Positions 1 through 64,000 of a stretch of 64,000 bases of DNA are shown one piece after another; the first letter of the stretch is position 1, and each line of letters opens with the position of its first letter. This stretch comes from a virus. The position numbers and the translations under genes were made by a program. The DNA lies in IMG/VR virus record IMGVR_UViG_3300023184_000039, positions 76,646 to 140,645 of that record, one strand, 5' to 3'. The notes under the pieces were generated by a model that was not told where the DNA came from, made no database searches, and saw nothing but the letters and a program-made list of their open reading frames with translations.

Positions 1-16
1 CGTAAAGAGTCTGGAG

Positions 17-880
17 ATGCGAAATGATGGGTACAAGTGCGCCATTGATAGAAAACTATACTCCTCAAAGGTCGATACATGCGCTGGTTGTGAGGGTGGC
101 TGTCACGGAACCAAGGGTCAGGTAACACTTCTGCATGCAGAGGGATATGCACAAACCCTTGTCAAGGGTAACATTATTGATTCTGGCTTTGTTCCTGAGG
201 CAGATATGTTTGCGGTAACAATACGCCGCAAGGATGCAAAAGTATTTGATATTTTCATCAATGGTGCAACTGGACAAATTCAGGGTCATCGACTAAACGA
301 TGATTTCTCAATCAGTTCAAAGAATGACTTGCTTTTGGTGACATTTGACGAAGCCGGAGATATTGCTGTAAAGACAATACCTGGAACTGTTGTGAGTATT
401 GAGCCAGATTCATTTGAAGGCGTTGACTCCTATGCTGTAGAAGTAGAAACAAAAGATGGAAAATCATACGATGTATTTGTTTCACTTGATGGCAACATTC
501 TTGGCTACGACAAGTACGAAGAAGAAGATATTGAGATGATTGAGGCCGAAGCCGCCGAGATAGCACTAAAGCGCGCCTTCAGCGAAGAAACTCGTCAGGA
601 GATGGCCGAAAGCGGTGGGGCATTACCAGACGGTTCGTTTCCAATCAAAACCGAATCCGACCTTAGAAATGCAGTATCTGCATATGGAAGAGCATCGGAC
701 AAGGCGGCCGCAAAAGCACACATTATCAAGCGAGCAAGAGAATTAGGCAAAGAAAACCTCATACCAGCAAATTGGGTAATGGGAGAGAAGTCAGAATTCA
801 TTGATGCCCTTGATGATGATTTCAAAAAACAACTACTTGAATTCCAACTTCTTAGCGAAGAGACATCGTCCAATAGTTAA
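17..880 (+). CDS. C-terminal part of a head-morphogenesis protein (probably prohead protease/scaffold; 5' end likely upstream of the window)
   Basis: PepSY-like repeats; C-terminal ALPDGSFPIK..DL.NAV.AYGRA motif of the kind seen in actinophage head proteins; lies in the head module. Confidence 0.45.
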   Translation: MRNDGYKCAIDRKLYSSKVDTCAGCEGGCHGTKGQVTLLHAEGYAQTLVKGNIIDSGFVPEADMFAVTIRRKDAKVFDIFINGATGQIQGHRLNDDFSISSKNDLLLVTFDEAGDIAVKTIPGTVVSIEPDSFEGVDSYAVEVETKDGKSYDVFVSLDGNILGYDKYEEEDIEMIEAEAAEIALKRAFSEETRQEMAESGGALPDGSFPIKTESDLRNAVSAYGRASDKAAAKAHIIKRARELGKENLIPANWVMGEKSEFIDALDDDFKKQLLEFQLLSEETSSNS

Positions 881-897
881 CGATAAAGCGAGTTCCC

Positions 898-3800
898 ATG
901 AAGGGTAAGAAAATAAAATCAACTCGTTTCATTCTTTCGTTCAAGGCTCTTGGACACTCACAGGAACGCATTGAGGAAATCACACATGACTTCCTTGATG
1001 GTGTTCGTCTATCAACCAAGGCTATTTCTAGGGGTGACGAAATACTGGTTAAGGGAATATCTGTTGGAAAAACCATAGGAGGGACTGGGGATGTTCCCAA
1101 AAAACAAGAGAACGAACTTCCTGGTGTAACAAATATCAACGGGTGGAAGTTTGAAAAGGCGGCAAAATATGCCCCTGGTAAAAAACTTCAGTTATTTCCA
1201 ACACAGCAACAAAGAAACTCCCCTTCCAAAAAACCAAACTTTGGCTGGATTGACGACGACACTCAAACATTCGGTTCCCCAGAAGAACTTGTCAACGATT
1301 TGCTCGCTAAGCCAAAAGTAGAAAAAAAAATATACAACGTTGATAAAGACGGTAACCCAACATCTGTATTTTGGGAAGAAGATAAAAAGGAAATAGAAGA
1401 AAAATCACTTGGTCGTTCAATACGAGAAATGAACCCCCGTGGTGGTTTGGCTCAACAGGCGGCGAGTCGCCTGAGAATAGTTGTTGATGACTTGGGAAAA
1501 TTTAGGTGCCCACCTGGGACACCGCAGGCAAATCAATTTACCGACAAATTGGGAACAACATGTTTTGCTGTCAGCGTAGACGAACTTGTTGGATTGGTCG
1601 AAGGGGCAATACAAAAGTTCCAAATGACTCCTAGTGGTCCAAAATTTGGAAATGTTTTAGAATCTCTTTCATCAAGGGGAACACAGGGAACTGGAAGAAT
1701 GGGGGAGTCACGAAGACTTGCCGAAGGTGCAAGCAGGTGGTTTTCTGGTGCCGTAAAACGAGTGGCAACTAGGCACAACAAAATTGATGCCAATGTCAAA
1801 CATCTTGAAGACACATTGGGAATTGGTTCAACGGATTTAGAGAGAGCAACCAATGCTGACCTAACCAAGATATTTCATACGCTCAAATCAAATGGACATT
1901 GGGATATTGAATATAGGGGTGGCATAAGCGATAAAAAACTTCAACCCCTTTTAGACCAAATGGGTCTTAGTCTTCAAGATTATAGAAAAACAGAACGGGC
2001 TTTTTTGTCTCGACTATTGATGGAATATTCGGAAAACCCAGAATTGGCAAAAAGAGTTGCAAGAATTTATCATGTTGGAGTCGGAACTTACAGAAACAAC
2101 AGTGGTCTAGAAGCAGCCACCGATTTACTCCTACCCCCCGTTGGGGCAAAAGATGTCAGGAGGGGAATGGAAGATGCAATAGATGCCAAATTTGAAATCA
2201 TGCTTGATGTAGGGCAAATGACTGGAGAGGCAACTAGGTTCAAGGGTCCAGAAGTGGTTTCCAAAAAACATCGCTGGGGTTTAACCGTATCTGGTGGTGC
2301 AACAGAAGAAGAGCGACAGGCTGCATTGCTTGACTATGTAAACAAACAAAACGATTTTTCAAATCGCGCATCGCATTTTGTTATGTTTGCCAGCAAAGAC
2401 AAACATGTGGGAAAAGGTTCCAATACCGCATCGCACGAATTAAATCATGTTCGTCAAGCAATGGCTGTTTTGCATAAAGCGCAAGAAAGTGACAAATTAA
2501 AAGGAAAGAAGTTATCCGAAATGACTTCTGGAGATTTGTGGGATGTACTTGTGGATTTAAATGACGATATTGATATGAGGGACTGGGAAAAAGTACGTAA
2601 AAATAAGGGATTGATTGATGTGCTTGGTGGTGACTACCCGCGTGAATATGATGAAAGGAGGAACGATGTTGGAACCCTTGAGTTATTGGCAGAAGTTGGT
2701 GCATTGCATGACTCTGGGGTAATTTCTGGTCAGGAAATTGAAGACTTTCTTGATGTGCACTCCGCTTGGCAGCGTCAAGACAGTTCCGTAAAAAGAGATG
2801 TTTCTAGAAAAAAAACAATGCAGGCAACACGAAAAAGGGTAAGTCAACCAAGTCGCAACAGTGAGGGTGTTCTTGATGTCCCCGTTTTTCCAGAATCCGA
2901 TGGTGCAACACGGCGTCGCCCCCCAAGAAGGAGCGGAAAAACATTTTTTGATAGTGATGGAACAAAAAAATATGCAGAAGAGCATAGAAAATGGGTGCTT
3001 AGCAAACTTACCGAAAGCGAACAAAAAGCAATAGAGCGTCTTGGAAGACCAGAATACGAAGATAGGGATATTGTAAAAATTACAAGGCTTTCATCAGTTG
3101 AGGACAGTATTAAAAGAATGGAACGAAGGCACAGAGAACTTGTTGATGTCGGTCTTGAACCAGACGGTCTTAGTGTCCACGAAGCATCGGTTTCACAACA
3201 ACTAGAACGAACACTCATACCCACCCTGACGGCACTTGACAAAAGTGACCTTCCAGACAGAATACAAATCGTTATTCCATCAGGCGAAAAATGGGACCAA
3301 TATGGTCATGCTGGTGCAATGTTAATGCCAGAATCGGTATCGTCGCACAACATCCTTGATAACGAAATGGCGATTGAGCCCGGAATGGTCATTCTTGACA
3401 CAAGCCCTGGAACGCGCGGTATATTCCATGCAGAAAAAAATGGCGGGTCTGTAATTCTTCCACCTTCAAAAATTAGACTTACACACCTAGATGCCGACAA
3501 TGTTTGGCATGCCGAAATTGTTGACCAAGAATCAAGCATGGATACCATCAATAGGCTTGAGGGATTACTCCCAACAAAAGCAAACGACAAAAGGAATGAC
3601 AAACTCATTGCTCGGGAGGTTGATTCCATCCGACAGGTAATTGACACCCATCGTAGTAATGCCGCAACTAGTAATTCCGGGATTCTTGGAGATGGCTTAA
3701 GCCATCCAGTTTTGGCTAGTCGGATACGAAAGAATAATACCGATGTGGTCAATTCAATACTTGATTCTGGTGGGAAACCGTTTGACGGACCCGAACAAAT

Positions 3801-5028
3801 AGGTTCGGATTTACCAGACTGGCTAAAAAAGCAACTGTTTGACAAAAGCAAATTTCAAGAATTAATAGATGGCTATTCAGATGACGATGTTTCCAGTGCC
3901 CTTGATAATGCCGCACTTGACCTCCACGAAGGATTTGACCGTCGCGTTCGTGTCAGAATGGGTGACGATGGCTTGAACTCACTGTTGTCTGGAAATACAG
4001 TTGCTGCCCCAAAACTAACAGGCTCTCGAGCGATGATGCAAAGGAGATTCTTGGCATCAAACGGAATCACCGAAGATGCAAAACCAGACACACATCCAGT
4101 TCGTGGATATGTAGCGCATGACGTGCACGAGGATAAAGTTTCTGAGTTACTCAAGATGCAAGGAATTGTCACTGGTGATGCTCCAATAGAGTTTGATTCA
4201 TCCAACCACCCCTATGGCTCCGTTGGTGCCGATGGGGATATAGAGGTATTGTTGCGACCAGAAGTTTCTGGAAGAACTGCGTACTCGCTTGGCAGAGGTA
4301 TTGATAATGACAAAAAACCAGTGTGGATGAATTCCGATGATATGTCAGCCATATCGGAAGCATTGCTTCCAGTAGCAGAAAACAGAAAAGACAACACTGC
4401 TGGTATTTCAAATGCACTAACAGCACATCTTGATAATGACCTAAGTGCAATGAATAACATGAAGGTCGTAAAACCAAATGCCAAGAAACCTTCCTACCAG
4501 GAAGAGATGGCAGATGCCAATTTCTCTGGTGGACAACCATACGGGGCGCACATTTTGGGTGGTTTTAATAGGGATGATGTTGCAGAAATTAGACACCCTT
4601 GGAGCAAAATTGAGAAGTCGTCAACAGATGTTGATATTAGTGATGTTGCTCAAAAAGAACCAATTTCGGAAAAATTAACTCGTCTTGGTTACTCGGAAGA
4701 AGAGATTAATTACTTCTACTCACTCAATGGTCGGAATGGAACAAGTGGGATAAATACTTCTGCCATGAAGCAATTGCGAAATTATAGAAAAAGCCAGACC
4801 GTAAAAAGCGACTACGAAAAAATGGGTGTTCCGAGTGTTTCTTTCCCACAGAAGCATGGGCTTGACATGCACTCCCCTAGTTCTTATTCCACCAACCCAT
4901 CTGACCGAGGGAAAACAGTGGAGGCAGTACTGTCAAAACGCATTGAGCAAGAAATGGATGCCGAACTTGATGCAACAATGAAAAAGATACAAAAAGCAAG
5001 AGCTGAAATGGTTGGGGTTGGTTCGTGA
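898..5028 (+). CDS. Large multidomain head-associated protein (zincin HExxH, degenerate ART-like segment, DUF3626-like C-terminus)
   Basis: 1376-aa ORF; SHELNH...ELLAE; RCPPGTPQANQFTD motif; HPVRGY..PYG..DIEVLLRPEVSGRTAYS..AHILGG. Confidence 0.5.
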   Translation: MKGKKIKSTRFILSFKALGHSQERIEEITHDFLDGVRLSTKAISRGDEILVKGISVGKTIGGTGDVPKKQENELPGVTNINGWKFEKAAKYAPGKKLQLFPTQQQRNSPSKKPNFGWIDDDTQTFGSPEELVNDLLAKPKVEKKIYNVDKDGNPTSVFWEEDKKEIEEKSLGRSIREMNPRGGLAQQAASRLRIVVDDLGKFRCPPGTPQANQFTDKLGTTCFAVSVDELVGLVEGAIQKFQMTPSGPKFGNVLESLSSRGTQGTGRMGESRRLAEGASRWFSGAVKRVATRHNKIDANVKHLEDTLGIGSTDLERATNADLTKIFHTLKSNGHWDIEYRGGISDKKLQPLLDQMGLSLQDYRKTERAFLSRLLMEYSENPELAKRVARIYHVGVGTYRNNSGLEAATDLLLPPVGAKDVRRGMEDAIDAKFEIMLDVGQMTGEATRFKGPEVVSKKHRWGLTVSGGATEEERQAALLDYVNKQNDFSNRASHFVMFASKDKHVGKGSNTASHELNHVRQAMAVLHKAQESDKLKGKKLSEMTSGDLWDVLVDLNDDIDMRDWEKVRKNKGLIDVLGGDYPREYDERRNDVGTLELLAEVGALHDSGVISGQEIEDFLDVHSAWQRQDSSVKRDVSRKKTMQATRKRVSQPSRNSEGVLDVPVFPESDGATRRRPPRRSGKTFFDSDGTKKYAEEHRKWVLSKLTESEQKAIERLGRPEYEDRDIVKITRLSSVEDSIKRMERRHRELVDVGLEPDGLSVHEASVSQQLERTLIPTLTALDKSDLPDRIQIVIPSGEKWDQYGHAGAMLMPESVSSHNILDNEMAIEPGMVILDTSPGTRGIFHAEKNGGSVILPPSKIRLTHLDADNVWHAEIVDQESSMDTINRLEGLLPTKANDKRNDKLIAREVDSIRQVIDTHRSNAATSNSGILGDGLSHPVLASRIRKNNTDVVNSILDSGGKPFDGPEQIGSDLPDWLKKQLFDKSKFQELIDGYSDDDVSSALDNAALDLHEGFDRRVRVRMGDDGLNSLLSGNTVAAPKLTGSRAMMQRRFLASNGITEDAKPDTHPVRGYVAHDVHEDKVSELLKMQGIVTGDAPIEFDSSNHPYGSVGADGDIEVLLRPEVSGRTAYSLGRGIDNDKKPVWMNSDDMSAISEALLPVAENRKDNTAGISNALTAHLDNDLSAMNNMKVVKPNAKKPSYQEEMADANFSGGQPYGAHILGGFNRDDVAEIRHPWSKIEKSSTDVDISDVAQKEPISEKLTRLGYSEEEINYFYSLNGRNGTSGINTSAMKQLRNYRKSQTVKSDYEKMGVPSVSFPQKHGLDMHSPSSYSTNPSDRGKTVEAVLSKRIEQEMDAELDATMKKIQKARAEMVGVGS

Positions 5029-5432
5029 ACGGTGTTCTTGTTGCCAAATCTGGGGGAAGTTCTGTCTACTTTATTGTTGACCAAAATATAGGTAGAGATG
5101 AGACTGGTGCTGTTATTGGGTCGGATGGGATTGTTTATTCTGTTCCATTCTGGGACTGGGTTAATTCAAAACACGACCTTACCGAGTTGAAGGGGAGCGA
5201 ATTCCTTCAATTGCTTTGGGGGGAACCGTCTGCCAAAGATGAGAAACTATGGCTTGATATTTTTGTCAATGGGGCAGTTCCAATAACACAAGACATACTC
5301 GGTGACACTGAAATCATGCCACTACAGGGAAAAAATGTGAAACAAAAACCCAAAGAAATCCTAAAGAAGCAGCGTGATACTATTAATATTCAAACGAAAA
5401 TAGCCAAATTAATACTGAGCATAGGAGAATAG
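5025..5432 (+). CDS. Hypothetical protein
   Basis: 135-aa ORF with GTGA overlap to the upstream gene. Confidence 0.7.
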   Translation: MNGVLVAKSGGSSVYFIVDQNIGRDETGAVIGSDGIVYSVPFWDWVNSKHDLTELKGSEFLQLLWGEPSAKDEKLWLDIFVNGAVPITQDILGDTEIMPLQGKNVKQKPKEILKKQRDTINIQTKIAKLILSIGE

Positions 5433-5435
5433 ATT

Positions 5436-6077
5436 ATGTCTGAATACGAGGTAAAACTTGACCCATTGGGCGGGTTGCTCCCACAGGAACTAATTAGCGG
5501 CGATGTATTGCACGGACATGGCCCACGTCGAGGAAACCTTGAGAGACTTCTTCGTTACTGGAGACCAATTATGAGAAAGGAGGGTGGTTTCCGTCGCTGT
5601 CGAGTCATCCTTGCTAATCACCCCGAACTTTATCCATTGGAAAGAATCTGTGCATGGCTTCACCATGAAACAACTGGGCTATGGCCGAATGAGGGTTGTC
5701 ATCATCCAGGCATGAAAAATTGCAGGGGCAAATTACGCAAGCACAACCTATCTGGTGCCGCACTTGCTAGAGCACTAACACCAGGAAACAAAAAGAAATC
5801 ACTACTTGATTCTGATGTTTTTTTTGCTGAATGGTTGGGCGATAGCTACGAGGATACACCAATGGTTACTGTTTCTGACTTCATGCATGCAACAGATGTT
5901 CTTGCAGAATTTATGGAAATGGAATCCGAATTTATTAAGGAATTACGCAATTACGAAAATTGGGAGATGGACGGAGAAACGATTGATGGGGTAAAAGTTA
6001 AGTCGCTTCCCTACGAATCGCAATACGACCTTGATTGCTGTGGTGGATTAGATTTACTTGGCGGGAGATATGAGTAA
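5436..6077 (+). CDS. Phage head-module protein with Cys/His cluster
   Basis: GGAGA RBS; GNLERLLRYW..FRRC..ICAWLHHETTGLWP. Confidence 0.6.
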   Translation: MSEYEVKLDPLGGLLPQELISGDVLHGHGPRRGNLERLLRYWRPIMRKEGGFRRCRVILANHPELYPLERICAWLHHETTGLWPNEGCHHPGMKNCRGKLRKHNLSGAALARALTPGNKKKSLLDSDVFFAEWLGDSYEDTPMVTVSDFMHATDVLAEFMEMESEFIKELRNYENWEMDGETIDGVKVKSLPYESQYDLDCCGGLDLLGGRYE

Positions 6078-8058
6078 AGACAACAGAAAAGCACTAACTA
6101 GAACCAGAATCATTCTAGGGAAAGCAGACCACAATACCCCCAACAATATTCTTCGTTTATATGCTCCCAATAAAAAAGAAATTATGCAATTTAAAGCCAT
6201 ATCTTTAGTCACCGGGTACAGCAGAAAGAATAGAAATGAGTATCAGAAAAAAGTTCTAGGACAGACATTGCTGACTCGTGCAATACCAGGAGATTCGGAT
6301 AGGTTTCGTTCCCCAATTCGTTCTGCTGCATGGCGTGCCGCGACTCCCGGAAAGCCTGGTGTTGGTGGCTCGCTACCAGGAGAGAATCGGGCCAGCAGAT
6401 GCCCTGAGGGATATCAGTACGGGGGTCGTTTTACAAATTCCCAACTATCAACATGTGGTGCAAAATTGTTTGATATCCCAAGCGCTATTGGTCTAAGTAT
6501 TTCTGCCCTTAAGAAAATAGGAAGAAGTTTAACGACAAAACCGCAGGTAGCAAAACCATTAACACCAGGCGAGTATGGGGAAATACAACAGGGGAGACAG
6601 CCAGTTATTCTGATTCCCAAGGTTGCTGGTGTGAGTCGTGCTGTTCGTACTGCTAAAGCGGCATCGCTGGTTACCGAAATGGGAAATTCAAATGGCAGAT
6701 TTACAAGAATGGTTCGCAGGGATGGATTTACTCTACAGCCAGTTGTCCCTGCTTCGGTACTAAGAACCATTCCCGACAACAGGGACATGGAAGGCGCTCA
6801 CTATATTCAATCGGTAATGGGGCAATCAGAAATGGGTGGAGAAGAACTTGGTCTTTTGTCAAACACGGGAATACAAAAATTAACATATGTTTTGCCTGGT
6901 GGTTCAAATATCTCCCTTGAAAAAGTTAGAGAGTTGACAGTTGGTGAAAGAAGAAAGCTTGGAAGAACGGTTAATACGGCAAACTCAATTTCAATAGCAA
7001 ATGACCCAGCAGCACGACTGAAGTATGTTGCCAATGAAACTGGTGACGGCATGGGTTATACGGAAAATTTTGTCAACATCAGAAATCCTCACCAAATTGT
7101 TGGGGATGGCGCAAAGACACGCGAGAAATGGGTTAATGAGGTTTTTGGTGTAAGGGGAAATCGCCGAATGAAGCCAATGAACTCATCAAATATGTCAACA
7201 CGTGAAACGGCATCAAATGCTCAATCTGGACAAAAGATAACATCAATTGATGCCGCAATGAATCACCTAAATGAAGGTGGGACGCTATCCGACATAAGTC
7301 CAAAACTCCTTGCACAGATTCTTTCCGAGGGCGCATTTTCAAAAGAGAACAAAATAAGCGCATCTTCGTCCATTGTTGAATTAGGAAACAGAAAATATAT
7401 CTATAACAAGAAACCAGGAAAATTTGAGGCGATTTCAGAACGGTTCTCTGAAGATATGCAACAATTTCTTGGCTTGGAATCACCAGACATTTACCTTGTT
7501 GGGAACGGCGATAATCGCAAGTACCTGAGAGAGGATGTGGAGAGTGCACTGATTGGGGCACGAATACAGAGAGATGCAACATGGTCATCCTTTGCTCCAG
7601 GCGATATTGCCAAGTTGCTTGTGGCCGACCTTGTAACTGACCAGCGAGTAAGGACTCCGGATTCTGTCGTTGCAATGAAGATTGGTGACAGAACAGTACC
7701 AATGGCATCAATGAATATCTCTGGGTCGCTCATGGATTTGGATAAAATAGAAATTTCCAAACGTCAAAAATTGGTCATAGATAAACTTCTTTCGTCAACC
7801 CTAATGACTGAATACTCTCGTTATTATCAGCAACTAAAAATTAACGATAGAGTGCTGATGAGAAAGCAAATCTCCACACTTCTTGCACGCGCCAAAAAAT
7901 TCAATACAGAACAATACCGTCAACGCCTATTCGCCGATGGTCTTAGCGAAGGTGAAAAAATCCATGTAAATATGTTGGCAAAACTATTTGAAGCCAGAAT
8001 AAACACGCTTGAAAGAAGCGGTCAACTTATTAAAAAGTATCTTGAGGGTGCACAATAA
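6070..8058 (+). CDS. Head-module protein with degenerate HipA/PI3K-like kinase C-terminal domain
   Basis: ATG at 6070 after GGGAGA; RCPEGYQYGGRFT..TC motif; ISERF..FLGLESPD..LLVADLVTDQRVRTPDS resembles a HipA-like fold with catalytic residues altered. Confidence 0.45.
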   Translation: MSKDNRKALTRTRIILGKADHNTPNNILRLYAPNKKEIMQFKAISLVTGYSRKNRNEYQKKVLGQTLLTRAIPGDSDRFRSPIRSAAWRAATPGKPGVGGSLPGENRASRCPEGYQYGGRFTNSQLSTCGAKLFDIPSAIGLSISALKKIGRSLTTKPQVAKPLTPGEYGEIQQGRQPVILIPKVAGVSRAVRTAKAASLVTEMGNSNGRFTRMVRRDGFTLQPVVPASVLRTIPDNRDMEGAHYIQSVMGQSEMGGEELGLLSNTGIQKLTYVLPGGSNISLEKVRELTVGERRKLGRTVNTANSISIANDPAARLKYVANETGDGMGYTENFVNIRNPHQIVGDGAKTREKWVNEVFGVRGNRRMKPMNSSNMSTRETASNAQSGQKITSIDAAMNHLNEGGTLSDISPKLLAQILSEGAFSKENKISASSSIVELGNRKYIYNKKPGKFEAISERFSEDMQQFLGLESPDIYLVGNGDNRKYLREDVESALIGARIQRDATWSSFAPGDIAKLLVADLVTDQRVRTPDSVVAMKIGDRTVPMASMNISGSLMDLDKIEISKRQKLVIDKLLSSTLMTEYSRYYQQLKINDRVLMRKQISTLLARAKKFNTEQYRQRLFADGLSEGEKIHVNMLAKLFEARINTLERSGQLIKKYLEGAQ

Positions 8059-8906
8059 TGAAGTATTCAGTTGTCTATGATGTTGTGAGAAACGAACCCT
8101 ATGCCGTCATCATTGATGTCAAAGGCAAGAAAATTGCATACGGAATCAATGCCCATTCAAAATCATGGGCGATGAACGTGAATGCCTATTCAAATAAAGA
8201 TATACCCCTCCCAATTGGGATGAATTTCAGTAAATCAATATTACTAAATAGTGAAATGCAAAAACAATTTACCGAAGCCTTTGGCGAGATGCCACAGCAG
8301 AGCAGACGACTCTCAAGACGTGTCAAAATGTTATTGCGAGAAGAATCAGAAATACCACAACCCACCGAATTTATTTTTGGAGTTAGTCCAGACAATCTGA
8401 ACAGAAAGTCTCGTGACAAGAAACAAAACCGTGGTAAGGCTACGGAAAGAAAGGTTTATCCGATTCTTGCAGCAAAACAAAAACAACTCTTTCACAATGC
8501 CTATCTAAAAAAAGCCATCGGATTTGATTCAATTCAAGAAGAAAAATCCGTTACTTCAATTGAGACCAAATCGGCCAAGCCAATCAGGAACCCAAAGGGT
8601 GGACTGACTGCTGCTGGTAGGGCACATTTCAAACGCACAGAGGGTGCGAACTTGAAACCAGGTGTTAAGGGTGCCGCTGATACACCAGAAAAGATGAGAA
8701 GAAAGGGTTCTTTCCTTACCCGTTTTTTCACCAATCCATCTGGACCAATGCAGGACGAAAAAGGAAATCCAACACGACTTGCCCTAAGTGCAAATGCATG
8801 GGGTGAACCAGTTCCCAAGAATGCATCTGATGCTGCGCGCTTGGCAGAAAAGGGACGCAATCTTCTAAAAAGATACGAAAATTCAAAAAAGAAATCAAAA
8901 GACTAG
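8058..8906 (+). CDS. DUF6321-like domain protein
   Basis: C-terminal KGGLTAAGR..GANLKPGV..RRKGSFLTRF..PTRLALS. Confidence 0.55.
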   Translation: MKYSVVYDVVRNEPYAVIIDVKGKKIAYGINAHSKSWAMNVNAYSNKDIPLPIGMNFSKSILLNSEMQKQFTEAFGEMPQQSRRLSRRVKMLLREESEIPQPTEFIFGVSPDNLNRKSRDKKQNRGKATERKVYPILAAKQKQLFHNAYLKKAIGFDSIQEEKSVTSIETKSAKPIRNPKGGLTAAGRAHFKRTEGANLKPGVKGAADTPEKMRRKGSFLTRFFTNPSGPMQDEKGNPTRLALSANAWGEPVPKNASDAARLAEKGRNLLKRYENSKKKSKD

Positions 8907-8913
8907 GTAAATT

Positions 8914-9552
8914 ATGAAAAAAGAAACAGAAGAACAGGCATATGCACTGAGAATGGCAATCCAACTTGGGTGTGCTGGTGCCCATAAGGGTCCAGATGGC
9001 AAATGGATGCCGTGTAAAGACATGTCCGAAATGGAGCGACTGTCAAATGCCGCCGAGGAATCGTCATGGACTAATGACAACTCAATTTCTTCCCTAAGAC
9101 GCAGGGAGCAAAGTGCGAGACTTTACGGGAAATCGGCTCTCATGGAATCAATTGAAAAAGGGAAAAAGCGCAAACCAAAAAAGAAGGGATGGGAAAAACT
9201 TACCGAGAAACCACTTCCCGTTGGGGGCATTGGAACACTCCCCAGTGGGGGCTTGTATGGCATGACATCAAAGGGTTTGGCTGTACCCATCTCGGCGCCA
9301 CGTGATGCCGACCCAGATGTTTTTTCTGACCCTGATTCGGCACGGATGCGAGCCAGACAACTTGACTGCATCGGCATAAGTCGAAGGGTTTCAAGGAGCG
9401 GGAAAACGATATGGACACCCTGCACCAATATGAGCGACTATGCAAGGTCTGCCGGAACAACGGCATTGGGCAAAAAAAACAAGAAAGAAAAAGAGCGCAG
9501 GGTGGTCAGAACAATCGTTAATGAGGAACTAAAAAAACGTACAAAACGGTAG
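8914..9552 (+). CDS. DUF3721-like repeat protein
   Basis: Two A..L(G/D)C.G...W.PC repeats. Confidence 0.5.
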   Translation: MKKETEEQAYALRMAIQLGCAGAHKGPDGKWMPCKDMSEMERLSNAAEESSWTNDNSISSLRRREQSARLYGKSALMESIEKGKKRKPKKKGWEKLTEKPLPVGGIGTLPSGGLYGMTSKGLAVPISAPRDADPDVFSDPDSARMRARQLDCIGISRRVSRSGKTIWTPCTNMSDYARSAGTTALGKKNKKEKERRVVRTIVNEELKKRTKR

Positions 9553-9668
9553 TTTGCATTAGTTCCCCTGCGAATGGCAAATCATCTGCTATTTTTGATA
9601 TACATCGGTTGGGTGCTTACCTGAGCTGACTCTAATAACCAACATTCCAACAACTAAGGAAAAATATC

Positions 9669-10970
9669 ATGGCACAGGAAAATTTGAAGGAGCTCCAAGG
9701 AGCACTTCGTCAAAAAATGGCAGACAATAAGTCAATCGCCGACTCGTTCAAGGTCGAAGAGGGCACAGTTGTCATTAACCAAAAGCAGAAGTCAGCTTTT
9801 GATGCAAACATGAAAGACATCAAAGAACTCAAGGGTTTGATTGATGGCATGGAAGCAATGGAGCAAGTTCAGCAGTGGGGCGCACAAGCATCAGACACAT
9901 CTGTTGCAGCAGCCGCAGCCGCTGGTTACTCAATCCCTAAGCAACAACTTGAATCAATCGGCGAGTCATTCTTGGCTTCAGCTGAATTCAAGGCTCTTGC
10001 TGGTGGTCGTAACGGCGCAAACATGCCAGCACCATTCCAGTACAACGGAAGATTTGATACCCCTGGTGGTTACAGCCAAAAGGACGCTTACACAGCAATG
10101 CCAAGCGGCTTTCCAACACAGTTCGGTTCAGTTCAACGTGACCCAATCGTTATCCCACCACGTCGCACAAAGCGAGTTCGTGACCTATTCCCAGTTCGTA
10201 CGACCACATCGGCAATCATTGAGTATTTCCGCATGACTGGTTTCACCAACAACGCAGGCATGGTTCCAGAGCGCAACGGCGATACATTTGCCGCGAAGCC
10301 ACAATCAAGCATGACGTTTGAAGGTGTTCAGACATCGACACGGACAATGGCACACTGGGAAGCAGCACACAGAAATGTTCTTGCTGACGAACCACAGTTG
10401 CGTTCAATCATTGACAACGAGTTGATGTACGGTCTTCGTCTCCAAGAGGATTACCAAATCCTTAACGGTGACGGCAGTGGAGAAAACCTTCAGGGCATTT
10501 TGACCACTCCTGGCATTCAGACCTACAACTGGTCAATGGGTGCAACCTTGCCAGTCAAGGACACCAAGGCCGATGCAATCCGTCGTGCTGCAACCCTCTC
10601 CTTCTTGGCTTACTACGAGCCATCTGGTGTTGTCTTGCATCCAAACGATTGGGAAGACATCGAAATGACCAAGGACAGCAACGGTCAGTACCTGATTGCA
10701 GTTTCGGTTGCATTGGGTGGAGAACCAAAGGTATGGCGCTTGCCAATCGTTGAGACTCCAGCAATGACTGAAGGAGTTGCTCTTATCGGTTCATTCGGTC
10801 AGGGTGCACAAATCTACGACCGTGAGCAGGCCAGCATTCGCATTAGCGAACAACATGCTGACTTCTTCATTCGCAACGCAATCGTCATCTTGGCCGAGCA
10901 ACGTCTCGCCCTTGCTGTCAAGCGTCCAGAGTCGTTTGTGAAACTAACCTTCAATAACGCACCTGCTTGA
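9669..10970 (+). CDS. Major capsid protein (HK97 fold)
   Basis: AAGGA RBS; N-terminal coiled-coil delta domain; ILNGDGSGENLQGIL, VLHPNDW, FIRNAIVILAEQRLALAVKRPESF. Confidence 0.95.
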   Translation: MAQENLKELQGALRQKMADNKSIADSFKVEEGTVVINQKQKSAFDANMKDIKELKGLIDGMEAMEQVQQWGAQASDTSVAAAAAAGYSIPKQQLESIGESFLASAEFKALAGGRNGANMPAPFQYNGRFDTPGGYSQKDAYTAMPSGFPTQFGSVQRDPIVIPPRRTKRVRDLFPVRTTTSAIIEYFRMTGFTNNAGMVPERNGDTFAAKPQSSMTFEGVQTSTRTMAHWEAAHRNVLADEPQLRSIIDNELMYGLRLQEDYQILNGDGSGENLQGILTTPGIQTYNWSMGATLPVKDTKADAIRRAATLSFLAYYEPSGVVLHPNDWEDIEMTKDSNGQYLIAVSVALGGEPKVWRLPIVETPAMTEGVALIGSFGQGAQIYDREQASIRISEQHADFFIRNAIVILAEQRLALAVKRPESFVKLTFNNAPA

Positions 10971-10987
10971 TAATTAGATAACAGGTT

Positions 10988-11028
10988 ACAAAACCCCCGT
11001 GTCACACGTTGTGGCATGGGGGTTTTGT
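10988..11028 (+). terminator. Intrinsic terminator after the capsid gene
   Basis: ACAAAACCCCCGTGTCAC / GTGGCATGGGGGTTTTGT stem, followed by T-rich sequence. Confidence 0.85.
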
Positions 11029-11095
11029 TGTTTACCCACTTCCTCCATTCTCAACTTAGATGTGGGAGACTGTAGTTACCTAAAAAGGAACAAAT

Positions 11096-11752
11096 ATGAC
11101 CGACACAAACTTATTCAACGAACTCATGCAACTTCAATCACGGTTGGGCAATATCAACCAATCCGAAGGTGAATCGGAAAGCCAATATGACGATGACGAA
11201 GGGGGCGACGATGATGGCGATGTGCTTGAGGAACAACAAGACATTACCGATTTGGTCGGCGCACTGGGTGTATTCCTAGCAAATACCTATTCCGTGTACC
11301 ACGAAGCCCATGGATTTCACTGGAATGTAAAAGGTCCAGATTTTGCTCAATACCATGCTCTTTTTTCTGGAATATACGAAGACCTTATTGAATCAGTTGA
11401 TGCCATTGCAGAAAATATTTTGAAACTTGGTTACGACTCCCCCTTTAGAATGTCAGACATGATGGCGATGACGACAATCCCAGAATCAGAAAATTATGAT
11501 GATGACGAAGAAGAAGACACACCGCTTGATATGGCTGTTGACCTTCTTGCAAGTGTGTCCGCGCTAGAAGGCGAAGCAAAAGAATTGTTTGAACTTGCAA
11601 ACGATGCGGACGAGCAGGGTGTTGCAAACTTTGTGGCCGAAAGAATTGATGCATTGCAAAAGACAATGTGGCAACTGAGAGCTTCTGCGAACATGCAAAA
11701 ACCAGCAATGATTAAGAAGAAGATAGTCAGGATTTCCCTTGGCAACGAATGA
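11096..11752 (+). CDS. dps: Dps/ferritin-like DNA-protection protein
   Basis: HGFHWNVKGPDFAQYHALF..D.IAE.I..LG; W.LR at the C-terminus; acidic N-terminal extension. Confidence 0.9.
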   Translation: MTDTNLFNELMQLQSRLGNINQSEGESESQYDDDEGGDDDGDVLEEQQDITDLVGALGVFLANTYSVYHEAHGFHWNVKGPDFAQYHALFSGIYEDLIESVDAIAENILKLGYDSPFRMSDMMAMTTIPESENYDDDEEEDTPLDMAVDLLASVSALEGEAKELFELANDADEQGVANFVAERIDALQKTMWQLRASANMQKPAMIKKKIVRISLGNE

Positions 11753-12158
11753 AAGATTCTGGTACGGAGCAACTCTCCTGAAGGTAATTGATGGTGACAC
11801 CATTGAACTAATGATTGACTTGGGTTTCAACATCCACCACAAAATACGAGTTCGTCTGTATGGAGTAAACACTCCAGAATCAAGAACAAAAGACCTTGCA
11901 GAAAAAGAGATGGGTCTTAAGGCAAAGCATTACACCGAAGAATGGTTAACCAACCACCAGTGGGTTTATGTAAACACAATCCCAGACAAGAACGATAAAT
12001 ACGGTCGCATCCTTGCCAGAATTTTTAGTTCAGACCAAACCGACGACCCAACCACTGCATGTCTCAATAAGGACATAATTCAGGCTGGGTATGCACGGGA
12101 ATACTTCGGCATTGGCGACAAGACATGGGCAGAGTTCAAACACGAGGATACAAAATGA
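11739..12158 (+). CDS. Thermonuclease (SNase-like)
   Basis: KVIDGDTI..VRLYGVNTPE..DKYGRILA. Confidence 0.9.
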   Translation: MATNERFWYGATLLKVIDGDTIELMIDLGFNIHHKIRVRLYGVNTPESRTKDLAEKEMGLKAKHYTEEWLTNHQWVYVNTIPDKNDKYGRILARIFSSDQTDDPTTACLNKDIIQAGYAREYFGIGDKTWAEFKHEDTK

Positions 12159-12607
12159 CGACATTGGGTAATTATCAGGGAAGAATAACCGGCATATACG
12201 TGCAAACAAAAGCCGATGAAGAAAACTGTCCTCCAGCGACTCAGGACATCGGACTAAACATTAAGAATCGACAGAAGGCAATTGACACAGCGGCTTACGG
12301 CCCACTAAACCCAAATGAACCAAATGATGATTTTTGGAAGAAAAAAGGTGACAGATGGAATGTAAGTATTGATGAAGCAAAAAAGCAAAGATGTGGGAAC
12401 TGTATTATGTTTGTTCGCTCACCAAGGATGATTGCATGTATCGAAGGTGCATTGGGTAATGAGACAGGGAATACCGCTATGGACATAGTTGATGCCGGTC
12501 AACTTGGGTATTGCGAAGCTTTTGATTTTAAGTGCGCAGCTAAAAGAACGTGTGATGCTTGGGTCGTAGGTGGACCAACCACGACAGATGGCAAGGAAAA
12601 GTCTTAA
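12155..12607 (+). CDS. Cys-rich phage protein
   Basis: CPPATQD..YGPLNP..CGNC..GYCEAFDFKC..CDAW; ATGA overlap. Confidence 0.65.
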   Translation: MTTLGNYQGRITGIYVQTKADEENCPPATQDIGLNIKNRQKAIDTAAYGPLNPNEPNDDFWKKKGDRWNVSIDEAKKQRCGNCIMFVRSPRMIACIEGALGNETGNTAMDIVDAGQLGYCEAFDFKCAAKRTCDAWVVGGPTTTDGKEKS

Positions 12608-12613
12608 TAGGTA

Positions 12614-12859
12614 ATGAGAGTCTGGATTGACCAAGACCTATGCACTGGAGATGGTCTATGCGCAGAGATAGCCCCAGATGTTTTTCATATGATGCCAGAC
12701 GGTCTTGCGTATGTAAAAGAAGGAGACAAGATTTATGCGGCCGCTGTGGGGAACCCAGAAGGCGCAGCTGGTTTAGCATCCTTTTCGGACGACAGGCTTG
12801 ATGACGTAATTGAGTCAGCAGAAGAATGCCCTGGTGAATGTATCTTTATTGAGCCTTAG
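12614..12859 (+). CDS. Single-cluster ferredoxin, actinobacterial type
   Basis: MRVWIDQDLCTGDGLCAEIAPDVF..AEECPGECI (CxxDxxC..CP). Confidence 0.9.
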   Translation: MRVWIDQDLCTGDGLCAEIAPDVFHMMPDGLAYVKEGDKIYAAAVGNPEGAAGLASFSDDRLDDVIESAEECPGECIFIEP

Positions 12860-13269
12860 GGTTGACGGTTTTTAAGATGGTCAACAACTGAATACCTAAC
12901 AAGATGTGGTGTGGTTTGTGCAAATTCTGGATTAAGAATTTTCCTCCACCCATACGGTGATTGCATTAAGACACCAGGCAATCCTGTTGCCTCGCACGTT
13001 GTGGCAGCAATCGCCTCATATTTCTTAACGACGGCATTCATCTTTGAGAGAGCCTCTCCATCGTAAACATCTGATTGCTCAAAGTAGTAACGCAATCCAG
13101 CAAACTTTTGTTTAATCTGAACGACAATGTAATTGGAGTCTATTTCGGTTAACTCTTTGTCGCAATCAATAACAATCCGATACCAACCCTCGTCAACATC
13201 TATGGATTTATAAAACGGTGGGGATATCTTTTCCTTTAACTTCTCAACGGCAACCTGCAACTCATTCAC
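12856..13269 (-). CDS. Hypothetical phage protein
   Basis: GWY..QIKQKFAGLRYY..TCEATG motif. Confidence 0.7.
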   Translation of the reverse strand: MNELQVAVEKLKEKISPPFYKSIDVDEGWYRIVIDCDKELTEIDSNYIVVQIKQKFAGLRYYFEQSDVYDGEALSKMNAVVKKYEAIAATTCEATGLPGVLMQSPYGWRKILNPEFAQTTPHLVRYSVVDHLKNRQP

Positions 13270-13528
13270 TGATTGGTTCCATGTTCTTCTTTAATAGGTC
13301 CTCGTATGCCTCATTCGGGGTATTTCCGATACCAATAAGTTTTGACTCATCGGAATCCATCCAGAAGTCAACAGCGCTGCCATCATCACCAAATACATAG
13401 TCCATATAGTTGTTGCTAATGTTTTCATCGTCCCAACTCCCAATTGCATGCCACTTACCACCCTCGTAGGTGCCTCCGTAGCGAGATTGACGAATCACAA
13501 TTGGGTACAAATTTATTTTTTTGTCCAT
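13262..13528 (-). CDS. Hypothetical protein
   Basis: 88-aa ORF within the minus-strand operon. Confidence 0.65.
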   Translation of the reverse strand: MDKKINLYPIVIRQSRYGGTYEGGKWHAIGSWDDENISNNYMDYVFGDDGSAVDFWMDSDESKLIGIGNTPNEAYEDLLKKNMEPISE

Positions 13529-13536
13529 ACGATATG

Positions 13537-14364
13537 TTATCGCATTACAAGGAACATGTCGCCCTCTAATGCGTGTGCGAATATCCCATCAAATATTCGC
13601 TCTTCTGAGGAAAATCCCCCCGTGACAGCATGATATAGGCGTGATAGGTCAGCAAAAACAACATCGTATTGTTGCCACCGATGTTCAAATTGAACCGATG
13701 CGTCATACTTGATGGTGTTGGCAATTTTGCACATAATCGTTTCAAATCTTTGACGTTCTTTTTCGCCCCATTGGCGTCCCTGGTCGCAACAAAGTTTATC
13801 ACCGTATGGAATATTCGTATTTGGTGGCATATATACCATTTCATTACCCGTAAGGTAATGTTTTTTTATCGGACAATAAATAGGGTGGTTGGAATCCACC
13901 GCACCATGTGCTTGCTCAACATAGAGGGACTTTTTCAAGAATTCAGCATCATCTTGTGAAAGATTTTGATACAACTGGATTCCATCAACAAAAAATGTTT
14001 TACCAGAATTAGGGGAGCAGGTAAATGTCCTCATGTTCCACGATGCACCAACGGCTGGATTTGGAAAGCCGATATGCTCCATATGCCAAACAACCAAAAT
14101 ATCATCCGTGCCAGTTGTAGCATTTTCCAAATTCCTCATATCAATGGTATGAGAGTGATTTTCCCTGTATGGAGTGTAATGCCCAGAGTCTCTCTGATTA
14201 TTTGGGAACCATTTTGTAATATCCCCGAATGATTTCATAAGACTCAATTGCTCATCGCGAGACATGTCATATCCACGCAAAACGAAACAACCAGATGCCA
14301 TGTATTCTTCAAAGCACAAAGCAATATCAATTTCTTGAAATGATGATATTTCGTAAGTTTTCAT
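13537..14364 (-). CDS. TauD/TfdA-family Fe(II)/2-oxoglutarate dioxygenase
   Basis: WHME..GKTFFVD..HRWQQYDVVFAD...HA..R; first ATG outside the tRNA body is at 14364. Confidence 0.8.
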   Translation of the reverse strand: MKTYEISSFQEIDIALCFEEYMASGCFVLRGYDMSRDEQLSLMKSFGDITKWFPNNQRDSGHYTPYRENHSHTIDMRNLENATTGTDDILVVWHMEHIGFPNPAVGASWNMRTFTCSPNSGKTFFVDGIQLYQNLSQDDAEFLKKSLYVEQAHGAVDSNHPIYCPIKKHYLTGNEMVYMPPNTNIPYGDKLCCDQGRQWGEKERQRFETIMCKIANTIKYDASVQFEHRWQQYDVVFADLSRLYHAVTGGFSSEERIFDGIFAHALEGDMFLVMR

Positions 14365-14439
14365 GGCTGACGAGGTAGGGGTCGAACCTACGACAAGCGG
14401 ATTAACAGTCCGCTGCTCTGCCAACTGAGCTACTCGTCA
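14364..14439 (-). tRNA. tRNA-Asn(GTT)
   Basis: TGACGAG acceptor stem, TAGCTCAGTTGGCAGAGC D-arm, CTGTTAA anticodon loop, GGTTCGACCC T-arm, encoded CCA. Confidence 0.95.
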
Positions 14440-14468
14440 TTGATTTATTGAAGACTAGTTCATCTTTG

Positions 14469-14540
14469 TATCCCATGGAGGAATCGAACTTCCATCGATT
14501 GCTTAGAAGGCAATTGCTTTATCCATTAAGCTAATGGGAT
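14469..14540 (-). tRNA. tRNA-Arg(TCT)
   Basis: ATCCCAT acceptor stem, ATTGC-CTTCTAA-GCAAT anticodon arm, TTCGATT T-loop; no encoded CCA. Confidence 0.88.
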
Positions 14541-15037
14541 TAGATTTTCTTCTCTTTCTTTTGCTTCCGCCTGCGCTCACTGCGCTCTTGATTCCACCTT
14601 TTGTGACACGTCTTGCAATCACGCATTTTGAAGCCGGTATGTTTGCTGATTTTCCAATAGGTATTTCCTTCGTCGTAAAGATGGCCGTGTTTGCAGTGGG
14701 TTTTCCGGCTCTCCTTGTGATTTCCATGCAAGACAGAGTAACGCTGGTTATGTGAACGAGTTCCAACTTCTAGGTGGTCTGGGCGAACGCATGGCGGATG
14801 ATTGCAGAGATGACAAACTTCCATCCCATCCGGAACAGGACCGTTTAGTTTTTCCCAAATATATTTATGCGTCTGAATGTTTCCGCTTATTCCATTTCGT
14901 TTGCACGAAAACATGCCATATGTTTTTACTGTGTTCGCAGTCCATTCCCAACAATCTGGTTTATCTGGATTACGTCCAGATTTATCTACCTTCTCCCAAA
15001 AACGTTCTTCTTCTGGTATTGGTTTTCTTCCTGCCAT
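14540..15037 (-). CDS. HNH homing endonuclease (zinc-binding loop type)
   Basis: RFWEKVDK..CWEW..VCHLCNHPPCVRPDHL..N..KTHCKHGH..CKTC. Confidence 0.9.
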   Translation of the reverse strand: MAGRKPIPEEERFWEKVDKSGRNPDKPDCWEWTANTVKTYGMFSCKRNGISGNIQTHKYIWEKLNGPVPDGMEVCHLCNHPPCVRPDHLEVGTRSHNQRYSVLHGNHKESRKTHCKHGHLYDEGNTYWKISKHTGFKMRDCKTCHKRWNQERSERRRKQKKEKKI

Positions 15038-15041
15038 GCCT

Positions 15042-16961
15042 CTACTTTATCGGACATGCCCCTGTGGCACAATCATCTAAGGTAATTTCAATATCATGCG
15101 AGCGTTGAACCAATGGGATTGAGTGGTTGATTTTGGCAACAGATTTTTCGTATTCTGCTTGGGTTATTTCCTCGTATGGGGGCAATTGGAAGTTGTGGTC
15201 AGCATGCAACAAGAAAGATACGGATTTGACATTCTTGTCATAGTTCTTTGATAGCCACAATTTGATTTCTTCCAATTCTTCCTTGCGATAATACACTGTT
15301 ACCGAAACAGCATTATCTGCCCACATGGTTTGCATTTTTTTGACCCATTCAAGTTGCTCAAGTGCGGTCATGTTCTTTGCAAGCATTGAACCTTCTGGTG
15401 ACATGCATGGAAACTCAACAACAAAACGGGTGTGGTCTTCTCTGCCGTCAATGCCAACATCGTATTGAACCTTGTATCCGCGCTTCCTGCATGAATCAAC
15501 AAGTGGGTCAGAGGAGCCGAAGCGGACTCTACGGATGTAGTAGGGAGCGAATGCTGGATGGATTCCGGGGGTAACACCCGGAAGCAGGGACAGGGTTCCC
15601 GATGGTTGCACGGTTGTGAGTCGAACCGATACTGGGAGATTATTCGCTTCGGAATACTCCTTATCAAATTTCTCAAGTTCCTTATACGCAGCATCAAGCC
15701 ATGAAACCTGTTCATCCGAACATTGCAAAACACCAGTAACAGATTGACCCAAACGTGCATTCTTCCTCACGATTGTCGTTGTTTTCTCGTAAGGGTAGGA
15801 CATTTGGGTGATTTGCTTCTGCACCTTATAGAGCAATCGGGAAACCTCAAGTAATTGTTCAAGAGATTCAATGTTTGGTAAGAAGATTGTTGCTAGGTTG
15901 CACGATTCTCCATTACCCAAGGCAATCTCTGCACACGGATTAAAGCCCTCCACAGAGGAGTCAGGCTTTGATTCTCCCAATCTCCCGTACTTCCTTGCAA
16001 GTTTCCTATTCAAGAGGCCGTAGGGCTCTCCAGAGCCGTCGTAGCCCCTCCAGAGTTCTGGTTGTATCTCCTCATAAGAGTCTGCATAGATACTGTTGTT
16101 TGAATTGGCGCGCCAACCCGGAACAGAACCAGATGACCAGTTTTTTGCACGCAGGAACAGAACATCGTCTGGGTCACCCATTGCTATTTGTGCTGAACGA
16201 CGAGACGAACCAGAAACAACAATGCGACCGATGATGTTGCAGATGTCTAGGACATCAATTGAGCGAAGCTTCTTGCCGACACGGTTGTCCATCACTAGGC
16301 AAATGTCTTTTATCCCATCAATCAATGCACCAGGTCCAGATGCCGTACCACCAAATGTCTTGAGTTCTGCGCCATATTCACGAATGAGGACAGTGGAGTA
16401 CGAAAATGATTTTCCTGTGTAGAAATATGACTTAAGAACGGCATGAAGCAATCTCTTCCATCCATGACGAGAATCTGGAACGATGATGTCTGCATCATTG
16501 CTTCTTTCCTGAGTAACCACAACACCACCAAGAACTTTAGGCAAATCGTGAATTTTGGAACGCTCTACCGAAAAGCCAACACCACCACCGAGCATTAGGT
16601 ATTCAAAAATCATTTCAAAGTCTTCAATTTTTTCAATGTTTGTAAAATAGCAATTATTTAAAGATGCAGCATTTAGTTTTTTTACTAATGGTGTTCCCAA
16701 CTGCCATAGTGAACGACCCGAAAAAGTACATCGTAAATTAAACATGTGGTCAAAGAGTGTTTGCGCCTCTTCTGTTGAATAAGGGACACCAACCTCAATT
16801 GCTCCGTTGATTGTTCTTTGAATTGTCTCTGACCATGTCTCAAGTTCGCCATTGCTTTTCTTGCGCGAGTATGTGCGAAGGTAAACAATTTCACCGAGTC
16901 CATTAAATCCCCATGGTGGTGTTTTTGTTTCATACGTCGCAACAAAACTATCGTCAATCAT
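15042..16961 (-). CDS. nrdJ: Class II (adenosylcobalamin-dependent) ribonucleotide reductase
   Basis: RTYSR, LNNC, NPCAEI..ESCNL, TTVQPSGTLS, C-terminal CATGACPIK. Confidence 0.93.
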   Translation of the reverse strand: MIDDSFVATYETKTPPWGFNGLGEIVYLRTYSRKKSNGELETWSETIQRTINGAIEVGVPYSTEEAQTLFDHMFNLRCTFSGRSLWQLGTPLVKKLNAASLNNCYFTNIEKIEDFEMIFEYLMLGGGVGFSVERSKIHDLPKVLGGVVVTQERSNDADIIVPDSRHGWKRLLHAVLKSYFYTGKSFSYSTVLIREYGAELKTFGGTASGPGALIDGIKDICLVMDNRVGKKLRSIDVLDICNIIGRIVVSGSSRRSAQIAMGDPDDVLFLRAKNWSSGSVPGWRANSNNSIYADSYEEIQPELWRGYDGSGEPYGLLNRKLARKYGRLGESKPDSSVEGFNPCAEIALGNGESCNLATIFLPNIESLEQLLEVSRLLYKVQKQITQMSYPYEKTTTIVRKNARLGQSVTGVLQCSDEQVSWLDAAYKELEKFDKEYSEANNLPVSVRLTTVQPSGTLSLLPGVTPGIHPAFAPYYIRRVRFGSSDPLVDSCRKRGYKVQYDVGIDGREDHTRFVVEFPCMSPEGSMLAKNMTALEQLEWVKKMQTMWADNAVSVTVYYRKEELEEIKLWLSKNYDKNVKSVSFLLHADHNFQLPPYEEITQAEYEKSVAKINHSIPLVQRSHDIEITLDDCATGACPIK

Positions 16962-17032
16962 TTGATGTGCCCCTCAATGTGGTCGTTTGGTTCCTGAAAG
17001 ATACCAGTTTACATCACCAAAAAATAGTGAAA

Positions 17033-17368
17033 TTAAGAAATTAGACCTAATTCTTTTGCCTTCACAAGTGGGATGTAGTCACCCTTCCTGTGGATAAGTA
17101 CGCGTATTGTTGCGAACTGAGTTAATTGACGATTTTCGTAGATATCTTCTTCAACAAGAACTGTTTGTGTTTCTTTGAGCAATTCAATCTGATTGAATCC
17201 AGCAATGTGTTTTGGTGGAACCTGACTACCAGCACAATCTCCGGTTGGGTGACCACAAACTGGGCACGGTCTTCTGTCGGCAGGAAATACTTCTGCTCCA
17301 GCAATTGAATATTTGCCGTTGAATCCGAGTCCGCCACCTGCCCTGAATGGTTCTGGGTAACTTTCCAT
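17033..17368 (-). CDS. Hypothetical protein (CxxC-H-C)
   Basis: CPVCGHPTGDC. Confidence 0.65.
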   Translation of the reverse strand: MESYPEPFRAGGGLGFNGKYSIAGAEVFPADRRPCPVCGHPTGDCAGSQVPPKHIAGFNQIELLKETQTVLVEEDIYENRQLTQFATIRVLIHRKGDYIPLVKAKELGLIS

Positions 17369-17380
17369 ATATAAAGTTTA

Positions 17381-18028
17381 TCAGTAATCTAATTCGCTAA
17401 ATTCAAAAACCTCAAAGCCATCTCTATACATTTGCTTGACAATGGCATGTCGACTTGCTTCATCTGCATTCATGTCAATTTTTTCGCCGAGAATGGATAC
17501 CATCATTGAGGGAAACATGCTCTCCCTGAGGATTTTGGTTGCATCGTCTGGAGCGGCCAACATTTTCTTCCACTTAACGGAACGGTTTGTCCCATATGAA
17601 TACGGTATGGCAACAAGGCTCACAACGGGCTTTTCTGATTCTTTGGAAACACATGCATGCGTAATCGTAAGGCATTCCTTGATTTTCTCCGTGTTGGCAA
17701 ACATTTGTTTTAAGTCTTTGCCGCGACTGGCGAGTGGGTCTAGTGAAACAAACCCCTCTGCGACCATGGTGATGTCTGTGACATGCCAGTACTTCCTCAT
17801 TGCAAGACAAACATTGAACGATTGCTGAAATCTATTTGCTGGAATTTGCTTCATGCTCTCTTTGCCCATCTGGCAGATTATCCGAAGCCTGGGGCCGTCC
17901 CAGCCAAAAAAGTTAAAACTGAGGTCTTCCCCAATTCCGTCTCTCTTAACCCCATCCTCTTTCGCCAACTGTGACGATGTGGAAATTAGAGCCATTTTGT
18001 TTATGTCGTCAGAGTAGTCATCAATCAT
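17381..18028 (-). CDS. Hypothetical protein
   Basis: 215-aa ORF, GGGAG RBS. Confidence 0.7.
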   Translation of the reverse strand: MIDDYSDDINKMALISTSSQLAKEDGVKRDGIGEDLSFNFFGWDGPRLRIICQMGKESMKQIPANRFQQSFNVCLAMRKYWHVTDITMVAEGFVSLDPLASRGKDLKQMFANTEKIKECLTITHACVSKESEKPVVSLVAIPYSYGTNRSVKWKKMLAAPDDATKILRESMFPSMMVSILGEKIDMNADEASRHAIVKQMYRDGFEVFEFSELDY

Positions 18029-18117
18029 CTCCCAACCCTAATACAAAACCCCTAGAAATCAGGGTATGGGTGGAGTTCCACTACGGACGGCAATCGTGTG
18101 ACTAGAATCTACATTCT

Positions 18118-18342
18118 ATGACAAACTCAAAAACCCCAAAAAAGAAGACCCCAGCAAAAAAGGCTCCAGCAAAAAAAGTTGCAGCGAAAACTGCCACCCC
18201 AGTTGCAAAAACGGAATCCTCTTCGGCTACGACCGGAACAGCAACTCCAACTTCTGCCTCATCGGCACAAATGGTAAAGATTGCCGTTCAAGTCGCGCCA
18301 AAAAAGAAATCGTTTTTACGTCGCCTTTTCGGCGCAAAGTAA
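18118..18342 (+). CDS. Small basic histone-H1-like (PAKK) protein
   Basis: KKTPAKKAPAKKVAAK; TAGAAT box 7 nt before a leaderless ATG. Confidence 0.6.
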   Translation: MTNSKTPKKKTPAKKAPAKKVAAKTATPVAKTESSSATTGTATPTSASSAQMVKIAVQVAPKKKSFLRRLFGAK

Positions 18343-18558
18343 TTACTTTTTGCGTTGGTCTCGCTTCATCTGGCGAAACTCTTCTTCAACCTGCGCGTCA
18401 AATTCTGCTTGGTGCTTACGGCTAATGACAATCATTGCTCGTCGGCGTGATTCTGCGCGCATTGCTACTACTTCTTTGCGTTGCATGCGCTCGTCTTCTG
18501 CCAAACGTGGACGACCACGCTTCATACCACTTGATTTGAGTTTTGTGTATTCGCTCAT
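18343..18558 (-). CDS. Small basic DNA-binding protein (AT-hook-like)
   Basis: KRGRPR; AAGGAG RBS. Confidence 0.6.
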   Translation of the reverse strand: MSEYTKLKSSGMKRGRPRLAEDERMQRKEVVAMRAESRRRAMIVISRKHQAEFDAQVEEEFRQMKRDQRKK

Positions 18559-18613
18559 TTTTGCTCCTTGGTTTAATATGGCTTTTTATTAGAGTAATAA
18601 AGGTAATCAAACT

Positions 18614-18817
18614 ATGACAAAACAACAACCCCAAATAGAAGTTTTTTTGCCGAATTTTAGAAATGCAATATCCGATTATTTGTCAGAGCTGGTAAAGGTT
18701 TCCTCGGATTTTGTAGAAAAATCAGAAGTCATTGACAAACTTCTTGACATACTTGGCAACGACGAGGGATACCCCATTGACGGGGACGAGATGGCTAGAT
18801 ATTGGTCTAGGCGTTAG
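18614..18817 (+). CDS. Hypothetical protein
   Basis: 67-aa ORF. Confidence 0.55.
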   Translation: MTKQQPQIEVFLPNFRNAISDYLSELVKVSSDFVEKSEVIDKLLDILGNDEGYPIDGDEMARYWSRR

Positions 18818-19283
18818 GTAAATCGTAGTCTTTCTTGCTTAACATATTTATTGTTTCTGATTTTTGAACAACATATGCCAGTGCAGGATTTTCTGAATTT
18901 GGAGCCATCACACGCTTTGTATTTTCGTTGTAGAGATTCGGCAATGACCTGAGGTATCTCTTAATTCTGTCAACTTTAAACATGACAAAAGATTCATCAA
19001 CTGCAAATATGTAAACCCACCAAACGGCTTTCGTTACATTTAATCCAGATGGAACCCATATTTGATTCCCCTCTGCATCTTTCCTGTTTCCTGGGCTTTG
19101 GTGTGTTTCAATGACCATATTGCCATTTTTGTATCTATCTGTTTTTACCTCAACCGCGCCAGAACCGATAAGTTTTGCAAATTCAACTATGGACACTTCA
19201 CCGGATTGACCAAACTCTAAATCTTTCTTGAAATCAATCTGATTGCCAAGTGCGCTGATGTCATAATCGGATAGTCGAGACAT
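18807..19283 (-). CDS. PD-(D/E)xK-like phage protein
   Basis: FKKDLEFGQSGE..VEVKTDR..GNMVIE..SGL..TKA; start moved to ATG 19283. Confidence 0.65.
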   Translation of the reverse strand: MSRLSDYDISALGNQIDFKKDLEFGQSGEVSIVEFAKLIGSGAVEVKTDRYKNGNMVIETHQSPGNRKDAEGNQIWVPSGLNVTKAVWWVYIFAVDESFVMFKVDRIKRYLRSLPNLYNENTKRVMAPNSENPALAYVVQKSETINMLSKKDYDLPNA

Positions 19284-19301
19284 ATGGACTATCCTATAGG
19301 T

Positions 19302-20324
19302 ATGGCACACGAGATTGAAACGACCAACGGACAAGCGAGAATGGCTTACTCTGGGCCTTCCGTGCCATGGCACAAACTTGGAACATCAGTACGAGACTTG
19401 CAGACCATACCCGAAATGCTTCGTGCGGCTAATGCTGATTTTGATGTTGTAACCGCAGATGTGGCTGCCGTTGATGCTCACGGAAGATTCATTTTAAATG
19501 CTAATGGAACTCCGGTTATTGTCCCTAAAACCCGTGCCACAATTCGTGTAAACGATGATGGCTCATTTGATGGACTCGGAACAGTTGGTACCAGATACGT
19601 CGTACAGCAAAATAGGGAAGTTCTAGAACTTGCACTTGCTGTGTGTGGCGTATCAAAGGGGCAGGCGGTTCTTGATACATGCGGCGTACTCAACGGGGGG
19701 CAAGAATTCTTTGCCACGATTGACCTGGGACAAGTAGTAATTGACCCAAACGGTCTCAAGGACGTGGTTAAGCAATATATTGTTGTACACAATGGGCATG
19801 ATGGAAAAACACCAATTTCATTTGCGAACACACCAATACGTGCAGTCTGTAAGAACACAGTTTTCGCAGCAATGCAGTCGTCGGCAAAGGTGAGTGCTCG
19901 ACACACAAAGAATGCCGACCTCATTGTCACGAACGCGCGCGAAGTTTTACAATTATCAAGCCAGTCCTCTGATTCAATTCTTAGTTCGGCGACCAAATTG
20001 TCAAAAATAGAAATCCCTAACAGGTCAAATGCCTTCATGAATGCCGTGAACAATGTTTTTATCCAAAATAAAAACGAAACAAAACTTCAGCAGAAAAACA
20101 GAGAAAACATCATTGACGAAATCATCACCCTTTATTCGGCACCCAATAATGCTGGCGGTTATGGGTATACGGGGTGGTCGCTTTACAATACGATTGCCGA
20201 ATACCTTGACCACCACAGGAATGCCACCGCTCAAGAAAAAGCAATGGCATCAATGGACGCCTATTCGTGGGTAAACAAGAAGAAATCACTTGCCCACGAA
20301 GCAATCCTTTCCCTAGCAAACTAG
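19302..20324 (+). CDS. DUF932 family protein
   Basis: MAHEIE..PWHKLG..RYVVQQN..NGHDG..TPIRAVCKNT..RHT..TGWSLYNTIAEYLDH. Confidence 0.88.
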   Translation: MAHEIETTNGQARMAYSGPSVPWHKLGTSVRDLQTIPEMLRAANADFDVVTADVAAVDAHGRFILNANGTPVIVPKTRATIRVNDDGSFDGLGTVGTRYVVQQNREVLELALAVCGVSKGQAVLDTCGVLNGGQEFFATIDLGQVVIDPNGLKDVVKQYIVVHNGHDGKTPISFANTPIRAVCKNTVFAAMQSSAKVSARHTKNADLIVTNAREVLQLSSQSSDSILSSATKLSKIEIPNRSNAFMNAVNNVFIQNKNETKLQQKNRENIIDEIITLYSAPNNAGGYGYTGWSLYNTIAEYLDHHRNATAQEKAMASMDAYSWVNKKKSLAHEAILSLAN

Positions 20325-20387
20325 GAAACATGGGAACATTGGAGAGAACATCATCTAAGGGGAAACCCAGAATACGGTGGGCAGCAA

Positions 20388-20828
20388 ATGAGTGATTTCC
20401 AACAAGGTGACGATGAGTGGATTGAGTATGAACCACTCATCCCTATTGACAAGGAAGATGTCGTTAGTTTTCTGGCCGATTTTGTCTCTGGTGCCGTAAC
20501 TTCGGAGAGCATGTACCGGGACAATTTTTGCGCCATCGCCGCGGGCAAGGCATACCACGAATTTGGGCCAGAAGGGTTATGTCAGTTAATGCTGGCGATT
20601 GACGACAGGGCAAACTGGATAAGCGACATCATTATTGACGCTGCGGACATTGATGATATTTTATACAAAAAGTACGGAGTATTTGGGGGCGATGTTGTGT
20701 TTAAGGCAAGGCAGACCAATGCCATGCAGGAAATGAACCAAAAGATGTGGGCATTAAGGCGAAAATATACAAAGAAAATCGCCGACGAGATATATCAGGT
20801 TGATGCAATTCCAACCGAAAGCGAATAG
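20388..20828 (+). CDS. Hypothetical protein
   Basis: 146-aa ORF. Confidence 0.7.
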   Translation: MSDFQQGDDEWIEYEPLIPIDKEDVVSFLADFVSGAVTSESMYRDNFCAIAAGKAYHEFGPEGLCQLMLAIDDRANWISDIIIDAADIDDILYKKYGVFGGDVVFKARQTNAMQEMNQKMWALRRKYTKKIADEIYQVDAIPTESE

Positions 20829-20927
20829 TTGACCTTTCATTCCGTACGCCGTACATCTGATAAAATTGTGAGTACTGAAGAACTCACAATCTAGAGGAGT
20901 TCTCGGACCTAACTAAGGAGTAATAAA

Positions 20928-21359
20928 ATGTCAGCTTACGTACAACAAACACTCGCAATGACCGTAAATGGTGTAGTTGCCACAACTAGCACGGTAGTCG
21001 TTCGGGTTCCATTTTATGCTCGCGTTCGCGGCATCACTGCGGCCGTGGGAACTGCTCCTGTAGGTGCGGCACTCAACGGAACTGTTCGCAAGGCATCCGC
21101 ATCAGGAACTGTTGTTGGAACTTGGTCAATCGCAGCCGGAGCAACTTCAGCTGTAGCAACAATGTCAAGCGTGGATGGTGCAGACCAACTCGCAGCAGAT
21201 GACTTGCTCGTTCTTGTTGTAGCCGCTGTTGGTTCAAGCACTGCAGGTTCAAACTTGACAGCACTTATTCAATGGGATGCTTCGGCAGACCAAGACGGAG
21301 TAAACGTCCACTCGAACACGGTTCACCGTGGTGGTCATGCTGGAAGCGTTGTTTCCTGA
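20928..21359 (+). CDS. Putative capsid decoration / minor structural protein
   Basis: Ala/Val/Thr/Gly-rich beta-type sequence, strong AAGGAG RBS, own terminator. Confidence 0.5.
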   Translation: MSAYVQQTLAMTVNGVVATTSTVVVRVPFYARVRGITAAVGTAPVGAALNGTVRKASASGTVVGTWSIAAGATSAVATMSSVDGADQLAADDLLVLVVAAVGSSTAGSNLTALIQWDASADQDGVNVHSNTVHRGGHAGSVVS

Positions 21360-21395
21360 TAATTAAAAATTTCTAGTAGTAATTTAGGACATCCG

Positions 21396-21430
21396 AAAAT
21401 ACCAGTGGAGTTAAATCCACTGGTATTTTT
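21396..21430 (+). terminator. Intrinsic terminator
   Basis: AAAATACCAGTGGA-GTTAAA-TCCACTGGTATTTT. Confidence 0.85.
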
Positions 21431-21452
21431 GTTTATATGGGATAATTATTAA

Positions 21453-21746
21453 ATGACAATAAATAAAAACACAAAAACGGTTGTCAGATTCCTTGCCATT
21501 GGAATAATGCTGTCTGGGATGCTTTCCTGTGGGGACTCCTATCGGTATAAATGCCAAGACCCAGACAATTTTGGCAAGCCAGAATGCGTCCCACCAGGTT
21601 GCCTAGCAGATAACTCATGCACCTCAACCGTTCTTGGTTTTGACCCATTGCTTCCAGAACAAACGAATCAAACAGAATTGGTTCCAAACCAATCGCAGGA
21701 CACTATTCCGTGCCCTTGCCCAACACAGGAGACTACAGCGCCATGA
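21453..21746 (+). CDS. Putative lipoprotein
   Basis: Signal peptide ending LSC; YRYKCQDP..C..P.C....C. Confidence 0.65.
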   Translation: MTINKNTKTVVRFLAIGIMLSGMLSCGDSYRYKCQDPDNFGKPECVPPGCLADNSCTSTVLGFDPLLPEQTNQTELVPNQSQDTIPCPCPTQETTAP

Positions 21747-22051
21747 GTAAACGATTTACACCAGCAGAACTTGATGCACGCCTAAAGTTTATTATTGGAT
21801 GCCTACTGGGGGCAGTGCTCCTTATGACGACTGGGGCAATACTCTATGCACTCGTATTCGTGACTCAGCCAATTGGAGCGCAAGCCGAGAACGACAAGAT
21901 GTTCTTTGGTGTTCTTTCAAGCGTTGCAACATTCATCACTGGCACACTTGCTGGATTGATGATTTCTACTGGCAAAGGTACCGGCGATGATGATGGCAAT
22001 GGAATCCCAGATGCAGAAGAAAAACAATTAGGGAAACCTAACAAGTCGTAA
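21743..22051 (+). CDS. Two-TM membrane protein (holin-like)
   Basis: Two hydrophobic helices; ATGA overlap with the lipoprotein gene. Confidence 0.55.
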   Translation: MSKRFTPAELDARLKFIIGCLLGAVLLMTTGAILYALVFVTQPIGAQAENDKMFFGVLSSVATFITGTLAGLMISTGKGTGDDDGNGIPDAEEKQLGKPNKS

Positions 22052-22425
22052 TTAATGGCAGCGATAGTAAGTCCTAGACTCAAAACTTACAATTAGGACC
22101 TGTGAATATATAGTCTGCTATCGGTTAAGCCCGTAAGCAACAATAAAATTTGCCTTACTGCTAATTCAGTCGTTCTCTTTCAAAGTGCACAAAGTTGCGC
22201 TTCTCTTCGGTTCCATACGTGTGTTGGTCTACGACACGCATAAGTCCGGCATGTGCGGAGATGACCAATGTGGCTGATATTAAGCAGAAAATAAGCATCC
22301 CAGTATTATGGCATTGCATTCTATATAGTGATGAAACTAACCCCAGTATCACTGAATAAGATACCCCTCATCTCCCATTTTGCCATGTGTCCGCTTGCGA
22401 GTTCTTTATGGGCTAATGTGTCGCT

Positions 22426-24540
22426 ATGAACATTTTGAGTCTTTTCTCTGGCGTTGGTGGTTTTGACATGGGTCTTGAGGCCGCTGGATGGAAAACTATC
22501 TTTCAATGTGAAATAGATAAACATTGTCAAACTGTTCTTGCCAAACACTGGCCAGATGTTCCAAAGTGGGGAGATGTTTCGACACTCACTGGTAAACATA
22601 TTATTGAAATGGCTGGACCGCCAGATGTTGTTGCATGGGGAAGTCCGTGCCAAGACCTCTCCGTCGCTGGAAAGCGCGCAGGATTGGAAGGAATGAAATC
22701 CGGCTTATTCCATGAAGGAATCAGAATCATCAAAGAAATAAGGGAGTTAACAAACAATGAATATCCAAGAATCTCTATATGGGAAAATGTCCCAGGAGCC
22801 CTCTCTTCCAACAACGGAGCTGACTTCGGGGTCGTCCTCGACGAAATGGCTAAGGCAGGGGGCTTGGCGCTTGAATGGGCCGTGCTGGATGCACAGTACT
22901 TCGGAGTGCCCCAAAGACGACGCCGCATCTTCCTGTCTACTCTCTTCCATTCTGGAGATGCCAAACGAAGTGGAATCAAAATTTTTCCTGTCGCCGAAAG
23001 CTTGCCAGGGCATATTACGCCGCGCCCAAAGAAGGGGAAAAGAGTTGCCGCCAATTCTTCGGAGAGCACTCAACAGAGTGGCGAGTCAAATGCCTTCAGA
23101 ATGACCGCATTCGGCGAATATGCCGATGATGAAACAGCATCAGCAATGAAGGCGCGCGATTACAAAGATGCAACAGATTTGGTTGTAGAGCGAACGGAAT
23201 ATGCTCAAAGCGTATTTGCAAAATCACGACATGCGAAAGATAAAGACGATTTTGAAACATGGGTTGACGGCACTGTGTCGCCAACACTGAACACATTTGA
23301 AAACCATGTTGATACTCGTTCAACCGTTGCCATTGTTAATACAAACCCATTAATCATTGATGGAACGCGCGTGGACGATGTTCGTGTTTATGACGATGGA
23401 ACTACACCAACACTCACCCACCGAATGGGCACTGGTGGCAATAACACACCGATGGTTTTTGATGACAGAACACCAAGTACGCCAGCCACCCCGATTGTTC
23501 TAGATAGAGCTTCTTTTAATCAGGGTCCAAATGCACTATGGGAACCACTGATGGAGGAGGCACAATCAGTTCCGGCTCTTGTTGCGCGTGGTCCACACGC
23601 AGTTCTTGATACATCAACACAACCAATCGTATTTGAGCCTGGTGCGATGTCTCGCATGAAGAGTGACTACTACTCAGACCATGTTGCACCAACCTTGCGC
23701 GCGCAGATGGGCGACAATCAGCCAGCAGTAGTACAACCCGACAATGGAACAATCGTATTTAACGATGACCGTAGAATTGGGCCGACCATACACGGTGATA
23801 CCGTGTCCACGCTTCAAGCATTCATGGGAACGGGTGGAAACAACACTCCAATGGTTGCACAAATCCCAACTATCCCGATTCAAGATGGTCGTGACATTGA
23901 GAAAAACCAAAACGGCTTTGGTGTAGGGGAAAATGGCGACCCTTCGTACACCATTGACACAACCGGAGCACAAGCAGTCGTACAGACAGTTGTAGATGGA
24001 CCAATGCTTTCATTTGACACTCAGTTTGGGTCAAATGCCAATGTCACCGAGAATGTCGCGCCCACCCTTAAGGCTAGTCAGCAATCCCCAAGTGTTGCAT
24101 ACTCAATTCGTGAGGATGCCAAGGCAAACAACTTCTCAGCAACCGAAATCAATGTTGCAAATTCACTATCAGCACTACAGCCAGCAATAACGTCTCATCA
24201 CGCACAAACGATTATCACCGATGAGATATTGCAGTACGACGGATACAACCAAAAACTTGAAGGCGACGGTTCATACAGGTCGTTGCGAGTTGGGCGAGAT
24301 GCAAGCGACTTCGTATCACAAGGAGAAATGGTGGTCAGGCGTTTGACGCCCCTAGAGTGCGAAAGACTGATGGGATGGGGCGATTTTCACACTAAATTTC
24401 GTGCTGACGGTTCAATCGTTCCAGATACTCAACGTTACAAAATGTGCGGCAATGGAGTTGCCAGTCCATGCGCTGAATGGGTAGCGAAACAACTTATCGC
24501 CTACCTGCAGGACAGCACGGACGCTGGGCAATCGGTGTGA
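22426..24540 (+). CDS. C5 cytosine DNA methyltransferase with expanded variable region
   Basis: LFSGVGG (motif I), GSPCQD (IV), ENV (VI), QRRRR (VIII), RRLTPLECERLMG (IX), YKMCGNGV (X). Confidence 0.95.
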   Translation: MNILSLFSGVGGFDMGLEAAGWKTIFQCEIDKHCQTVLAKHWPDVPKWGDVSTLTGKHIIEMAGPPDVVAWGSPCQDLSVAGKRAGLEGMKSGLFHEGIRIIKEIRELTNNEYPRISIWENVPGALSSNNGADFGVVLDEMAKAGGLALEWAVLDAQYFGVPQRRRRIFLSTLFHSGDAKRSGIKIFPVAESLPGHITPRPKKGKRVAANSSESTQQSGESNAFRMTAFGEYADDETASAMKARDYKDATDLVVERTEYAQSVFAKSRHAKDKDDFETWVDGTVSPTLNTFENHVDTRSTVAIVNTNPLIIDGTRVDDVRVYDDGTTPTLTHRMGTGGNNTPMVFDDRTPSTPATPIVLDRASFNQGPNALWEPLMEEAQSVPALVARGPHAVLDTSTQPIVFEPGAMSRMKSDYYSDHVAPTLRAQMGDNQPAVVQPDNGTIVFNDDRRIGPTIHGDTVSTLQAFMGTGGNNTPMVAQIPTIPIQDGRDIEKNQNGFGVGENGDPSYTIDTTGAQAVVQTVVDGPMLSFDTQFGSNANVTENVAPTLKASQQSPSVAYSIREDAKANNFSATEINVANSLSALQPAITSHHAQTIITDEILQYDGYNQKLEGDGSYRSLRVGRDASDFVSQGEMVVRRLTPLECERLMGWGDFHTKFRADGSIVPDTQRYKMCGNGVASPCAEWVAKQLIAYLQDSTDAGQSV
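22757..23104 (+). CDS. Alternative-frame ORF resembling the M.EcoHK31I beta polypeptide
   Basis: Nested in another frame of the MTase gene; S..W...G..W..STSECP..LSSILE..FFLSPKACQGILRRAQRRGKELP. Confidence 0.6.
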   Translation: MNIQESLYGKMSQEPSLPTTELTSGSSSTKWLRQGAWRLNGPCWMHSTSECPKDDAASSCLLSSILEMPNEVESKFFLSPKACQGILRRAQRRGKELPPILRRALNRVASQMPSE

Positions 24541-24697
24541 TGAATCTTGGGCCTGGCTCTGCTGGTTCTTCCACAGGCAAAACCGGCGCTTCCTCTTCGT
24601 TTTCTTCCATCTAAACATCATATAACAAAAAAATATTTTTTATGAACATCAAAAAACAGATAAATCTAACCAGAGATGAAGTCTGTATATTATTTAT

Positions 24698-25468
24698 ATG
24701 GTGGCACCAGTGAGCATCTGCGTAATTCCCAATATTGACATCAACGAGATGCCCCCAACCCCGTCATCTGGAAATGAAATCAAATTACCAGAAGTAGAAA
24801 AAGTGCTGCGCGCGTATGCGAATCATTATGGTCATCCGTTTGGATACGTGCAAGAACAGGGCTACGAGGTATTCCAACAGATAGTTCCTATCAAGAGACT
24901 GGCATCTGTACAGATATCTTCTTCATCAACCACCGAACTTGACTTACATACAGAAACGGCCTTCCATCCATATAGGCCAGATTTCGTATTATTGTTGTGT
25001 CTTCGAGGCGACGCGGCGGCATTCACTACATATGCCAACCTGGAAACAATTCTCAGAAACCTAGGGGAGACAACACAAAGAGTATTACATCAACCTTGGT
25101 ACACAACCCGGATAGATGAATCGTTTTTGCTCAATGGTCAAGAAGATAAGACGTTTACTCTGCCCGTGCTCCAGGGAGAGGGAAAAGATACCAGCATCGT
25201 CTATGACCGTGCATTTATGAAAGGCACTACAACGGCATCTCGTAATGCCCTAATTGAACTTGAAGAAGCAATCAAGAAAAGCACACGCAAGGTTGCCTTA
25301 AAAACCGGTGAATTGATGGTGATTGACAATAAGACAACCGTTCATGGTCGATTACCGTTCACCCCTAGGTACGACGGCACCGACAGATGGATAATGCGCT
25401 CGCTTGTGACGAAGACTCTCCCACCAAGCGACCAGATGCACAAGGAAACCATCATCACGGTTCTGTGA
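24698..25468 (+). CDS. Clavaminate-synthase/VioC-like Fe(II)/2OG dioxygenase
   Basis: LDLHTETAFHPYRPDFVLLLCLR..IDN...VHGR..F..RYDGTDRWIMR. Confidence 0.88.
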   Translation: MVAPVSICVIPNIDINEMPPTPSSGNEIKLPEVEKVLRAYANHYGHPFGYVQEQGYEVFQQIVPIKRLASVQISSSSTTELDLHTETAFHPYRPDFVLLLCLRGDAAAFTTYANLETILRNLGETTQRVLHQPWYTTRIDESFLLNGQEDKTFTLPVLQGEGKDTSIVYDRAFMKGTTTASRNALIELEEAIKKSTRKVALKTGELMVIDNKTTVHGRLPFTPRYDGTDRWIMRSLVTKTLPPSDQMHKETIITVL

Positions 25469-25879
25469 GCTGGATAAATCTAATCAGGTTTGGTGAACTC
25501 AAAATAGTTTCACATGTGCCCCCACCACCACAGAGGGGTTGGCGAAAGTCCCGATACGTGCCCCGTAGAAGGGGGTGTAAGGCATACCTAACAGCACTTC
25601 TTTTGATGTTACTTTCTGGTAACTTATCATTACCCTGTGGTAACTTGATGATATACCACCCACATATCAGATACACACATCATATGTAGGTATTTGACAC
25701 ACAACGATATTTGTATTAGTATTCTATCCAGGATATTCGTTCACTATACAAATCATTGTTCACTATAACGACCATTGTGTCTTATCTCAGATGATTGTTC
25801 CTTCTCATACACATCAGATACACCACACATACACATCGTTCCCTTGTGATGTCTCGTTCTAACTTACAATAGACAGATA

Positions 25880-28800
25880 ATGAATAACCTTGAGATACTG
25901 CTTGATGTCAAAGAACTAGGTCGTTACCAACGTAAGGTAATGACCCCATTAGATGAAGCATTTGACCCTGATGCTATTGATGGTGATGGTGATGGATTAG
26001 TTCAAGATAGAACTCCATTTGAGAGACCTGCCATTATCACTGCGATAACAGAGACAGCACAAAGGATAAGTCAAGGTATCCGTGATGCTGGTCGTCTCAA
26101 TCAGAAGCGCTCACACAATGTACATCGTGAGAGGCTAAGGGGTAAGAGCCATAGTGAGATAGCAGAGACACTAGTACCTAATGACTATGCCTCACTAGCA
26201 TCATCCCTTACAGAGATGGCTATACAAGACCTAGGTGTTGATGCCTCACCTGCTGCCATACAAACTTGGATACAGGGGAAAGTATTTGACCTCACGGGTG
26301 ATGCTACGGGTGATGTATTTGACTTCACACCTAAGCACATACGTAAGTTGCGTAAGACAGTAGAGAAGCACCTTGATGAACTACCTATGTTCAGACGACT
26401 AGTAGATGACTATGGTATGCCCCCCTTCTTCATACTAAAGAAAGGTGACTTCTCTGGTATCACATCACACGGCTTTGGTATAGGTGTGACTACTGGTGGT
26501 ATGGGGTGGACAGATGGTAAGGGCAATCGCATACCCATACTTCGTTCCATATCACTCAAACTTGGCTACTTTGATAAGTCTGGTGGTAGCAATAAGACAA
26601 AGAGATGGCTTACTGATACTGGTGTTAGGGGTACTGTGCTACACGAGTATGGTCACTACCTAGCAGGTGTGCTGTATGACGACATTGTGAGTAACAAGTA
26701 CGGTAAGTGGGAGGGTAGTCCTGATGTAGTGGACTTTGCTAGGTACATCAATATGGACTCCTTCAGTATCTCTACTCAGAACAGATTTCCCAATGTAGAT
26801 GGCAAGGTAGGTAAGTCAATACCCGATGTGTTCTCTGCTATGTTCCATAAGCCTGAGTGGGATGAGGCTTGGAGTAAAGGCGACCTTCCTGATGAACTAC
26901 CTCACGTACTTTCTTTCTATTCAGAAACAAACCCTTCAGAACAGTTTGCTGAAGGAATGGCGGCCCTTCTTTCTACCGACCCCAAACAACACAAACTTGT
27001 GTCACCCGGATTTGAGGATATGGTTAAACAACTTGTTGGATTAGAGACTGATGTACCCTTTCAGTCTCAAGGTAGTAAATACAATGTAGACACCCTTGAC
27101 TTACCACAAGTGACACAAGCACTTGGTTCTAGAGGTAGAGACTTCACAACACCTTCAGGAAACAAAGAGTTATGGCATCCAATCACCAAAGATATGGATG
27201 CTACAGAACTAGCAGAACGAATACATCCATCTAGTGCTGAAGAACTCATCTCAATAATGGCTGAAGAAAACCACAGAATAACACCCACCTCATCCATCGA
27301 AGACCACAAGGCTTTGGTAGGACAAGTTCTTATGGAACTGTTTGAGGTCAAGTCAGTAAAAGAACTTGACTCAATGATGGATTTGTCAAAGAGGGGAGAC
27401 AGGGTTGGGGCAATGGAACAACTCCTTCTAGACAACCCATCTTTGATGCTCCTACACAATCAGTATGGAGCGCCACCCCTCATACACCTCACACCAGAAG
27501 CATATGATGATGCTGCCAGAAGCCTAGAAGGAGAGTTTGCTGGAATACACGTCATAGACCCACGACTCAATATTGGAACAATACTCCTATCACCCAACAC
27601 CACCGACCTATTAGATAATTACAACACACCACTCCCACTAACTGGTGAAACTTTTCAGGAACTGCTTGACAACCGGCCATTGGGACAACGACTTGTTCTC
27701 TCTTATGCTAAGTGGAGAGGAAAGTATCCCAAGTCAGTGACATATATGTCTATTGGTAATAATGTTGAGCAACTCTACGCACACGAATATGCTCACTACC
27801 TACACGAACAAATGACGGCATCTCTCCCAATGGAGGGAAACCGTGAAAGACGAGCATTACTCAGGGCATACTTGAGCGCAACTTGGGAGGAATTCTTTGC
27901 TGCTGTTGACAGACCAGATTGGGCTGAAGCATACACAAACAGAAGGAAAAAGGATTTACCAGACGACTATCCGTTTGTTGACAGCGCATATGCCTTCTCA
28001 AACCCGTTAGAAATGTTCGCTGAGTCTTTCGCTGCTGCTACGGCTAGTGACCCAGCAATAAGGGGCGCAGTCAGTCCAGAAATGAACAGACAGATGGCGA
28101 TGATGCTTGGACTTGACCCAGAACAAGCACTATATGAGCAATTAGTAGCCAATGATGATGTAGTTAGCGCCTCACTTGACATATCAAGACCACTCGGCTC
28201 TAGGAGTAAGAAAAAGGACCGAGAGTTCTGGGAAAAAATGTATCCAGACAGAACCGCAGCAGAGTGGAAAGCGATTGAGGAAAAAATACAGCAAGAAAGA
28301 GATAATACCTATCTAGGTAGACCACTCGGGTCTGCCCCAAGTTTGACTGCTTCAGAGGCTATTCGTTCGCTTGATGAGGTAGCAAAGATAGAAGAACGTG
28401 ACCTCATCACTACTGATGACCCAACACTACGACCCGGAGTACGAAAACTTGACACAAAGGCTTGGGATGGCAAGGACATCTATCAAACAGCAGATGCTGG
28501 TGATGCGCTTGCCCTCATAGCAAACGGTCATTACGTTGAGATGACACACGAAGAAGGATTGTGGCTCGCCCTCGCAGACATAGGCAAGAGATGGAAAGAA
28601 ATACAGAAGAGCAGCGGCAAGGAAATAAAAACACTCAATGCTTGTTTGTTTATGACCGTTGATGCCAATGGTAAGTCAAACAACCTGTTCTGTCGAGGAC
28701 ACCACGATATTGCTCGATTGTCAATGCCACAAGTTGGTGGATATATGACAAAAGAAAATCAGGTCTTGCTACAAGCCTGGAGGTCAGGACTTACCGAGAA

Positions 28801-31800
28801 CAGAGGTGGTGCTCACGATGCCTTCATTGGCGGCAATAAAGCCGTAGAAGCAATGAAGGAACTTGGAAAAGGAATTGTTGAGGCAACCATCACCGAAGAT
28901 GAGTGGAAGGTACTTGATAAAAAGTGGAGAAAGAAAATAGAAACACCAGAAGAACGAGCATTGTACTTTGCTAATACATATATGCCATTGGTGGAGGCTG
29001 ACTCAACACCAGAATTCATACGCTTTCTAAAACAAAAAGGAATAGGCACGGGTGATGTAGAGCTTGTAGATGTATTTGATGATGTCAACTCCACACAAAA
29101 CGAATTAGTTCTTGACAAGATTTCTGGTATTGGTGGGGCAATGTTGTCCAAGTATAGGGAGTTTCAAACCAGACGCGAACAGATACTTAGTGATATATCC
29201 CTATCTCAAACAGAAAAAGATACTGCTATTGCTGCGGCTCTCAAAGATTTCCAGACCATCCCGCAGATGTTGCCAATTATCATATCCAAAGACGGATACA
29301 TATTTGACGGTCACCACAGAGCATTTGGTAGACGTATATTTGAGTCTCAACTAAACGAAGAGGAACTCAAAGAAGTAAAAGCAATGGGGTTCCAGGTCAG
29401 AAGAAGCGAAGCAAACATCTCCGAACTGTTGGGTATTGGAAAAGCATATCAAGACCATATGGGTGTCGCAGCGGCACCGGGTGGCCCAAAGAAGGTTGAC
29501 CTATATGTTGACCACACAGAAGACATTGGTGACATATCAAACGAAGAGTGGGTACAACATCAGAAAGAAATCTTTGATGGTCTTGATGACATCGTTGCTG
29601 GTTACCATCCAGCAGACTATTGGAAACCAGCAGGTGTTGAGGAACTTGATGTCGAAGGAAATGTAATAAAAAGAACTGCTGACTCGCCAGCAATTCAAAC
29701 TGGAACTCAATCAAACGAACCAATAAGAAAAATGTATAGAGGAGAAGCAAGAAATATATTTGAGGAAGGCGATAGACAAGGGGCAATGGCACTTGGCTCT
29801 CAATCAGAGCAACCAAGTGAACCATCATCGTGGATGATGTCAATTATGGGTTCTGGACCCAACGGCCCATTGGTTGATGTAAAACCACCAAAGCCAGATA
29901 CGAGAACAAGTGGGTTCAATAAGAAATTACCAAGATGGGTAAGTACATTACTTTCCCTACATCCGTTTATTGACCCAGAGGTGCTTCAGTCGGTTCGTGA
30001 CCGCACACCAAAACCAGTCATACCTTCGTCATATCCACAGGTAATGAAGATGACAGGCAAAGAAAGACGACTACATAACACCAATCTCAAAAAGATACTT
30101 GACACAATAGAACTATCGGATGATGTAGTGAAGAACTTGTCTTTAATGGGCAGGAACAACACAAATGCACGTGACAATGCTGCCAATGTTTATCTACACT
30201 CACTTGGTGTTGACCTCAATGACTCAAAAGCAGTTGAGAAAGCCCTCAATGGTGGTTTTGCTGATTGGATGTCCACTAAACCCTATAGCGAAATAGAAAC
30301 ATTGAGTGAAATAACCCCGAGAGAGTGGAATAAGTATATAGATGGAACGCCAAGTCGTGGTGGCGAATCAGATATGAAAGAATTGGTTGCCACATTGTCT
30401 CCAATGGAAGCCAGAGAGATAGCCACATCACTCCGTGACTACACAAGGGGCTTGGAACGACCACTTACTGATGATGAATCAAAGAAACTCAATCAAATAA
30501 TTGAGACACCTGTATTTAGAGCGGCACTCGGTGTCAATGATGGTGAAGATTCAGCATCTGTTGTTAGAAGTTTCCTCTGGGATGATGCCGACAAAGCAGA
30601 ACGAGGGCCGCTTGGTTCTATGTCTGAAGCCAAGCCCGTTGTTGATTACAATGAAGCACGCAAGGCCGGTAGAAGCAAGATATTCAGAAAGAAGTACAAG
30701 TCCCGTGCCGAGATGTATGACGGCGCATCAACCGAACAACAAGTACGACTGTCTGTTCCAAGAACGGCTGAAGAACATCACACAATGATGATGGATGCCA
30801 CAGTTGACCGGCTCAACTTGCAACTCAAACTCAAAAATGCTGGAATAAGTGAAGAACCAGTTGATGTACGACGGTTCATAGATATGTCCGACCCACTCAA
30901 TCCACGGGCAAAGATTGCCGCAGTGCAGCCGCTTGTTGACCACGTCATCAAGACAGCAAAAGAGTATGAACCAGACTTCTCCCCAGAAGCAATCAAGCAA
31001 GCAGAAGCAATGGTCACCCAGACACTCAACTCATCTCCCGCCTTGCGCCACTTCGCTAGTGAGTACGGGTTACCCCCAGTGGTTATTGGCTCACAAAATG
31101 CCCTTGACAGACAGATGGTTGTGTATGCATTAAAGATATCCAAGCCAAATCAAGAAATGAACACCATCTTAGATAAATATCAAGGCATCAGGCAGATGAT
31201 GGATGAAACACGTATTCAGGAAATACTTGATGACCCAGTCGCAATGGAGAAGATACGCAAAGCATATGACAACGGGACTAACCCAATCGCAGGCGCATAC
31301 ATCAACGCCGCAAATATGTTGGTTATCTATCCCGGCTCAAGCAGCCATAAGGCGTTCCTTGACGGCAAGCCAATTGACCCGGCTTACGTCCCAAAACCAG
31401 GCGACCACACCGTACTTGACAACAGTATTGAGGCTACATTGTTACACGAATACGGGCATTACTTTGACCAACGTGTAGGTATGTTGTTGAGTGAGGGCGG
31501 CCTTGACCCAGAGAGTGATATGGCAAAAGCATATACTCGACTTCATCACAGCAACACTCTTGATGCGCTGACATCCAAGCGCGGCAACCCATTGTTCACA
31601 TCAAAGGACAATCCAGTTATTGAAACAACGTACGGGCAAACAAATACGCAAGAAATGGCCGCAGAAGCAATGAGCGCCGTCTTCTCAAACAACCCGCACG
31701 CTATGGAAATGCTCAACAAGCCGCTACTTGACGATGTATATACGCTACTTGGTATCAAGTCAAGCGAACGTAATGGCATTACCGAACGGGACTTGCCGTG

Positions 31801-33961
31801 GCTCAAGGATGCAAAAGATAAGCGCAGCGAACTTGTTGGGGATGGCGCGCCATCAACGTGGATGCAATCAGTTATGGGTTCCGGGCCGCTTGGCTCTCGA
31901 CCAGCCCGGGATGCGCGGCCGCCTCGACCAACGCTAAAAAAACTCAAAAAAGACAAGCGTTACAAGAAGCTCCCGGATGAAACGGTGAAGCTGTCTGGCA
32001 AGGATTACACATTTCATCACGAATCGATTGCGTCTGATACATTTGTCGTCAAACACAACGGGACAACAGTGGGAATACTCAACGTCGGAGAAGGTTTAGC
32101 CGGAGAGCCGCGAATAAGCAGCCTCACCGTACACGGCAATCACAAGACAAGCGGCCTCGAACAAGGACTTGTCGAGTTCGCACACGGGTATTATCCATCA
32201 CTTCGTAGCGGTAAGCGTACGTCTGAAGCATTTGCGGCGCGTCAGTTCCCAGATGCCTTTGAGGATTTGCCAGATGGTCATTCAATAATCGAACTTCCTG
32301 ATGGAGTTCCCGGTTCACCAGAGTACGTTACATCTCTTTCTGAACAGCTGAAGCGCGCTAAACGGGACAAAACCGTTGCTGTGTTTGAGTACAACAATGA
32401 AATACGGCGCGTTACTGTTGATGATGTGTACGAACAGAACGGCCAGACGTATATGAAGGGCTTTGACTCCACTCGAAACGACGGCCGCACATTCCGAGTC
32501 GACCGCATCTTTCGACCAAAAACAACAAATGTTGTTACAGAGGACGGCACAAAGACAGCCGTCGCAAAGAAGCCAAAAGCCCCACGTAAGCCCGTTGCTC
32601 CATACACGGGTAAAGCAGAGGAGTTATTCAAGGGTGCTACAAGTTACCGTGAGGTACACGACCGACTCACTACGGGTGAACTGTACTTCTATGACTTTGA
32701 GACAACCGGGATAGTCAACCATCCAAACGGTGAAATGAAATCACCCGGTGCGCCAGTGCAAATTGGGGTAATCAGGGTTGTTGATGGAAAGGTGACCGAC
32801 CGCCACGATGTCTATATGAACCCAGGAGTCCCGTTAAGTCAGTGGTCTAAAGACAACCTCAAGCGAACCGACCCAGACGGAACACAACACCCGCTTACAG
32901 ATGAGTGGCTTGCAAAGCAGCCCTCAATAGCCGACCAAATCAAGGGAGCTCTTGACTTTGTGGGCGGCGAAGGCAAAACATTTGGCGGTCAATACCAGAT
33001 ATTTGACCAAGATGTAATGAGGGAAAATCTTTCACCAGAAGAATTTGCTCGATGGCAACGTGTTGCAACCGGGTTTATTGATAGCAAGGGTGTTGTTGAC
33101 CATCTATTCCCTCGATTTGATAAAGATGCGCCGCAAGACAATCGACTTGGAACAATGACTAAACACTTCGGAGTCCCGTTGAGCAACTGGCACGACGCAT
33201 CAGCTGATGCTGAAGCATCTTGGGCTGTAATCGAAGCGGCCGTACGTCGAGCCGCAGAACGTGAAGAACGCGGGGAGCCGCTACAACAAGGGCTGCGTGA
33301 CATCGCGGCGACTCGAGCAGCGCACTCTGATTTGATGAAAAAGTACGATAATCAACTTAGTGAGTTCCATCAATCTGTCGAACAGATAAAGAAAGAAACA
33401 GAGCAAGCATCAAAGGCTCTTGGTTCTCGCTCATCTGATGAAAAGATAACAACCGGAACACCAAAACTCAAGTACGTTGGCAAGAACACCGGCTCAAATG
33501 ACTTCGTCAATGAGAACAGCCGCATCGTACAGTTCGGGACTGGCAAGAACACACGCAACTACTTGCTCTATAACGACCGGGACTCGATATATGTTATTGA
33601 TTATGATAAATCTGGGCCGCTTGATGGGTTTGAGCCCAGAAAGATGCCAAAAGCTTGGATTGTTGGAGTTATGACTACCTGGGACAATCCGAGCGATGAA
33701 AAGAAACACGAAATATCCAACATTGAGGTAAAGAAATCCCATCAACGCCGCGGATTAGCTACAGCAATGATGACTTTCTATCAAGAAGCATTCCCGGAGC
33801 GTAACTTGCAGCACTCAGACGTCCTTTCAGAGGACGGTAAGGCATTTAGGGCTGCAACAGAGGCCGCTGATATTGAAGATGCAGCCATATCCGGTAGAAA
33901 ATCTGTAGCAAAAGCCGGCAAGGAAGCAGCCCAATCCCTAGCGTCTGCGGGTGCTAGATAA
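25880..33961 (+). CDS. Giant polyvalent protein (3 zincin metallopeptidases, ParB-like, 2 GNAT, WYL-like, DEDDh exonuclease)
   Basis: HEYGH/HEYAH/HEYGH at 26642/27782/31445, each with downstream E.(F/A)AE; DGHHR at 29306; DFETTG..HDASADA from 32693; V...HQRRGLAT near the C-terminus. Confidence 0.85.
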   Translation: MNNLEILLDVKELGRYQRKVMTPLDEAFDPDAIDGDGDGLVQDRTPFERPAIITAITETAQRISQGIRDAGRLNQKRSHNVHRERLRGKSHSEIAETLVPNDYASLASSLTEMAIQDLGVDASPAAIQTWIQGKVFDLTGDATGDVFDFTPKHIRKLRKTVEKHLDELPMFRRLVDDYGMPPFFILKKGDFSGITSHGFGIGVTTGGMGWTDGKGNRIPILRSISLKLGYFDKSGGSNKTKRWLTDTGVRGTVLHEYGHYLAGVLYDDIVSNKYGKWEGSPDVVDFARYINMDSFSISTQNRFPNVDGKVGKSIPDVFSAMFHKPEWDEAWSKGDLPDELPHVLSFYSETNPSEQFAEGMAALLSTDPKQHKLVSPGFEDMVKQLVGLETDVPFQSQGSKYNVDTLDLPQVTQALGSRGRDFTTPSGNKELWHPITKDMDATELAERIHPSSAEELISIMAEENHRITPTSSIEDHKALVGQVLMELFEVKSVKELDSMMDLSKRGDRVGAMEQLLLDNPSLMLLHNQYGAPPLIHLTPEAYDDAARSLEGEFAGIHVIDPRLNIGTILLSPNTTDLLDNYNTPLPLTGETFQELLDNRPLGQRLVLSYAKWRGKYPKSVTYMSIGNNVEQLYAHEYAHYLHEQMTASLPMEGNRERRALLRAYLSATWEEFFAAVDRPDWAEAYTNRRKKDLPDDYPFVDSAYAFSNPLEMFAESFAAATASDPAIRGAVSPEMNRQMAMMLGLDPEQALYEQLVANDDVVSASLDISRPLGSRSKKKDREFWEKMYPDRTAAEWKAIEEKIQQERDNTYLGRPLGSAPSLTASEAIRSLDEVAKIEERDLITTDDPTLRPGVRKLDTKAWDGKDIYQTADAGDALALIANGHYVEMTHEEGLWLALADIGKRWKEIQKSSGKEIKTLNACLFMTVDANGKSNNLFCRGHHDIARLSMPQVGGYMTKENQVLLQAWRSGLTENRGGAHDAFIGGNKAVEAMKELGKGIVEATITEDEWKVLDKKWRKKIETPEERALYFANTYMPLVEADSTPEFIRFLKQKGIGTGDVELVDVFDDVNSTQNELVLDKISGIGGAMLSKYREFQTRREQILSDISLSQTEKDTAIAAALKDFQTIPQMLPIIISKDGYIFDGHHRAFGRRIFESQLNEEELKEVKAMGFQVRRSEANISELLGIGKAYQDHMGVAAAPGGPKKVDLYVDHTEDIGDISNEEWVQHQKEIFDGLDDIVAGYHPADYWKPAGVEELDVEGNVIKRTADSPAIQTGTQSNEPIRKMYRGEARNIFEEGDRQGAMALGSQSEQPSEPSSWMMSIMGSGPNGPLVDVKPPKPDTRTSGFNKKLPRWVSTLLSLHPFIDPEVLQSVRDRTPKPVIPSSYPQVMKMTGKERRLHNTNLKKILDTIELSDDVVKNLSLMGRNNTNARDNAANVYLHSLGVDLNDSKAVEKALNGGFADWMSTKPYSEIETLSEITPREWNKYIDGTPSRGGESDMKELVATLSPMEAREIATSLRDYTRGLERPLTDDESKKLNQIIETPVFRAALGVNDGEDSASVVRSFLWDDADKAERGPLGSMSEAKPVVDYNEARKAGRSKIFRKKYKSRAEMYDGASTEQQVRLSVPRTAEEHHTMMMDATVDRLNLQLKLKNAGISEEPVDVRRFIDMSDPLNPRAKIAAVQPLVDHVIKTAKEYEPDFSPEAIKQAEAMVTQTLNSSPALRHFASEYGLPPVVIGSQNALDRQMVVYALKISKPNQEMNTILDKYQGIRQMMDETRIQEILDDPVAMEKIRKAYDNGTNPIAGAYINAANMLVIYPGSSSHKAFLDGKPIDPAYVPKPGDHTVLDNSIEATLLHEYGHYFDQRVGMLLSEGGLDPESDMAKAYTRLHHSNTLDALTSKRGNPLFTSKDNPVIETTYGQTNTQEMAAEAMSAVFSNNPHAMEMLNKPLLDDVYTLLGIKSSERNGITERDLPWLKDAKDKRSELVGDGAPSTWMQSVMGSGPLGSRPARDARPPRPTLKKLKKDKRYKKLPDETVKLSGKDYTFHHESIASDTFVVKHNGTTVGILNVGEGLAGEPRISSLTVHGNHKTSGLEQGLVEFAHGYYPSLRSGKRTSEAFAARQFPDAFEDLPDGHSIIELPDGVPGSPEYVTSLSEQLKRAKRDKTVAVFEYNNEIRRVTVDDVYEQNGQTYMKGFDSTRNDGRTFRVDRIFRPKTTNVVTEDGTKTAVAKKPKAPRKPVAPYTGKAEELFKGATSYREVHDRLTTGELYFYDFETTGIVNHPNGEMKSPGAPVQIGVIRVVDGKVTDRHDVYMNPGVPLSQWSKDNLKRTDPDGTQHPLTDEWLAKQPSIADQIKGALDFVGGEGKTFGGQYQIFDQDVMRENLSPEEFARWQRVATGFIDSKGVVDHLFPRFDKDAPQDNRLGTMTKHFGVPLSNWHDASADAEASWAVIEAAVRRAAEREERGEPLQQGLRDIAATRAAHSDLMKKYDNQLSEFHQSVEQIKKETEQASKALGSRSSDEKITTGTPKLKYVGKNTGSNDFVNENSRIVQFGTGKNTRNYLLYNDRDSIYVIDYDKSGPLDGFEPRKMPKAWIVGVMTTWDNPSDEKKHEISNIEVKKSHQRRGLATAMMTFYQEAFPERNLQHSDVLSEDGKAFRAATEAADIEDAAISGRKSVAKAGKEAAQSLASAGAR

Positions 33962-34140
33962 TGCCTTCCTACCAGCGTGATGATGATGATATATCATTAT
34001 GGGGAGAGTATCAAGCGTATTGTCGTTCCCATCTGGGCGTACCAGACGAGTATGATGACTGGGTGGCCGATAACCACCTCGAAAAACGTAAGAAACGACG
34101 CAGAAAGAACGTAACGTACGATGAGACCAGCGAGTTTTGA
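33961..34140 (+). CDS. Hypothetical protein (59 aa)
   Basis: TAATG overlap with the giant ORF; MPSYQRDDDD.. Confidence 0.5.
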   Translation: MPSYQRDDDDISLWGEYQAYCRSHLGVPDEYDDWVADNHLEKRKKRRRKNVTYDETSEF

Positions 34141-34268
34141 TGACCCAGAAGCTGTCATAAGGATGGCCAATGCATACGCAAAACGTTTCACACAATCAGT
34201 AACAGGCAAAACCCCAGTAGTCCCGAATAGTAAGCCAAACGAGCAAGAACAACCAAAGGAATCTGACA

Positions 34269-34997
34269 ATGAGAACCAATAGCAACGACCCACAGGACCA
34301 AGACGCAACTGCAGCGTGGTATCAGTCAGAGAGTGAAAAGCAACTTGACGAACTTCTTGCCCTACAAGGAAAGATGGCGCGCGCCTTGCGCAAAGAAGGT
34401 GTTCCAGCCGGCGATGATGAGGAAGAAGAAGACGCGGCCATTCAGGGTTCTGGAGCAAAGAAACGAAAGCCAGCAATTGAGGGCGATGAGGAAGAAGGCG
34501 AACAATCATCAGATGACTACAACGAAGCTGATGAAGAGGAAAAAGGAATGATGGGTATTATTACCAAACCAATCAAAAAGATGATGGGCAAGGCTGCAAT
34601 GAATCCAGCAGATGAAGAGATGGATGGCGAAATGTCGTCAGATGACTACAACGAAGACGAAGAAGCAATCGAGCCGACAGATGAAGAACTTGCCGCATCA
34701 GCACGCAATCGTGCTCGCAAGGGTGGTTCACAACAAGGTATGGGACGTCCGGGCGAAAAAGGTATGCCAATGGCACGCAACAAGCGCAACATCATTGAAG
34801 GCGGCCGGAGTGGCGATATGGGTGGCGACAATGGGAAACACCCAGATGAGCCAATGTCCCGTGATGAGTTGATGAAGCGAATGTTTGGCGGTCGTACAAA
34901 GCCTATGAAGGGTCAAGTATCACGAGGCAACAACGGCAACAACGGTCGTGGCGGTATGAAGCCGGATGTAAAGCGTCCAAAACCAATGGGTTACTAA
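34269..34997 (+). CDS. Low-complexity acidic / Met-Gly-rich protein
   Basis: 242-aa ORF with SSDDYNE repeated twice. Confidence 0.65.
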   Translation: MRTNSNDPQDQDATAAWYQSESEKQLDELLALQGKMARALRKEGVPAGDDEEEEDAAIQGSGAKKRKPAIEGDEEEGEQSSDDYNEADEEEKGMMGIITKPIKKMMGKAAMNPADEEMDGEMSSDDYNEDEEAIEPTDEELAASARNRARKGGSQQGMGRPGEKGMPMARNKRNIIEGGRSGDMGGDNGKHPDEPMSRDELMKRMFGGRTKPMKGQVSRGNNGNNGRGGMKPDVKRPKPMGY

Positions 34998-35001
34998 ACC
35001 C

Positions 35002-35031
35002 TGTCTCATTAGCGTCCCACCCCACTAAGAT
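35002..35031 (+). promoter_or_regulatory. Motif promoter (first copy)
   Basis: TGTCTCA TTA GCGTCCCA CCCCAC TAAGAT. Confidence 0.8.
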
Positions 35032-35076
35032 TGCGTTGCCGCAAGGCACACGACATCTACGAAGGGGGTGAACAAA

Positions 35077-35289
35077 ATGGAAACTTGGGAAAAGGAAGGT
35101 TTTGCTTCAGAAGAGGCGTACTTGGAAGAGGCATATGCGAGTATAGAAGCCGAGCAAGAAGCGGAGTTCTGCATGAGCTTCGTCAACGGTGGGGGTCATT
35201 CCTCGGATTGGCGAGAGGCTTATCGCCAGTCGCAGATGACCGAGGAGGAGTTCTTCTTGTACCTCCACGCTCAATTCGGCGAAGTGTGA
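35077..35289 (+). CDS. Hypothetical early-type protein
   Basis: Downstream of a motif promoter. Confidence 0.65.
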   Translation: METWEKEGFASEEAYLEEAYASIEAEQEAEFCMSFVNGGGHSSDWREAYRQSQMTEEEFFLYLHAQFGEV

Positions 35290-35328
35290 CATAACGGGAT
35301 GCTGGCAGATGGTTGCTAGTATCTCGTT

Positions 35329-35574
35329 ATGAACATATCCACCGAAGAACCAACCGTCGCCGACCTTCTTGTCGAGCATTATTACACCCTTTCGACTACC
35401 GGGGCCAATGCAATCGCTGCAATCTGGGGTGATTTAGCTGATGGCAACTTCAGTGACAACCTTGTCGAGTGGGGTATGACTGAGTATCAGTTCATTGCCG
35501 CTGTAAATGATTTAGCACTCAACATTGCACATTCTGGGATGCTGTTCCGGGAACGAGCGGACAAACGTATCTAG
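35329..35574 (+). CDS. Hypothetical protein
   Basis: 81-aa ORF. Confidence 0.6.
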   Translation: MNISTEEPTVADLLVEHYYTLSTTGANAIAAIWGDLADGNFSDNLVEWGMTEYQFIAAVNDLALNIAHSGMLFRERADKRI

Positions 35575-35867
35575 CCGCGTATTCGGCTGTTACATTCGAG
35601 ACAAAACTCGGCCCACGGGTAAAATCTACGCATATTCGCTGGATGCTGACAATACAGAAGCTCACGCGCGCGAGCGTTCAGGATGTCCCGTATAAACGAA
35701 GACACGGTGATATTGAGCTTCTCTGCGGCCTTGCGCCACTCCTCTTTTTCTTCTGACGTTACGCGTATCATCACCTGGTTGTCAGCCGGGACATTCCCGG
35801 TGTTTGTTTCAGCTACGGGCTTTACGGCCATATCTGCTGTTTTCATACTTTTTGCCACGTCACTCAT
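35571..35867 (-). CDS. Ribbon-helix-helix-like DNA-binding protein with C-terminal Cys pair
   Basis: VMIRVTSEEKEEWRKAAEKLNITVSSFIR; C.H...CLEC. Confidence 0.6.
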   Translation of the reverse strand: MSDVAKSMKTADMAVKPVAETNTGNVPADNQVMIRVTSEEKEEWRKAAEKLNITVSSFIRDILNARARELLYCQHPANMRRFYPWAEFCLECNSRIRG

Positions 35868-36495
35868 TGCTTGCTTTAGTGATTTGTCCATCTTCGACCA
35901 TTTCTGCGTCAATTATTTCCTTATCCGATGAACCAGATAGTAGTTCCTTGAACATACCGTGAGGTAGAACTCCAGATGATGTCATCAACTCAATAAGTTT
36001 GCGGGCATCTTCTTCGGGACTAAAGCTGTTTACCGGGGCCGACATACCATCCTGGCCAGCCAATGTAGCTTTGATTACGTTCCCCGCGCCGCTTGATACA
36101 TCCATCGAAACATTTACGTTCACATTATCCATACCCAGGAGCTTCGTACGTCTGTCCATTATCGAAAGAACTGCGGTAACCGCCTTTAGGTCTGGCTCTA
36201 ATTGAAGTTCAGTCCCGTCAGCATCGGTCTGCTTTCGATTTTGCGTCATAGCCCAGATAGCGGACTGCAGCGCATCAAGCCGCTCAAGCTCAAGCCGCAG
36301 CACGTTTGAGTAATCGAGTTGCATTTCCTGGTTCATTTTCGTAAGTTGCCGCTGCACGGCCTTGTTGACCGCAATGGTTGTCATATCAAAACGTTTGGCT
36401 ATTTCTCGAACGCCAAGTCCGGCCTTCTTCATAGCGAATATGCGATAATCACGTTCGGCAAGGAACTCTCGATTAGTGGCCGGCTTGTTGCTCAT
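35860..36495 (-). CDS. Putative terminase small subunit
   Basis: N-terminal HTH; LELERLDALQ..AV..VLSIMDRRTKLLGMD pattern typical of actinophage TerS-like proteins. Confidence 0.6.
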   Translation of the reverse strand: MSNKPATNREFLAERDYRIFAMKKAGLGVREIAKRFDMTTIAVNKAVQRQLTKMNQEMQLDYSNVLRLELERLDALQSAIWAMTQNRKQTDADGTELQLEPDLKAVTAVLSIMDRRTKLLGMDNVNVNVSMDVSSGAGNVIKATLAGQDGMSAPVNSFSPEEDARKLIELMTSSGVLPHGMFKELLSGSSDKEIIDAEMVEDGQITKASNE

Positions 36496-36634
36496 TTTCT
36501 GTCAGACCTAATCATCAACACGGCCCAAATCAGCGTGAGAAATAATACGAAATAGAACATCTTGCTCACGCTCTCGCCTCCGAGTGGTTATGAATCAATA
36601 CATAAATCATAACACCATTGAGATAGCGAGATAA

Positions 36635-36820
36635 CTAGACGATTTCTTCCCAATCGTCAATGACCCAATCAAGATAGGTCTGGCCTTGGGCAATCTGCTC
36701 TTGTAAAGCGTTCATTACATCTAAGTCAGAGACCTGGTCCGCCATATCAACCTCGTCTTTGGCCTGAACACGAACGGTCACGGACGTAGTCATTGTGAGA
36801 AATACCTCGTAAGTTTTCAT
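36635..36820 (-). CDS. Hypothetical protein
   Basis: MKTYEVFL..; GAGGA RBS. Confidence 0.55.
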   Translation of the reverse strand: MKTYEVFLTMTTSVTVRVQAKDEVDMADQVSDLDVMNALQEQIAQGQTYLDWVIDDWEEIV

Positions 36821-36821
36821 A

Positions 36822-36965
36822 CTAGATTTCCTCTGCGATTTCGGATACAATTCCCATACGCTTTTTGTAAGCCTCATCGGCCAACTCTTGTGCGTGGTAG
36901 TAAGCCTCTGCGGCTTCCCAGCCAATGAGATTGTCGCTAAATACTGGTTCTGTGTGGTTGTTCAT
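36822..36965 (-). CDS. Hypothetical leaderless protein
   Basis: ATG 6 nt after the TATGAT of motif copy 36984. Confidence 0.6.
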   Translation of the reverse strand: MNNHTEPVFSDNLIGWEAAEAYYHAQELADEAYKKRMGIVSEIAEEI

Positions 36966-37002
36966 ACTCAAATCATACTCACTTGGGACGCTAGTGAGAC
37001 AG

Positions 37003-38784
37003 TTAGTCGTACTCCAGATACTCCAGCACCGTGAAAGCGAAACGTTCAGACTTATCGGCCCGACGCAGTAAGGTCGGCCACTTGCGCTGGTCTCTAGCTC
37101 CCCTGAAATGTCGAACTTCATAGGTAAATGGAGCTCCTGTTGGGACCGGAGACATCGAGATGCCAAACTCCGGCCAACGTGACCACACGCTGCTTCCAAA
37201 TGGCCGTAAATCGCGTGTTGCCATCGTAGTCCCGAGTGGTGCGTGATGCTCAAACCACATTGCGCACTTATACGTGACACGCAGCGAGTCTAAATATCGA
37301 GCTATCTCGACAGCAATGGCATCAGACGTGCGGCCGCCTGGGTCTATGTATGCCTTGTACAGCGGCCCCATACATATAAGTTCAGGCTGCACAATTTCTA
37401 TCTGTTTTTCGAGCAGCGCGCGGTCAGCGGCTTTGAGTAAATCAAGGCCGCCTGGCTTTGCATACAAACGTGCAAGATTATGCGGCTGCTTTCCGGTCCG
37501 CGCCCCATCAGAAATCATCTTTTTTGACATACGTCGAATGATTGTCTCTGGGTTCTCCAAGTCAACCGTAAGCGTTACAACGGGACGAATGGGTTGATAC
37601 GTGAACGGGTGTATTCCAGCTCCGGCCGTGATGGCTATTTGCCGCATAAGCATAGTTTTACCAACGCCTTCGGCCGCCACAACAATCACACGTTCTCCGC
37701 GCTCAAGAAGACCGGGTATAACCCAGTCGTAATCATCATTTTCTGCTTCTTTTACAAAATCTTCCCAAACAACTAAGCGGCCCGCATCGAGCGGCTCTTC
37801 AGCTGTAGCTGAGTTCGTAATCATCGACATTTTTGCTATTTTTTGCTGCGACGTCAGGTCCTCTCGACTAAATACTTCTCCAAGTCGAGTGAGTGCGCGG
37901 GTGAACGCATCTTCTGTTTCCACAACCACTTGTTCCATCGGGACTTCATCAGTATCTACGTGCAGCGTAAAATCGAGCGCAAGCGGCACAAGCTCTTCCA
38001 TCTTCCCGCCCGCCGCTAAGTGGTCAGAAATATCCTTATTTTTGGGACAAATCCAAACAGCTACGTCGCAGCCCGCTTCTGTTAGCTGCGTGAATACGTT
38101 AAGTGCGTGTTGCTTTCCAGCATCATCATTATCAGCAATGATGTCAATCGTTCCACCACCAGTAAGCGTCTCTGTATGAATATCAAGCCATTTTCCGGGA
38201 CCAGCGCCGCCCGGCATCGTCGTAGCCACAATCCCCATAGATATTAATGTTTCTGCGTCTTTTTCTCCTTCGACAACAAAGATGCTTGACCCGGCGGCAA
38301 CAGCGGCCGCGACTGCGGGTAAGTTATACAACACTTTTGGCGTATCTCCGAGTGAATACTCCCAACCGCCACTTCCATCGGGACGGCGTTGACGAAACGT
38401 CTTGCGGCCATCCTGGTCAACGTATCGAATCTTCTCAAACAGCAACTCTCCGAGCGCATCCTGGTACTCGTACGTAGCAACTTTTGTCAGTTTCTGTTCT
38501 TTTTTCACCGGCACCGCGGGCGTGTTTACGGGCTGCATACTCACCTGACGTGATAAATCATCCGGGAACAAATCATTCATCTTTATTCCTAATGTTTCAC
38601 ATATTTTGTCCGCACTGCAGCCGCCTGTGCCGCGAAAACAATGGAAAACGATGTGTTCGTCCCGTATCCCAACAGCCAATGATGGACTGTTGTCATCAAG
38701 GCGGCACGGGCAACGCGCTTGCCATTGGCCGTTACTTCCAGTTACGCCGTCAAGCCGCGCAAGTACGTCGTCAATGTGAATCAA
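37003..38784 (-). CDS. Primase-helicase (Zn finger + TOPRIM + RecA-like AAA domain)
   Basis: CPC..D..PSL..C....C; VVEGEKD; ADNDDAG; AAEGVGKT; DLEN. Confidence 0.88.
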   Translation of the reverse strand: MIHIDDVLARLDGVTGSNGQWQARCPCRLDDNSPSLAVGIRDEHIVFHCFRGTGGCSADKICETLGIKMNDLFPDDLSRQVSMQPVNTPAVPVKKEQKLTKVATYEYQDALGELLFEKIRYVDQDGRKTFRQRRPDGSGGWEYSLGDTPKVLYNLPAVAAAVAAGSSIFVVEGEKDAETLISMGIVATTMPGGAGPGKWLDIHTETLTGGGTIDIIADNDDAGKQHALNVFTQLTEAGCDVAVWICPKNKDISDHLAAGGKMEELVPLALDFTLHVDTDEVPMEQVVVETEDAFTRALTRLGEVFSREDLTSQQKIAKMSMITNSATAEEPLDAGRLVVWEDFVKEAENDDYDWVIPGLLERGERVIVVAAEGVGKTMLMRQIAITAGAGIHPFTYQPIRPVVTLTVDLENPETIIRRMSKKMISDGARTGKQPHNLARLYAKPGGLDLLKAADRALLEKQIEIVQPELICMGPLYKAYIDPGGRTSDAIAVEIARYLDSLRVTYKCAMWFEHHAPLGTTMATRDLRPFGSSVWSRWPEFGISMSPVPTGAPFTYEVRHFRGARDQRKWPTLLRRADKSERFAFTVLEYLEYD

Positions 38785-39119
38785 CGGGACTCTGGCTTTC
38801 CACTCATATCACGACGATAACTCGTACGCACACCAGGAAGCAAATCACGCTCAAATGTTTGTATTTTGATGCCGCGTTCTCTCCGGGTATAAAAACGCTC
38901 ACGTTCATCTTGCCCGCCCCAAACTCCAAGCGGCTCGTGTACGAGTGAATATTCTAAACAATTACTTACAACAGAACATCCAGAACAAATCAATTTAGCG
39001 GCAGTAACTTTTTGTCGGTCTTCTCGTATTTTCACATTTTGTGGAAAGAACAACGTTGTGTCTTGTCCTTTACAGGCCGCCTGGTTCATAAACGAAACAT
39101 TAACTTCAGTAATAATCAT
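38781..39119 (-). CDS. whiB: WhiB-family transcription factor
   Basis: AACKG..FFP..C..C.V...CLEY..GVWGG..ER. Confidence 0.92.
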   Translation of the reverse strand: MIITEVNVSFMNQAACKGQDTTLFFPQNVKIREDRQKVTAAKLICSGCSVVSNCLEYSLVHEPLGVWGGQDERERFYTRRERGIKIQTFERDLLPGVRTSYRRDMSGKPESR

Positions 39120-39133
39120 TTCCCCCTCTTTCG

Positions 39134-39538
39134 TTACTGTCCCGTCATTTTACTCACATCCCCACGAGAAAGAAAAATCGTTACTACTCTCTGCCCAGTT
39201 GGTTCATTGATTGTTACATCAATTGCATCCAAAGGCAACCCCAATCGTTTAGATATTTCAGCTTTTACTTTTGCTTGAGCTTCCAGCGACGCAATGATGT
39301 CTTCGTCAATATTTTCTAAATCATTTGCGGGTGCCGGGTTGAGGGCTAACAAATCTCGACGTTTATCGACAACTCGCAAACACCACGCGCACGCAAGCTT
39401 GGGCGCTGTGGACTTTCTCTCTCGAATCTCAACGTGCCCGCACTCGAGCGTGTGTTGATACTTTACTGCCCCCCACGTACCAACGCGGCTAATCATCGTG
39501 ATTTTGCGGCGCGGGGCTTTCCTGTGTTCTGTGGTCAT
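39134..39538 (-). CDS. Hypothetical protein (Cys-containing)
   Basis: LECGH..CAWC. Confidence 0.65.
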   Translation of the reverse strand: MTTEHRKAPRRKITMISRVGTWGAVKYQHTLECGHVEIRERKSTAPKLACAWCLRVVDKRRDLLALNPAPANDLENIDEDIIASLEAQAKVKAEISKRLGLPLDAIDVTINEPTGQRVVTIFLSRGDVSKMTGQ

Positions 39539-39550
39539 ACTTAGACATTA

Positions 39551-39588
39551 GTCCCGTTGGTGGAGGTGAAAATCCACACCAACGGGAC
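39551..39588 (-). terminator. Hairpin/terminator after ssb
   Basis: GTCCCGTTGGTG..CACCAACGGGAC. Confidence 0.65.
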
Positions 39589-39617
39589 CTTTGTCTTCTA
39601 GTTCTTACGCTAGATGG

Positions 39618-40073
39618 TTAGAAAGGTTCTGATTCAGTCTCAACTCCGACGCCAGCCATTGCTCGTTGACGTTGTGGTTGTGCTGCTTGTTTTGGTGCCG
39701 CTGCACCATCGGTATTTGATGCTTTACGTCGCTCGATGGACTCGATGCTACGGGTCAAGATGGCAATATCTTCGGCTACAAGCTCAGTCACGCTGCGCTT
39801 GTTTCCTTCTTTGTCATCGTATGAACGTTGTTCCAAACGTCCGTAAACCATTACGCCAATGCCCTTTTCGGCAACGCGCGCAAAGTTTTCTGCTACCCAA
39901 CGCCAGGCTACAACGTTAATGAACGAAACTTTTTCTTGTTTCGCATTTTTGTCGTCGTACCAGACGTAGTTGACCGCAACCGAAAAGGTTGCTTTTGGTG
40001 TCCCGCTTGGTAAGAATACCAATTCCGGGTCGGCTGTAATATTGCCGATGATTACTGTCGGTGACAGATTCAT
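39618..40073 (-). CDS. ssb: Single-stranded DNA-binding protein
   Basis: IIGNITADPEL..FSVAVN..GRLEQRSY..acidic EPF tail. Confidence 0.95.
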   Translation of the reverse strand: MNLSPTVIIGNITADPELVFLPSGTPKATFSVAVNYVWYDDKNAKQEKVSFINVVAWRWVAENFARVAEKGIGVMVYGRLEQRSYDDKEGNKRSVTELVAEDIAILTRSIESIERRKASNTDGAAAPKQAAQPQRQRAMAGVGVETESEPF

Positions 40074-40145
40074 TTATTTCTCCTTGTCTCGTGTGTTTCT
40101 TGCTAGGCTATTACCATACCACCACCTAGTGACAAAGGACAACAC

Positions 40146-40421
40146 GTGACACCAATCGAACAAGCAGAAGCAAAATTGGTTATTCTGGAACATCTTGAGG
40201 AACTCCTGGCTGACCTCACAATGGGTGACGATGAGGAAGATATGTCTGACAAGGAGATGGGTGAATATCTTGACGCAATGATGAAACTCGGTGCGGCCAT
40301 ACTTGAATCTCTTTCATTTGAGATTATTTCAGTAAATGACGGGACTTACACAGTAAGCATCAAACCCCTTGATATCCCTACGTTTGTTGATGAATACACA
40401 TCTCGGCCTATCGTTAAATAA
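40146..40421 (+). CDS. Hypothetical protein
   Basis: AAGGA RBS, 91 aa. Confidence 0.65.
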   Translation: MTPIEQAEAKLVILEHLEELLADLTMGDDEEDMSDKEMGEYLDAMMKLGAAILESLSFEIISVNDGTYTVSIKPLDIPTFVDEYTSRPIVK

Positions 40422-40548
40422 TCGCACAGTTAATTAAAAGTGTGGTTCGGGTGAACATCTGCTAACATTGTTGTAGCGATTACTGAACTTACATAGGCAG
40501 GAATTATTAGAACCTGTTGCCCTATTCACCTACTTCAGGAGTATCACA

Positions 40549-41112
40549 TTGAAAACAATCACAGGCTGGGTTATATCTATTCTTATATTGAGCATCGGGT
40601 TGGCAATTCCGGTCCAAGCTCAGAAGGTTGATGCGCCCTCTGTGTCAGTCGTTCCACTAGTTGTTCCGGAACGGGTTGTTGAGACCGTTCCTAAAGCCAT
40701 TGTGTTCAGTCACGGCGATATCTCTTGGTTGCCTGAATTAGCAATACAAGCGGGTTGGAAGCCAAAACAGATTGCTCGGCTTGGTCAAATCATCTTACGT
40801 GAGTCGGGCGGTTGCCCTAATCGTAAGGGCGGCGACATTGTGGACAAGAACTGTAATGTCACGGGTATATCTGACCTTTCCCATCGCTCTGACTCAGGTC
40901 TACTCCAAATCAACGGGGTAAATTACGATGTTTCTCGCAATAAGTGGGCAACAGTTTGTAGAGCAGGCATCGCCTGTTCACAAGAACCACTTCTTGATGC
41001 CCTCACAAACCTTCGTGCCGGATACGAGATGTTCAAAGTGTCCGGTTGGGGGCCTTGGGACCCGTGCCAATGGGGTCCAGAGTATGCCGCTCGTTGTAAG
41101 GCTGGCAACTAA
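40549..41112 (+). CDS. Secreted lytic transglycosylase (SLT-like)
   Basis: Signal peptide; ILRESGG, DSGLLQIN, N...G..GWGPW. Confidence 0.85.
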   Translation: MKTITGWVISILILSIGLAIPVQAQKVDAPSVSVVPLVVPERVVETVPKAIVFSHGDISWLPELAIQAGWKPKQIARLGQIILRESGGCPNRKGGDIVDKNCNVTGISDLSHRSDSGLLQINGVNYDVSRNKWATVCRAGIACSQEPLLDALTNLRAGYEMFKVSGWGPWDPCQWGPEYAARCKAGN

Positions 41113-41603
41113 CTCTTGTCTAGTGACCTGTCTGAGGCAGGGTCACGTACTTCCCACAAACCCTTCTTGACCTTCCTGAAGTAAGGACTGTCCTGAACGA
41201 ACTTCAGGGTTGTTTGGTAAGAGAACCCACCAATCTCCACTAGTTCTTCCGTTGTCTTTTGGACAAAGATATTCTGTTTTGCCCAAGACACAAGTTTGTC
41301 GTACTTGTCTACTCGTTTCTCTTTGGGGGCGATAACTACTTCGTCAATGTCCTCGCCGCAATACTCCTGGACGAGTGAAATGATTGTCCTCTCGCTAACT
41401 GAATAACTCCCAAGAAGTCGGGCCGCAGAACCCTTGCCGTCCCAACCTTTGAGGATATAAAGTCCACGTGTACGGTCACTAATTGACTGAGCGACATCAC
41501 CTGGAACGGCAAACTTGTCTCCGTATTCTTGTGCAGCGTCGCGCCAAAGTGCCTGGTGTTCTGCCTCTATTTCATTGTCTGTGATTGTTCTGGTAAGTGC
41601 CAT
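41109..41603 (-). CDS. Hypothetical leaderless protein (possible C-terminal wHTH)
   Basis: ATG 6 nt after the -10 of motif copy 41622. Confidence 0.7.
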   Translation of the reverse strand: MALTRTITDNEIEAEHQALWRDAAQEYGDKFAVPGDVAQSISDRTRGLYILKGWDGKGSAARLLGSYSVSERTIISLVQEYCGEDIDEVVIAPKEKRVDKYDKLVSWAKQNIFVQKTTEELVEIGGFSYQTTLKFVQDSPYFRKVKKGLWEVRDPASDRSLDKS

Positions 41604-41605
41604 AA

Positions 41606-42070
41606 CTACATCATATCCAGATGGGACGCTAGTGAGACGCCTCTTGTTTCAGCGAGAAGTATCAGGTCTTTTGCGTTCTCAATGGCCGCATCAAGGTCAT
41701 CACAAATATAGTCAATGTGTTCACCGTCATTGGACAAGTCATACAAATCAAACCAAGAGTTATTGACCCACTCTGTTCGAGGGCCGGCATCAAAGACTTG
41801 TTTATCTGTAATGAAGTGTTCTTCTAAATCATCGCAGTACCGGACAACACTAAAGTTGCTATCTTTGTGTTTTGCTGCCGCATCTTCCCAGATATGGACG
41901 CGCATTTCACCATCGGCATAAATACCAATGAGATATTCACCCTTTCCTACAGAGCCAACGAGCTGATGACATTGATTATCCCAAGTCCACCACATCGAAT
42001 CTAATCGGTCCGGATTGCGAGGTTCCTCTAAATCAATAGTAAAACCATCGGCGTCAATGTACGGGTTCAT
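41606..42070 (-). CDS. Hypothetical protein
   Basis: 154-aa ORF whose 3' end runs through motif copy 41622. Confidence 0.65.
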   Translation of the reverse strand: MNPYIDADGFTIDLEEPRNPDRLDSMWWTWDNQCHQLVGSVGKGEYLIGIYADGEMRVHIWEDAAAKHKDSNFSVVRYCDDLEEHFITDKQVFDAGPRTEWVNNSWFDLYDLSNDGEHIDYICDDLDAAIENAKDLILLAETRGVSLASHLDMM

Positions 42071-42294
42071 TACTTCTCGTCGCCAAATCTGCTCATAAAA
42101 TCGTAATTGACAGATAGCCGTTCGTGAATAGAACAGACATCTCTCGTATTGAATCGACTAAGAACAGTCGTGCAGGCTTCGTGCGAACAACGTCTCTCGC
42201 CCTCTACTGGCCGAGTATGAATACGCTGCCGCCTCTCCCTTATTTTCTGATTACGACTGTCTCGTTGCTGTCTTGTCATTTCTCTGTATGGCAC
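42070..42294 (-). CDS. Small Cys/His protein
   Basis: C....C.T.LSRFN...C..H. Confidence 0.6.
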   Translation of the reverse strand: MPYREMTRQQRDSRNQKIRERRQRIHTRPVEGERRCSHEACTTVLSRFNTRDVCSIHERLSVNYDFMSRFGDEK

Positions 42295-42521
42295 TAAAGT
42301 TCCTCTCCGTCCTCGTCTGTGTAGATAAGACGGTGAAGACTACCAAAAATCTCTTGTGCTTCGGCATCAACCACTTCCATAATGTCATCAAGTGACGGGT
42401 CATTGTTCCCACCCTTGACTGCAAGTGTCTCGCAGATATCGGCCACATCAAACATAAAGAGTTTGCTGACATTTATGTATTTAGGAAGTGTTCCGTCCGA
42501 TAGGTGTTCCGTTGTCGTCAT
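42294..42521 (-). CDS. Hypothetical protein
   Basis: Translationally coupled operon member. Confidence 0.6.
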   Translation of the reverse strand: MTTTEHLSDGTLPKYINVSKLFMFDVADICETLAVKGGNNDPSLDDIMEVVDAEAQEIFGSLHRLIYTDEDGEEL

Positions 42522-42796
42522 TAGCCAACCAACTCATCGGAATAGAACTCTGACAATGGGTTCTCGGCAACATGCTTGCTTGCCGAGAGTGGCGAATTGT
42601 TTGCAAAATAATTGGCAGCAAATCCGTCATTGTAGTAAACGTGTTGAACTGGCTTCATTGACATATCAACGATTAGTAGTTGCCCACCAACCTGTATGTA
42701 TGCCTGTCCACCGTTGAAGTGGTACAGCCTGTTCTCACGGGCTGCTTGGTCTATTTCTTTTGCCCACTCGCTGTGGGTTACTGGTGCTGTTTTCAT
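42521..42796 (-). CDS. Hypothetical protein
   Basis: ACCTACTA leader and AAGGAG RBS after motif copy 42837. Confidence 0.65.
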   Translation of the reverse strand: MKTAPVTHSEWAKEIDQAARENRLYHFNGGQAYIQVGGQLLIVDMSMKPVQHVYYNDGFAANYFANNSPLSASKHVAENPLSEFYSDELVG

Positions 42797-42855
42797 AACT
42801 TCTCCTTGTGTAGTAGGTGTATTCATCTTACTTACTTGGGACGCTGATGAGACAG

Positions 42856-43092
42856 TCATAATGCGAAGGTCACCCCATCTGTGTCAATTCCGAATAGAAC
42901 ACCACCACCGTTGCCCTCGTAATCCTGTGAAGGATAAAGTCGGACACCGTTACTCAACACCATTACAAGTGGTGTTCCGTTTCCGTATCTGACTTCCCAA
43001 CCCTCTGCCTCAATTTCGGCAGGTGTCATTGGGCGAAGCTCGGTAATGGTCATACCCTCAATCGCTACTAAGTTTTCTGTTGTGTTTGTCAT
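42856..43092 (-). CDS. Hypothetical leaderless protein
   Basis: After motif copy 43111; PSQDYEGNGGG. Confidence 0.7.
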   Translation of the reverse strand: MTNTTENLVAIEGMTITELRPMTPAEIEAEGWEVRYGNGTPLVMVLSNGVRLYPSQDYEGNGGGVLFGIDTDGVTFAL

Positions 43093-43098
43093 AAATAC

Positions 43099-43187
43099 AT
43101 AGTACCTAGTTGGGACGCTTGTGAGACAATTCGACCTCGCAAGCTCTCCGGCCCAGTTGTCTCATCTGCGTCCCAAGTTGTTATAGT
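43099..43187. promoter_or_regulatory. Back-to-back motif promoter pair
   Basis: Copies 43111(-) and 43158(+), with TACTAT and TATAGT boxes. Confidence 0.8.
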
Positions 43188-43217
43188 TGTATCACCTACT
43201 AGACAAAGGAGCCCACT

Positions 43218-43676
43218 ATGGGTTTAGACCAATACCTTTACGCAAAGCAATACACATCTGAAAGCGATTACGCACGACCTGACAAGTTTGCTGTTCTCAA
43301 AGATGTAGTTGGCAGCGACATCAAGTTTCTTGTCAAAGAAAGTCCAAGCATCTCTGTTGAGATGAAAGTCGGTCAATGGCGCAAAGCCAACGCAATTCAC
43401 GCATACTTCGTGGACAACTGCCAAAACGGCGAGGACGATTGCCGTGAGAGTTATGTGGACAGAGAGAAACTTGTAGAACTGCTTGACTTGTGTAAGCAAG
43501 TTATTGCTGACCACTCAAAGGCAGATGAATTGTTGTCCACTCAATCAGGTTTCTTTTTTGGCTCAACGGAATACGGCGAGTGGTACTTCCAAGACTTAGA
43601 GGACACCGTGAGTATCTTGGAGAATTGCCTCACAATGGAAGACACTTGGGAGTTCTACTACCAATCATCTTGGTAG
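43218..43676 (+). CDS. Conserved phage protein
   Basis: MGLDQYL..WRKANAIH..GFFFGSTEY..YYQSSW. Confidence 0.75.
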   Translation: MGLDQYLYAKQYTSESDYARPDKFAVLKDVVGSDIKFLVKESPSISVEMKVGQWRKANAIHAYFVDNCQNGEDDCRESYVDREKLVELLDLCKQVIADHSKADELLSTQSGFFFGSTEYGEWYFQDLEDTVSILENCLTMEDTWEFYYQSSW

Positions 43677-43687
43677 AGAGCCAACCA

Positions 43688-43882
43688 ATGACCAAACCAA
43701 TGACCAAACAGGAACGTGTTCTCCACGATATTCTCCACGACATTCGACTATGGGCATATTATGGAAAACAAGCTGATGCTGGTGCTGTTGAGCGTAGAAA
43801 AATCCTGCGGCATATAGAGAAGTTAGCCAAGTCTGCCCTAGATGTCTCACCTGCGTCCCAGCGAGGTAAAGTGAAAGTATGA
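43688..43882 (+). CDS. Hypothetical protein
   Basis: C-terminus encoded across motif copy 43843. Confidence 0.5.
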   Translation: MTKPMTKQERVLHDILHDIRLWAYYGKQADAGAVERRKILRHIEKLAKSALDVSPASQRGKVKV

Positions 43883-44502
43883 ACCCGACAGAATTACACC
43901 CCGACTTACAGGCGCACTCATACGAACACCCGGAATTGGGTTTCGCTATCGCGCACCCACTCTTACACACGATTGCTTGGGCCGATGCCGCGACTATCAA
44001 CAAGAATTATCTACAAAAAGTTGATGCTGTTGCGAGTGCGCTAGAGGAACAACGTTGGAGTTCGTACATCTATCTCCACGAAAAGCCATATCGGGTTGAC
44101 GCCTTCATTGAGGTCGCTGATGAGTTGGGCAACAAGGATTATTGGGAACTACTCGCAAGTGTTTGGACTGGCTCTGAAAACATTTGGCAAAACATTGACA
44201 GTTGGGTATCTCTTTGGAACTCGACCCGGCCTAACCGTGAACTGGCGATGACAGAGAACGACAGAGATGAACTGGCCGCATACCCGGACACGTTCACCGT
44301 TTATCGTGGCGCACTATTTGACGAGAACGAGCAAGGTATGTCTTGGACTAGCGACTACGACAAGGCTAAATGGTTCTCCACACGCTTCGCAGGAGAGGGG
44401 GATGTACCTGTAGTCGTGGAACGTGTCATCAACAAGAGCGAAGTCCTTGCCTACCTAAGTGGGAGAGGCGAGAGCGAAGTCGTATTGGACTTGTCTCTCT
44501 AG
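43879..44502 (+). CDS. Putative ADP-ribosyltransferase-like protein
   Basis: TVYRG..GMSWT..A.WF..GESEVV (R-S-E pattern); leaderless after a motif copy. Confidence 0.55.
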   Translation: MNPTELHPDLQAHSYEHPELGFAIAHPLLHTIAWADAATINKNYLQKVDAVASALEEQRWSSYIYLHEKPYRVDAFIEVADELGNKDYWELLASVWTGSENIWQNIDSWVSLWNSTRPNRELAMTENDRDELAAYPDTFTVYRGALFDENEQGMSWTSDYDKAKWFSTRFAGEGDVPVVVERVINKSEVLAYLSGRGESEVVLDLSL

Positions 44503-44548
44503 CGTCCCACTCGGATACGATGTAATCACTCAACAAGGGAGAAAACCG

Positions 44549-44788
44549 ATGCCAATTTACAATGTCACCAATGTAGAAACCAGAGAAACCAAATCAAATC
44601 GCTACATCACCTACAACCTGACGAAAGAACTGCCGCTGGAGTGGGACAAGTGGAGTTTTGATGACCAGAGTGCTTGGCTAAACAATAATGCCGAGTTCAT
44701 ACGCGATGAGTTTGAGGAAACCGATGAAGAAGTGACCGATGAGGTCGGTGTTGCTGTTGAATTAGACGAACTGAACAAGGACATCTAA
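44549..44788 (+). CDS. Hypothetical protein
   Basis: AAGGGAG RBS after motif copy 44492. Confidence 0.65.
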   Translation: MPIYNVTNVETRETKSNRYITYNLTKELPLEWDKWSFDDQSAWLNNNAEFIRDEFEETDEEVTDEVGVAVELDELNKDI

Positions 44789-44789
44789 T

Positions 44790-45110
44790 ATGGAATACGT
44801 CAAGGACGAATTAGAACTCTGGGAAGATAAATACAAGCCCGTACAAAACCACATCAACGGAGATGCGTCGTGGGACGGAGTAATGTATGAAACATACGGC
44901 GCAGAATACGATTATGTGACGAAAGTAGCGAGTTTGCAGCCACATAAAGTATGGACTTGGGTCGATGGTGACAATGGAACGTACATCATCAACGGTTGGC
45001 ATATGGTCAATCGCATTGGATACTTTATTACGCAAGTTCCGTGTGAGTTTGATGACCAAATTGAGGTTCGCGTGGACACCTATGATGATTCGGGTATCTA
45101 TTTAGTCTGA
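44790..45110 (+). CDS. Hypothetical protein
   Basis: YETYG.E..VWT.VDGD..G.H.VNRIGYFIT. Confidence 0.7.
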   Translation: MEYVKDELELWEDKYKPVQNHINGDASWDGVMYETYGAEYDYVTKVASLQPHKVWTWVDGDNGTYIINGWHMVNRIGYFITQVPCEFDDQIEVRVDTYDDSGIYLV

Positions 45111-45358
45111 TTCCTACGTCTCTGACGTTGTCTGAGAGTAGTCGCGCCCCATATGCCGTGAAGCTTCGGGTATGAATTAGCGAACTCGCCGCACTCAATG
45201 AGAACCGGACAAGTTTTGCATATTTCGACGGCCTTGCGGGTGCCGGTATTAGCTTCGCCACGTTCCGGGAACCACCAGCTCGTTGGGAGCCCTCTACAAT
45301 CGCCATCAAATCGAGGAACCGGTATTTCATCTTCGAGTATCTCGATATCGTGAAACAT
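45098..45358 (-). CDS. whiB: Second WhiB-family transcription factor
   Basis: C.G..WWFP..C..CPV..EC..GIWGA. Confidence 0.88.
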   Translation of the reverse strand: MFHDIEILEDEIPVPRFDGDCRGLPTSWWFPERGEANTGTRKAVEICKTCPVLIECGEFANSYPKLHGIWGATTLRQRQRRRNQTK

Positions 45359-45386
45359 CTGGTCACCATATCGGGACTTGGGCGGT

Positions 45387-47243
45387 TTACAACCCTATTC
45401 TTTTCATAAACGCAGCCGCTACATCTTGCCCGGAAGCTCCTTCGATAGCTTCTGTTACAATCGAGAGCTTACGCTGCAGTAAATTGTAAATATCTTCATC
45501 AATCGAGTTCTCCATCAGCGCGTACGTGGCCGTAACTGACCCGGTTTGCCCAATTCGATGCAATCGACTAAATGTTTGCTGCACGTCGGCGGGCGTCCAG
45601 GGCAGTTCGACAAACAAAATGTCTTGCGCCGCTGTCAATGTGTGCCCGGTCTTCGCCGCTTGTATTGAAAGAACGATTACCGGAGCTTCTTCGACGCTTG
45701 ATTCCTGGAATATCTTCTTATTTTCTTCGATTTGCTCGACAGTCATACCGCCTTGTATCTTCAGGCCGCCGAACCGCTGCGCTAAAGCATCAACAATGTC
45801 CCGATGGTGAGCCGCAACCACAACTTTCTTCCCGGCGTCTACACGTTCCTCAATCCACTCGATTACAGCCGGCATTTTGGCATATGCGGCCAGTCGACGC
45901 AGCACGCTTATCTTCGCAAGCTGAGTTGGCACGTCTAGGCCGCTGTTATCCCGCAAAAACGTAGAAACATCGTCTTCTGCGGCTTGATATTCCTTCTTTC
46001 CGGCTGTCGAGCCCTCAAATGTAACAATCGAGTGCATCACCGGGGGCAATTCTGTTAAAACTTGCGCCTTTGTACGCCGGATATAACACGTCGAGCGCAA
46101 TAAATCGTTCAATTCATCAAGATTTGAGTTACCTTCGAGGTGCCATTGGCCCCATTTGTCCTGGAACGCAGCGCAATAGCGGCGATAAAAGCCCCAGCGG
46201 CCGCCAAACTTGTTTAATTGGCCAAGAAGTTCAAGCTGCGGCGCATATTCTGCGGGTTTTGACGTTACCGGAGTGCCAGTTAGGCACAATATCGGGACTT
46301 CCGCACCAGAAGCGCGGGTCATTTTGAGTGCACTCTTTGTACGTTGAGCCGGAAAGCTCTTCAGATAGTGAGATTCATCAAAAATGTATGCATTTAGCCC
46401 GGTCAGCTGCCGCTCCCAGGCCGTAATGTTGGAATAACCGACAATAACTACGTCAAAGCTGCCGCGTTCCGGGAAGTTTTTTCGATTTTTTACAACTTTT
46501 ACGCGTCTACTGGGAGCCCACTTTGCATATTCAGCGGCCCAGTTGATGGTTAAGTTGGCGGGGCACGTCACAACCGCTGGAAAACATTCGATTTTTTGAG
46601 AAATTACCTCGAGCGCAACGATGGCCTGGATGGTTTTACCCAATCCCATCTCATCAGCTATGAATGTTCTTCGCGCGCGAGCCGCATAATTGACTCCGGC
46701 CCGCTGATATGGCATCAGTCCCGTGAATCCTTCGATTATTTGCTCTGTTCCGGTAGCTCGACTTGCGTCTCGAAGCTCATTTAGTCGATTATCGACGTTT
46801 TTTGCAAGCTCCCGGAGCTCAACTGGGACGTGAATTTGGAATGTTTCGGCCCATTTTATGCACTGCTGCAGCGAAGTTACTGGGCTGCGCCAAGCTTTTG
46901 ACTTGGAATGCCACGTTATTCCCGGTATTTGTTTAACGCTGCGCACTTTCACCGGGTCATACCCGAAAGAAAGGTAAATAAACTCGCCAGACTGCGTCAG
47001 TCCCGACATATTGGACATCGGCCGCTCGGGTAACGTCAGAATTAGGACATCCGACTCGATTACGAAGCTATTTTTTTGGGCGAATACTCGAGCTTGTTCA
47101 AGACTTGATACTGGAACACTCCATAAATGGGCTACTTTATCCCACTTGCTACCCGGTATCGCTTTTATCTCGGCTACTTGCTTGACATCATACGGGAAGT
47201 CAAACACCAATACATTGTTCATCAGTATTAGGCGAGAAGTCAC
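45387..47243 (-). CDS. SNF2-family (HARP/SMARCAL1-like) helicase
   Basis: Two N-terminal IPG..W..W repeats; ADEMGLGKT, DESH, LTGTP, SRLHRIGQ. Confidence 0.9.
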   Translation of the reverse strand: MTSRLILMNNVLVFDFPYDVKQVAEIKAIPGSKWDKVAHLWSVPVSSLEQARVFAQKNSFVIESDVLILTLPERPMSNMSGLTQSGEFIYLSFGYDPVKVRSVKQIPGITWHSKSKAWRSPVTSLQQCIKWAETFQIHVPVELRELAKNVDNRLNELRDASRATGTEQIIEGFTGLMPYQRAGVNYAARARRTFIADEMGLGKTIQAIVALEVISQKIECFPAVVTCPANLTINWAAEYAKWAPSRRVKVVKNRKNFPERGSFDVVIVGYSNITAWERQLTGLNAYIFDESHYLKSFPAQRTKSALKMTRASGAEVPILCLTGTPVTSKPAEYAPQLELLGQLNKFGGRWGFYRRYCAAFQDKWGQWHLEGNSNLDELNDLLRSTCYIRRTKAQVLTELPPVMHSIVTFEGSTAGKKEYQAAEDDVSTFLRDNSGLDVPTQLAKISVLRRLAAYAKMPAVIEWIEERVDAGKKVVVAAHHRDIVDALAQRFGGLKIQGGMTVEQIEENKKIFQESSVEEAPVIVLSIQAAKTGHTLTAAQDILFVELPWTPADVQQTFSRLHRIGQTGSVTATYALMENSIDEDIYNLLQRKLSIVTEAIEGASGQDVAAAFMKRIGL

Positions 47244-47265
47244 CTACATAATGTAGCATTGTCCA

Positions 47266-47499
47266 ATGGAACAAGAAGACTTTGATGAACTATCCGCGCC
47301 GATTATCCAGGATGCGAACGTACTCAAGACCAAAATATCCCAACTTGAGACGAAGGTAAGCGAATTACAGAAACAACTTTCAGAAGTGCTGCGCTCTGCA
47401 TCAGACGTTGGCCGACTTGACAAGAGTTGGATGTCCGACAATAGTTCTCTCGGAGCTAAGGCCGGCACTATCGCTGACAGGATGAACAAGAAGAAGTAA
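47266..47499 (+). CDS. Small coiled-coil protein
   Basis: 77 aa; TAGCAT box before a leaderless ATG. Confidence 0.55.
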   Translation: MEQEDFDELSAPIIQDANVLKTKISQLETKVSELQKQLSEVLRSASDVGRLDKSWMSDNSSLGAKAGTIADRMNKKK

Positions 47500-47577
47500 T
47501 AAAGTGCTAGTATTGTTCTCGCACTCGTCTACCTGCTCCTTATCGTCGGGATTTGTGGTTAGCGCTAGGCGAGTGCA

Positions 47578-47883
47578 CTATTCGTAATAACCGTCATTGT
47601 ATCTATCATCGTTGATTGCATCAAGAAAGTCATTCTGCTTTGGTGGAAGTGGAACAACCTCTTGTAAATAGAGAAATGCAAAATACAACAATGCGGCAAG
47701 AAACAATAGGAACATTCGAGTTAGTCCGATGTATCCAAGCAACATAAATATCGGCCTGAACATAAATCGTGGAACGATTGCAAATATCACAACCGACGAG
47801 ATGACCGGGTGCTCTTTCATTCGCACAAGTGTGTTGGCCGCATAATCCCAACTCTTATTTTTGATGATATTCAGTTTGCTCAC
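47578..47883 (-). CDS. Membrane protein
   Basis: Hydrophobic segments. Confidence 0.55.
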   Translation of the reverse strand: MSKLNIIKNKSWDYAANTLVRMKEHPVISSVVIFAIVPRFMFRPIFMLLGYIGLTRMFLLFLAALLYFAFLYLQEVVPLPPKQNDFLDAINDDRYNDGYYE

Positions 47884-47887
47884 ACCT

Positions 47888-48157
47888 TTACTCTACAGAC
47901 TCTAGGAAGTCATAGAGGTGAAGTGTGTCCAATACTTGCTCAATGAGTGCATAGTTCACACCGTGAAATGTAATTCCCTCTGGGAGTTGCATCTCATAAC
48001 CCTCATCACCAAACTCGGCGTAGTGGTCAAGTGCCATCTCGGCAACTTTAACAAGTGAGATTGGCAGCGATGGATAATGATTGTAAATGAGATGGTCTAC
48101 GAGGAGTTGGTGGCGATATTCCACCAACCCCTCGCTTGACAAGATTGAGTCAGTCAT
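47888..48157 (-). CDS. Hypothetical protein
   Basis: MTDSILS..HL.YNHYP; TAATG coupling. Confidence 0.6.
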   Translation of the reverse strand: MTDSILSSEGLVEYRHQLLVDHLIYNHYPSLPISLVKVAEMALDHYAEFGDEGYEMQLPEGITFHGVNYALIEQVLDTLHLYDFLESVE

Positions 48158-48387
48158 TACTTGGACAACCTTGTGTATTCGTACGACTGGCTGATGACAT
48201 TCGAGTGAAGTGCTGAACCGATTGACTCGGCTCCGATGACTGCCTTGACCGTTGCGAGCGAGACACCTGAATAGCAATAGGTGACACCACTTGTGAACGT
48301 TACGAACAACAATTCGTTCGCATACTGAAGGTCACGAACAGACGATGACTCGCCTGCGAGTGAGAAGGTGATTACTGGAGTTGCCAC
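48157..48387 (-). CDS. KTSC-domain protein
   Basis: SSSV..L.Y..L.V.F.SG..Y.Y.GV..AESIG. Confidence 0.75.
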   Translation of the reverse strand: MATPVITFSLAGESSSVRDLQYANELLFVTFTSGVTYCYSGVSLATVKAVIGAESIGSALHSNVISQSYEYTRLSK

Positions 48388-48426
48388 AATGTCCTCTTTC
48401 CGTAGTTGGTTATTTGCCACAAAGAC

Positions 48427-48505
48427 ATCATAGCCAAGTGGGACGCTTATGAGACAATTCGACCCTATGGCCACTTGTCTCACGAGCGTCCCAAGTGGGT
48501 ATTAT
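48427..48505. promoter_or_regulatory. Back-to-back motif promoter pair
   Basis: Copies 48439(-) and 48476(+), with TATGAT and TATTAT boxes. Confidence 0.8.
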
Positions 48506-48511
48506 GTACCT

Positions 48512-48760
48512 ATGACAACACAAATAAACGACAACGAGGTAATCATCAACACTCGCTCCTGTATGCATTGTGGGCAGACTGGCGAACTTGTTGTTCGCTA
48601 CGAGTCCGTAGAGATGCGACAGAGTGGTATGTCTGTCCAAGAAGCTTTTTGGTATTTGGCAGCACCACAACGAGAGCAAATTATCTCGGGAACTCATCCT
48701 CATTGTTGGGAGCAGATGTTTGGGCAGGACTGCGATGACGATGACGATGACGATGAATAA
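48512..48760 (+). CDS. Small Zn-binding protein (leaderless)
   Basis: CMHC..REQIISGTHPHCW. Confidence 0.7.
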   Translation: MTTQINDNEVIINTRSCMHCGQTGELVVRYESVEMRQSGMSVQEAFWYLAAPQREQIISGTHPHCWEQMFGQDCDDDDDDDE

Positions 48761-48820
48761 TTGTCTCACGAGCGTCCCAACTGGGTACACTTACTTCACC
48801 TACTACGAAACGAGGAACTG

Positions 48821-49174
48821 ATGGCTACAACGACAATGCAAGATTGCTGGAGTGATGTAGAATATGCACTCAATGATGCGAAACTCATCGCATTCGATGG
48901 CTGCCACAAGATTTATCTTGCGATGGATGACATTGAGGCGAAGTGGTTTGTGGATAATTACAACGGTAAAGGTTGTGATGACCGAACCTTTCTCGGCTCG
49001 CCCGATGAGATGCTCGCAACTATTCGCACTTGGTGGGATGAGTCTTGTGGACTTCGCTTCATCAATGCCGTATCGCACAACGAGCAAGACCCCAATGCTG
49101 GCTTCGTCACTCTCATCCCACAAGGTGCAGAGGATGAAGTAGAGGTCGATGAGGATGAGGATGACGATGAGTAA
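48821..49174 (+). CDS. Hypothetical protein
   Basis: DGCHKIY..SCGLRFI; ACCTACTA leader. Confidence 0.7.
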   Translation: MATTTMQDCWSDVEYALNDAKLIAFDGCHKIYLAMDDIEAKWFVDNYNGKGCDDRTFLGSPDEMLATIRTWWDESCGLRFINAVSHNEQDPNAGFVTLIPQGAEDEVEVDEDEDDDE

Positions 49175-49378
49175 TCCAATAGAAGTGGACCTAGATACAG
49201 GACTAACAACGTGTTGCCTCGCCTACACAACTTATATGGATGATGGCAACGATGGTTGGATTGAGTGTTGCAAGGCTTGCTATGCAGAGATATCTGGCTG
49301 GGCCGGAGTTGCCCACTAGTCTCACAAGCGTCCCATTGGGATACGATTACTTCACCTACTAAACAGAAACGAGCAATT

Positions 49379-49780
49379 ATGAAACTTACTGGAACTATCT
49401 CAACGAACTGCCAATGCGGCCACCTTGATGGCGATTGTGACGGGTATTGCTACGAGTGGAGTCTCGAAGACTTCGCCAATGTCACGGAGTCATTGTTTGA
49501 CGGGGAGACATACAATAATTCCTACCCGTTCAAGGTTGAGGGAATCGGATTGTGGAATCGTACCGTTGGTGGAGTCGTGTTGGTCGATGACTCCAATGGA
49601 TTGGTAAGAGCGATGTCCGTAAACGGAGACTTCACACTTCGTTGGGAGTTTGACGAGGACACAAAAACTCTTGGTGCTCTATTGAGTCACCACGATTGCC
49701 CGACAGGTAGTTGGGTAACAGTCACCACAATGAGCCGTGACGAGTATATGATTGAGACTGGAGATTACACCTATGCCTAA
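49379..49780 (+). CDS. Hypothetical protein
   Basis: After motif copy 49318; C.C..C..C, HHDCPTG. Confidence 0.7.
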   Translation: MKLTGTISTNCQCGHLDGDCDGYCYEWSLEDFANVTESLFDGETYNNSYPFKVEGIGLWNRTVGGVVLVDDSNGLVRAMSVNGDFTLRWEFDEDTKTLGALLSHHDCPTGSWVTVTTMSRDEYMIETGDYTYA

Positions 49781-49994
49781 TGAATCACTCACTCGCCTAC
49801 AAGAGAGTCTTATGCGCACCATAAATACTCTCTCGGCACTTGTATCAGACATTGAGCAAGGTCAATACACTCAAGACAAGGCGGCCTTTGATTACGACTG
49901 TATGATGAACAACGATGGCTTAGACTTTATGTCATCGTTAGAGTCGTATGCGTTTGATGCGACCGTACCCGACAAACCGGCTGGAGAGCAATAA
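49773..49994 (+). CDS. Hypothetical protein
   Basis: Coupled operon member. Confidence 0.55.
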   Translation: MPNESLTRLQESLMRTINTLSALVSDIEQGQYTQDKAAFDYDCMMNNDGLDFMSSLESYAFDATVPDKPAGEQ

Positions 49995-50287
49995 TGCGCG
50001 AAACTGATAGAAAATTACTACCGGTCCAACTCACGTACGATGAGATTGAGACTACACTCATCGCTCTTATCCTTCGACAAGAGGAGATTATGAGTATTCC
50101 GTTTGATGAGCGAACAGATACGACGCTCTACGAGCTTGACCATATCTTTGAGGTGAGCGAACACCTAAATGACGTGCAGCACCGATACGAGGAACTTGGA
50201 ATAAGCGAGATTGAGCAAGTGGTGTCGCAAATTGACAGAGCGCAGCGACCTAAGAAAAATTGGTTGTCTCGGCTACTCAAACAATGA
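49994..50287 (+). CDS. Hypothetical protein
   Basis: GGAG RBS, TAATG coupling. Confidence 0.6.
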   Translation: MRETDRKLLPVQLTYDEIETTLIALILRQEEIMSIPFDERTDTTLYELDHIFEVSEHLNDVQHRYEELGISEIEQVVSQIDRAQRPKKNWLSRLLKQ

Positions 50288-50477
50288 CATCGGCTTACAC
50301 CTGCCGGGTATGTAATCATCAGCTTGACCCAGCATCATCCAATACAGTTCGCAAGGTAACAGCCTGGTTGCGAGGCTCGAGCAAGACGATATATCGCATT
50401 ACCGATGAACACTACGAGTATGTCCACGACTTCTGCACAGACCATAACAAGGTGGCCCAAAACTCGCTATTTGATGA

Positions 50478-50738
50478 CTAGTAAAGTGTTTTTGGCAACA
50501 CTTTTACTAGATGCTTGAGTTCGCTCTCAAGACCTGCTCCCTCTACATTATTCAGTAGGTCAATGAGTTGGTCAAGGAATGATGCCGCGTAACTAGGTAC
50601 GGGTGTTTTTGCGACATTGGCAAAAAAACCTGTAAGGACTTCGTCAATGTCTGAAACAAGGCCGGCACCTTCACAATTCGTGATGATGTCTCGTATGTCC
50701 TCAAGGTATTTCTTGTAGTCAATTTTGGTTGTTGTCAT
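50478..50738 (-). CDS. Hypothetical leaderless protein with internal repeat
   Basis: N.EGAGL occurs twice; after motif copy 50757. Confidence 0.65.
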   Translation of the reverse strand: MTTTKIDYKKYLEDIRDIITNCEGAGLVSDIDEVLTGFFANVAKTPVPSYAASFLDQLIDLLNNVEGAGLESELKHLVKVLPKTLY

Positions 50739-50740
50739 AA

Positions 50741-50986
50741 CTACATCTTACCTATTTGGGACGCTTGTGAGACAGGTCGCTTATGCTGCTGTCTCTTGGA
50801 CAGGGCAACCTCTAAGTTGGCTCGTGTATGTGCCGTGTCGCACCTGTAGCACCTAATATCGGCATTGTAGGCATTGAGTCGTGTATCGCAATCGTGGCAG
50901 ACTCGAACTATCTTTGCTCGCTCAATCACAATTTTGTTCTTTTTTATCTGAACGTACTCAGCTGATGTTCGCTGTGGAATACTCAT
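50741..50986 (-). CDS. Small Zn-finger protein
   Basis: CHDC..LNAYN..CYRC. Confidence 0.6.
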   Translation of the reverse strand: MSIPQRTSAEYVQIKKNKIVIERAKIVRVCHDCDTRLNAYNADIRCYRCDTAHTRANLEVALSKRQQHKRPVSQASQIGKM

Positions 50987-50993
50987 TGGCTAC

Positions 50994-51299
50994 CTAACAA
51001 TTTGTCCAACGCTCGCCGGGGACGGTCAATGTGAGTTGGCAATTTTGATTTGGGGCCAGGAATATGTGTTGTCCTATTTGTAGATTTGTTCCGTACACCT
51101 GAACGTGATAATCAAGTGCTTCTTGTTTGTTGCCGTGACAATTTGAGCGAACAATATCCCACAATGTATCTCCCGATACAACAATGACTTCCACATTGTC
51201 ACAAGTGAACTCAAGACGATGTTTGTAATCACGAACAAGAAACGCACCGAACAATAGTCCAGCCGTGACACAACTCAATGCGAATAATCTCCGTAGCAT
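50994..51299 (-). CDS. LysM-domain membrane protein
   Basis: N-terminal TM helix; VVSGDTLWDI..LQIGQ. Confidence 0.75.
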   Translation of the reverse strand: MLRRLFALSCVTAGLLFGAFLVRDYKHRLEFTCDNVEVIVVSGDTLWDIVRSNCHGNKQEALDYHVQVYGTNLQIGQHIFLAPNQNCQLTLTVPGERWTNC

Positions 51300-51718
51300 T
51301 ATTTACCTACCTTTATGAGTGGGCGAGTAAGTTGATTTCGTACATTGAGTGTATCTCCGATAAACCACATACGGTCAGTACCAACTTGTAGTGCTGCGAA
51401 TGGGTACTTGCTTCGCTTTGATGCGATACCAGCAAACAAGAACTTCTTGCCGTTGCTCGTGAACTCTTTGCCGAGAATGTCACTAGGCAAGTCGTATGAC
51501 CTAAACAATTGTTTGTAGGCATCGGCATACTCGCCACTAAGCGAAACACCATTGGCATCTTTGTTGTCAATACAGAATGTCAAACCAAACTTGACGAATG
51601 TATCCGAGTAAGTCGCATTGGATTTATCAACAGAGAGTCCGTGTTTTTTTAGAACTGGCTCAAGTGCTGCGAGCATATCGGCACGAACTTGCTGAACGGT
51701 TGCTTTGGTGATTGTCAT
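51299..51718 (-). CDS. Hypothetical protein
   Basis: AAGGAG RBS after motif copy 51759. Confidence 0.7.
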   Translation of the reverse strand: MTITKATVQQVRADMLAALEPVLKKHGLSVDKSNATYSDTFVKFGLTFCIDNKDANGVSLSGEYADAYKQLFRSYDLPSDILGKEFTSNGKKFLFAGIASKRSKYPFAALQVGTDRMWFIGDTLNVRNQLTRPLIKVGK

Positions 51719-51784
51719 AACGACTCCTTGTTTAGTAGGTGATTACATCGTATCGGGTTGGGACGCTAATGAGACTTGACCAGT

Positions 51785-52120
51785 TTATGGTCGAATGAAG
51801 TTGCCAGCTTCGTGGTCAAACCACTCGTTGGACTGAACTTGGTATCCCTTTTTCCGTTTGGCATCAATGAGTTCTTTAGCAACTCTTACGGCACTCTCCC
51901 ACGAGTAGTGAGTTGAGTTGTGTTGGCGTTGAAGGTTGTAACCCTCGTTGCGACCCCAGCGAACTGAGACGTCATACTTGACGATGTCTCGGCCGCCAGC
52001 ACGAACGAAGTCAACTTGTGGACTGATGACTACTTCGTATCGCTTCTTGTATCCAGCATCACCCCTGTCTCCAGTAGATGCCGATGTAAGGACTGCTTTT
52101 TGTTGGGTAAGTGTTGTCAT
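51785..52120 (-). CDS. WGR-domain protein
   Basis: K.YEV..VRWGR.G..A..LI..KRKKGY. Confidence 0.7.
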   Translation of the reverse strand: MTTLTQQKAVLTSASTGDRGDAGYKKRYEVVISPQVDFVRAGGRDIVKYDVSVRWGRNEGYNLQRQHNSTHYSWESAVRVAKELIDAKRKKGYQVQSNEWFDHEAGNFIRP

Positions 52121-52127
52121 ACCAATT

Positions 52128-52203
52128 ACCCTACAGAGCTGGGACGCTGGTGAGACAAATGGGATTCCGGGTTTGTCTCATATGCGTCCCAAATGGATAT
52201 GCT
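52128..52203. promoter_or_regulatory. Back-to-back motif promoter pair
   Basis: Copies 52140(-) and 52174(+), both leading to a leaderless ATG. Confidence 0.8.
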
Positions 52204-52209
52204 GTATCT

Positions 52210-52665
52210 ATGACAACTTACCCGACAATCTCATCGCTACTTATTCGAGCCAATGGAACTACGGAGATTATCTCCCGTGACCTGAACGACCCTGATGGTT
52301 ACAAAGTCATCTCAACACTCGTTGCCGATGGCGGCCCGTTTGACATTGTCACCACTCGTGACAACTACACGATGTATGTAGATGACGAGGGATTACTCAA
52401 AGGTTCGCCAACAAACAATTTCGCATCGTTCATCACCAATCGGATTATCGTTGGTGATGTTCTCCTATGTGGCGAGGTCGATGACGAGGGCAACGATACG
52501 ACACTTCCAATTAAGTTGCTTGGACTTGATTTCAGTATTCTTTCCGACATCACCAATTCGGAGATAAACGATGACCTTGAAAAAATTAGGTCTGCGATGG
52601 ACTTGACTCCACAAATTATCCCAATGACCGACAAAGAGTTTTCGGACTATCTAGGTGTAGAGTAA
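52210..52665 (+). CDS. DUF3846-like protein
   Basis: MYVDDEGLLKG.P.N..AS..IVGDVLL.G..D.EG. Confidence 0.7.
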   Translation: MTTYPTISSLLIRANGTTEIISRDLNDPDGYKVISTLVADGGPFDIVTTRDNYTMYVDDEGLLKGSPTNNFASFITNRIIVGDVLLCGEVDDEGNDTTLPIKLLGLDFSILSDITNSEINDDLEKIRSAMDLTPQIIPMTDKEFSDYLGVE

Positions 52666-52673
52666 TCTCACCT

Positions 52674-53255
52674 ATGAGTACCTGTACCTGTTCAGCTTGC
52701 GGCATTGAGCAACCCGTCAAAGATGGAGAGGTGTATCCGGAGAACGGTTGGGTTCTGCCGTACGAGACTTTTGGATATTACGGCGGCTTTTCCGATGAGG
52801 TCGATGTCTTGCTCGGCCAACGTCAATCGCGCCAATGGATATTTTGTCACGACTGCATCATCAAGTTCCTGGAATTGTTCCCAGCACTAGACCAATCCAA
52901 CATTGAATACGGTTCACACTTATGCGAGTCCGATGTATCGTGCTGCAAGTGGAGTTGGAGAGGTACTGAGCTATTCGGTAAAGCCGTATGGGGCGTACAC
53001 GTGCAACGAGGTGACGGTTCCGGAGGTTGGATAGACGATGCACCTACCGGAAACTTAGATTGGATTACTGAGGCCGGCATTGACTACGAGATAAAACCAT
53101 TCTTTTCAAGTAAAGATGGATTCAGAAATTTTTGTTCCTGGAAGTGTGCCGTTGCCATGGTGTCTCAGGATGAACTGAAAATTGTCCACTATCGCAAGGG
53201 ACAAGAACGAATCTGTCCTAATTGCTTATCGGTGTTCCCAGATTGGCCGCACTAA
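52674..53255 (+). CDS. Cys-rich hypothetical protein
   Basis: CSAC..GYYGGFSD..CHDC..CPNC. Confidence 0.6.
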   Translation: MSTCTCSACGIEQPVKDGEVYPENGWVLPYETFGYYGGFSDEVDVLLGQRQSRQWIFCHDCIIKFLELFPALDQSNIEYGSHLCESDVSCCKWSWRGTELFGKAVWGVHVQRGDGSGGWIDDAPTGNLDWITEAGIDYEIKPFFSSKDGFRNFCSWKCAVAMVSQDELKIVHYRKGQERICPNCLSVFPDWPH

Positions 53256-53401
53256 CTATTCGCAATCGTGACCGTAGTTCCACTCGTTCGCATCATCAAA
53301 GTCACGAAGGTCAAACACTCTGCTGCACTCTGGGCATTGAGCCTCGTTCCCCGTAACTTTTCCAAGATACAAGTCCGTTACTGTTTTTGTTGTGATTCTC
53401 A

Positions 53402-53566
53402 TTACAGTCCTCTCGCTTCCAATAGGGCATCGACTTGCTTCTCTACTCGCGCTATTCCGTACTCGTTGCCCTCTGCCTTGTACATCAAATACAGATTGAC
53501 CAAATACTCAATCTCGTCTAGTCGTACTTTTTGTTCGGCAAAGAACTGTTTCTCTGTTTGTTTCAT
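53402..53566 (-). CDS. Hypothetical leaderless protein (54 aa)
   Basis: ATG 6 nt after the TAAGGT of motif copy 53585. Confidence 0.6.
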   Translation of the reverse strand: MKQTEKQFFAEQKVRLDEIEYLVNLYLMYKAEGNEYGIARVEKQVDALLEARGL

Positions 53567-53603
53567 ACCACCACCTTACCGAATTGGGACGCTGGTGAGA
53601 CAA

Positions 53604-53906
53604 CTACATTTTTGGCTTTTGCAGCGTCGCTTGGCAAAGCTTCACGAAGTCAATGGACAGTAGGTGCTCTCTGCCCTCGTAATGTTTTGGAGACAAAGCC
53701 CACTTGAGCCATCGGTCAAAATCCCGGAGTATGGCATCGTCTGTCTGACTTGGGTCAATGTAGTTCTTTACGAAGTGCGGCAGAGTAGTCAATCCAAGTT
53801 GTTCCATCATTCCGACAATGCCAATCATTCTGTAGCCAATCATCGTTGCTAATTCGTCATAGGTCATATCTGACCAGACCGGGTCACCTGCTCTATCGGC
53901 GGTCAT
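53604..53906 (-). CDS. Hypothetical protein
   Basis: GAGGTG RBS, ATGA coupling. Confidence 0.55.
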   Translation of the reverse strand: MTADRAGDPVWSDMTYDELATMIGYRMIGIVGMMEQLGLTTLPHFVKNYIDPSQTDDAILRDFDRWLKWALSPKHYEGREHLLSIDFVKLCQATLQKPKM

Positions 53907-54382
53907 ACGTTCACCTCGTTGAATGGGCACTCGGCAACCTCGCCGAATACATTCGCATACATCCTCTGACCTAGTTCCCAATCGGCCCAGTTCCCGTCTG
54001 ATGAGACAGTAACAAGAGAGCCGTAGATAACTTTTGCTCGGATGAGTATTGCAGTTACGACAGCATCGTATGGTTTGTATGCAGTCTTGCAAAACATAAA
54101 GTAGTTCGGGTCATCCTTGCGATACTCGGGCTGGCTTGGCAAAGCATCCCAAATAAAACTCTCGTGAGAGTAATCGGTATGCCCGTCATCTACACCGTTG
54201 AGTGCAAAGCGACCTTCCGTGAAACTTGGTTGAGTACCAAATCGACCATCCCAATCGCCCAATGCAATTCCATTGGACTGAGCGTATTCGCAAATAGCCT
54301 TAGCATCTAAAGCTAGTTTGCCGTACATCTCTGCCGAACCAAAATTGTTTGTTGGTCGTGTGACGTAGTGAGTGTAACCCAT
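53903..54382 (-). CDS. Conserved phage protein
   Basis: MGYTHY..HESF..FCKTAYKPYD..SSDG. Confidence 0.75.
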   Translation of the reverse strand: MGYTHYVTRPTNNFGSAEMYGKLALDAKAICEYAQSNGIALGDWDGRFGTQPSFTEGRFALNGVDDGHTDYSHESFIWDALPSQPEYRKDDPNYFMFCKTAYKPYDAVVTAILIRAKVIYGSLVTVSSDGNWADWELGQRMYANVFGEVAECPFNEVNV

Positions 54383-54383
54383 T

Positions 54384-54830
54384 TTATTTACCTGCCCTTT
54401 TCATTAGTTTGGATATTTCGTCTGCGATATCTCCAGTTGCTGAGGTATCACAATGTTGTTCAGTTGGGTCATCCTCAAATCTCATAACACTTACCTGACC
54501 CTCTGAACTTGCGAACTGGAGTATGCGAACTCTCTTTCGCTCAAAACTTTGAGATGGTTTTGTGTCTAGGTTTGGTGCTGCCCAACCTGTCATCACGATT
54601 GCGATGTAGTCACTTGCTCGCACGATGTTCACGGTATCGGACTTATTCATCAAAGTCCACATATCGTCATCGGTCGAGGCGAGTACGAGAGTACCAATGA
54701 GTTCGCCTTCATCGTTTATTCTGTCTGTCTCACAAATAGAGAACAGACTTATTTTGTCAAGATGGAAATTGTCATTCGTTGAGAATAATATCTCGTCAAC
54801 GTGTGCTGCCTTTTCGGCGAATGAAATCAT
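54384..54830 (-). CDS. Hypothetical protein, paralog of 56866..57327
   Basis: GWAAP..PSQ..R.RVR..SV.RF.D. Confidence 0.7.
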   Translation of the reverse strand: MISFAEKAAHVDEILFSTNDNFHLDKISLFSICETDRINDEGELIGTLVLASTDDDMWTLMNKSDTVNIVRASDYIAIVMTGWAAPNLDTKPSQSFERKRVRILQFASSEGQVSVMRFEDDPTEQHCDTSATGDIADEISKLMKRAGK

Positions 54831-55037
54831 TTATGTTCTCCAGTTTCTAGTAGGTAAATAAGTGTATCGGGTTGGGACGCCCGTGAGACAAATCCGGAAT
54901 TGTTACATCCACTCCAATAAATCACCATCGGCAATTTCGTTGTAGTCCAAGTCGTTGGCATCAGCTATCGCTTGCCATACTGCTTCCTCAGTTAGAGGCA
55001 CACTCCAGTCAATGATGTCTTGCCAGTACTTGTTCAT

Positions 55038-55310
55038 TTATGCACCTACCAATTCTAGTTCGTAGTTGTTCTTGACTTCACGATTGAACCATTGTCCAAT
55101 GCTGTCGTTGTTGGAAACGATGAGAGCGAGCGAGGCGAAAACTTCGCTTGCGGCAGAACCAACAATTTCGTAGTTCTTGCCCGATACGAACCTAATCGTA
55201 AGTTTTGCATGGTGAGTAACACCAAAGTAATCAACACGACTTCCCAAATAGGTGACTTGGTCAATGACGGACGAATTGACCGAGATGACTGCGATATTCA
55301 TTTCATTCAT
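55038..55310 (-). CDS. KTSC-like protein
   Basis: NSSVI..V.Y..L.I.F.SG..Y..SIG.WFN..VK. Confidence 0.6.
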   Translation of the reverse strand: MNEMNIAVISVNSSVIDQVTYLGSRVDYFGVTHHAKLTIRFVSGKNYEIVGSAASEVFASLALIVSNNDSIGQWFNREVKNNYELELVGA

Positions 55311-55341
55311 GGGTTTTCTCCTTGGTTTAGTAGGTGCTGTA

Positions 55342-55421
55342 ACTATATCCACTTGGGACGCTTATGAGACAAACCGGGTCAAGGGTCAAATTGTCTCACG
55401 AGCGTCCCACTCGGGTACTCT
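55342..55421. promoter_or_regulatory. Back-to-back motif promoter pair
   Basis: Copies 55354(-) and 55392(+), with TATAGT and TACTCT boxes. Confidence 0.8.
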
Positions 55422-55451
55422 GTAACTACCAACTAATCCCGAGGGGGAACA

Positions 55452-55745
55452 ATGCAACAATGGATAGCTTTTTACACCAACGACAATGCCGGAGGTGCAG
55501 ACGAATCCGATTGGTGTCTATGTGATACCGAGTCCGATGCACAAATTGCCGCCGAGCATTACTACAACACTCTGGCCGACTTCTCGCTCTACTATCGGAT
55601 TGGCTTCGCTCTTGTTGAGTGTCCTGAATCTTGGGTCAAGTCACAACTAGAGAACGTCTATGACCTCTCCGATGATGAATACTTTTGGCCAATCCCGGAA
55701 ATTACCTACTTTGCACCCGAACAAGAAGAGATGCTGGAAGTCTAA
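55452..55745 (+). CDS. Hypothetical protein
   Basis: GAGGGG RBS. Confidence 0.65.
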   Translation: MQQWIAFYTNDNAGGADESDWCLCDTESDAQIAAEHYYNTLADFSLYYRIGFALVECPESWVKSQLENVYDLSDDEYFWPIPEITYFAPEQEEMLEV

Positions 55746-55805
55746 TTGTCTCACCTGCGTCCCACTCGGGTACGATTACTTCACCTACCAAACAAGGAGA
55801 AAGAT

Positions 55806-56090
55806 ATGACAGACATAATTGCAGACTTGCGCGACTTCCACCTACGGGTTGGCAGCACGTTGCTCAACGGCGCGACTGTTGTTGCGTGTACGAAAACTGG
55901 CGAGCGAGTAGAGAACGACACTCTTGCGAATTGGATTGCGATTTGCGTCAGAGGTGGAAAAAACTTTGATGACTATGTCGTATGGCGAATTAGCGCAACC
56001 GAAAAGGGTTTCTCTGCCGAGAGTGGAGACTACTCAAAGACACTCAACGAAGCCATTGAGGACTACGAACGTCGTGGAGGGAAAATATAA
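55806..56090 (+). CDS. Hypothetical protein
   Basis: AAGGAG RBS after motif copy 55747. Confidence 0.65.
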   Translation: MTDIIADLRDFHLRVGSTLLNGATVVACTKTGERVENDTLANWIAICVRGGKNFDDYVVWRISATEKGFSAESGDYSKTLNEAIEDYERRGGKI

Positions 56091-56312
56091 TGCGTTACAT
56101 CATTGATACTCAATCGGGCACAATACTCAATTACGACTTGTGCCGCGTAGTCGATGAGGTGTTCTTGACACCCGAACAAGAAGAGATGTTGGAAGGTTCG
56201 GATTCAGACATCATTCAAGTAGCCATAGAGTCTGGGTTGGCACTTCCCTAGGGTTGTGTATACGACGCACCAACAAGTACCATCAGTAACTCACCGATAG
56301 AAAAGGGAAAAT

Positions 56313-56543
56313 ATGAAACAAGAAAAAAGCAAAAAAGTCCAATCACAGATGAGCAGAATTGCTAAAAATATTTCTGTCATTCGGACGGAGCAAAATATGT
56401 CTCAAGGGATGTTGGCCACAAAAGCCGGCATTGACCGTAAGACAGTAAATCGGATTGAGAATAATCATTACTCGCCATCGTTGGAGACGTACTTCTCAAT
56501 TTGTGCAGCACTTCGCGTCGATGTAGCAGAGCTGATGTCGTGA
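56313..56543 (+). CDS. XRE-family HTH regulator
   Basis: R..QNMSQ..LA.KAGIDRKTVNRIE....PSL. Confidence 0.9.
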   Translation: MKQEKSKKVQSQMSRIAKNISVIRTEQNMSQGMLATKAGIDRKTVNRIENNHYSPSLETYFSICAALRVDVAELMS

Positions 56544-56865
56544 ACATGAAAATCCCCGACTACTTGTCTGCCGATGACCGTGCCAAGCGAAATGCCTGGT
56601 TGGTCAAGCGATACGGAGAAGGTGTTCTAAATCATCCGGTATTTGTCAACCCTAACCCTCAAGTAGAGGTTGAGGGTTTGCCAGAAGTAACCGACCAGTC
56701 AATTAGCTCCACCGAAAGCTAATCGACCGGGCCAGGCTCACCCCCCAACCCACCACTGTCAATCGGATTATTATTGACGGTGGTGGATAGTGGCGAATTG
56801 GTTTGTCTCACCAGCGTCCCAACCGACTAAGATGTCCTTACCTACTAGAAATAAGGAGAAATGAA

Positions 56866-57327
56866 ATGAAAGTTGATGTCACAATCGCAACACAAGTTGA
56901 GGAACAGGTTTCAGAAATTCTGAAATTGCGTGGCTCATTTGACACAAAACGGGCAGAACTTTACGCTCTGACCTTTGATACCAACGGTGGTGTTTCCGTA
57001 GAACTGATTACCAGCAACGGTGATGTGTACGAACTGATTGACAGCGCCATTGAGAACAAGTCAACCGAAGGTCTTGACGGTGTTGCCGTTCTGACTTGTG
57101 GTTGGGCAGCACCACTTCCTAAAGGTGAGACTGCTGATGATGATGATGATGACCGAGTGCCACCGAGCCAGCACCCCGAGCGACGCCGTGTTCGATTGGT
57201 CATTTGTGCCAACCGTGAAGGTGTAGCAAGTGTTCTACGGTTTCAGGACACACCTAACGAAATCACGACTGACGAGGGTTCTGCTAAAGGTTCACTCGCT
57301 GACGCGATACTGGCTCTTGTCTCATAG
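56866..57327 (+). CDS. Hypothetical protein, paralog of 54384..54830
   Basis: GWAAPL..PSQHPERRRVRL..SVLRF.D. Confidence 0.7.
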   Translation: MKVDVTIATQVEEQVSEILKLRGSFDTKRAELYALTFDTNGGVSVELITSNGDVYELIDSAIENKSTEGLDGVAVLTCGWAAPLPKGETADDDDDDRVPPSQHPERRRVRLVICANREGVASVLRFQDTPNEITTDEGSAKGSLADAILALVS

Positions 57328-57355
57328 GCGTCCCAATCAAGTAAGATGAAGTCAA

Positions 57356-57425
57356 GGTTTGGTTGAGTGGGTTTCAGAGAGTTGGATAAGTTTCCAACAT
57401 AGTACGAAATCTGCTCAACCAAACC
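57356..57425 (+). ncRNA. Candidate structured 5' leader RNA
   Basis: 20-bp stem 57356-57375/57406-57425 enclosing a GTTGGA/TCCAAC hairpin, starting at the predicted +1 of motif copy 57318. Confidence 0.55.
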
Positions 57426-57458
57426 GAAGTACCAACTACTAGAAATCGGAGAAACATA

Positions 57459-57878
57459 ATGGGTTATTACGTCAGAGCATATTGCTCGCCATTCAGAATG
57501 AAGAAGAAGAACTTTGATGAGGCTTATCGCCTTATGTGCGAACTCAACAATCTTCCCGACAGTGTGAAGAACGGTGGTGGGGGCGGCGAGAAATGGTTCT
57601 CGTGGATGGATGCAAACTATCCCGAGACTTGTGCAGACTTCATAGCGATACTTGATGCATTGGGGTTTCACCCCGAGTTTGATAAATTGACTGGCGACAT
57701 TGCTGACCTTGAATACGACAGCAAGATTGGTCAAGAAGATTTGTTCTTTCGCGCAATCGGTCATCTCGTAGAGCCAAACTCATTCATCTACTGGGAAGGC
57801 GAAGATGGTGAGAAGTGGAGATGGGTATTTGATGGCAAAGGAATGTCTACACAACACGGATTGGTAACTTATGCCTAA
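57459..57878 (+). CDS. Conserved phage protein
   Basis: MGYYV..WFSWM..W.GEDGE.WRW.F. Confidence 0.7.
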   Translation: MGYYVRAYCSPFRMKKKNFDEAYRLMCELNNLPDSVKNGGGGGEKWFSWMDANYPETCADFIAILDALGFHPEFDKLTGDIADLEYDSKIGQEDLFFRAIGHLVEPNSFIYWEGEDGEKWRWVFDGKGMSTQHGLVTYA

Positions 57879-58500
57879 CTGGTGCAACAATTCACTTACA
57901 GTCAGTGGGCCGGAGGAAACGGTCGCAGAGTTTCACGCAATCGTTATCAGGGATGGTAATTGTCGACTTACCAATCATTGGCCGACACCACAAGAGCTCG
58001 TAGACACACGTGCTGGAAGTGACCCAAGTGATGAAGAAGAGAGAATTGCATTCAAGAAACAGCAGCAATCAAACTTTGACAAGTACGGTGCACGAGATTG
58101 GTATGACTGGAACATCAACAACTGGGGAACGAAATGGAGCGATTCGGATACCGAACTGCAGACGGACAATGTGAAGGGACAACTGAACTATGTGTATCAA
58201 ACTGCCTGGTGTCCAGCACGCGGTCTCATTGAGAAGATGTCAATGGACTACCCAACACTCACATTCACTGGTGACTACTCCGAAGATGGAATTGGATTTA
58301 TGGGAGCATTTGAATTCATTGCTGGAGAAATGACCAAAGAAATAACAGGCGACATCGGTGACGGTGTAATTGCTCTGAGCGATGGACAGATATTCACATT
58401 CCCACCATACGATGAGGACTCACCACTCGGTGATGACCAATGGGAAATAATCCATCAAGTACAGAACACTGCATTTGAATCTATGGTGATGTCGTTATGA
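57871..58500 (+). CDS. DUF1281/YubB ferredoxin-like fold protein
   Basis: MPNWCNN.L..WYDW...NWGTKW..TAW.P. Confidence 0.8.
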   Translation: MPNWCNNSLTVSGPEETVAEFHAIVIRDGNCRLTNHWPTPQELVDTRAGSDPSDEEERIAFKKQQQSNFDKYGARDWYDWNINNWGTKWSDSDTELQTDNVKGQLNYVYQTAWCPARGLIEKMSMDYPTLTFTGDYSEDGIGFMGAFEFIAGEMTKEITGDIGDGVIALSDGQIFTFPPYDEDSPLGDDQWEIIHQVQNTAFESMVMSL

Positions 58501-59022
58501 CACCAGCAAGAAAGAACTCTCGAATTAGCCGGCTATTGTCTTCAAGACAACAACGTCGTCGCCAGCAGCAATCCAGGAATCACCCGCGCTCGCGCGAACC
58601 TGTTCCGTCTCACGGCTCGGAGTAACTGGGAATGGTTCTCGGGGTGGCTCATCGTCCAGGCGGTCAGCTGGTGGCCGGCTTGGTTCCACCGGAGCGATGA
58701 TGGTCGTGGCCACAACCCCCACGTCAGGTGTAATTATTATTGACGGTGGTGGAAGAGCCGGCGATTCCAAAGTCTCAACCTCTACTTCAGGGTTAGGGTC
58801 TACCAAAGTCTCAACCTCTGCTATATCGTAAACCTCAAGCACTGAATCCACCTGACCATTCGTATGGCCAGACATTGTGACATAACTATAAATTTGTTCT
58901 TTGCGCATATAAACACCATACACCTTTGGCGAATTCAACAGGGTAAGTGGGTTTGTCTCATAAGCGTCCCAAGTTACTAAGATGTATTTGTTAGTCCACC
59001 TACTAGAAATTGGAGAAATGAA

Positions 59023-59754
59023 ATGGCAACTACAGACACAACACTCGCTCTGCCGAAATGCTGGCAGACACTCAACGAATGCCTTGACAGTGGCATTGAC
59101 CGTGTAATCCTCTTTGGACCATCGGGCATTGGTAAGACATTCGCTGGATTGACAATGGGCGAAGTTGAAGCAGGGGCACACCGATTGGTGTGTGCAGAGG
59201 ATATGACAACTGGCGATGTCACTGGTCACTTCTTGCAAGAGGAGAACGGTACATTCCGTTGGATGTTTGGTGCAGCATTAAAGGCTTGGCAGGGCAACGG
59301 TGTTCGTGGTGGTCGCTTGGTCGCTGACGAAATTGACAAGGCTGGTGGCGATGTTGCTGCGACACTCTTGGCGATGTTGGATTCACCTGAAAGTGCATCG
59401 TGGGAACACCCGAACACTGGTCAAATCATAAAGCCACTTGACGGATTCTCGGTCATTATGACAACGAATGTTGAGGATATGCGAGAGTTGCCAACGGCAC
59501 TCGCTGACAGATTCCCTGTTCGCATTCGCATTAACGAACCTCACCCGAATGCATTGAAGCGATTGTCACCTGACTTGCGACCAATGGCAATTCGTTCTGC
59601 CGATGCAGGCGAACGTCGAATTTCGTTGCGAGCATTCTACGACTTTGACAAATTGCGAACGACACTTGGTATGGAGCGAGCAGCAGAAATCGTATTCCAC
59701 GACCGAGCATCGTCAATCTTGGATGCAATTGCAATTGAGAAAGTGAGTGTGTGA
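59023..59754 (+). CDS. MoxR/CobS-like AAA+ ATPase
   Basis: GPSGIGKT, DEIDKA, TTN, ALADRF. Confidence 0.88.
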   Translation: MATTDTTLALPKCWQTLNECLDSGIDRVILFGPSGIGKTFAGLTMGEVEAGAHRLVCAEDMTTGDVTGHFLQEENGTFRWMFGAALKAWQGNGVRGGRLVADEIDKAGGDVAATLLAMLDSPESASWEHPNTGQIIKPLDGFSVIMTTNVEDMRELPTALADRFPVRIRINEPHPNALKRLSPDLRPMAIRSADAGERRISLRAFYDFDKLRTTLGMERAAEIVFHDRASSILDAIAIEKVSV

Positions 59755-61265
59755 TGAAAGCGAAAGATAACTCACTCGCTCCAATGCCGGAATTGTTGTC
59801 ACGAAACGACACTGAACACGGCCGTTGGACGGTGCGAGATTGCGAGCCACGGCGAGGAATCCCGATGACAAGTATTGTCGGACGAGATATGCTCGCTCCA
59901 GTACAAGACTCACCTAATGCACGATGCATTCGTGCCCACGAAATGATGCACGCGAAAGTATCTCCAGCAGATTCATTCTTTGAATGGCAGGAGCGAAAGA
60001 TTGCATCAGTGAAAGCACTCACCGTTGTAGAGGAATTGCGAGTCAATTACCTTTGCACAAAAGCAGGATTCAATATGAAAGAACACCTGACAGACGGTGG
60101 AGAAATGGCAGACGGAGAACGATGTGTCGCTCTTGGTGATTGGTCGGCAGCAGTGGCGATGACAATTGCTTGTGCAACTACTGCATCACAAAAAGCATTC
60201 CTCACTGGTGTTCGCAGACACGATAGAAAATGGGGCAAGATGTTGTTGGACATCGCCAAGCGAGCAAAAAAAGAAATGGACTTGGCTTACAAAACTGGCA
60301 CACTTGCAAGTACTGAAATTTGCCCTGTCACTAAATTGTCTCCAGTTGGATTCGTTCACACTGAACGAATTGCAGAATGGGTAGACAGGCTTATGGAATT
60401 CGACCCTAATGACGAACCCGATAACGAAAAGGGTAAGGGCGAGGGCGAGGGCGATGCAGAGGGCGAGGGCGAGGGCGAGGCTACTGGCGAAACTAAGAAA
60501 GCCACTGGTGCAGTACGACCAACCAATTCCAAGAAATCCACCAAGGGCAGCGAGGGCACTGGTACTCCAAGAACTATCAGTGATGTAGATGCTCACAAGG
60601 CAAGTCGCAATATCCCAAGTTGGATGGAATTAAAAATTGAGAAAGTGCCAATGCCAAAACTTACTAAAGGCAACTTGGGCAAGAAGCGAGTTGCATCAGA
60701 CACTGGTAAGAATCCAAGACGGATGCATCGACTACTCACTGACCCTGACCGTAAAATCTTTGACCGTGTTATTCGTGGTCAAGGTGGTGTTGTACTGATA
60801 GATGCCAGTGGCTCAATGTCATTCACTCATTCACAGATTCGTGAAATTGTTGAGTCGGCACCGGGTTGCACTGTTGCGATGTATTCAGACTTAGGCGATA
60901 ACTCAACGAATATGTGGATTCTCGCAGAGAAAGGCAAGATGTGCGAAACACTTCCAAGAGCAAACTCCAACAACGGTGTTGACTTCCCTGCTCTCCAGTG
61001 GGCGATTAAACAACGACAACGTTCATCGTCTCCAGTAGTTTGGGTTACTGACGGTGGAGTAGTTGGTACTCACGGAATGCACGACATTCTTACTCTCCAG
61101 TGTGTCAACGAATGCCTAAAGCATCGTGTCATCGTTGTAGAGAATGTCACTGCTGCGAAAGAACTACTACGAGCGATGCAGAATGGTCAAAAGAAAAAGC
61201 GAGAATGGCCAGAGTCGTTCACTGATGTTTATCGGAGAAAGAATGGGGGATTGCTCCCCGAATAA
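59751..61265 (+). CDS. VWA-domain partner protein (CobT-like) with HExxH
   Basis: HEMMH..EE.RVN; acidic GE linker; DASGSM and TDG MIDAS motifs. Confidence 0.8.
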   Translation: MMKAKDNSLAPMPELLSRNDTEHGRWTVRDCEPRRGIPMTSIVGRDMLAPVQDSPNARCIRAHEMMHAKVSPADSFFEWQERKIASVKALTVVEELRVNYLCTKAGFNMKEHLTDGGEMADGERCVALGDWSAAVAMTIACATTASQKAFLTGVRRHDRKWGKMLLDIAKRAKKEMDLAYKTGTLASTEICPVTKLSPVGFVHTERIAEWVDRLMEFDPNDEPDNEKGKGEGEGDAEGEGEGEATGETKKATGAVRPTNSKKSTKGSEGTGTPRTISDVDAHKASRNIPSWMELKIEKVPMPKLTKGNLGKKRVASDTGKNPRRMHRLLTDPDRKIFDRVIRGQGGVVLIDASGSMSFTHSQIREIVESAPGCTVAMYSDLGDNSTNMWILAEKGKMCETLPRANSNNGVDFPALQWAIKQRQRSSSPVVWVTDGGVVGTHGMHDILTLQCVNECLKHRVIVVENVTAAKELLRAMQNGQKKKREWPESFTDVYRRKNGGLLPE

Positions 61266-61270
61266 ATGTT

Positions 61271-61381
61271 CTCCACTGGGACAGTAGGGTCGCAGTGGAG
61301 ACACCGGTACTCTGCCCAAGTATCGGGGTACCAGCCAGTGGGCGCGATTGAGCAATCCCCAGTCGCTCTCGTGCTCACTGG
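61271..61381 (+). ncRNA. Candidate three-hairpin intergenic RNA
   Basis: CTCCACTG/CAGTGGAG, CCGGTACT/AGTATCGG, CCAGTGGGCGCGA/TCGTGCTCACTGG. Confidence 0.45.
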
Positions 61382-61611
61382 TGGGGCCAGGTCCTAGTCA
61401 AGATATAATTATTATCCATTCAACTATTAGAAAGAAATAAAATGACAGAATCAAATGAAGCACTTGTGAAAATTGCAGCGTCAATAGATAAAGCTCTGGC
61501 TTTGATATCCAAACGTGAACTTGTCTCTTCTAGTGAGATGCAAGACATTCTCTTGGACATTCGAGTACTCACAATTGTTGTGAGTGCCCCGGTCAACTTG
61601 GATGTACTGGT

Positions 61612-61869
61612 ATGACAACTACATTCAATTTGCTGACTATCTCATTTGAGGTGCAGGCAATGCGCGACGAATTTGATTGGATGCTTGATTCAAGCGATGT
61701 CGCCGATAAAGAATTGGCAGCCTGGTGGTCATCACGAACTGATTCAGAGATTGAAACAATTGGTATGTACATCCTGAATGGGGATTACATATGGAATGTC
61801 TTTAGAATGGAATTACTTGATTCAATGCGCAAAATGAAAGAGGAGATTCAAAATGCTGAGATATCTTGA
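61612..61869 (+). CDS. Hypothetical protein
   Basis: 85-aa ORF. Confidence 0.6.
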   Translation: MTTTFNLLTISFEVQAMRDEFDWMLDSSDVADKELAAWWSSRTDSEIETIGMYILNGDYIWNVFRMELLDSMRKMKEEIQNAEIS

Positions 61870-62015
61870 GAGTGATGGGCCGGCTGAGCTGGCGACAAAA
61901 GTTGAAGAATCACTAAAAGTTGGTTGGGTAATTCTTCATATTGCTCGACTCAACGATGGAACCTGCTATGCGTGGATGGGTATACCCGGTATCTCTGCTC
62001 CACACTATGGAGTAC

Positions 62016-62279
62016 CTAATGTCGGGTGATTACGGTCCACCAAAACTTGAATGCCACGGTGGCAGCAGCCAAAGCGTTGAGCTTCCACCACGTCACCGTG
62101 AAGTCAATGGCACCAGCATCGCGAAGAACCCACAGCGCTATCCAAAATATACAAGCTTGGCCGAGTACGGTCAGAGCAATCCCAAGTATTCCTGGTGTGT
62201 AACTGGGGGGCTGCTCAATGTGACCCACAGCTCTCGCCTGGGTCTCACTCGGGTTTCTGAAGTTTCGTGAATTATTCAT
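62016..62279 (-). CDS. Membrane protein
   Basis: Two hydrophobic segments. Confidence 0.55.
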   Translation of the reverse strand: MNNSRNFRNPSETQARAVGHIEQPPSYTPGILGIALTVLGQACIFWIALWVLRDAGAIDFTVTWWKLNALAAATVAFKFWWTVITRH

Positions 62280-62335
62280 GTTACTCAGCCTACTACGGTT
62301 GATATTATTATTGACGGTGGAGGAAAGGAACTTTA

Positions 62336-62743
62336 ATGACTAAATTTAATGATGACAAATGGAACTTCCCGGAAGATGGCATTGAGTGGCTCGGCGAAGA
62401 TGTTAATAAAATAATGTTAAAAGAAATAAATGAAATTAATTCAGAATTAGAACACAATACGTTGTTTATTGCCTCGTGTGGGCAGTATATTTACAAATGT
62501 GTTTACGTCCCAGAGAAAGCTCTTGATGGCTCCCAGCCAGTGCTCTTCCGTGGGGCCGACGAAAAGACTTATATAGCTGCATATTCAAAAGAATTCATCG
62601 AAGATATTATTAGAAAAACTGAGGAAATTCGTGATATTAAACTGCAGGACAAAATCTGGAATCTTCAGATGCAGGAAATGGTTGAAGAGATTGCCGAAAA
62701 GGTGCGGCTTGAACCACCTTCGGACTGGCTTACCATCCTTTGA
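62336..62743 (+). CDS. Hypothetical protein
   Basis: AAGGA RBS, 135 aa. Confidence 0.65.
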   Translation: MTKFNDDKWNFPEDGIEWLGEDVNKIMLKEINEINSELEHNTLFIASCGQYIYKCVYVPEKALDGSQPVLFRGADEKTYIAAYSKEFIEDIIRKTEEIRDIKLQDKIWNLQMQEMVEEIAEKVRLEPPSDWLTIL

Positions 62744-63211
62744 CGGTGGGGGAAACCCTATCCCCTGGAGGAGCTGTTGTCGTGACGCCACCAAAACCAC
62801 CGCCGACTATGCATCGTACCCCAGGGGACCGGGATTACTACATACCGCCGAGGAGCGGGGGGAAAGGGGAAAGTCCCCATCCCTCAAGGGTACATCCAAT
62901 ATTCTCACAAATGTCCCTAATTTGAATGCAACCCCATCCGAAGACGGCCGGTCAAGACCGTACAAGAAAGCTATCTTTTTGATAAGGGCTGGGGTAGAAC
63001 TGCTGAGGGCCCGCGATATTTGCAAAAAAGCCATCTTTTTGAAAAATCTGGCGTTCCCGTGCGGATGCAGCCAGGCGAACACACGTTCGCATCGTCGCCG
63101 GATGGTTGCCGGCTCAAAAGGTCAATTTATTATTGACGGTGGTGGAAGAGAGCATTTAAGAAGATACAATAAAAATAGTTCCCAGAATTACTATCAACTG
63201 AGGTACCTACT

Positions 63212-63637
63212 ATGAATCTAAAGTTAAAGCACAAAACCTTTATATTGGTTGCCGGCTTATCAACCGTCTACCTACTGGCAGCCACGGTCTATTCAACCTT
63301 TGAACACCATGGGTTCGGCGACTCGATGTGGTGGGCATTCATGACGTTCACCACTGTGGGTTACGGCGACCAGTTTCCAAGAACATTAATAGGAAGGATG
63401 GCTGGAATTGGTTTGGTTGCATCTGCAGTATTCGTGGCACTTCCTACCATCACGGCCGTCATAGCTACCAGAATTATCGGAAATGAACACGAGTTTACCC
63501 ACGACGAACAAGAGGAAGTGAAGATGCTTCTTCGTGAGATTGCTAAAAAACATAACATTCTTGAAGCACCGGACCGGACAGCCAGGCAAGTACTCCTGGA
63601 CAATAGGGTCACACGCTCTGACAGGATGGCAAGTTGA
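63212..63637 (+). CDS. KcsA-like two-TM potassium channel
   Basis: TM1, WWAFMTFTTVGYGD pore loop, TM2. Confidence 0.9.
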   Translation: MNLKLKHKTFILVAGLSTVYLLAATVYSTFEHHGFGDSMWWAFMTFTTVGYGDQFPRTLIGRMAGIGLVASAVFVALPTITAVIATRIIGNEHEFTHDEQEEVKMLLREIAKKHNILEAPDRTARQVLLDNRVTRSDRMAS

Positions 63638-64000
63638 TGCACATCCCATTTATTATTGACGGTGGAGGAAAGCGTACAAATCTGTTACAAAAAAGTTACA
63701 ACTTGACCCGTGCCGCAGGGCTGGGATACGCTATGGTACTGACACAACTTAGTGGCGCCACAACCAATGAGCTGTCGACTTACTTCGGTTACCGAGGTCT
63801 GCTTCAGGTCGTCCTGTTACCGTCTGGTAGAACTCAAAGGTTCCCCCAGACCCCCTCCAAAGGGTTCTTTCAGTTCTTGCAATGTTCTCTTTACATTGAT
63901 GAAAGTAGGAAATAGAATGACGGTGGTGGAAGTCCCTCTAGAACTTGAGTTATTCCCGGCTCTGAAGACCGAAGGTTTAAAAAAGATGGAAAAAGATAAC

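Follow-up and report, generated by a model that had tools for sequence, protein, structure and literature searches.

In the window (the whole stretch of 64,000 nucleotides of phage DNA that we analysed), a giant protein is segmented by seven copies of a short peptide, (P/A)LGS, which recurs in two further large proteins of the same phage. Since relatives carry different tags at the same joints, we infer that the peptide most likely serves a phage protease as its cleavage signal. Cutting of polyvalent proteins was predicted in 2017 without a site, for which the tag is an explicit candidate; we found no published description of these tags. The protein (P0001) is organised as follows, in window coordinates.

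25880..33961, + strand: polyvalent polyprotein gene P0001, an uninterrupted open frame of 2693 aa, with homologs P0002-P0007
25880..27118, + strand: module 1 (aa 1-413), shared peptide and zincin-1, HEYGH at aa 255 (nt 26642-26656)
25958..26029, + strand: N-proximal shared peptide FDPDAIDGDGDGLVQDRTPFERP (aa 27-50), phrog_7924 match at aa 25-51
27119..27130, + strand: tag 1, ALGS (aa 414-417), pLDDT <50; aligned column GFASR/GFGSR in P0004-P0006 and G001
27131..28189, + strand: module 2 (aa 418-770), zincin-2, HEYAH at aa 635 (nt 27782-27796)
28190..28201, + strand: tag 2, PLGS (aa 771-774), pLDDT <50; breakpoint of a three-module indel against P0003
28202..28321, + strand: module 3 (aa 775-814), helical mini-module of 40 aa
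28322..28333, + strand: tag 3, PLGS (aa 815-818), pLDDT <50, where the model is poor
28334..29788, + strand: module 4 (aa 819-1303), with DGHHR, a putative ParB/Srx-like motif; no Pfam match
29789..29800, + strand: tag 4, ALGS (aa 1304-1307), inside a long low-confidence stretch; MGFAS in the P0004 alignment
29801..30607, + strand: module 5 (aa 1308-1576), helical; no family match
30608..30619, + strand: tag 5, PLGS (aa 1577-1580), pLDDT <50; second breakpoint of the P0003 indel; aligned column GFASR in P0004-6
30620..31885, + strand: module 6 (aa 1581-2002), zincin-3, HEYGH at aa 1856 (nt 31445-31459); confident fold block
31886..31897, + strand: tag 6, PLGS (aa 2003-2006), pLDDT <50; GFASR in P0004-6 and G001
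31898..33415, + strand: module 7 (aa 2007-2512), beta-rich domain, WYL (nt 32342-32512) and DEDDh exonuclease (nt 32687-33229)
32228..32242, + strand: AFAAR (aa 2117-2121), decayed GFASR tag by alignment with FAS-class relatives
33416..33427, + strand: tag 7, ALGS (aa 2513-2516), pLDDT <50, at the end of a long helix; GFASR in P0005 and P0006
33428..33958, + strand: module 8 (aa 2517-2693), GNAT acetyltransferase (Pfam aa 2594-2644; nt 33659-33811)

In all seven LGS (aa 415, 772, 816, 1305, 1578, 2004 and 2514) the residue ahead of the motif is P or A, and the nucleotide positions match those given in the preliminary description. The composition of P0001 predicts 1.09 LGS and 0.145 [PA]LGS, and 5000 shuffles never yielded more than three [PA]LGS against the seven observed. 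The codons of the motif vary synonymously, which places the constraint at the protein level. A repeat or recombination signal in the DNA was thus ruled out, all the more as the duplicated junction peptide PS(S/T)WM.S(I/V)MGSGP noticed earlier, which we located at aa 1318 and 1994, is identical in only 34 of 45 nucleotides. AlphaFold places all seven sites at pLDDT <50 between folded blocks, in agreement with the earlier claim that they lie at module boundaries and outside domain interiors; because the first of the AlphaFold models was poor (mean pLDDT 52), the linker evidence is weak for tags 3 and 4. Megablast against phage records and an IMG/VR close-relative scan with P0001 gave no match.

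P0001 combines multiple unrelated effector-type domains, so that the polyvalent-protein concept invoked earlier fits, with GNAT, RNase_T and a borderline WYL detected by Pfam next to three HExxH modules. The GNAT (Acetyltransf_1, 25.9 bits, cut-off 20.7) and the exonuclease (RNase_T/DEDDh, aa 2270-2450, 26.2 bits, cut-off 24; phrog_192 match) hold as first assigned, and Foldseek relates the latter to the DnaQ-like Pol III epsilon fold (TM 0.79, E=1.9e-6). WYL (aa 2155-2211) stays just under its threshold (20.4 versus 21.8 bits), and an additional, first 'GNAT-like' domain proposed earlier found no backing in Pfam or PHROG profile searches. Module 4 does contain the DGHHR motif behind its putative 'ParB-like' label; profile searches gave no Pfam match and only phrog_2859 at aa 1111-1189. 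As for the three zincins, HExxH is present in each, in all three as HEY[GA]HY followed by E(Q/M)(F/A)AE, and module 1 is paralogous to both others (BLAST), but zincin-1 and zincin-3 match no Pfam or PHROG family. Zincin-2 forms a confident fold block (approximately aa 429-745) with a sub-threshold Pfam ATLF match (17.8 bits). A Foldseek search of the aa 380-1579 model against the PDB gave no significant match, with weak lethal-factor hits for zincin-2 (prob 0.2-0.28), PF18818 (MPTase-PolyVal) did not match P0001, and Pfam runs on its single modules added nothing further.

The tag is shared with two other proteins of the phage. Directly upstream of the window, in the head module, lies P0011 (3987 aa), which begins with a Peptidase_S78 domain of the HK97-type prohead protease (aa 23-168, 33.6 bits, Pfam cut-off 21), matches PF18818 at 131.8 bits and holds 24 LGS, approximately 22 of them canonical. 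The first two (aa 334 and 475) were not counted, as their flanks are atypical and they are not tags in relatives. A tape-measure-like protein, so called solely from its size, Gly-zipper and position, carries one or two LGS tags, and its counterparts bear the genome's own tag in 3/3 genomes. Together, P0001 and P0011 account for 31 of the 44 LGS in the long frames of the genome, with the genome-wide tag consensus S-[GRK]-[PA]-L-G-S-R-S. Three features at the start of the window belong to the same neighbourhood.

17..880, + strand: PepSY-domain protein (Pfam PepSY, 34.4 bits), between P0011 and the HExxH giant
898..5028, + strand: head-module giant of 1376 aa with HELNH at aa 513 (nt 2434-2448), candidate zinc-protease reader of the tag
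9669..10970, + strand: HK97-type major capsid protein (MCP; Pfam Phage_capsid) with an N-terminal delta-like extension of approximately 140 aa

The N-proximal peptide of P0001 (aa 27-50), a candidate virion-incorporation signal, recurs in S78-headed polyproteins around aa 430-490, P0011 included, N-terminally in the orthologs examined for it (G001, G002, G003 and G006) and in other head-module proteins of relatives; the pattern FDPxAxDGDxDGxVQxGTPFxRP did not detect it in some tagged giants of G011 and G012.

In relatives with the same two giant proteins, GFAS(R) stands at the joints that align to LGS, so that the boundaries, as the preliminary description had proposed to check, are conserved in homologs. 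GFAS is the most enriched k-mer in both giants of G001, G002 and G003. Among 121 S78-headed polyproteins the tags are clade-specific (FAS 31, LSS 27, LAS 13, FSS 10, MRS 9, and others), and their tree requires at least 16 switches of tag class. Where a genome has several giants these share one tag, with 15, 5 and 15 copies of GMRS in G012 and LRSS in two giants of G011. Ser is invariant in every class, and in most classes a Gly stands directly ahead of the hydrophobic residue with 92-99% conservation. 

The LGS class arose within the FAS clade by point conversion, as indicated by several lines of evidence: in the tree it nests within a starred clade in which FAS makes up 28 of the 30 rows; the Leu codons of the tags are CTY in 26 of 31 cases compared to 50% elsewhere (P=1e-4), and the Ser codons TCN throughout (31/31); and AFAAR aligns column-for-column with GFAS(R/T/M/V) of seven FAS-class relatives, as a fossil of the former tag. 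SLRSG, read earlier as a variant, was discarded as a tag: it belongs to a conserved domain end, and the decayed ancestral tag AFAAR lies 10 aa downstream. The tag extends genome-wide over three proteins, and its FAS-to-LGS switch was concerted. Such a genome-wide, lineage-specific and concerted switch is predicted by a trans-acting reader, e.g. a protease, and not by a passive linker.

Modules also come and go at the tags. The close homolog P0003 lacks three modules, corresponding to aa 777-1576 of P0001, with the breakpoint inside PLGS, in line with the gain and loss suspected earlier; module 5 is missing from P0005 and P0006 as well. Modules common to other genomes are flanked by each host genome's own tag: the counterpart of module 3 (P0007 aa 2862-2897) sits immediately behind P0007's own DGFAS, the homolog of module 4 is flanked by GGLSS and GGLAS in P0008/P0009 and by LRS tags in P0102, and the exonuclease piece of module 7 recurs likewise bracketed. 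Across tag classes, 27% of HSP ends fall within 10 aa of a tag compared to 12% at random. At the level of sequence comparison, tag-delimited module exchange is thus demonstrated.

That some phage-encoded protease uses the tag as its site is, in our judgement, probable. The fuller statement, in which the junction tag is read in trans by a phage protease, most readily a zinc protease, is one that we hold tentatively. According to this proposal, (P/A)LGS(R/S) would be a short exposed linker peptide in giant virion-associated proteins, offered to a phage endoprotease that would release eight pieces from P0001: the three zincins, the 40-aa piece, two unassigned modules, the WYL plus DEDDh-exonuclease piece and the GNAT. 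The same enzyme would also cut P0011 at its canonical tags and the tape-measure-like protein. Candidate readers are the HExxH head-module protein (898-5028) or P0001's own zincins, which could act on proteins exiting the virion together with the DNA, along the lines suggested for MPTase domains by Iyer et al.; second in rank would be the S78 prohead protease fused to P0011.

The S78 domain is the rival reader. It would cut the tags in the procapsid, the protease domain of P0011 dragging the cargo in and P0001 entering via the shared DGDxDG peptide, and the freed modules would be ejected, much like the internal proteins of T4 or the ejection proteins of phiKZ and SPN3US. The arrangement speaks for it, as the domain shares one chain with the main tagged polyprotein, whose gene stands just ahead of the head genes, S78-headed giants number at least 241 and such IMG/VR loci at least 586, and LAS, MRS and weak-FSS S78-headed polyproteins carry tags with no recognised zincin in cis. 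All informative genomes possess S78 and zincins together; G005, with neither zincin nor tag, was not comparable as a zincin-free test genome since its S78 match is weak and mid-protein. A hydrophobic-x-Ser core would agree with the way assemblin-fold proteases read their sites, as P3-P2-P1 or P2-P1|Ser (PMC10052503), HK97 is cleaved at K|SLGS, and F-[LI]-x-S is retained where the coiled-coil N-terminal region of the MCP ends. However, the S78 domain (His63 and Ser127 invariant in 12 diverse relatives) and the N-terminal region of the MCP stayed conserved through at least 16 switches of the tag, and the MCP, which S78 is obliged to cut, bears neither LGS nor a class-specific tag; its SIGxxF[LI]xSxEFK does not vary with tag class, as seen for F[LI]xS in 12 genomes. 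Covariation of the MCP proved uninformative as a test of S78, as F[LI]xS occurs in all classes with further hydrophobic-x-Ser triplets nearby. Moreover, a class-specific tag is found in the tape-measure-like protein, never expected inside the prohead, the first approximately 600 aa of P0011 hold no canonical tag, such that S78 would not release itself, and a broad S78 specificity would leave the one-by-one selection on 31 sites unexplained. Taken together, we consider S78 somewhat unlikely as the reader. Residues N81 and T122 of S78 are specific to the LGS lineage, an observation confounded with phylogeny; staphylococcal phage 80alpha was dropped as a precedent for F|AS cleavage, gp44 being an ejection protein.

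Between the two, our slight preference is for a fast-evolving zinc protease, given the near-invariance of the S78 domain across tag classes, the MCP without class tag, the tagged tape-measure-like protein, the adjacent HExxH giant and PepSY protein, and the conserved Gly. A hydrophobic P1' pocket is typical of zincins, which would suit a conserved Gly before a hydrophobic residue. The HExxH of the 898-5028 protein aligns in 12/12 related genomes. Against the lean, zincin-1, zincin-3 and the 898-5028 protein offer HExxH and no family match (for the latter neither in Pfam nor in PHROG), and the invariant Ser, with a small residue beside it, is reminiscent of assemblin-fold protease sites; SPN3US gp245 cuts after A-X-E and favours Ser at P1' (PMC10052503).

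Two further explanations dispense with a phage protease. The tag may stay uncleaved as a linker, docking motif or exchange-tolerant joint of a protein that works at full length; docking partners might be, e.g., a chaperone, the inside of the capsid or the channel used for ejection. The coincidence of tags with recombination breakpoints would fit, and N4 vRNAP and TraC1 are large zincin-bearing virion proteins delivered uncleaved (PMC5512222). A passive linker, though, needs no five to eight specified residues, nor does it account for an identical tag in three unlinked genes, converted site by site in 31 places, and other linkers of P0001 are tagless, e.g. aa 2213-2229 between WYL and exonuclease. 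Thus, we regard the uncleaved state as improbable, a docking motif with a co-evolving receptor being possible. Most improbable is reading by a host protease or autocatalytic x|Ser serinolysis as in the LGST of phosphatidylserine decarboxylase proenzymes. LGS(T) is a self-cleavage motif known from pyruvoyl enzymes, and the Ser invariance agrees with it, but autocatalysis requires a folded catalytic environment and the tags lie in predicted disordered linkers. Closely related phages with probably similar actinobacterial hosts (WhiB) differ in their tags, to which a phage-encoded reader fits better than a host protease.

Returning to the phage protease, one may ask why its site should change at all. 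The tags could form a private, switchable cleavage code in which a single protease co-evolves with over 30 sites in unlinked virion proteins (the effector polyproteins and the tape measure), and entire lineages change all their sites together (GFAS to PLGS), an idea that we rate as a long shot. Hosts baiting or sensing the phage protease might drive the switching, as might incompatibility of co-infecting relatives; according to a 2026 preprint, phage proteases activate CBASS (10.64898/2026.03.04.709575). The 31 sites re-coded together in one lineage provide a natural experiment on possible protease-substrate co-evolution, and the tags, by dividing each giant protein into discrete cassettes, supply an inventory of parts for hundreds of uncultured phages of actinobacteria. 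If cleavage holds true, virion-delivered anti-defence effectors could be mined systematically via the tags, and orthogonal protease/site pairs could be obtained.

Among known systems, the polyvalent proteins (Iyer, Burroughs, Anand, de Souza, Aravind 2017; PMC5512222) likewise string conflict-type domains (zincin/MPTase, ArdC-N, ParB-like, nucleases, GNAT), with two to fifteen unrelated effector-type domains per phage or plasmid polypeptide, and were proposed to accompany the DNA, with an embedded peptidase cutting them into units. That study defines no cleavage or junction motif and describes assemblin-like peptidases only at the C terminus; here, an explicit tag marks the joints, is common to unlinked genes and varies with clade, and the protease is N-terminal. 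P1 DarB/DdrB are likewise large head-associated anti-defence proteins, DdrB being packaged in processed form, and its cutting was suggested to be due to its C-terminal MPTase domain (Iyer et al.; PMC5512222). In contrast to our system, processing there happens once and involves neither a recurrent tag nor a polyprotein headed by a protease.

In T4 (internal proteins/Alt), phiKZ and SPN3US, one protease motif also occurs in many virion-internal ejected proteins (PMC10052503), and the S78 domain of P0011 gives the present phage an assemblin-fold prohead protease, too. There, however, the MCP uses the cargo motif, and cuts mostly trim N-terminal propeptides of separate genes; here, MCP and cargo share no such motif, the tags would split multi-module polyproteins (into 8 and approximately 23 pieces), and a tail-type protein is tagged as well. 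The head genes resemble HK97 gp4/gp5, with an MCP closely homologous to gp5 (3.5e-56) and S78 at the head of P0011. HK97 cuts K103|S104 to expose the mature N terminus S104-L-G-S, in which LGS may be a coincidence, and its small, stand-alone protease is free of cargo, which P0011 carries. Polyproteins of eukaryotic RNA viruses likewise yield many products from one frame at a repeated short site with the protease in the chain; here, the setting is a dsDNA tailed phage with accessory effector modules in place of core replication or structural proteins, and the code of the site switches between close relatives.

Translation of window 25880-33961 (+) gave a single open frame of 2693 aa, the polyvalent protein P0001. 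Its seven LGS tripeptides, each preceded by P or A, lie exactly where the preliminary description had placed them; composition predicts 1.09 LGS and 0.145 [PA]LGS against the seven seen, and 5000 shuffles of the protein yielded at most three [PA]LGS. The 12 nt encoding the tag vary synonymously between sites, which places the constraint at the level of the peptide, not of the DNA. The three HExxH motifs and the duplicated peptide PS(S/T)WM.S(I/V)MGSGP were also found. The module identities proposed earlier stood in part: Pfam supported GNAT (2594-2644) and the DEDDh RNase_T exonuclease (2270-2450), the predicted fold of which resembles Pol III epsilon, and WYL was borderline, while neither the 'ParB-like' module nor the first 'GNAT-like' domain, nor the family of zincin-1 and zincin-3, could be confirmed.

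In two AlphaFold models, together covering aa 380-2693, all seven tags fall outside folded domains, in segments of pLDDT <50 that separate folded blocks. Quality is good for the second model (mean pLDDT 68; only 23% of residues <50) and poor for the first (mean pLDDT 52), so that support for tags 3 and 4 is weak. Since tag-free linkers exist as well (e.g. aa 2213-2229, joining WYL and exonuclease), the tag is confined to selected boundaries instead of occurring in all flexible segments. The anticipated domain change at LGS was observed in the homolog P0003 (88% identical), which lacks aa 777-1576, comprising three modules, with both breakpoints inside PLGS; all seven tags are retained in P0002 (91% identical). 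Remoter homologs (29-42% identity) lack LGS, and their aligned joints have GFAS(R) instead.

A scan of all long ORFs of the genome assigned 31 of their 44 LGS to two proteins, P0001 and the polyprotein P0011. Tags also occur in a tape-measure-like protein.

G000 63916-75879 (L002:3917-15880), + strand: P0011, 3987 aa, ending 767 nt before the window
G000 43551-48464 (L159:3552-8465), - strand: Gly-zipper, tape-measure-like protein, 1637 aa

At the head of P0011 is a prohead protease domain (Pfam Peptidase_S78), followed by five KTSC, ArdC-N and an MPTase zincin, and the protein holds about 22 canonical LGS tags; its first two LGS were excluded as tags, as their flanks are odd and relatives have no tag there. 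The consensus over the 31 sites is S-[GRK]-[PA]-L-G-S-R-S. The tape-measure-like protein, with REALGSGS at aa 644 and KALASRS at aa 43, carries its own genome's tag in the variable centre in three of three genomes (ALGS in G000, GFAS in G002, GLAS in G006). Both polyproteins share the peptide FDPxAxDGDxDGxVQxGTPFxRP, a DxDxDG-type loop (window 25958-26029 (+) in P0001; aa 429-455 in P0011), which in relatives is found in other head-module proteins too.

Searching with the N-terminal 480 aa of P0011, we found at least 241 S78-headed giants, 2.2-5.7 thousand aa in length, as well as 586 or more IMG/VR loci. Their variable cargo includes ArdC, MPTase, KTSC, sigma-type HTH, pentapeptide repeats, UvrD helicases and RNase_T+WYL. 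When k-mers were analysed de novo in 121 of these giants, clade-specific tags emerged, with the general form G-[LFM]-[GASR]-S-[RGS].

Tag classes among 121 giants (number of proteins)
FAS: 31
LSS: 27
LAS: 13
FSS: 10
MRS: 9
LRS: 2
MAS: 1
LGS: 1 (G000 phage only)
weak or none: 27

In the tree built from the N-terminal region the classes cluster, and at least 16 changes are needed. Several giants of one genome share the local tag (GMRS in 15, 5 and 15 copies in three proteins of G012), and homologous modules in different genomes are flanked by the respective genome's own tag; cross-class BLAST matches end ≤10 aa from a tag in 27% of cases versus 12% at random. For three IMG/VR relatives, the S78-headed giant (11-13 copies) and the polyvalent ortholog (5-6) alike have GFAS as their top enriched 4-mer, compared to <0.1 expected. 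The giants of the relative G010 (L136-L138) are punctuated by GSKSTT, outside the hydrophobic-x-Ser form, and the tag repertoire is broader than the tabulated classes. The observation is real and much stronger than was visible in the preliminary description, and comparative evidence makes P0001 a well-motivated candidate for a processed polyprotein. Iyer et al. 2017 described no site motif for polyvalent-protein processing (PMC5512222), and a literature text search for tag peptides and protease-headed polyproteins found nothing relevant.

Judged by sequence comparison, LGS is a derived tag: the G000 phage falls within a well-supported clade in which 28 of 30 sequences are FAS. Of the 31 Leu codons at the tags, 26 are CTT or CTC, versus 50% in the rest of these genes (P=1e-4), a bias that single transitions from Phe TTY to Leu CTY would produce, and Ser is encoded by TCN at every site. 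Between the beta-rich domain and WYL, one GFASR joint of the ancestor escaped conversion and has decayed to AFAAR. About thirty sites in unlinked genes were thus converted one by one, which calls for a trans-acting reader with changed preference, for which a protease is the obvious candidate.

Several points speak against S78 and other readers are available, and we thus lean slightly, and tentatively, towards a zinc protease over S78. This could be one of the three zincins of P0001 itself or a protein of the head module, whose HExxH is aligned and conserved in 12 of 12 related genomes:

window 17-880, + strand: PepSY-domain protein
window 898-5028, + strand: 1376-aa protein just downstream of P0011, sole recognisable feature HExxH

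The two could form a regulated metalloprotease pair. MPTase domains have been predicted to process polyvalent proteins, with assemblin-like peptidases mentioned at C termini only (PMC5512222). Reading by the S78 prohead protease appears somewhat unlikely to us. In its favour, the main tagged polyprotein carries this protease as an in-cis fusion, some tagged polyproteins have no recognised zincin in cis, and the invariant Ser, with a small residue next to it, resembles assemblin-fold protease sites; the mature HK97 capsid protein begins with S104-L-G-S, containing the tripeptide of the G000 phage, and SPN3US gp245 cleaves after A-X-E with Ser preferred next (PMC10052503). However, the S78 domain is nearly invariant between tag classes, the capsid protein, its obligatory substrate, bears no class-specific tag, the first ~600 aa of P0011 are free of canonical tags, and the tape-measure-like protein does carry the genome's own tag. 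An uncleaved docking or linker motif seems improbable, and a host protease or self-cleavage at the tag would be most surprising.

The IMG/VR virus record is 140,645 bp long and has terminal repeats; the window, its final 64 kb, encodes ribonucleotide reductase, primase-helicase, WhiB and an HK97-type capsid protein. As WhiB is present in one syntenic relative as well, the host is probably an actinobacterium.

window 8058-8906 and 8914-9552, + strand: DUF6321 and DUF3721 proteins
window 9669-10970, + strand: HK97-type major capsid protein (3.5e-56, about 40% identity to HK97 gp5)
window 11096-11752, + strand: ferritin-like protein, adjoining the capsid gene
window 14364-14540, - strand: tRNA-Asn(GTT) and tRNA-Arg(TCT), adjoining the ribonucleotide reductase gene
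window 19284-20324, + strand: DUF932 protein
window 22426-24540, + strand: 704-aa protein with C5 cytosine DNA methylase domain
window 24698-25468, + strand: TauD-family Fe(II)/2OG dioxygenase, directly upstream of the polyvalent gene
window 38781-39119, - strand: WhiB
window 39618-40073, - strand: SSB

In the syntenic relative L003 the dioxygenase likewise directly precedes the polyvalent gene. The capsid protein has an N-terminal extension of ~140 aa with coiled coil, poly-Ala and a conserved SIGESFLASAEFK, and the DUF6321 and DUF3721 proteins occupy the usual place of scaffold or protease.

Follow-up and report, generated by a model that had tools for sequence, protein, structure and literature searches.

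What reads the short element that heads most of the small early-type genes of this virus, an uncultured 140-kb lake phage, and where does the element come from? The window analysed is a stretch of 64,000 nucleotides (positions 76,646 to 140,645 of IMG/VR record IMGVR_UViG_3300023184_000039), and a sequence-only reading of it had reported 24 copies, 13 on the plus and 11 on the minus strand, each co-oriented with the gene behind it. A pattern search for TGTCTCA-N3-GCGTCCCA-N6-TANNNT, in which up to three mismatches were permitted, returned the same copies: 20 exact matches and four with one mismatch each, always within the TGTCTCA part (Table 1). Dinucleotide shuffles gave 0.00-0.03 matches. 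Extending the search to the whole 140,645-bp genome, as had been proposed, yielded no further copies. All 24 are confined to one 24-kb block (35002-58983), every one of them faces a downstream ORF, and four back-to-back pairs occur (43127-/43159+, 48455-/48477+, 52156-/52175+ and 55370-/55393+).

Table 1. Window positions of the 24 promoters with their predicted products, and of the phage genes considered as readers
Feature	Position	Strand	Description
Promoter 1	35002..35031	+	predicted start 35038; 30-nt leader; gene 35068-35289 (73 aa)
Promoter 2	36972..37001	-	leaderless ATG 36965; ORF 36822-36965, 81% identical in sister phage G001; unit extends to HTH protein 35860-36495 and RHH protein 35571-35912
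Promoter 3 (CGTCTCA variant)	41610..41639	-	leaderless gene 41109-41603 (164 aa)
Promoter 4	42825..42854	-	ACCTACTA leader from 42818; gene 42521-42796 (91 aa)
Promoter 5	43099..43128	-	leaderless gene 42856-43092 (78 aa); back to back with promoter 6
Promoter 6	43158..43187	+	ACCTACTA leader from 43194; gene 43218-43676 (152 aa)
Promoter 7	43843..43872	+	leaderless gene 43879-44502 (207 aa, phrog_4776)
Promoter 8 (TGTCTCT variant)	44492..44521	+	GGGAG-containing leader; gene 44549-44788 (79 aa)
Promoter 9	48427..48456	-	GTG at predicted start 48420, or ACCAACTA leader 10 nt later, then GTG near 48387; KTSC-domain protein; downstream helicase 45387-47243 and WhiB 45098-45358
Promoter 10	48476..48505	+	leaderless gene 48512-48760 (82 aa)
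Promoter 11	48762..48791	+	ACCTACTA leader from 48798; gene 48821-49174 (117 aa)
Promoter 12 (AGTCTCA variant)	49318..49347	+	ACCTACTA leader from 49354; gene 49379-49780 (133 aa)
Promoter 13	50745..50774	-	leaderless gene 50478-50738 (86 aa)
Promoter 14 (AGTCTCA variant)	51747..51776	-	ACCTACTA leader from 51740; gene 51299-51718 (139 aa)
Promoter 15	52128..52157	-	leaderless, 7-nt gap; gene 51785-52120 (111 aa, WGR domain)
Promoter 16	52174..52203	+	leaderless gene 52210-52665 (151 aa, DUF3846)
Promoter 17	53573..53602	-	leaderless gene 53402-53566 (54 aa)
Promoter 18	54861..54890	-	ACCTACTA leader; gene 54384-54830 (148 aa)
Promoter 19	55342..55371	-	ACCTACTA leader from 55335; gene 55038-55310 (90 aa)
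Promoter 20	55392..55421	+	ACCAACTA leader from 55428; gene 55452-55745 (97 aa)
Promoter 21	55747..55776	+	ACCTACCA leader from 55783; gene 55806-56090; unit extends to XRE gene 56313-56543
Promoter 22	56804..56833	+	ACCTACTA leader from 56840; gene 56866-57327 (153 aa)
Promoter 23	57318..57347	+	105-nt leader 57354-57458; then ACCAACTACTA, Shine-Dalgarno site, gene 57459-57878
Promoter 24	58954..58983	+	ACCTACTA 9 nt past predicted start; AAA ATPase gene 59023-59754 and operon behind
WhiB-like protein	38781..39119	-	112 aa, long basic C-terminal tail; SSB-WhiB-primase unit
Second WhiB-like protein	45098..45358	-	86 aa, paralogue; without positional counterpart in sister phages
XRE (HTH_3) protein	56313..56543	+	behind promoter 21
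RHH and zinc-ribbon protein	35571..35912	-	behind promoter 2

Positions -35 to -31, -26 to -19, -12, -11 and -7 are invariant among the 24 copies. The TANNNT box said to lie 6 nt after GCGTCCCA was recovered throughout (T-12, A-11 and T-7 in 24/24), and TAnnnT at -12 to -7 with invariant A-11 and T-7 is the form seen in actinobacterial sigma-A (group 1) promoters. Upstream of it, the element is built of two units with eight fixed and three freer bases each, TTGTCTCA plus three at -37 to -27 and GCGTCCCA plus three at -26 to -16, and position counts over the 24 copies bear out the direct repeat GTCTCA/GTCCCA with its 11-bp period. N3 and N6 do vary, but not as freely as had been claimed: -29 is always C or T, and biases are seen at -27 (A in 18/24), -18 (A in 15/24) and -14 (G in 17/24). 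The +1 position is an A in 19 copies. There is no -35 hexamer resembling TTGACA at 16-18 bp; TTGTCT sits 19 bp from the -10 box, as described before (T-37 in 17/24, T-36 in 21/24), and GTCTCA at 17 bp agrees with the -35 consensus at three of six positions. A TG-extended -10 box is absent, the -10 hexamers of the 24 copies are varied, and a consensus promoter scan did not pick up the 24 sites.

The element and the -10 region are under purifying selection. In 17 orthologous promoter pairs, taken from contigs of strains that are ~95% identical, there were no changes in 272 element positions and none in 204 positions of -12 to -1, while 3-6% of the positions in the flanks, N3 and N6 of the same pairs had changed. 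Judged by their layout, the 24 sites are promoters with an actinobacterial sigma-A -10 box.

In 9-10 of the 24 copies, the box is followed at exactly 6-7 nt by a start codon whose ORF encodes at least 47 aa, which predicts leaderless mRNAs; by our own estimate, ~0.07 such start codons in 24 copies would be expected by chance. In 11-12 copies, it is a conserved leader, ACCTACTA..AGGAG, that begins at this distance. Both kinds of beginning fall where a starting purine would be looked for (6-8 nt after the box) and are an indirect indication of the predicted start. Because the leaderless start codons are found exactly there, transcription probably starts 6-7 nt after the box, which agrees, if indirectly, with the start predicted earlier. 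A metatranscriptome contig with a depth of 562 lies inside the gene behind promoter 4; the RNA data are assembled contigs from one run, which cannot show 5' ends. The leader of promoter 23 contains a 20-bp stem (-38.6 kcal/mol, z -6.6) and is conserved in sister phage G001.

When related phages were searched for the motif, as the sequence-only reading had advised, its architecture was recovered but not its sequence: four related phages keep the promoter layout and carry different elements, private to each, and those of the sister phages are not direct repeats. The gene behind promoter 6 is 86% identical in G001, where it stands behind G001's own element. In G005, the private block sits in the 17-bp spacer between the TTG and the TGTAAGGT of a promoter that is otherwise complete. 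In strain contig L081, the same promoter copies are followed by other leaderless genes and by one additional cassette, with the break inside the promoter.

A scan with the 30-nt pattern (596-Gb database) covered one genome per species for ~185,000 species, plus metagenomes. Outside the phage, the pattern occurs in three kinds of place, including the front of recC in freshwater Actinomycetota of the Ilumatobacteraceae; a second kind, for the matches inspected, is the interior of genes of unrelated bacteria, and the third comprises three single matches in DNA of 57-69% G+C. The exact element heads the recC-recB-recD operon in five freshwater Ilumatobacteraceae species, where its distance to the -10 box, TAAAGT, is that seen in the phage. 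These copies are intergenic and correctly oriented, TAAAGT or TAAGGT follows after 6 nt, and a Shine-Dalgarno site and an ATG lie behind. N3 alone varies across the five species, and the positions that are fixed or free in the phage copies are those fixed or free in the recC promoter. That the early-promoter element of a phage is letter for letter the element before the recCBD DNA-repair operon of its likely host is a new finding. In each host genome the recC element is a singleton, even under a relaxed pattern, so that the regulon of a putative host factor reading it would be very small. The promoter of the host recA gene is of the ordinary LexA-box type.

In sister phage G002 the element is GGAAATCTGAAGCACC-N7-TAnnnT. 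The same host genus has a leaderless rmuC promoter that agrees with it at 15/18 positions in one species and at 11/18 in that species' close relatives; phage and rmuC promoter share N7, TACCAT, N6 and ATG, and the rmuC promoter type is old and widespread across the genus. For the G001 and G005 elements no counterpart was found among 58 genomes of the host genus, and no other DNA common to phage and host was found. One hit by chance is conceivable in a database of 596 Gb; given the habitat and phylum, the orientation and intergenic position of the match, and the further case at rmuC, we put the probability of a chance match at recC below about 1%, which is our estimate and not a computed P value. 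The host, assigned from the promoter match alone, is likely a member of the Ilumatobacteraceae, from which the phage seems to have copied a control signal. A host regulator, earlier named as possible, gains weight from the presence of this element before host recCBD.

We tentatively favour, with a little less than even confidence, host-derived promoters that are read by the host sigma-A RNA polymerase together with a putative adaptor protein. The 24 sites would be early-region promoters of this housekeeping polymerase, in which sigma region 2 would read TAnnnT and transcription would start at an A 7 nt past the box, giving either leaderless mRNAs or mRNAs with the common leader. The 19-bp bipartite element would substitute for the -35 contact, presumably as the docking site of a DNA-binding adaptor positioned between sigma region 4 and the DNA, much as SARP/AfsR and PafBC act at class II or "sigma adaptation" promoters. 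Each phage lineage would have copied, and then multiplied, one host DNA-repair promoter, which sigma-A and the putative host factor could read once the DNA enters the cell. Copying lineage by lineage appears most economical, since the element heads host recCBD and the G002 element matches rmuC. Activation rather than repression, the start sites and the identity of the reader are inferred. Of the regulon proposed earlier, host sigma-A plus a spacer-binding factor, the sigma-A-type promoters are retained, but not the MerR analogy, as the spacer is 19 bp long and yet the conserved part is a direct repeat without dyad, nor the XRE and RHH proteins as readers. Both are unlikely to read a private element, because sister phages with different elements conserve the recognition helix of the former and, in the latter, the beta-strand residues that face the DNA (Q, R and T).

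Fast lineage-specific turnover of an element is typical of phage-encoded specificity factors and counts against a host reader. A phage-encoded adaptor or activator, of the kind of T4 MotA/AsiA or a one-piece sigma adaptor, is the main rival, though rather unlikely in our judgement. An immediate-early or DNA-co-injected protein would dock at -37 to -19 and recruit the host sigma-A polymerase; element and reader would co-evolve and the element would become private to each lineage, in keeping with the shared architecture and differing elements of the four related phages. The top candidate encoded by the phage is the WhiB-like protein at 38781-39119, one of few early genes without the motif, whose SSB-WhiB-primase unit is served by a TTGTCC-18-TATGGT promoter of its own (minus strand, about 40090-40125). 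Its orthologues are 38-40% identical with divergent tails, and that of G005 has an N-terminal stretch which, judged by eye, resembles a helix-turn-helix. However, we know of no WhiB-like protein that reads a specific site of 16-18 bp, and searches of the phage genome found neither a winged-helix nor a sigma-like protein. In favour of the host reading, they gave no match to a sigma factor, a phage RNA polymerase or an OmpR-type domain, and PF00486 (Trans_reg_C, OmpR-type winged helix) was found neither in it nor in three relatives. Nuclease or recombination functions are common to both host genes with phage-like elements. On this reading, recC and rmuC would be host nuclease genes wired to a phage activator, or targets of a phage protein, but the age and spread of the rmuC promoter type in the host genus point to copying from host to phage.

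We consider it improbable that sigma-A alone suffices via the -10 box and that the element is an operator, like the stoperators/operators of Cluster A mycobacteriophages, at which a phage repressor later shuts off the early genes and could also silence host recCBD. The host would be expected to lose any such operator, the direct-repeat 8+3 layout abutting the -10 box is typical of activators, and the lack of a -35 at 16-18 bp and of a TG extension, together with the varied -10 hexamers, makes the intrinsic promoter strength doubtful. Asymmetric, numerous, co-oriented and lineage-private sites do resemble stoperators, and the private block of G005 has a typical operator position inside the spacer of a complete promoter; the RHH and XRE genes sit behind motif promoters, but the constancy of their DNA-reading residues while the element varies argues against them here as well. 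Least probable, and very much so, is an arrangement with no dedicated reader, in which cassettes made up of promoter and gene spread and recombine by way of the repeated promoter and the host matches are chance or a recombination by-product. The swapped and extra cassettes of contig L081, with the break within the promoter, speak for such traffic, and the PeSL cassettes of T4-type phages (PMC2839356, PMC4122927) are a precedent; however, gene conversion would homogenise N3 and N6 too, yet both vary while 16 positions are invariant, and the host recC promoter of five species has the identical pattern of fixed and free positions.

Among known systems, T4 middle promoters, with their MotA box at -30, also replace the -35 by a phage-specific box and keep the host -10 box, but relatives of MotA/AsiA are not evident here. 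To our knowledge, an element identical to a host promoter is not known in T4, unlike in this phage. Cluster A stoperators are likewise about two dozen asymmetric, co-oriented, lineage-private sites; they lack a fixed -10 register and are read by the immunity repressor of a temperate phage, whereas all 24 copies described here are in register with the -10 box and the gene start. PeSL cassettes (PMC2839356, PMC4122927) share the near-identical early promoters, the small accessory genes and the plastic region, and they, too, differ between close strains. The phage promoter, however, is not of their canonical -35/-10 type, and a paired stem-loop terminator is not established; terminator-like hairpins are not enriched.

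The mycobacterial DNA-damage promoters of PafBC (RecA-NDp) lack a -35 and combine a -10 box with an element at -26 (PMC8635444). They have in common with the phage promoters TAnnnT, the missing -35 and a GTC-containing element in the -20s, and PafBC controls DNA-repair genes, while the elements of the host stand before recCBD and rmuC. Their pattern is tGTCgg-N10-TAnnnT with GTC at -27 to -25, whereas in the phage sites GTC lies at -24 to -22 and -35 to -33, in a much longer element. The afs-box of the Streptomyces SARP AfsR consists of two 11-bp direct-repeat units with eight contacted and three uncontacted bases, is bound by a SARP dimer, spans about -40 to -19 and overlaps a -35 that is poor and displaced, the spacer being extended (PMC10936776). 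The phage element differs in its half-site (GTCyCA), in lying 3 bp closer to the -10 box and in its 24 copies in a virus; no SARP or OmpR-type domain was found in the phage, and the sister elements are without a direct repeat. In both systems, 8+3/8+3 units with an 11-bp period overlap the -35 region and the -10 box is of the kind read by the housekeeping sigma factor. The earlier comparison of the 11-bp repeat with OmpR/SARP-type sites is supported by the units at -37 to -16, whose layout is that of the afs-box (PMC10936776).

The motif TGTCTCA-N3-GCGTCCCA-N6-TANNNT was found in 24 copies, 20 of them exact and four with one mismatch, with 13 on the plus and 11 on the minus strand, which bears out the copy count, the strands and the spacing given by the sequence-only reading. 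A scan of the whole genome placed every copy within one part of the window (see table) and detected no others, and shuffled sequence contains essentially none. In the position table, G-35 to C-31, G-26 to A-19, T-12, A-11 and T-7 are fixed in all 24 copies, A-30 (23/24), T-36 (21/24) and T-37 (17/24) are near-fixed, and the predicted start, +1, is an A in 19. The earlier statement that N3 and N6 vary freely was slightly overstated: these positions are variable, but -29 is a pyrimidine throughout, and A at -27 and G at -14 occur in 18 and 17 of the copies, respectively.

In nine copies an ORF of 47-207 aa starts with an ATG exactly 6 nt (in one copy 7 nt) past the -10 box, and a tenth has a GTG at the same place; we estimate that about 0.07 such starts would be expected by chance among 24 sites. 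A start codon at this spacing is the geometry of leaderless mRNAs from actinobacterial sigma-A promoters. Another 11-12 copies begin ACCTACTA (or ACCAACTA, ACCTACCA) at the same position, followed by a few A-rich bases, AGGAG and ATG. Strain contigs of about 95% identity supplied 17 orthologous promoter pairs in which all 272 element positions and all 204 positions of -12 to -1 are unchanged, counts subject to ascertainment bias because the pairs were found via the motif with at most one mismatch; flanks, N3 and N6 of the same pairs differ at 3-6%. When the exact 18-nt core was searched in IMG/VR, only 14 single matches were obtained, which we take as chance. Some assembled contigs of one metatranscriptome run span promoters, but contigs give no start sites and were not counted as evidence. 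The 24 copies are a real promoter family, in general terms of a known kind, with a non-canonical build resembling sigma adaptation. As 24 natural variants of a single non-canonical actinobacterial promoter, they also offer material for mechanistic studies.

The leader that begins with ACCTACTA is largely confined to this regulon: of its 13 exact copies in the genome, nine follow motif promoters, with 5.3 copies expected by chance genome-wide. At promoters 48455 (-), 57319 (+) and 58955 (+) it lies farther from the predicted start and keeps its usual distance to the ribosome site. The leader spacing is tied to the ribosome site and not to the predicted start, and the leader therefore belongs to the message rather than to the promoter. 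It is conserved in the sister phages G001, G002 and G005 despite their differing promoter elements, and may be a message-level control or a translation signal. The 105-nt leader of promoter 23 (copies are numbered along the window) folds into a predicted 20-bp stem with an inner hairpin (-38.6 kcal/mol, z -6.6) and its sequence is conserved in G001; a Rfam search of window 34-64 kb, this leader included, gave no match. The 91-aa gene behind promoter 4 is partly covered in the metatranscriptome run by a contig that has a depth of 562 and carries a 'goes back 239' joint, the depth of other phage genes being 5-17. The genome also has a second repeat, the one-directional junction word TGACGGTGGKGGAW, in the form TTATTATTGACGGTGGTGGAA(A/G).

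The genes behind the motif promoters are mostly small and without known family, and a PHROGs search of ten early proteins was uninformative; the members that could be named are listed in the table. In the strain contig L081, a different leaderless gene stands behind the same promoter copy, the break falling between GCGTCCCA and the -10 box, and one extra promoter-gene cassette is inserted. This gene swap and this insertion indicate that the promoter repeats probably also act as recombination joints, like the PeSL cassettes of T4-type phages.

Location of the promoter family and of related features in the phage, its sister phages and the presumed host (window positions unless another source is named)
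Feature	Location	Strand	Details
Promoter family	35002-58983	+/-	all 24 copies
Promoter 4	42825-42854	-
Promoter 22	56804-56833	+
Promoter 23	57318-57347	+
Leader ACCTACTA(A/G)A..AGGAG	42818, 43194, 48798, 49354, 51740, 54855, 55335, 56840, 58998		and variants
Leader of promoter 23	57354-57458
Contig of depth 562	42539-42777
Repeat TTATTATTGACGGTGGTGGAA(A/G)	56775-63918 and genome 45-1492 (e.g. window 58741, 62312, 63134, 63657)	+	about 13 copies, at gene junctions of the replication block
Inverted pair of this repeat	56740-56795		two copies, just upstream of promoter 22
KTSC protein			in regulon
WGR protein			in regulon
DUF3846 protein			in regulon
Helicase	45387-47243		in regulon; WhiB gene behind it
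WhiB protein	45098-45358	-
XRE protein	56313-56543	+	in regulon
RHH protein	35571-35912	-	in regulon
HTH protein, 211 aa	35860-36495		in regulon
AAA ATPase			in regulon; heads replication block
SSB-WhiB-primase unit	37003-40073	-	without motif; own promoter TTGTCC-18-TATGGT
WhiB protein	38781-39119	-	candidate reader
Gene swap in strain contig	L081:2115-2720 vs 36822-37001
WYL domain	32340-32510		just after LGSR linker
Cargo polyprotein	25880-33961		contains the WYL domain
C-5 cytosine DNA methyltransferase domain	22426-24540		E 9.5e-51; in 704-aa protein
Class II ribonucleotide reductase	15042-16961	-
Host recC locus	L080:2259-10527
Host rmuC-type promoter	L217:1501-2726		before 396-aa gene
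WhiB orthologue of G005	L057:12559-13167
Sigma70_r4-like HTH of G005	G005:C1:55162-55290		E 2.5e-13; within 879-aa open frame
Element of G001			ATCGCCAAnAAG-N4-TCCC-kA-N5-TAnnnT; 16-17 copies; helicase 77% identical
Element of G002			TTGGAAATCTGAAGCACC-N7-TAnnnT (pattern form GGAAATCTGAAGCACC-N7-TAnnnT); 11 copies
Element of G005			GTTG-N4-TA-N3-C-ATTATTGCC-TG-TAAGGT-N6-ATG (pattern form ATTATTGCCTGTAAGGT); about 32 copies, nearly all leaderless

The window covers bases 76,646-140,645 of the virus record (140,645 bp, 44.7% G+C), whose last 127 bases repeat the first, and the assembly is therefore closed. The virus, which has three WhiB-like genes, occurs in lake and freshwater metagenomes of 16 studies. 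A nucleotide search of GenBank phages gave no near relative, and the helicase is only 32% identical to those of Arthrobacter phages; by sequence, the virus is distant from any cultured phage. Sister phages were found via the helicase and one early protein. They keep the architecture of an element, about six variable bases, TAnnnT and six bases, followed by a leaderless ATG or the ACCTACTA leader, while the elements themselves are private to each phage lineage. Only G-24, a pyrimidine at -23, C-21 and C-20 are common to the elements of this phage, G001 and G002, and orthologous genes sit behind different elements, one example being the gene at 43218 and its G001 counterpart of 86% identity. Phages with private promoter families are well known.

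The 30-nt pattern was searched in about 185,000 prokaryote species, each represented by one genome, as well as in metagenomes. There were five species matches, four of them in freshwater Actinomycetota, including Acidimicrobium sp. UBA3029 and an Ilumatobacteraceae bacterium; the fifth is one of three single matches in DNA of 57-69% G+C. Besides strains of this phage, the metagenome scan yielded six more copies of the locus seen in the four Actinomycetota, and those matches outside it that were inspected lie inside coding sequence of unrelated bacteria. This locus of the presumed host reads TGTCTCAC-nA-GCGTCCCA-CTTCAC-TAAAGT, then 6 nt, A, AGGAGG and ATG, and the gene behind it is recC (Pfam Exonuc_V_gamma and RecC_C); the following ORFs of 1,074 and 565 aa are taken to be recB and recD by position and size. 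Between species only N3 varies in this promoter, which diverges upstream of -37, and one of the five host species has AGTCTCA, a variant also used by the phage. Among the 58 genomes of the host genus (0.9-2.2 Mb), recC was present in eight of 41 sampled, and the element only in five species whose RecC proteins are 92-100% identical. The G+C content of the recC locus equals that of the host recA locus, and we found no other DNA shared between phage and host. The neighbours of host recC encode an ARPP-1 domain protein, an HD domain protein, a phosphatase-like protein and unknowns, with no adjoining regulator, and for the 133-aa ORF upstream no homologue was found in the phage. The recA promoter of the host is of an ordinary type, TTGACC-17-TAAGGT with a LexA box, and the host sigma factor is therefore conventional.

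The element is a singleton in each host genome, even under a relaxed direct-repeat pattern. A broad host regulon was rejected on this ground and because GYMCC-N7-TAnnnT-N6-ATG is not enriched (9 matches vs 6 in the control); its host matches are rmuC and ftsK, the latter having in the same hosts a conserved leaderless promoter, GTACC-N7-TAAGTT-N6-ATG. When the G002 element was searched in the host genus, one match in promoter position was obtained, GGAAATCTGCAGCACC, 7 nt, TACCAT, 6 nt and ATG, before a gene that we take to be rmuC from recognised sequence hallmarks. Putative rmuC was found in 46 of the 58 genomes. Its leaderless promoter is shared throughout the genus, with a graded likeness to the G002 element of 15/18 in the matching species and 11/18 in close relatives; GCACC at -24 to -20 is also found in the clade carrying the recC element. 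In both the recC and the rmuC promoter, CC-n-CTTCA(C/G) immediately precedes the -10 box. Searches of the host genus with the G001 and G005 elements gave no counterpart, near matches to the former lying inside sequence without a -10 box at the right distance.

Searches of this phage for Sigma70_r2, Sigma70_r4 and the OmpR-type domain Trans_reg_C found none, and Pfam searches of its large proteins found no RNA polymerase. Given the -10 box, the predicted start geometry and this lack of detected phage polymerases, the enzyme is probably the host sigma-A polymerase, for which the element would stand in for the -35 contact. As to the protein that reads the element, the XRE and RHH proteins, earlier put forward as candidates, are poor ones for a private element, as the recognition helix of XRE and the DNA-facing beta-strand Q, R and T of RHH are conserved across lineages with differing elements. 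The 211-aa HTH protein was rejected likewise, its recognition helix being identical in this phage and G001, whose elements differ. The WYL domain that Pfam reports above its cut-off in the cargo polyprotein was rejected as a PafBC-like factor, since it has no HTH and is flanked by a GNAT-like part and an RNase_T exonuclease. The WhiB protein encoded at 38781-39119, with only 38-40% identity between lineages and a long, divergent basic tail, is the remaining phage candidate on this protein comparison. Covariation of its tail with element type was attempted over 80 loci, whose 8-kb flanks seldom take in promoter arrays. An N-terminal stretch of the G005 WhiB orthologue resembles, by eye, a helix-turn-helix, and a strong Sigma70_r4-like HTH occurs elsewhere in G005.

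A phage-encoded reader is favoured by the fast turnover of elements between lineages and by the divergent WhiB. We lean towards copying from host to phage together with a host reader, as suggested by the two host-promoter matches, one of them to an old and widespread host promoter; a host reader would also solve how early genes are expressed before any phage protein exists. That the element is a repressor operator, or that pure cassette spread explains the copies, we regard as weaker explanations. In its full form the copying scenario is put forward tentatively, as possible rather than probable: related lake phages would each have taken over the promoter of a host gene for DNA repair or for a nuclease, a different one in each case (recCBD here, rmuC in the sister), and amplified it 10-30-fold for use by their early genes. 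Early expression would then depend on a host factor that switches these host genes on upon foreign or damaged DNA, a factor that the numerous copies could also titrate, blunting RecBCD induction. The mirror image may equally hold, with host nuclease genes having evolved to heed the phage's own activator.

The link between the phage early promoters and the host recCBD promoter is new and testable; we found no prior description of an early-promoter family that equals the promoter of a host RecBCD operon base for base. If real, it would allow host assignment of uncultured phages from sequence, here to a sub-clade of streamlined freshwater Ilumatobacteraceae. It would also point to a hitherto unknown DNA-repair regulator of the sigma-adaptation type in Acidimicrobiia, and would suggest competition between phage and host for a single transcription signal that is linked to the main nuclease acting against phages.

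The element consists of two 11-bp units, each with eight fixed and three freer bases, which overlap a displaced TTG. This is the layout of the afs box, which is bound side by side by a SARP dimer on which sigma region 4 rests (PMC10936776). PafBC promoters lack a -35 and combine a -10 box with an element in the -20s (PMC8635444); the phage promoters share this combination, but not the PafBC register. From the layout like that of the afs box and the combination like that of PafBC, we infer a docking adaptor and activation.
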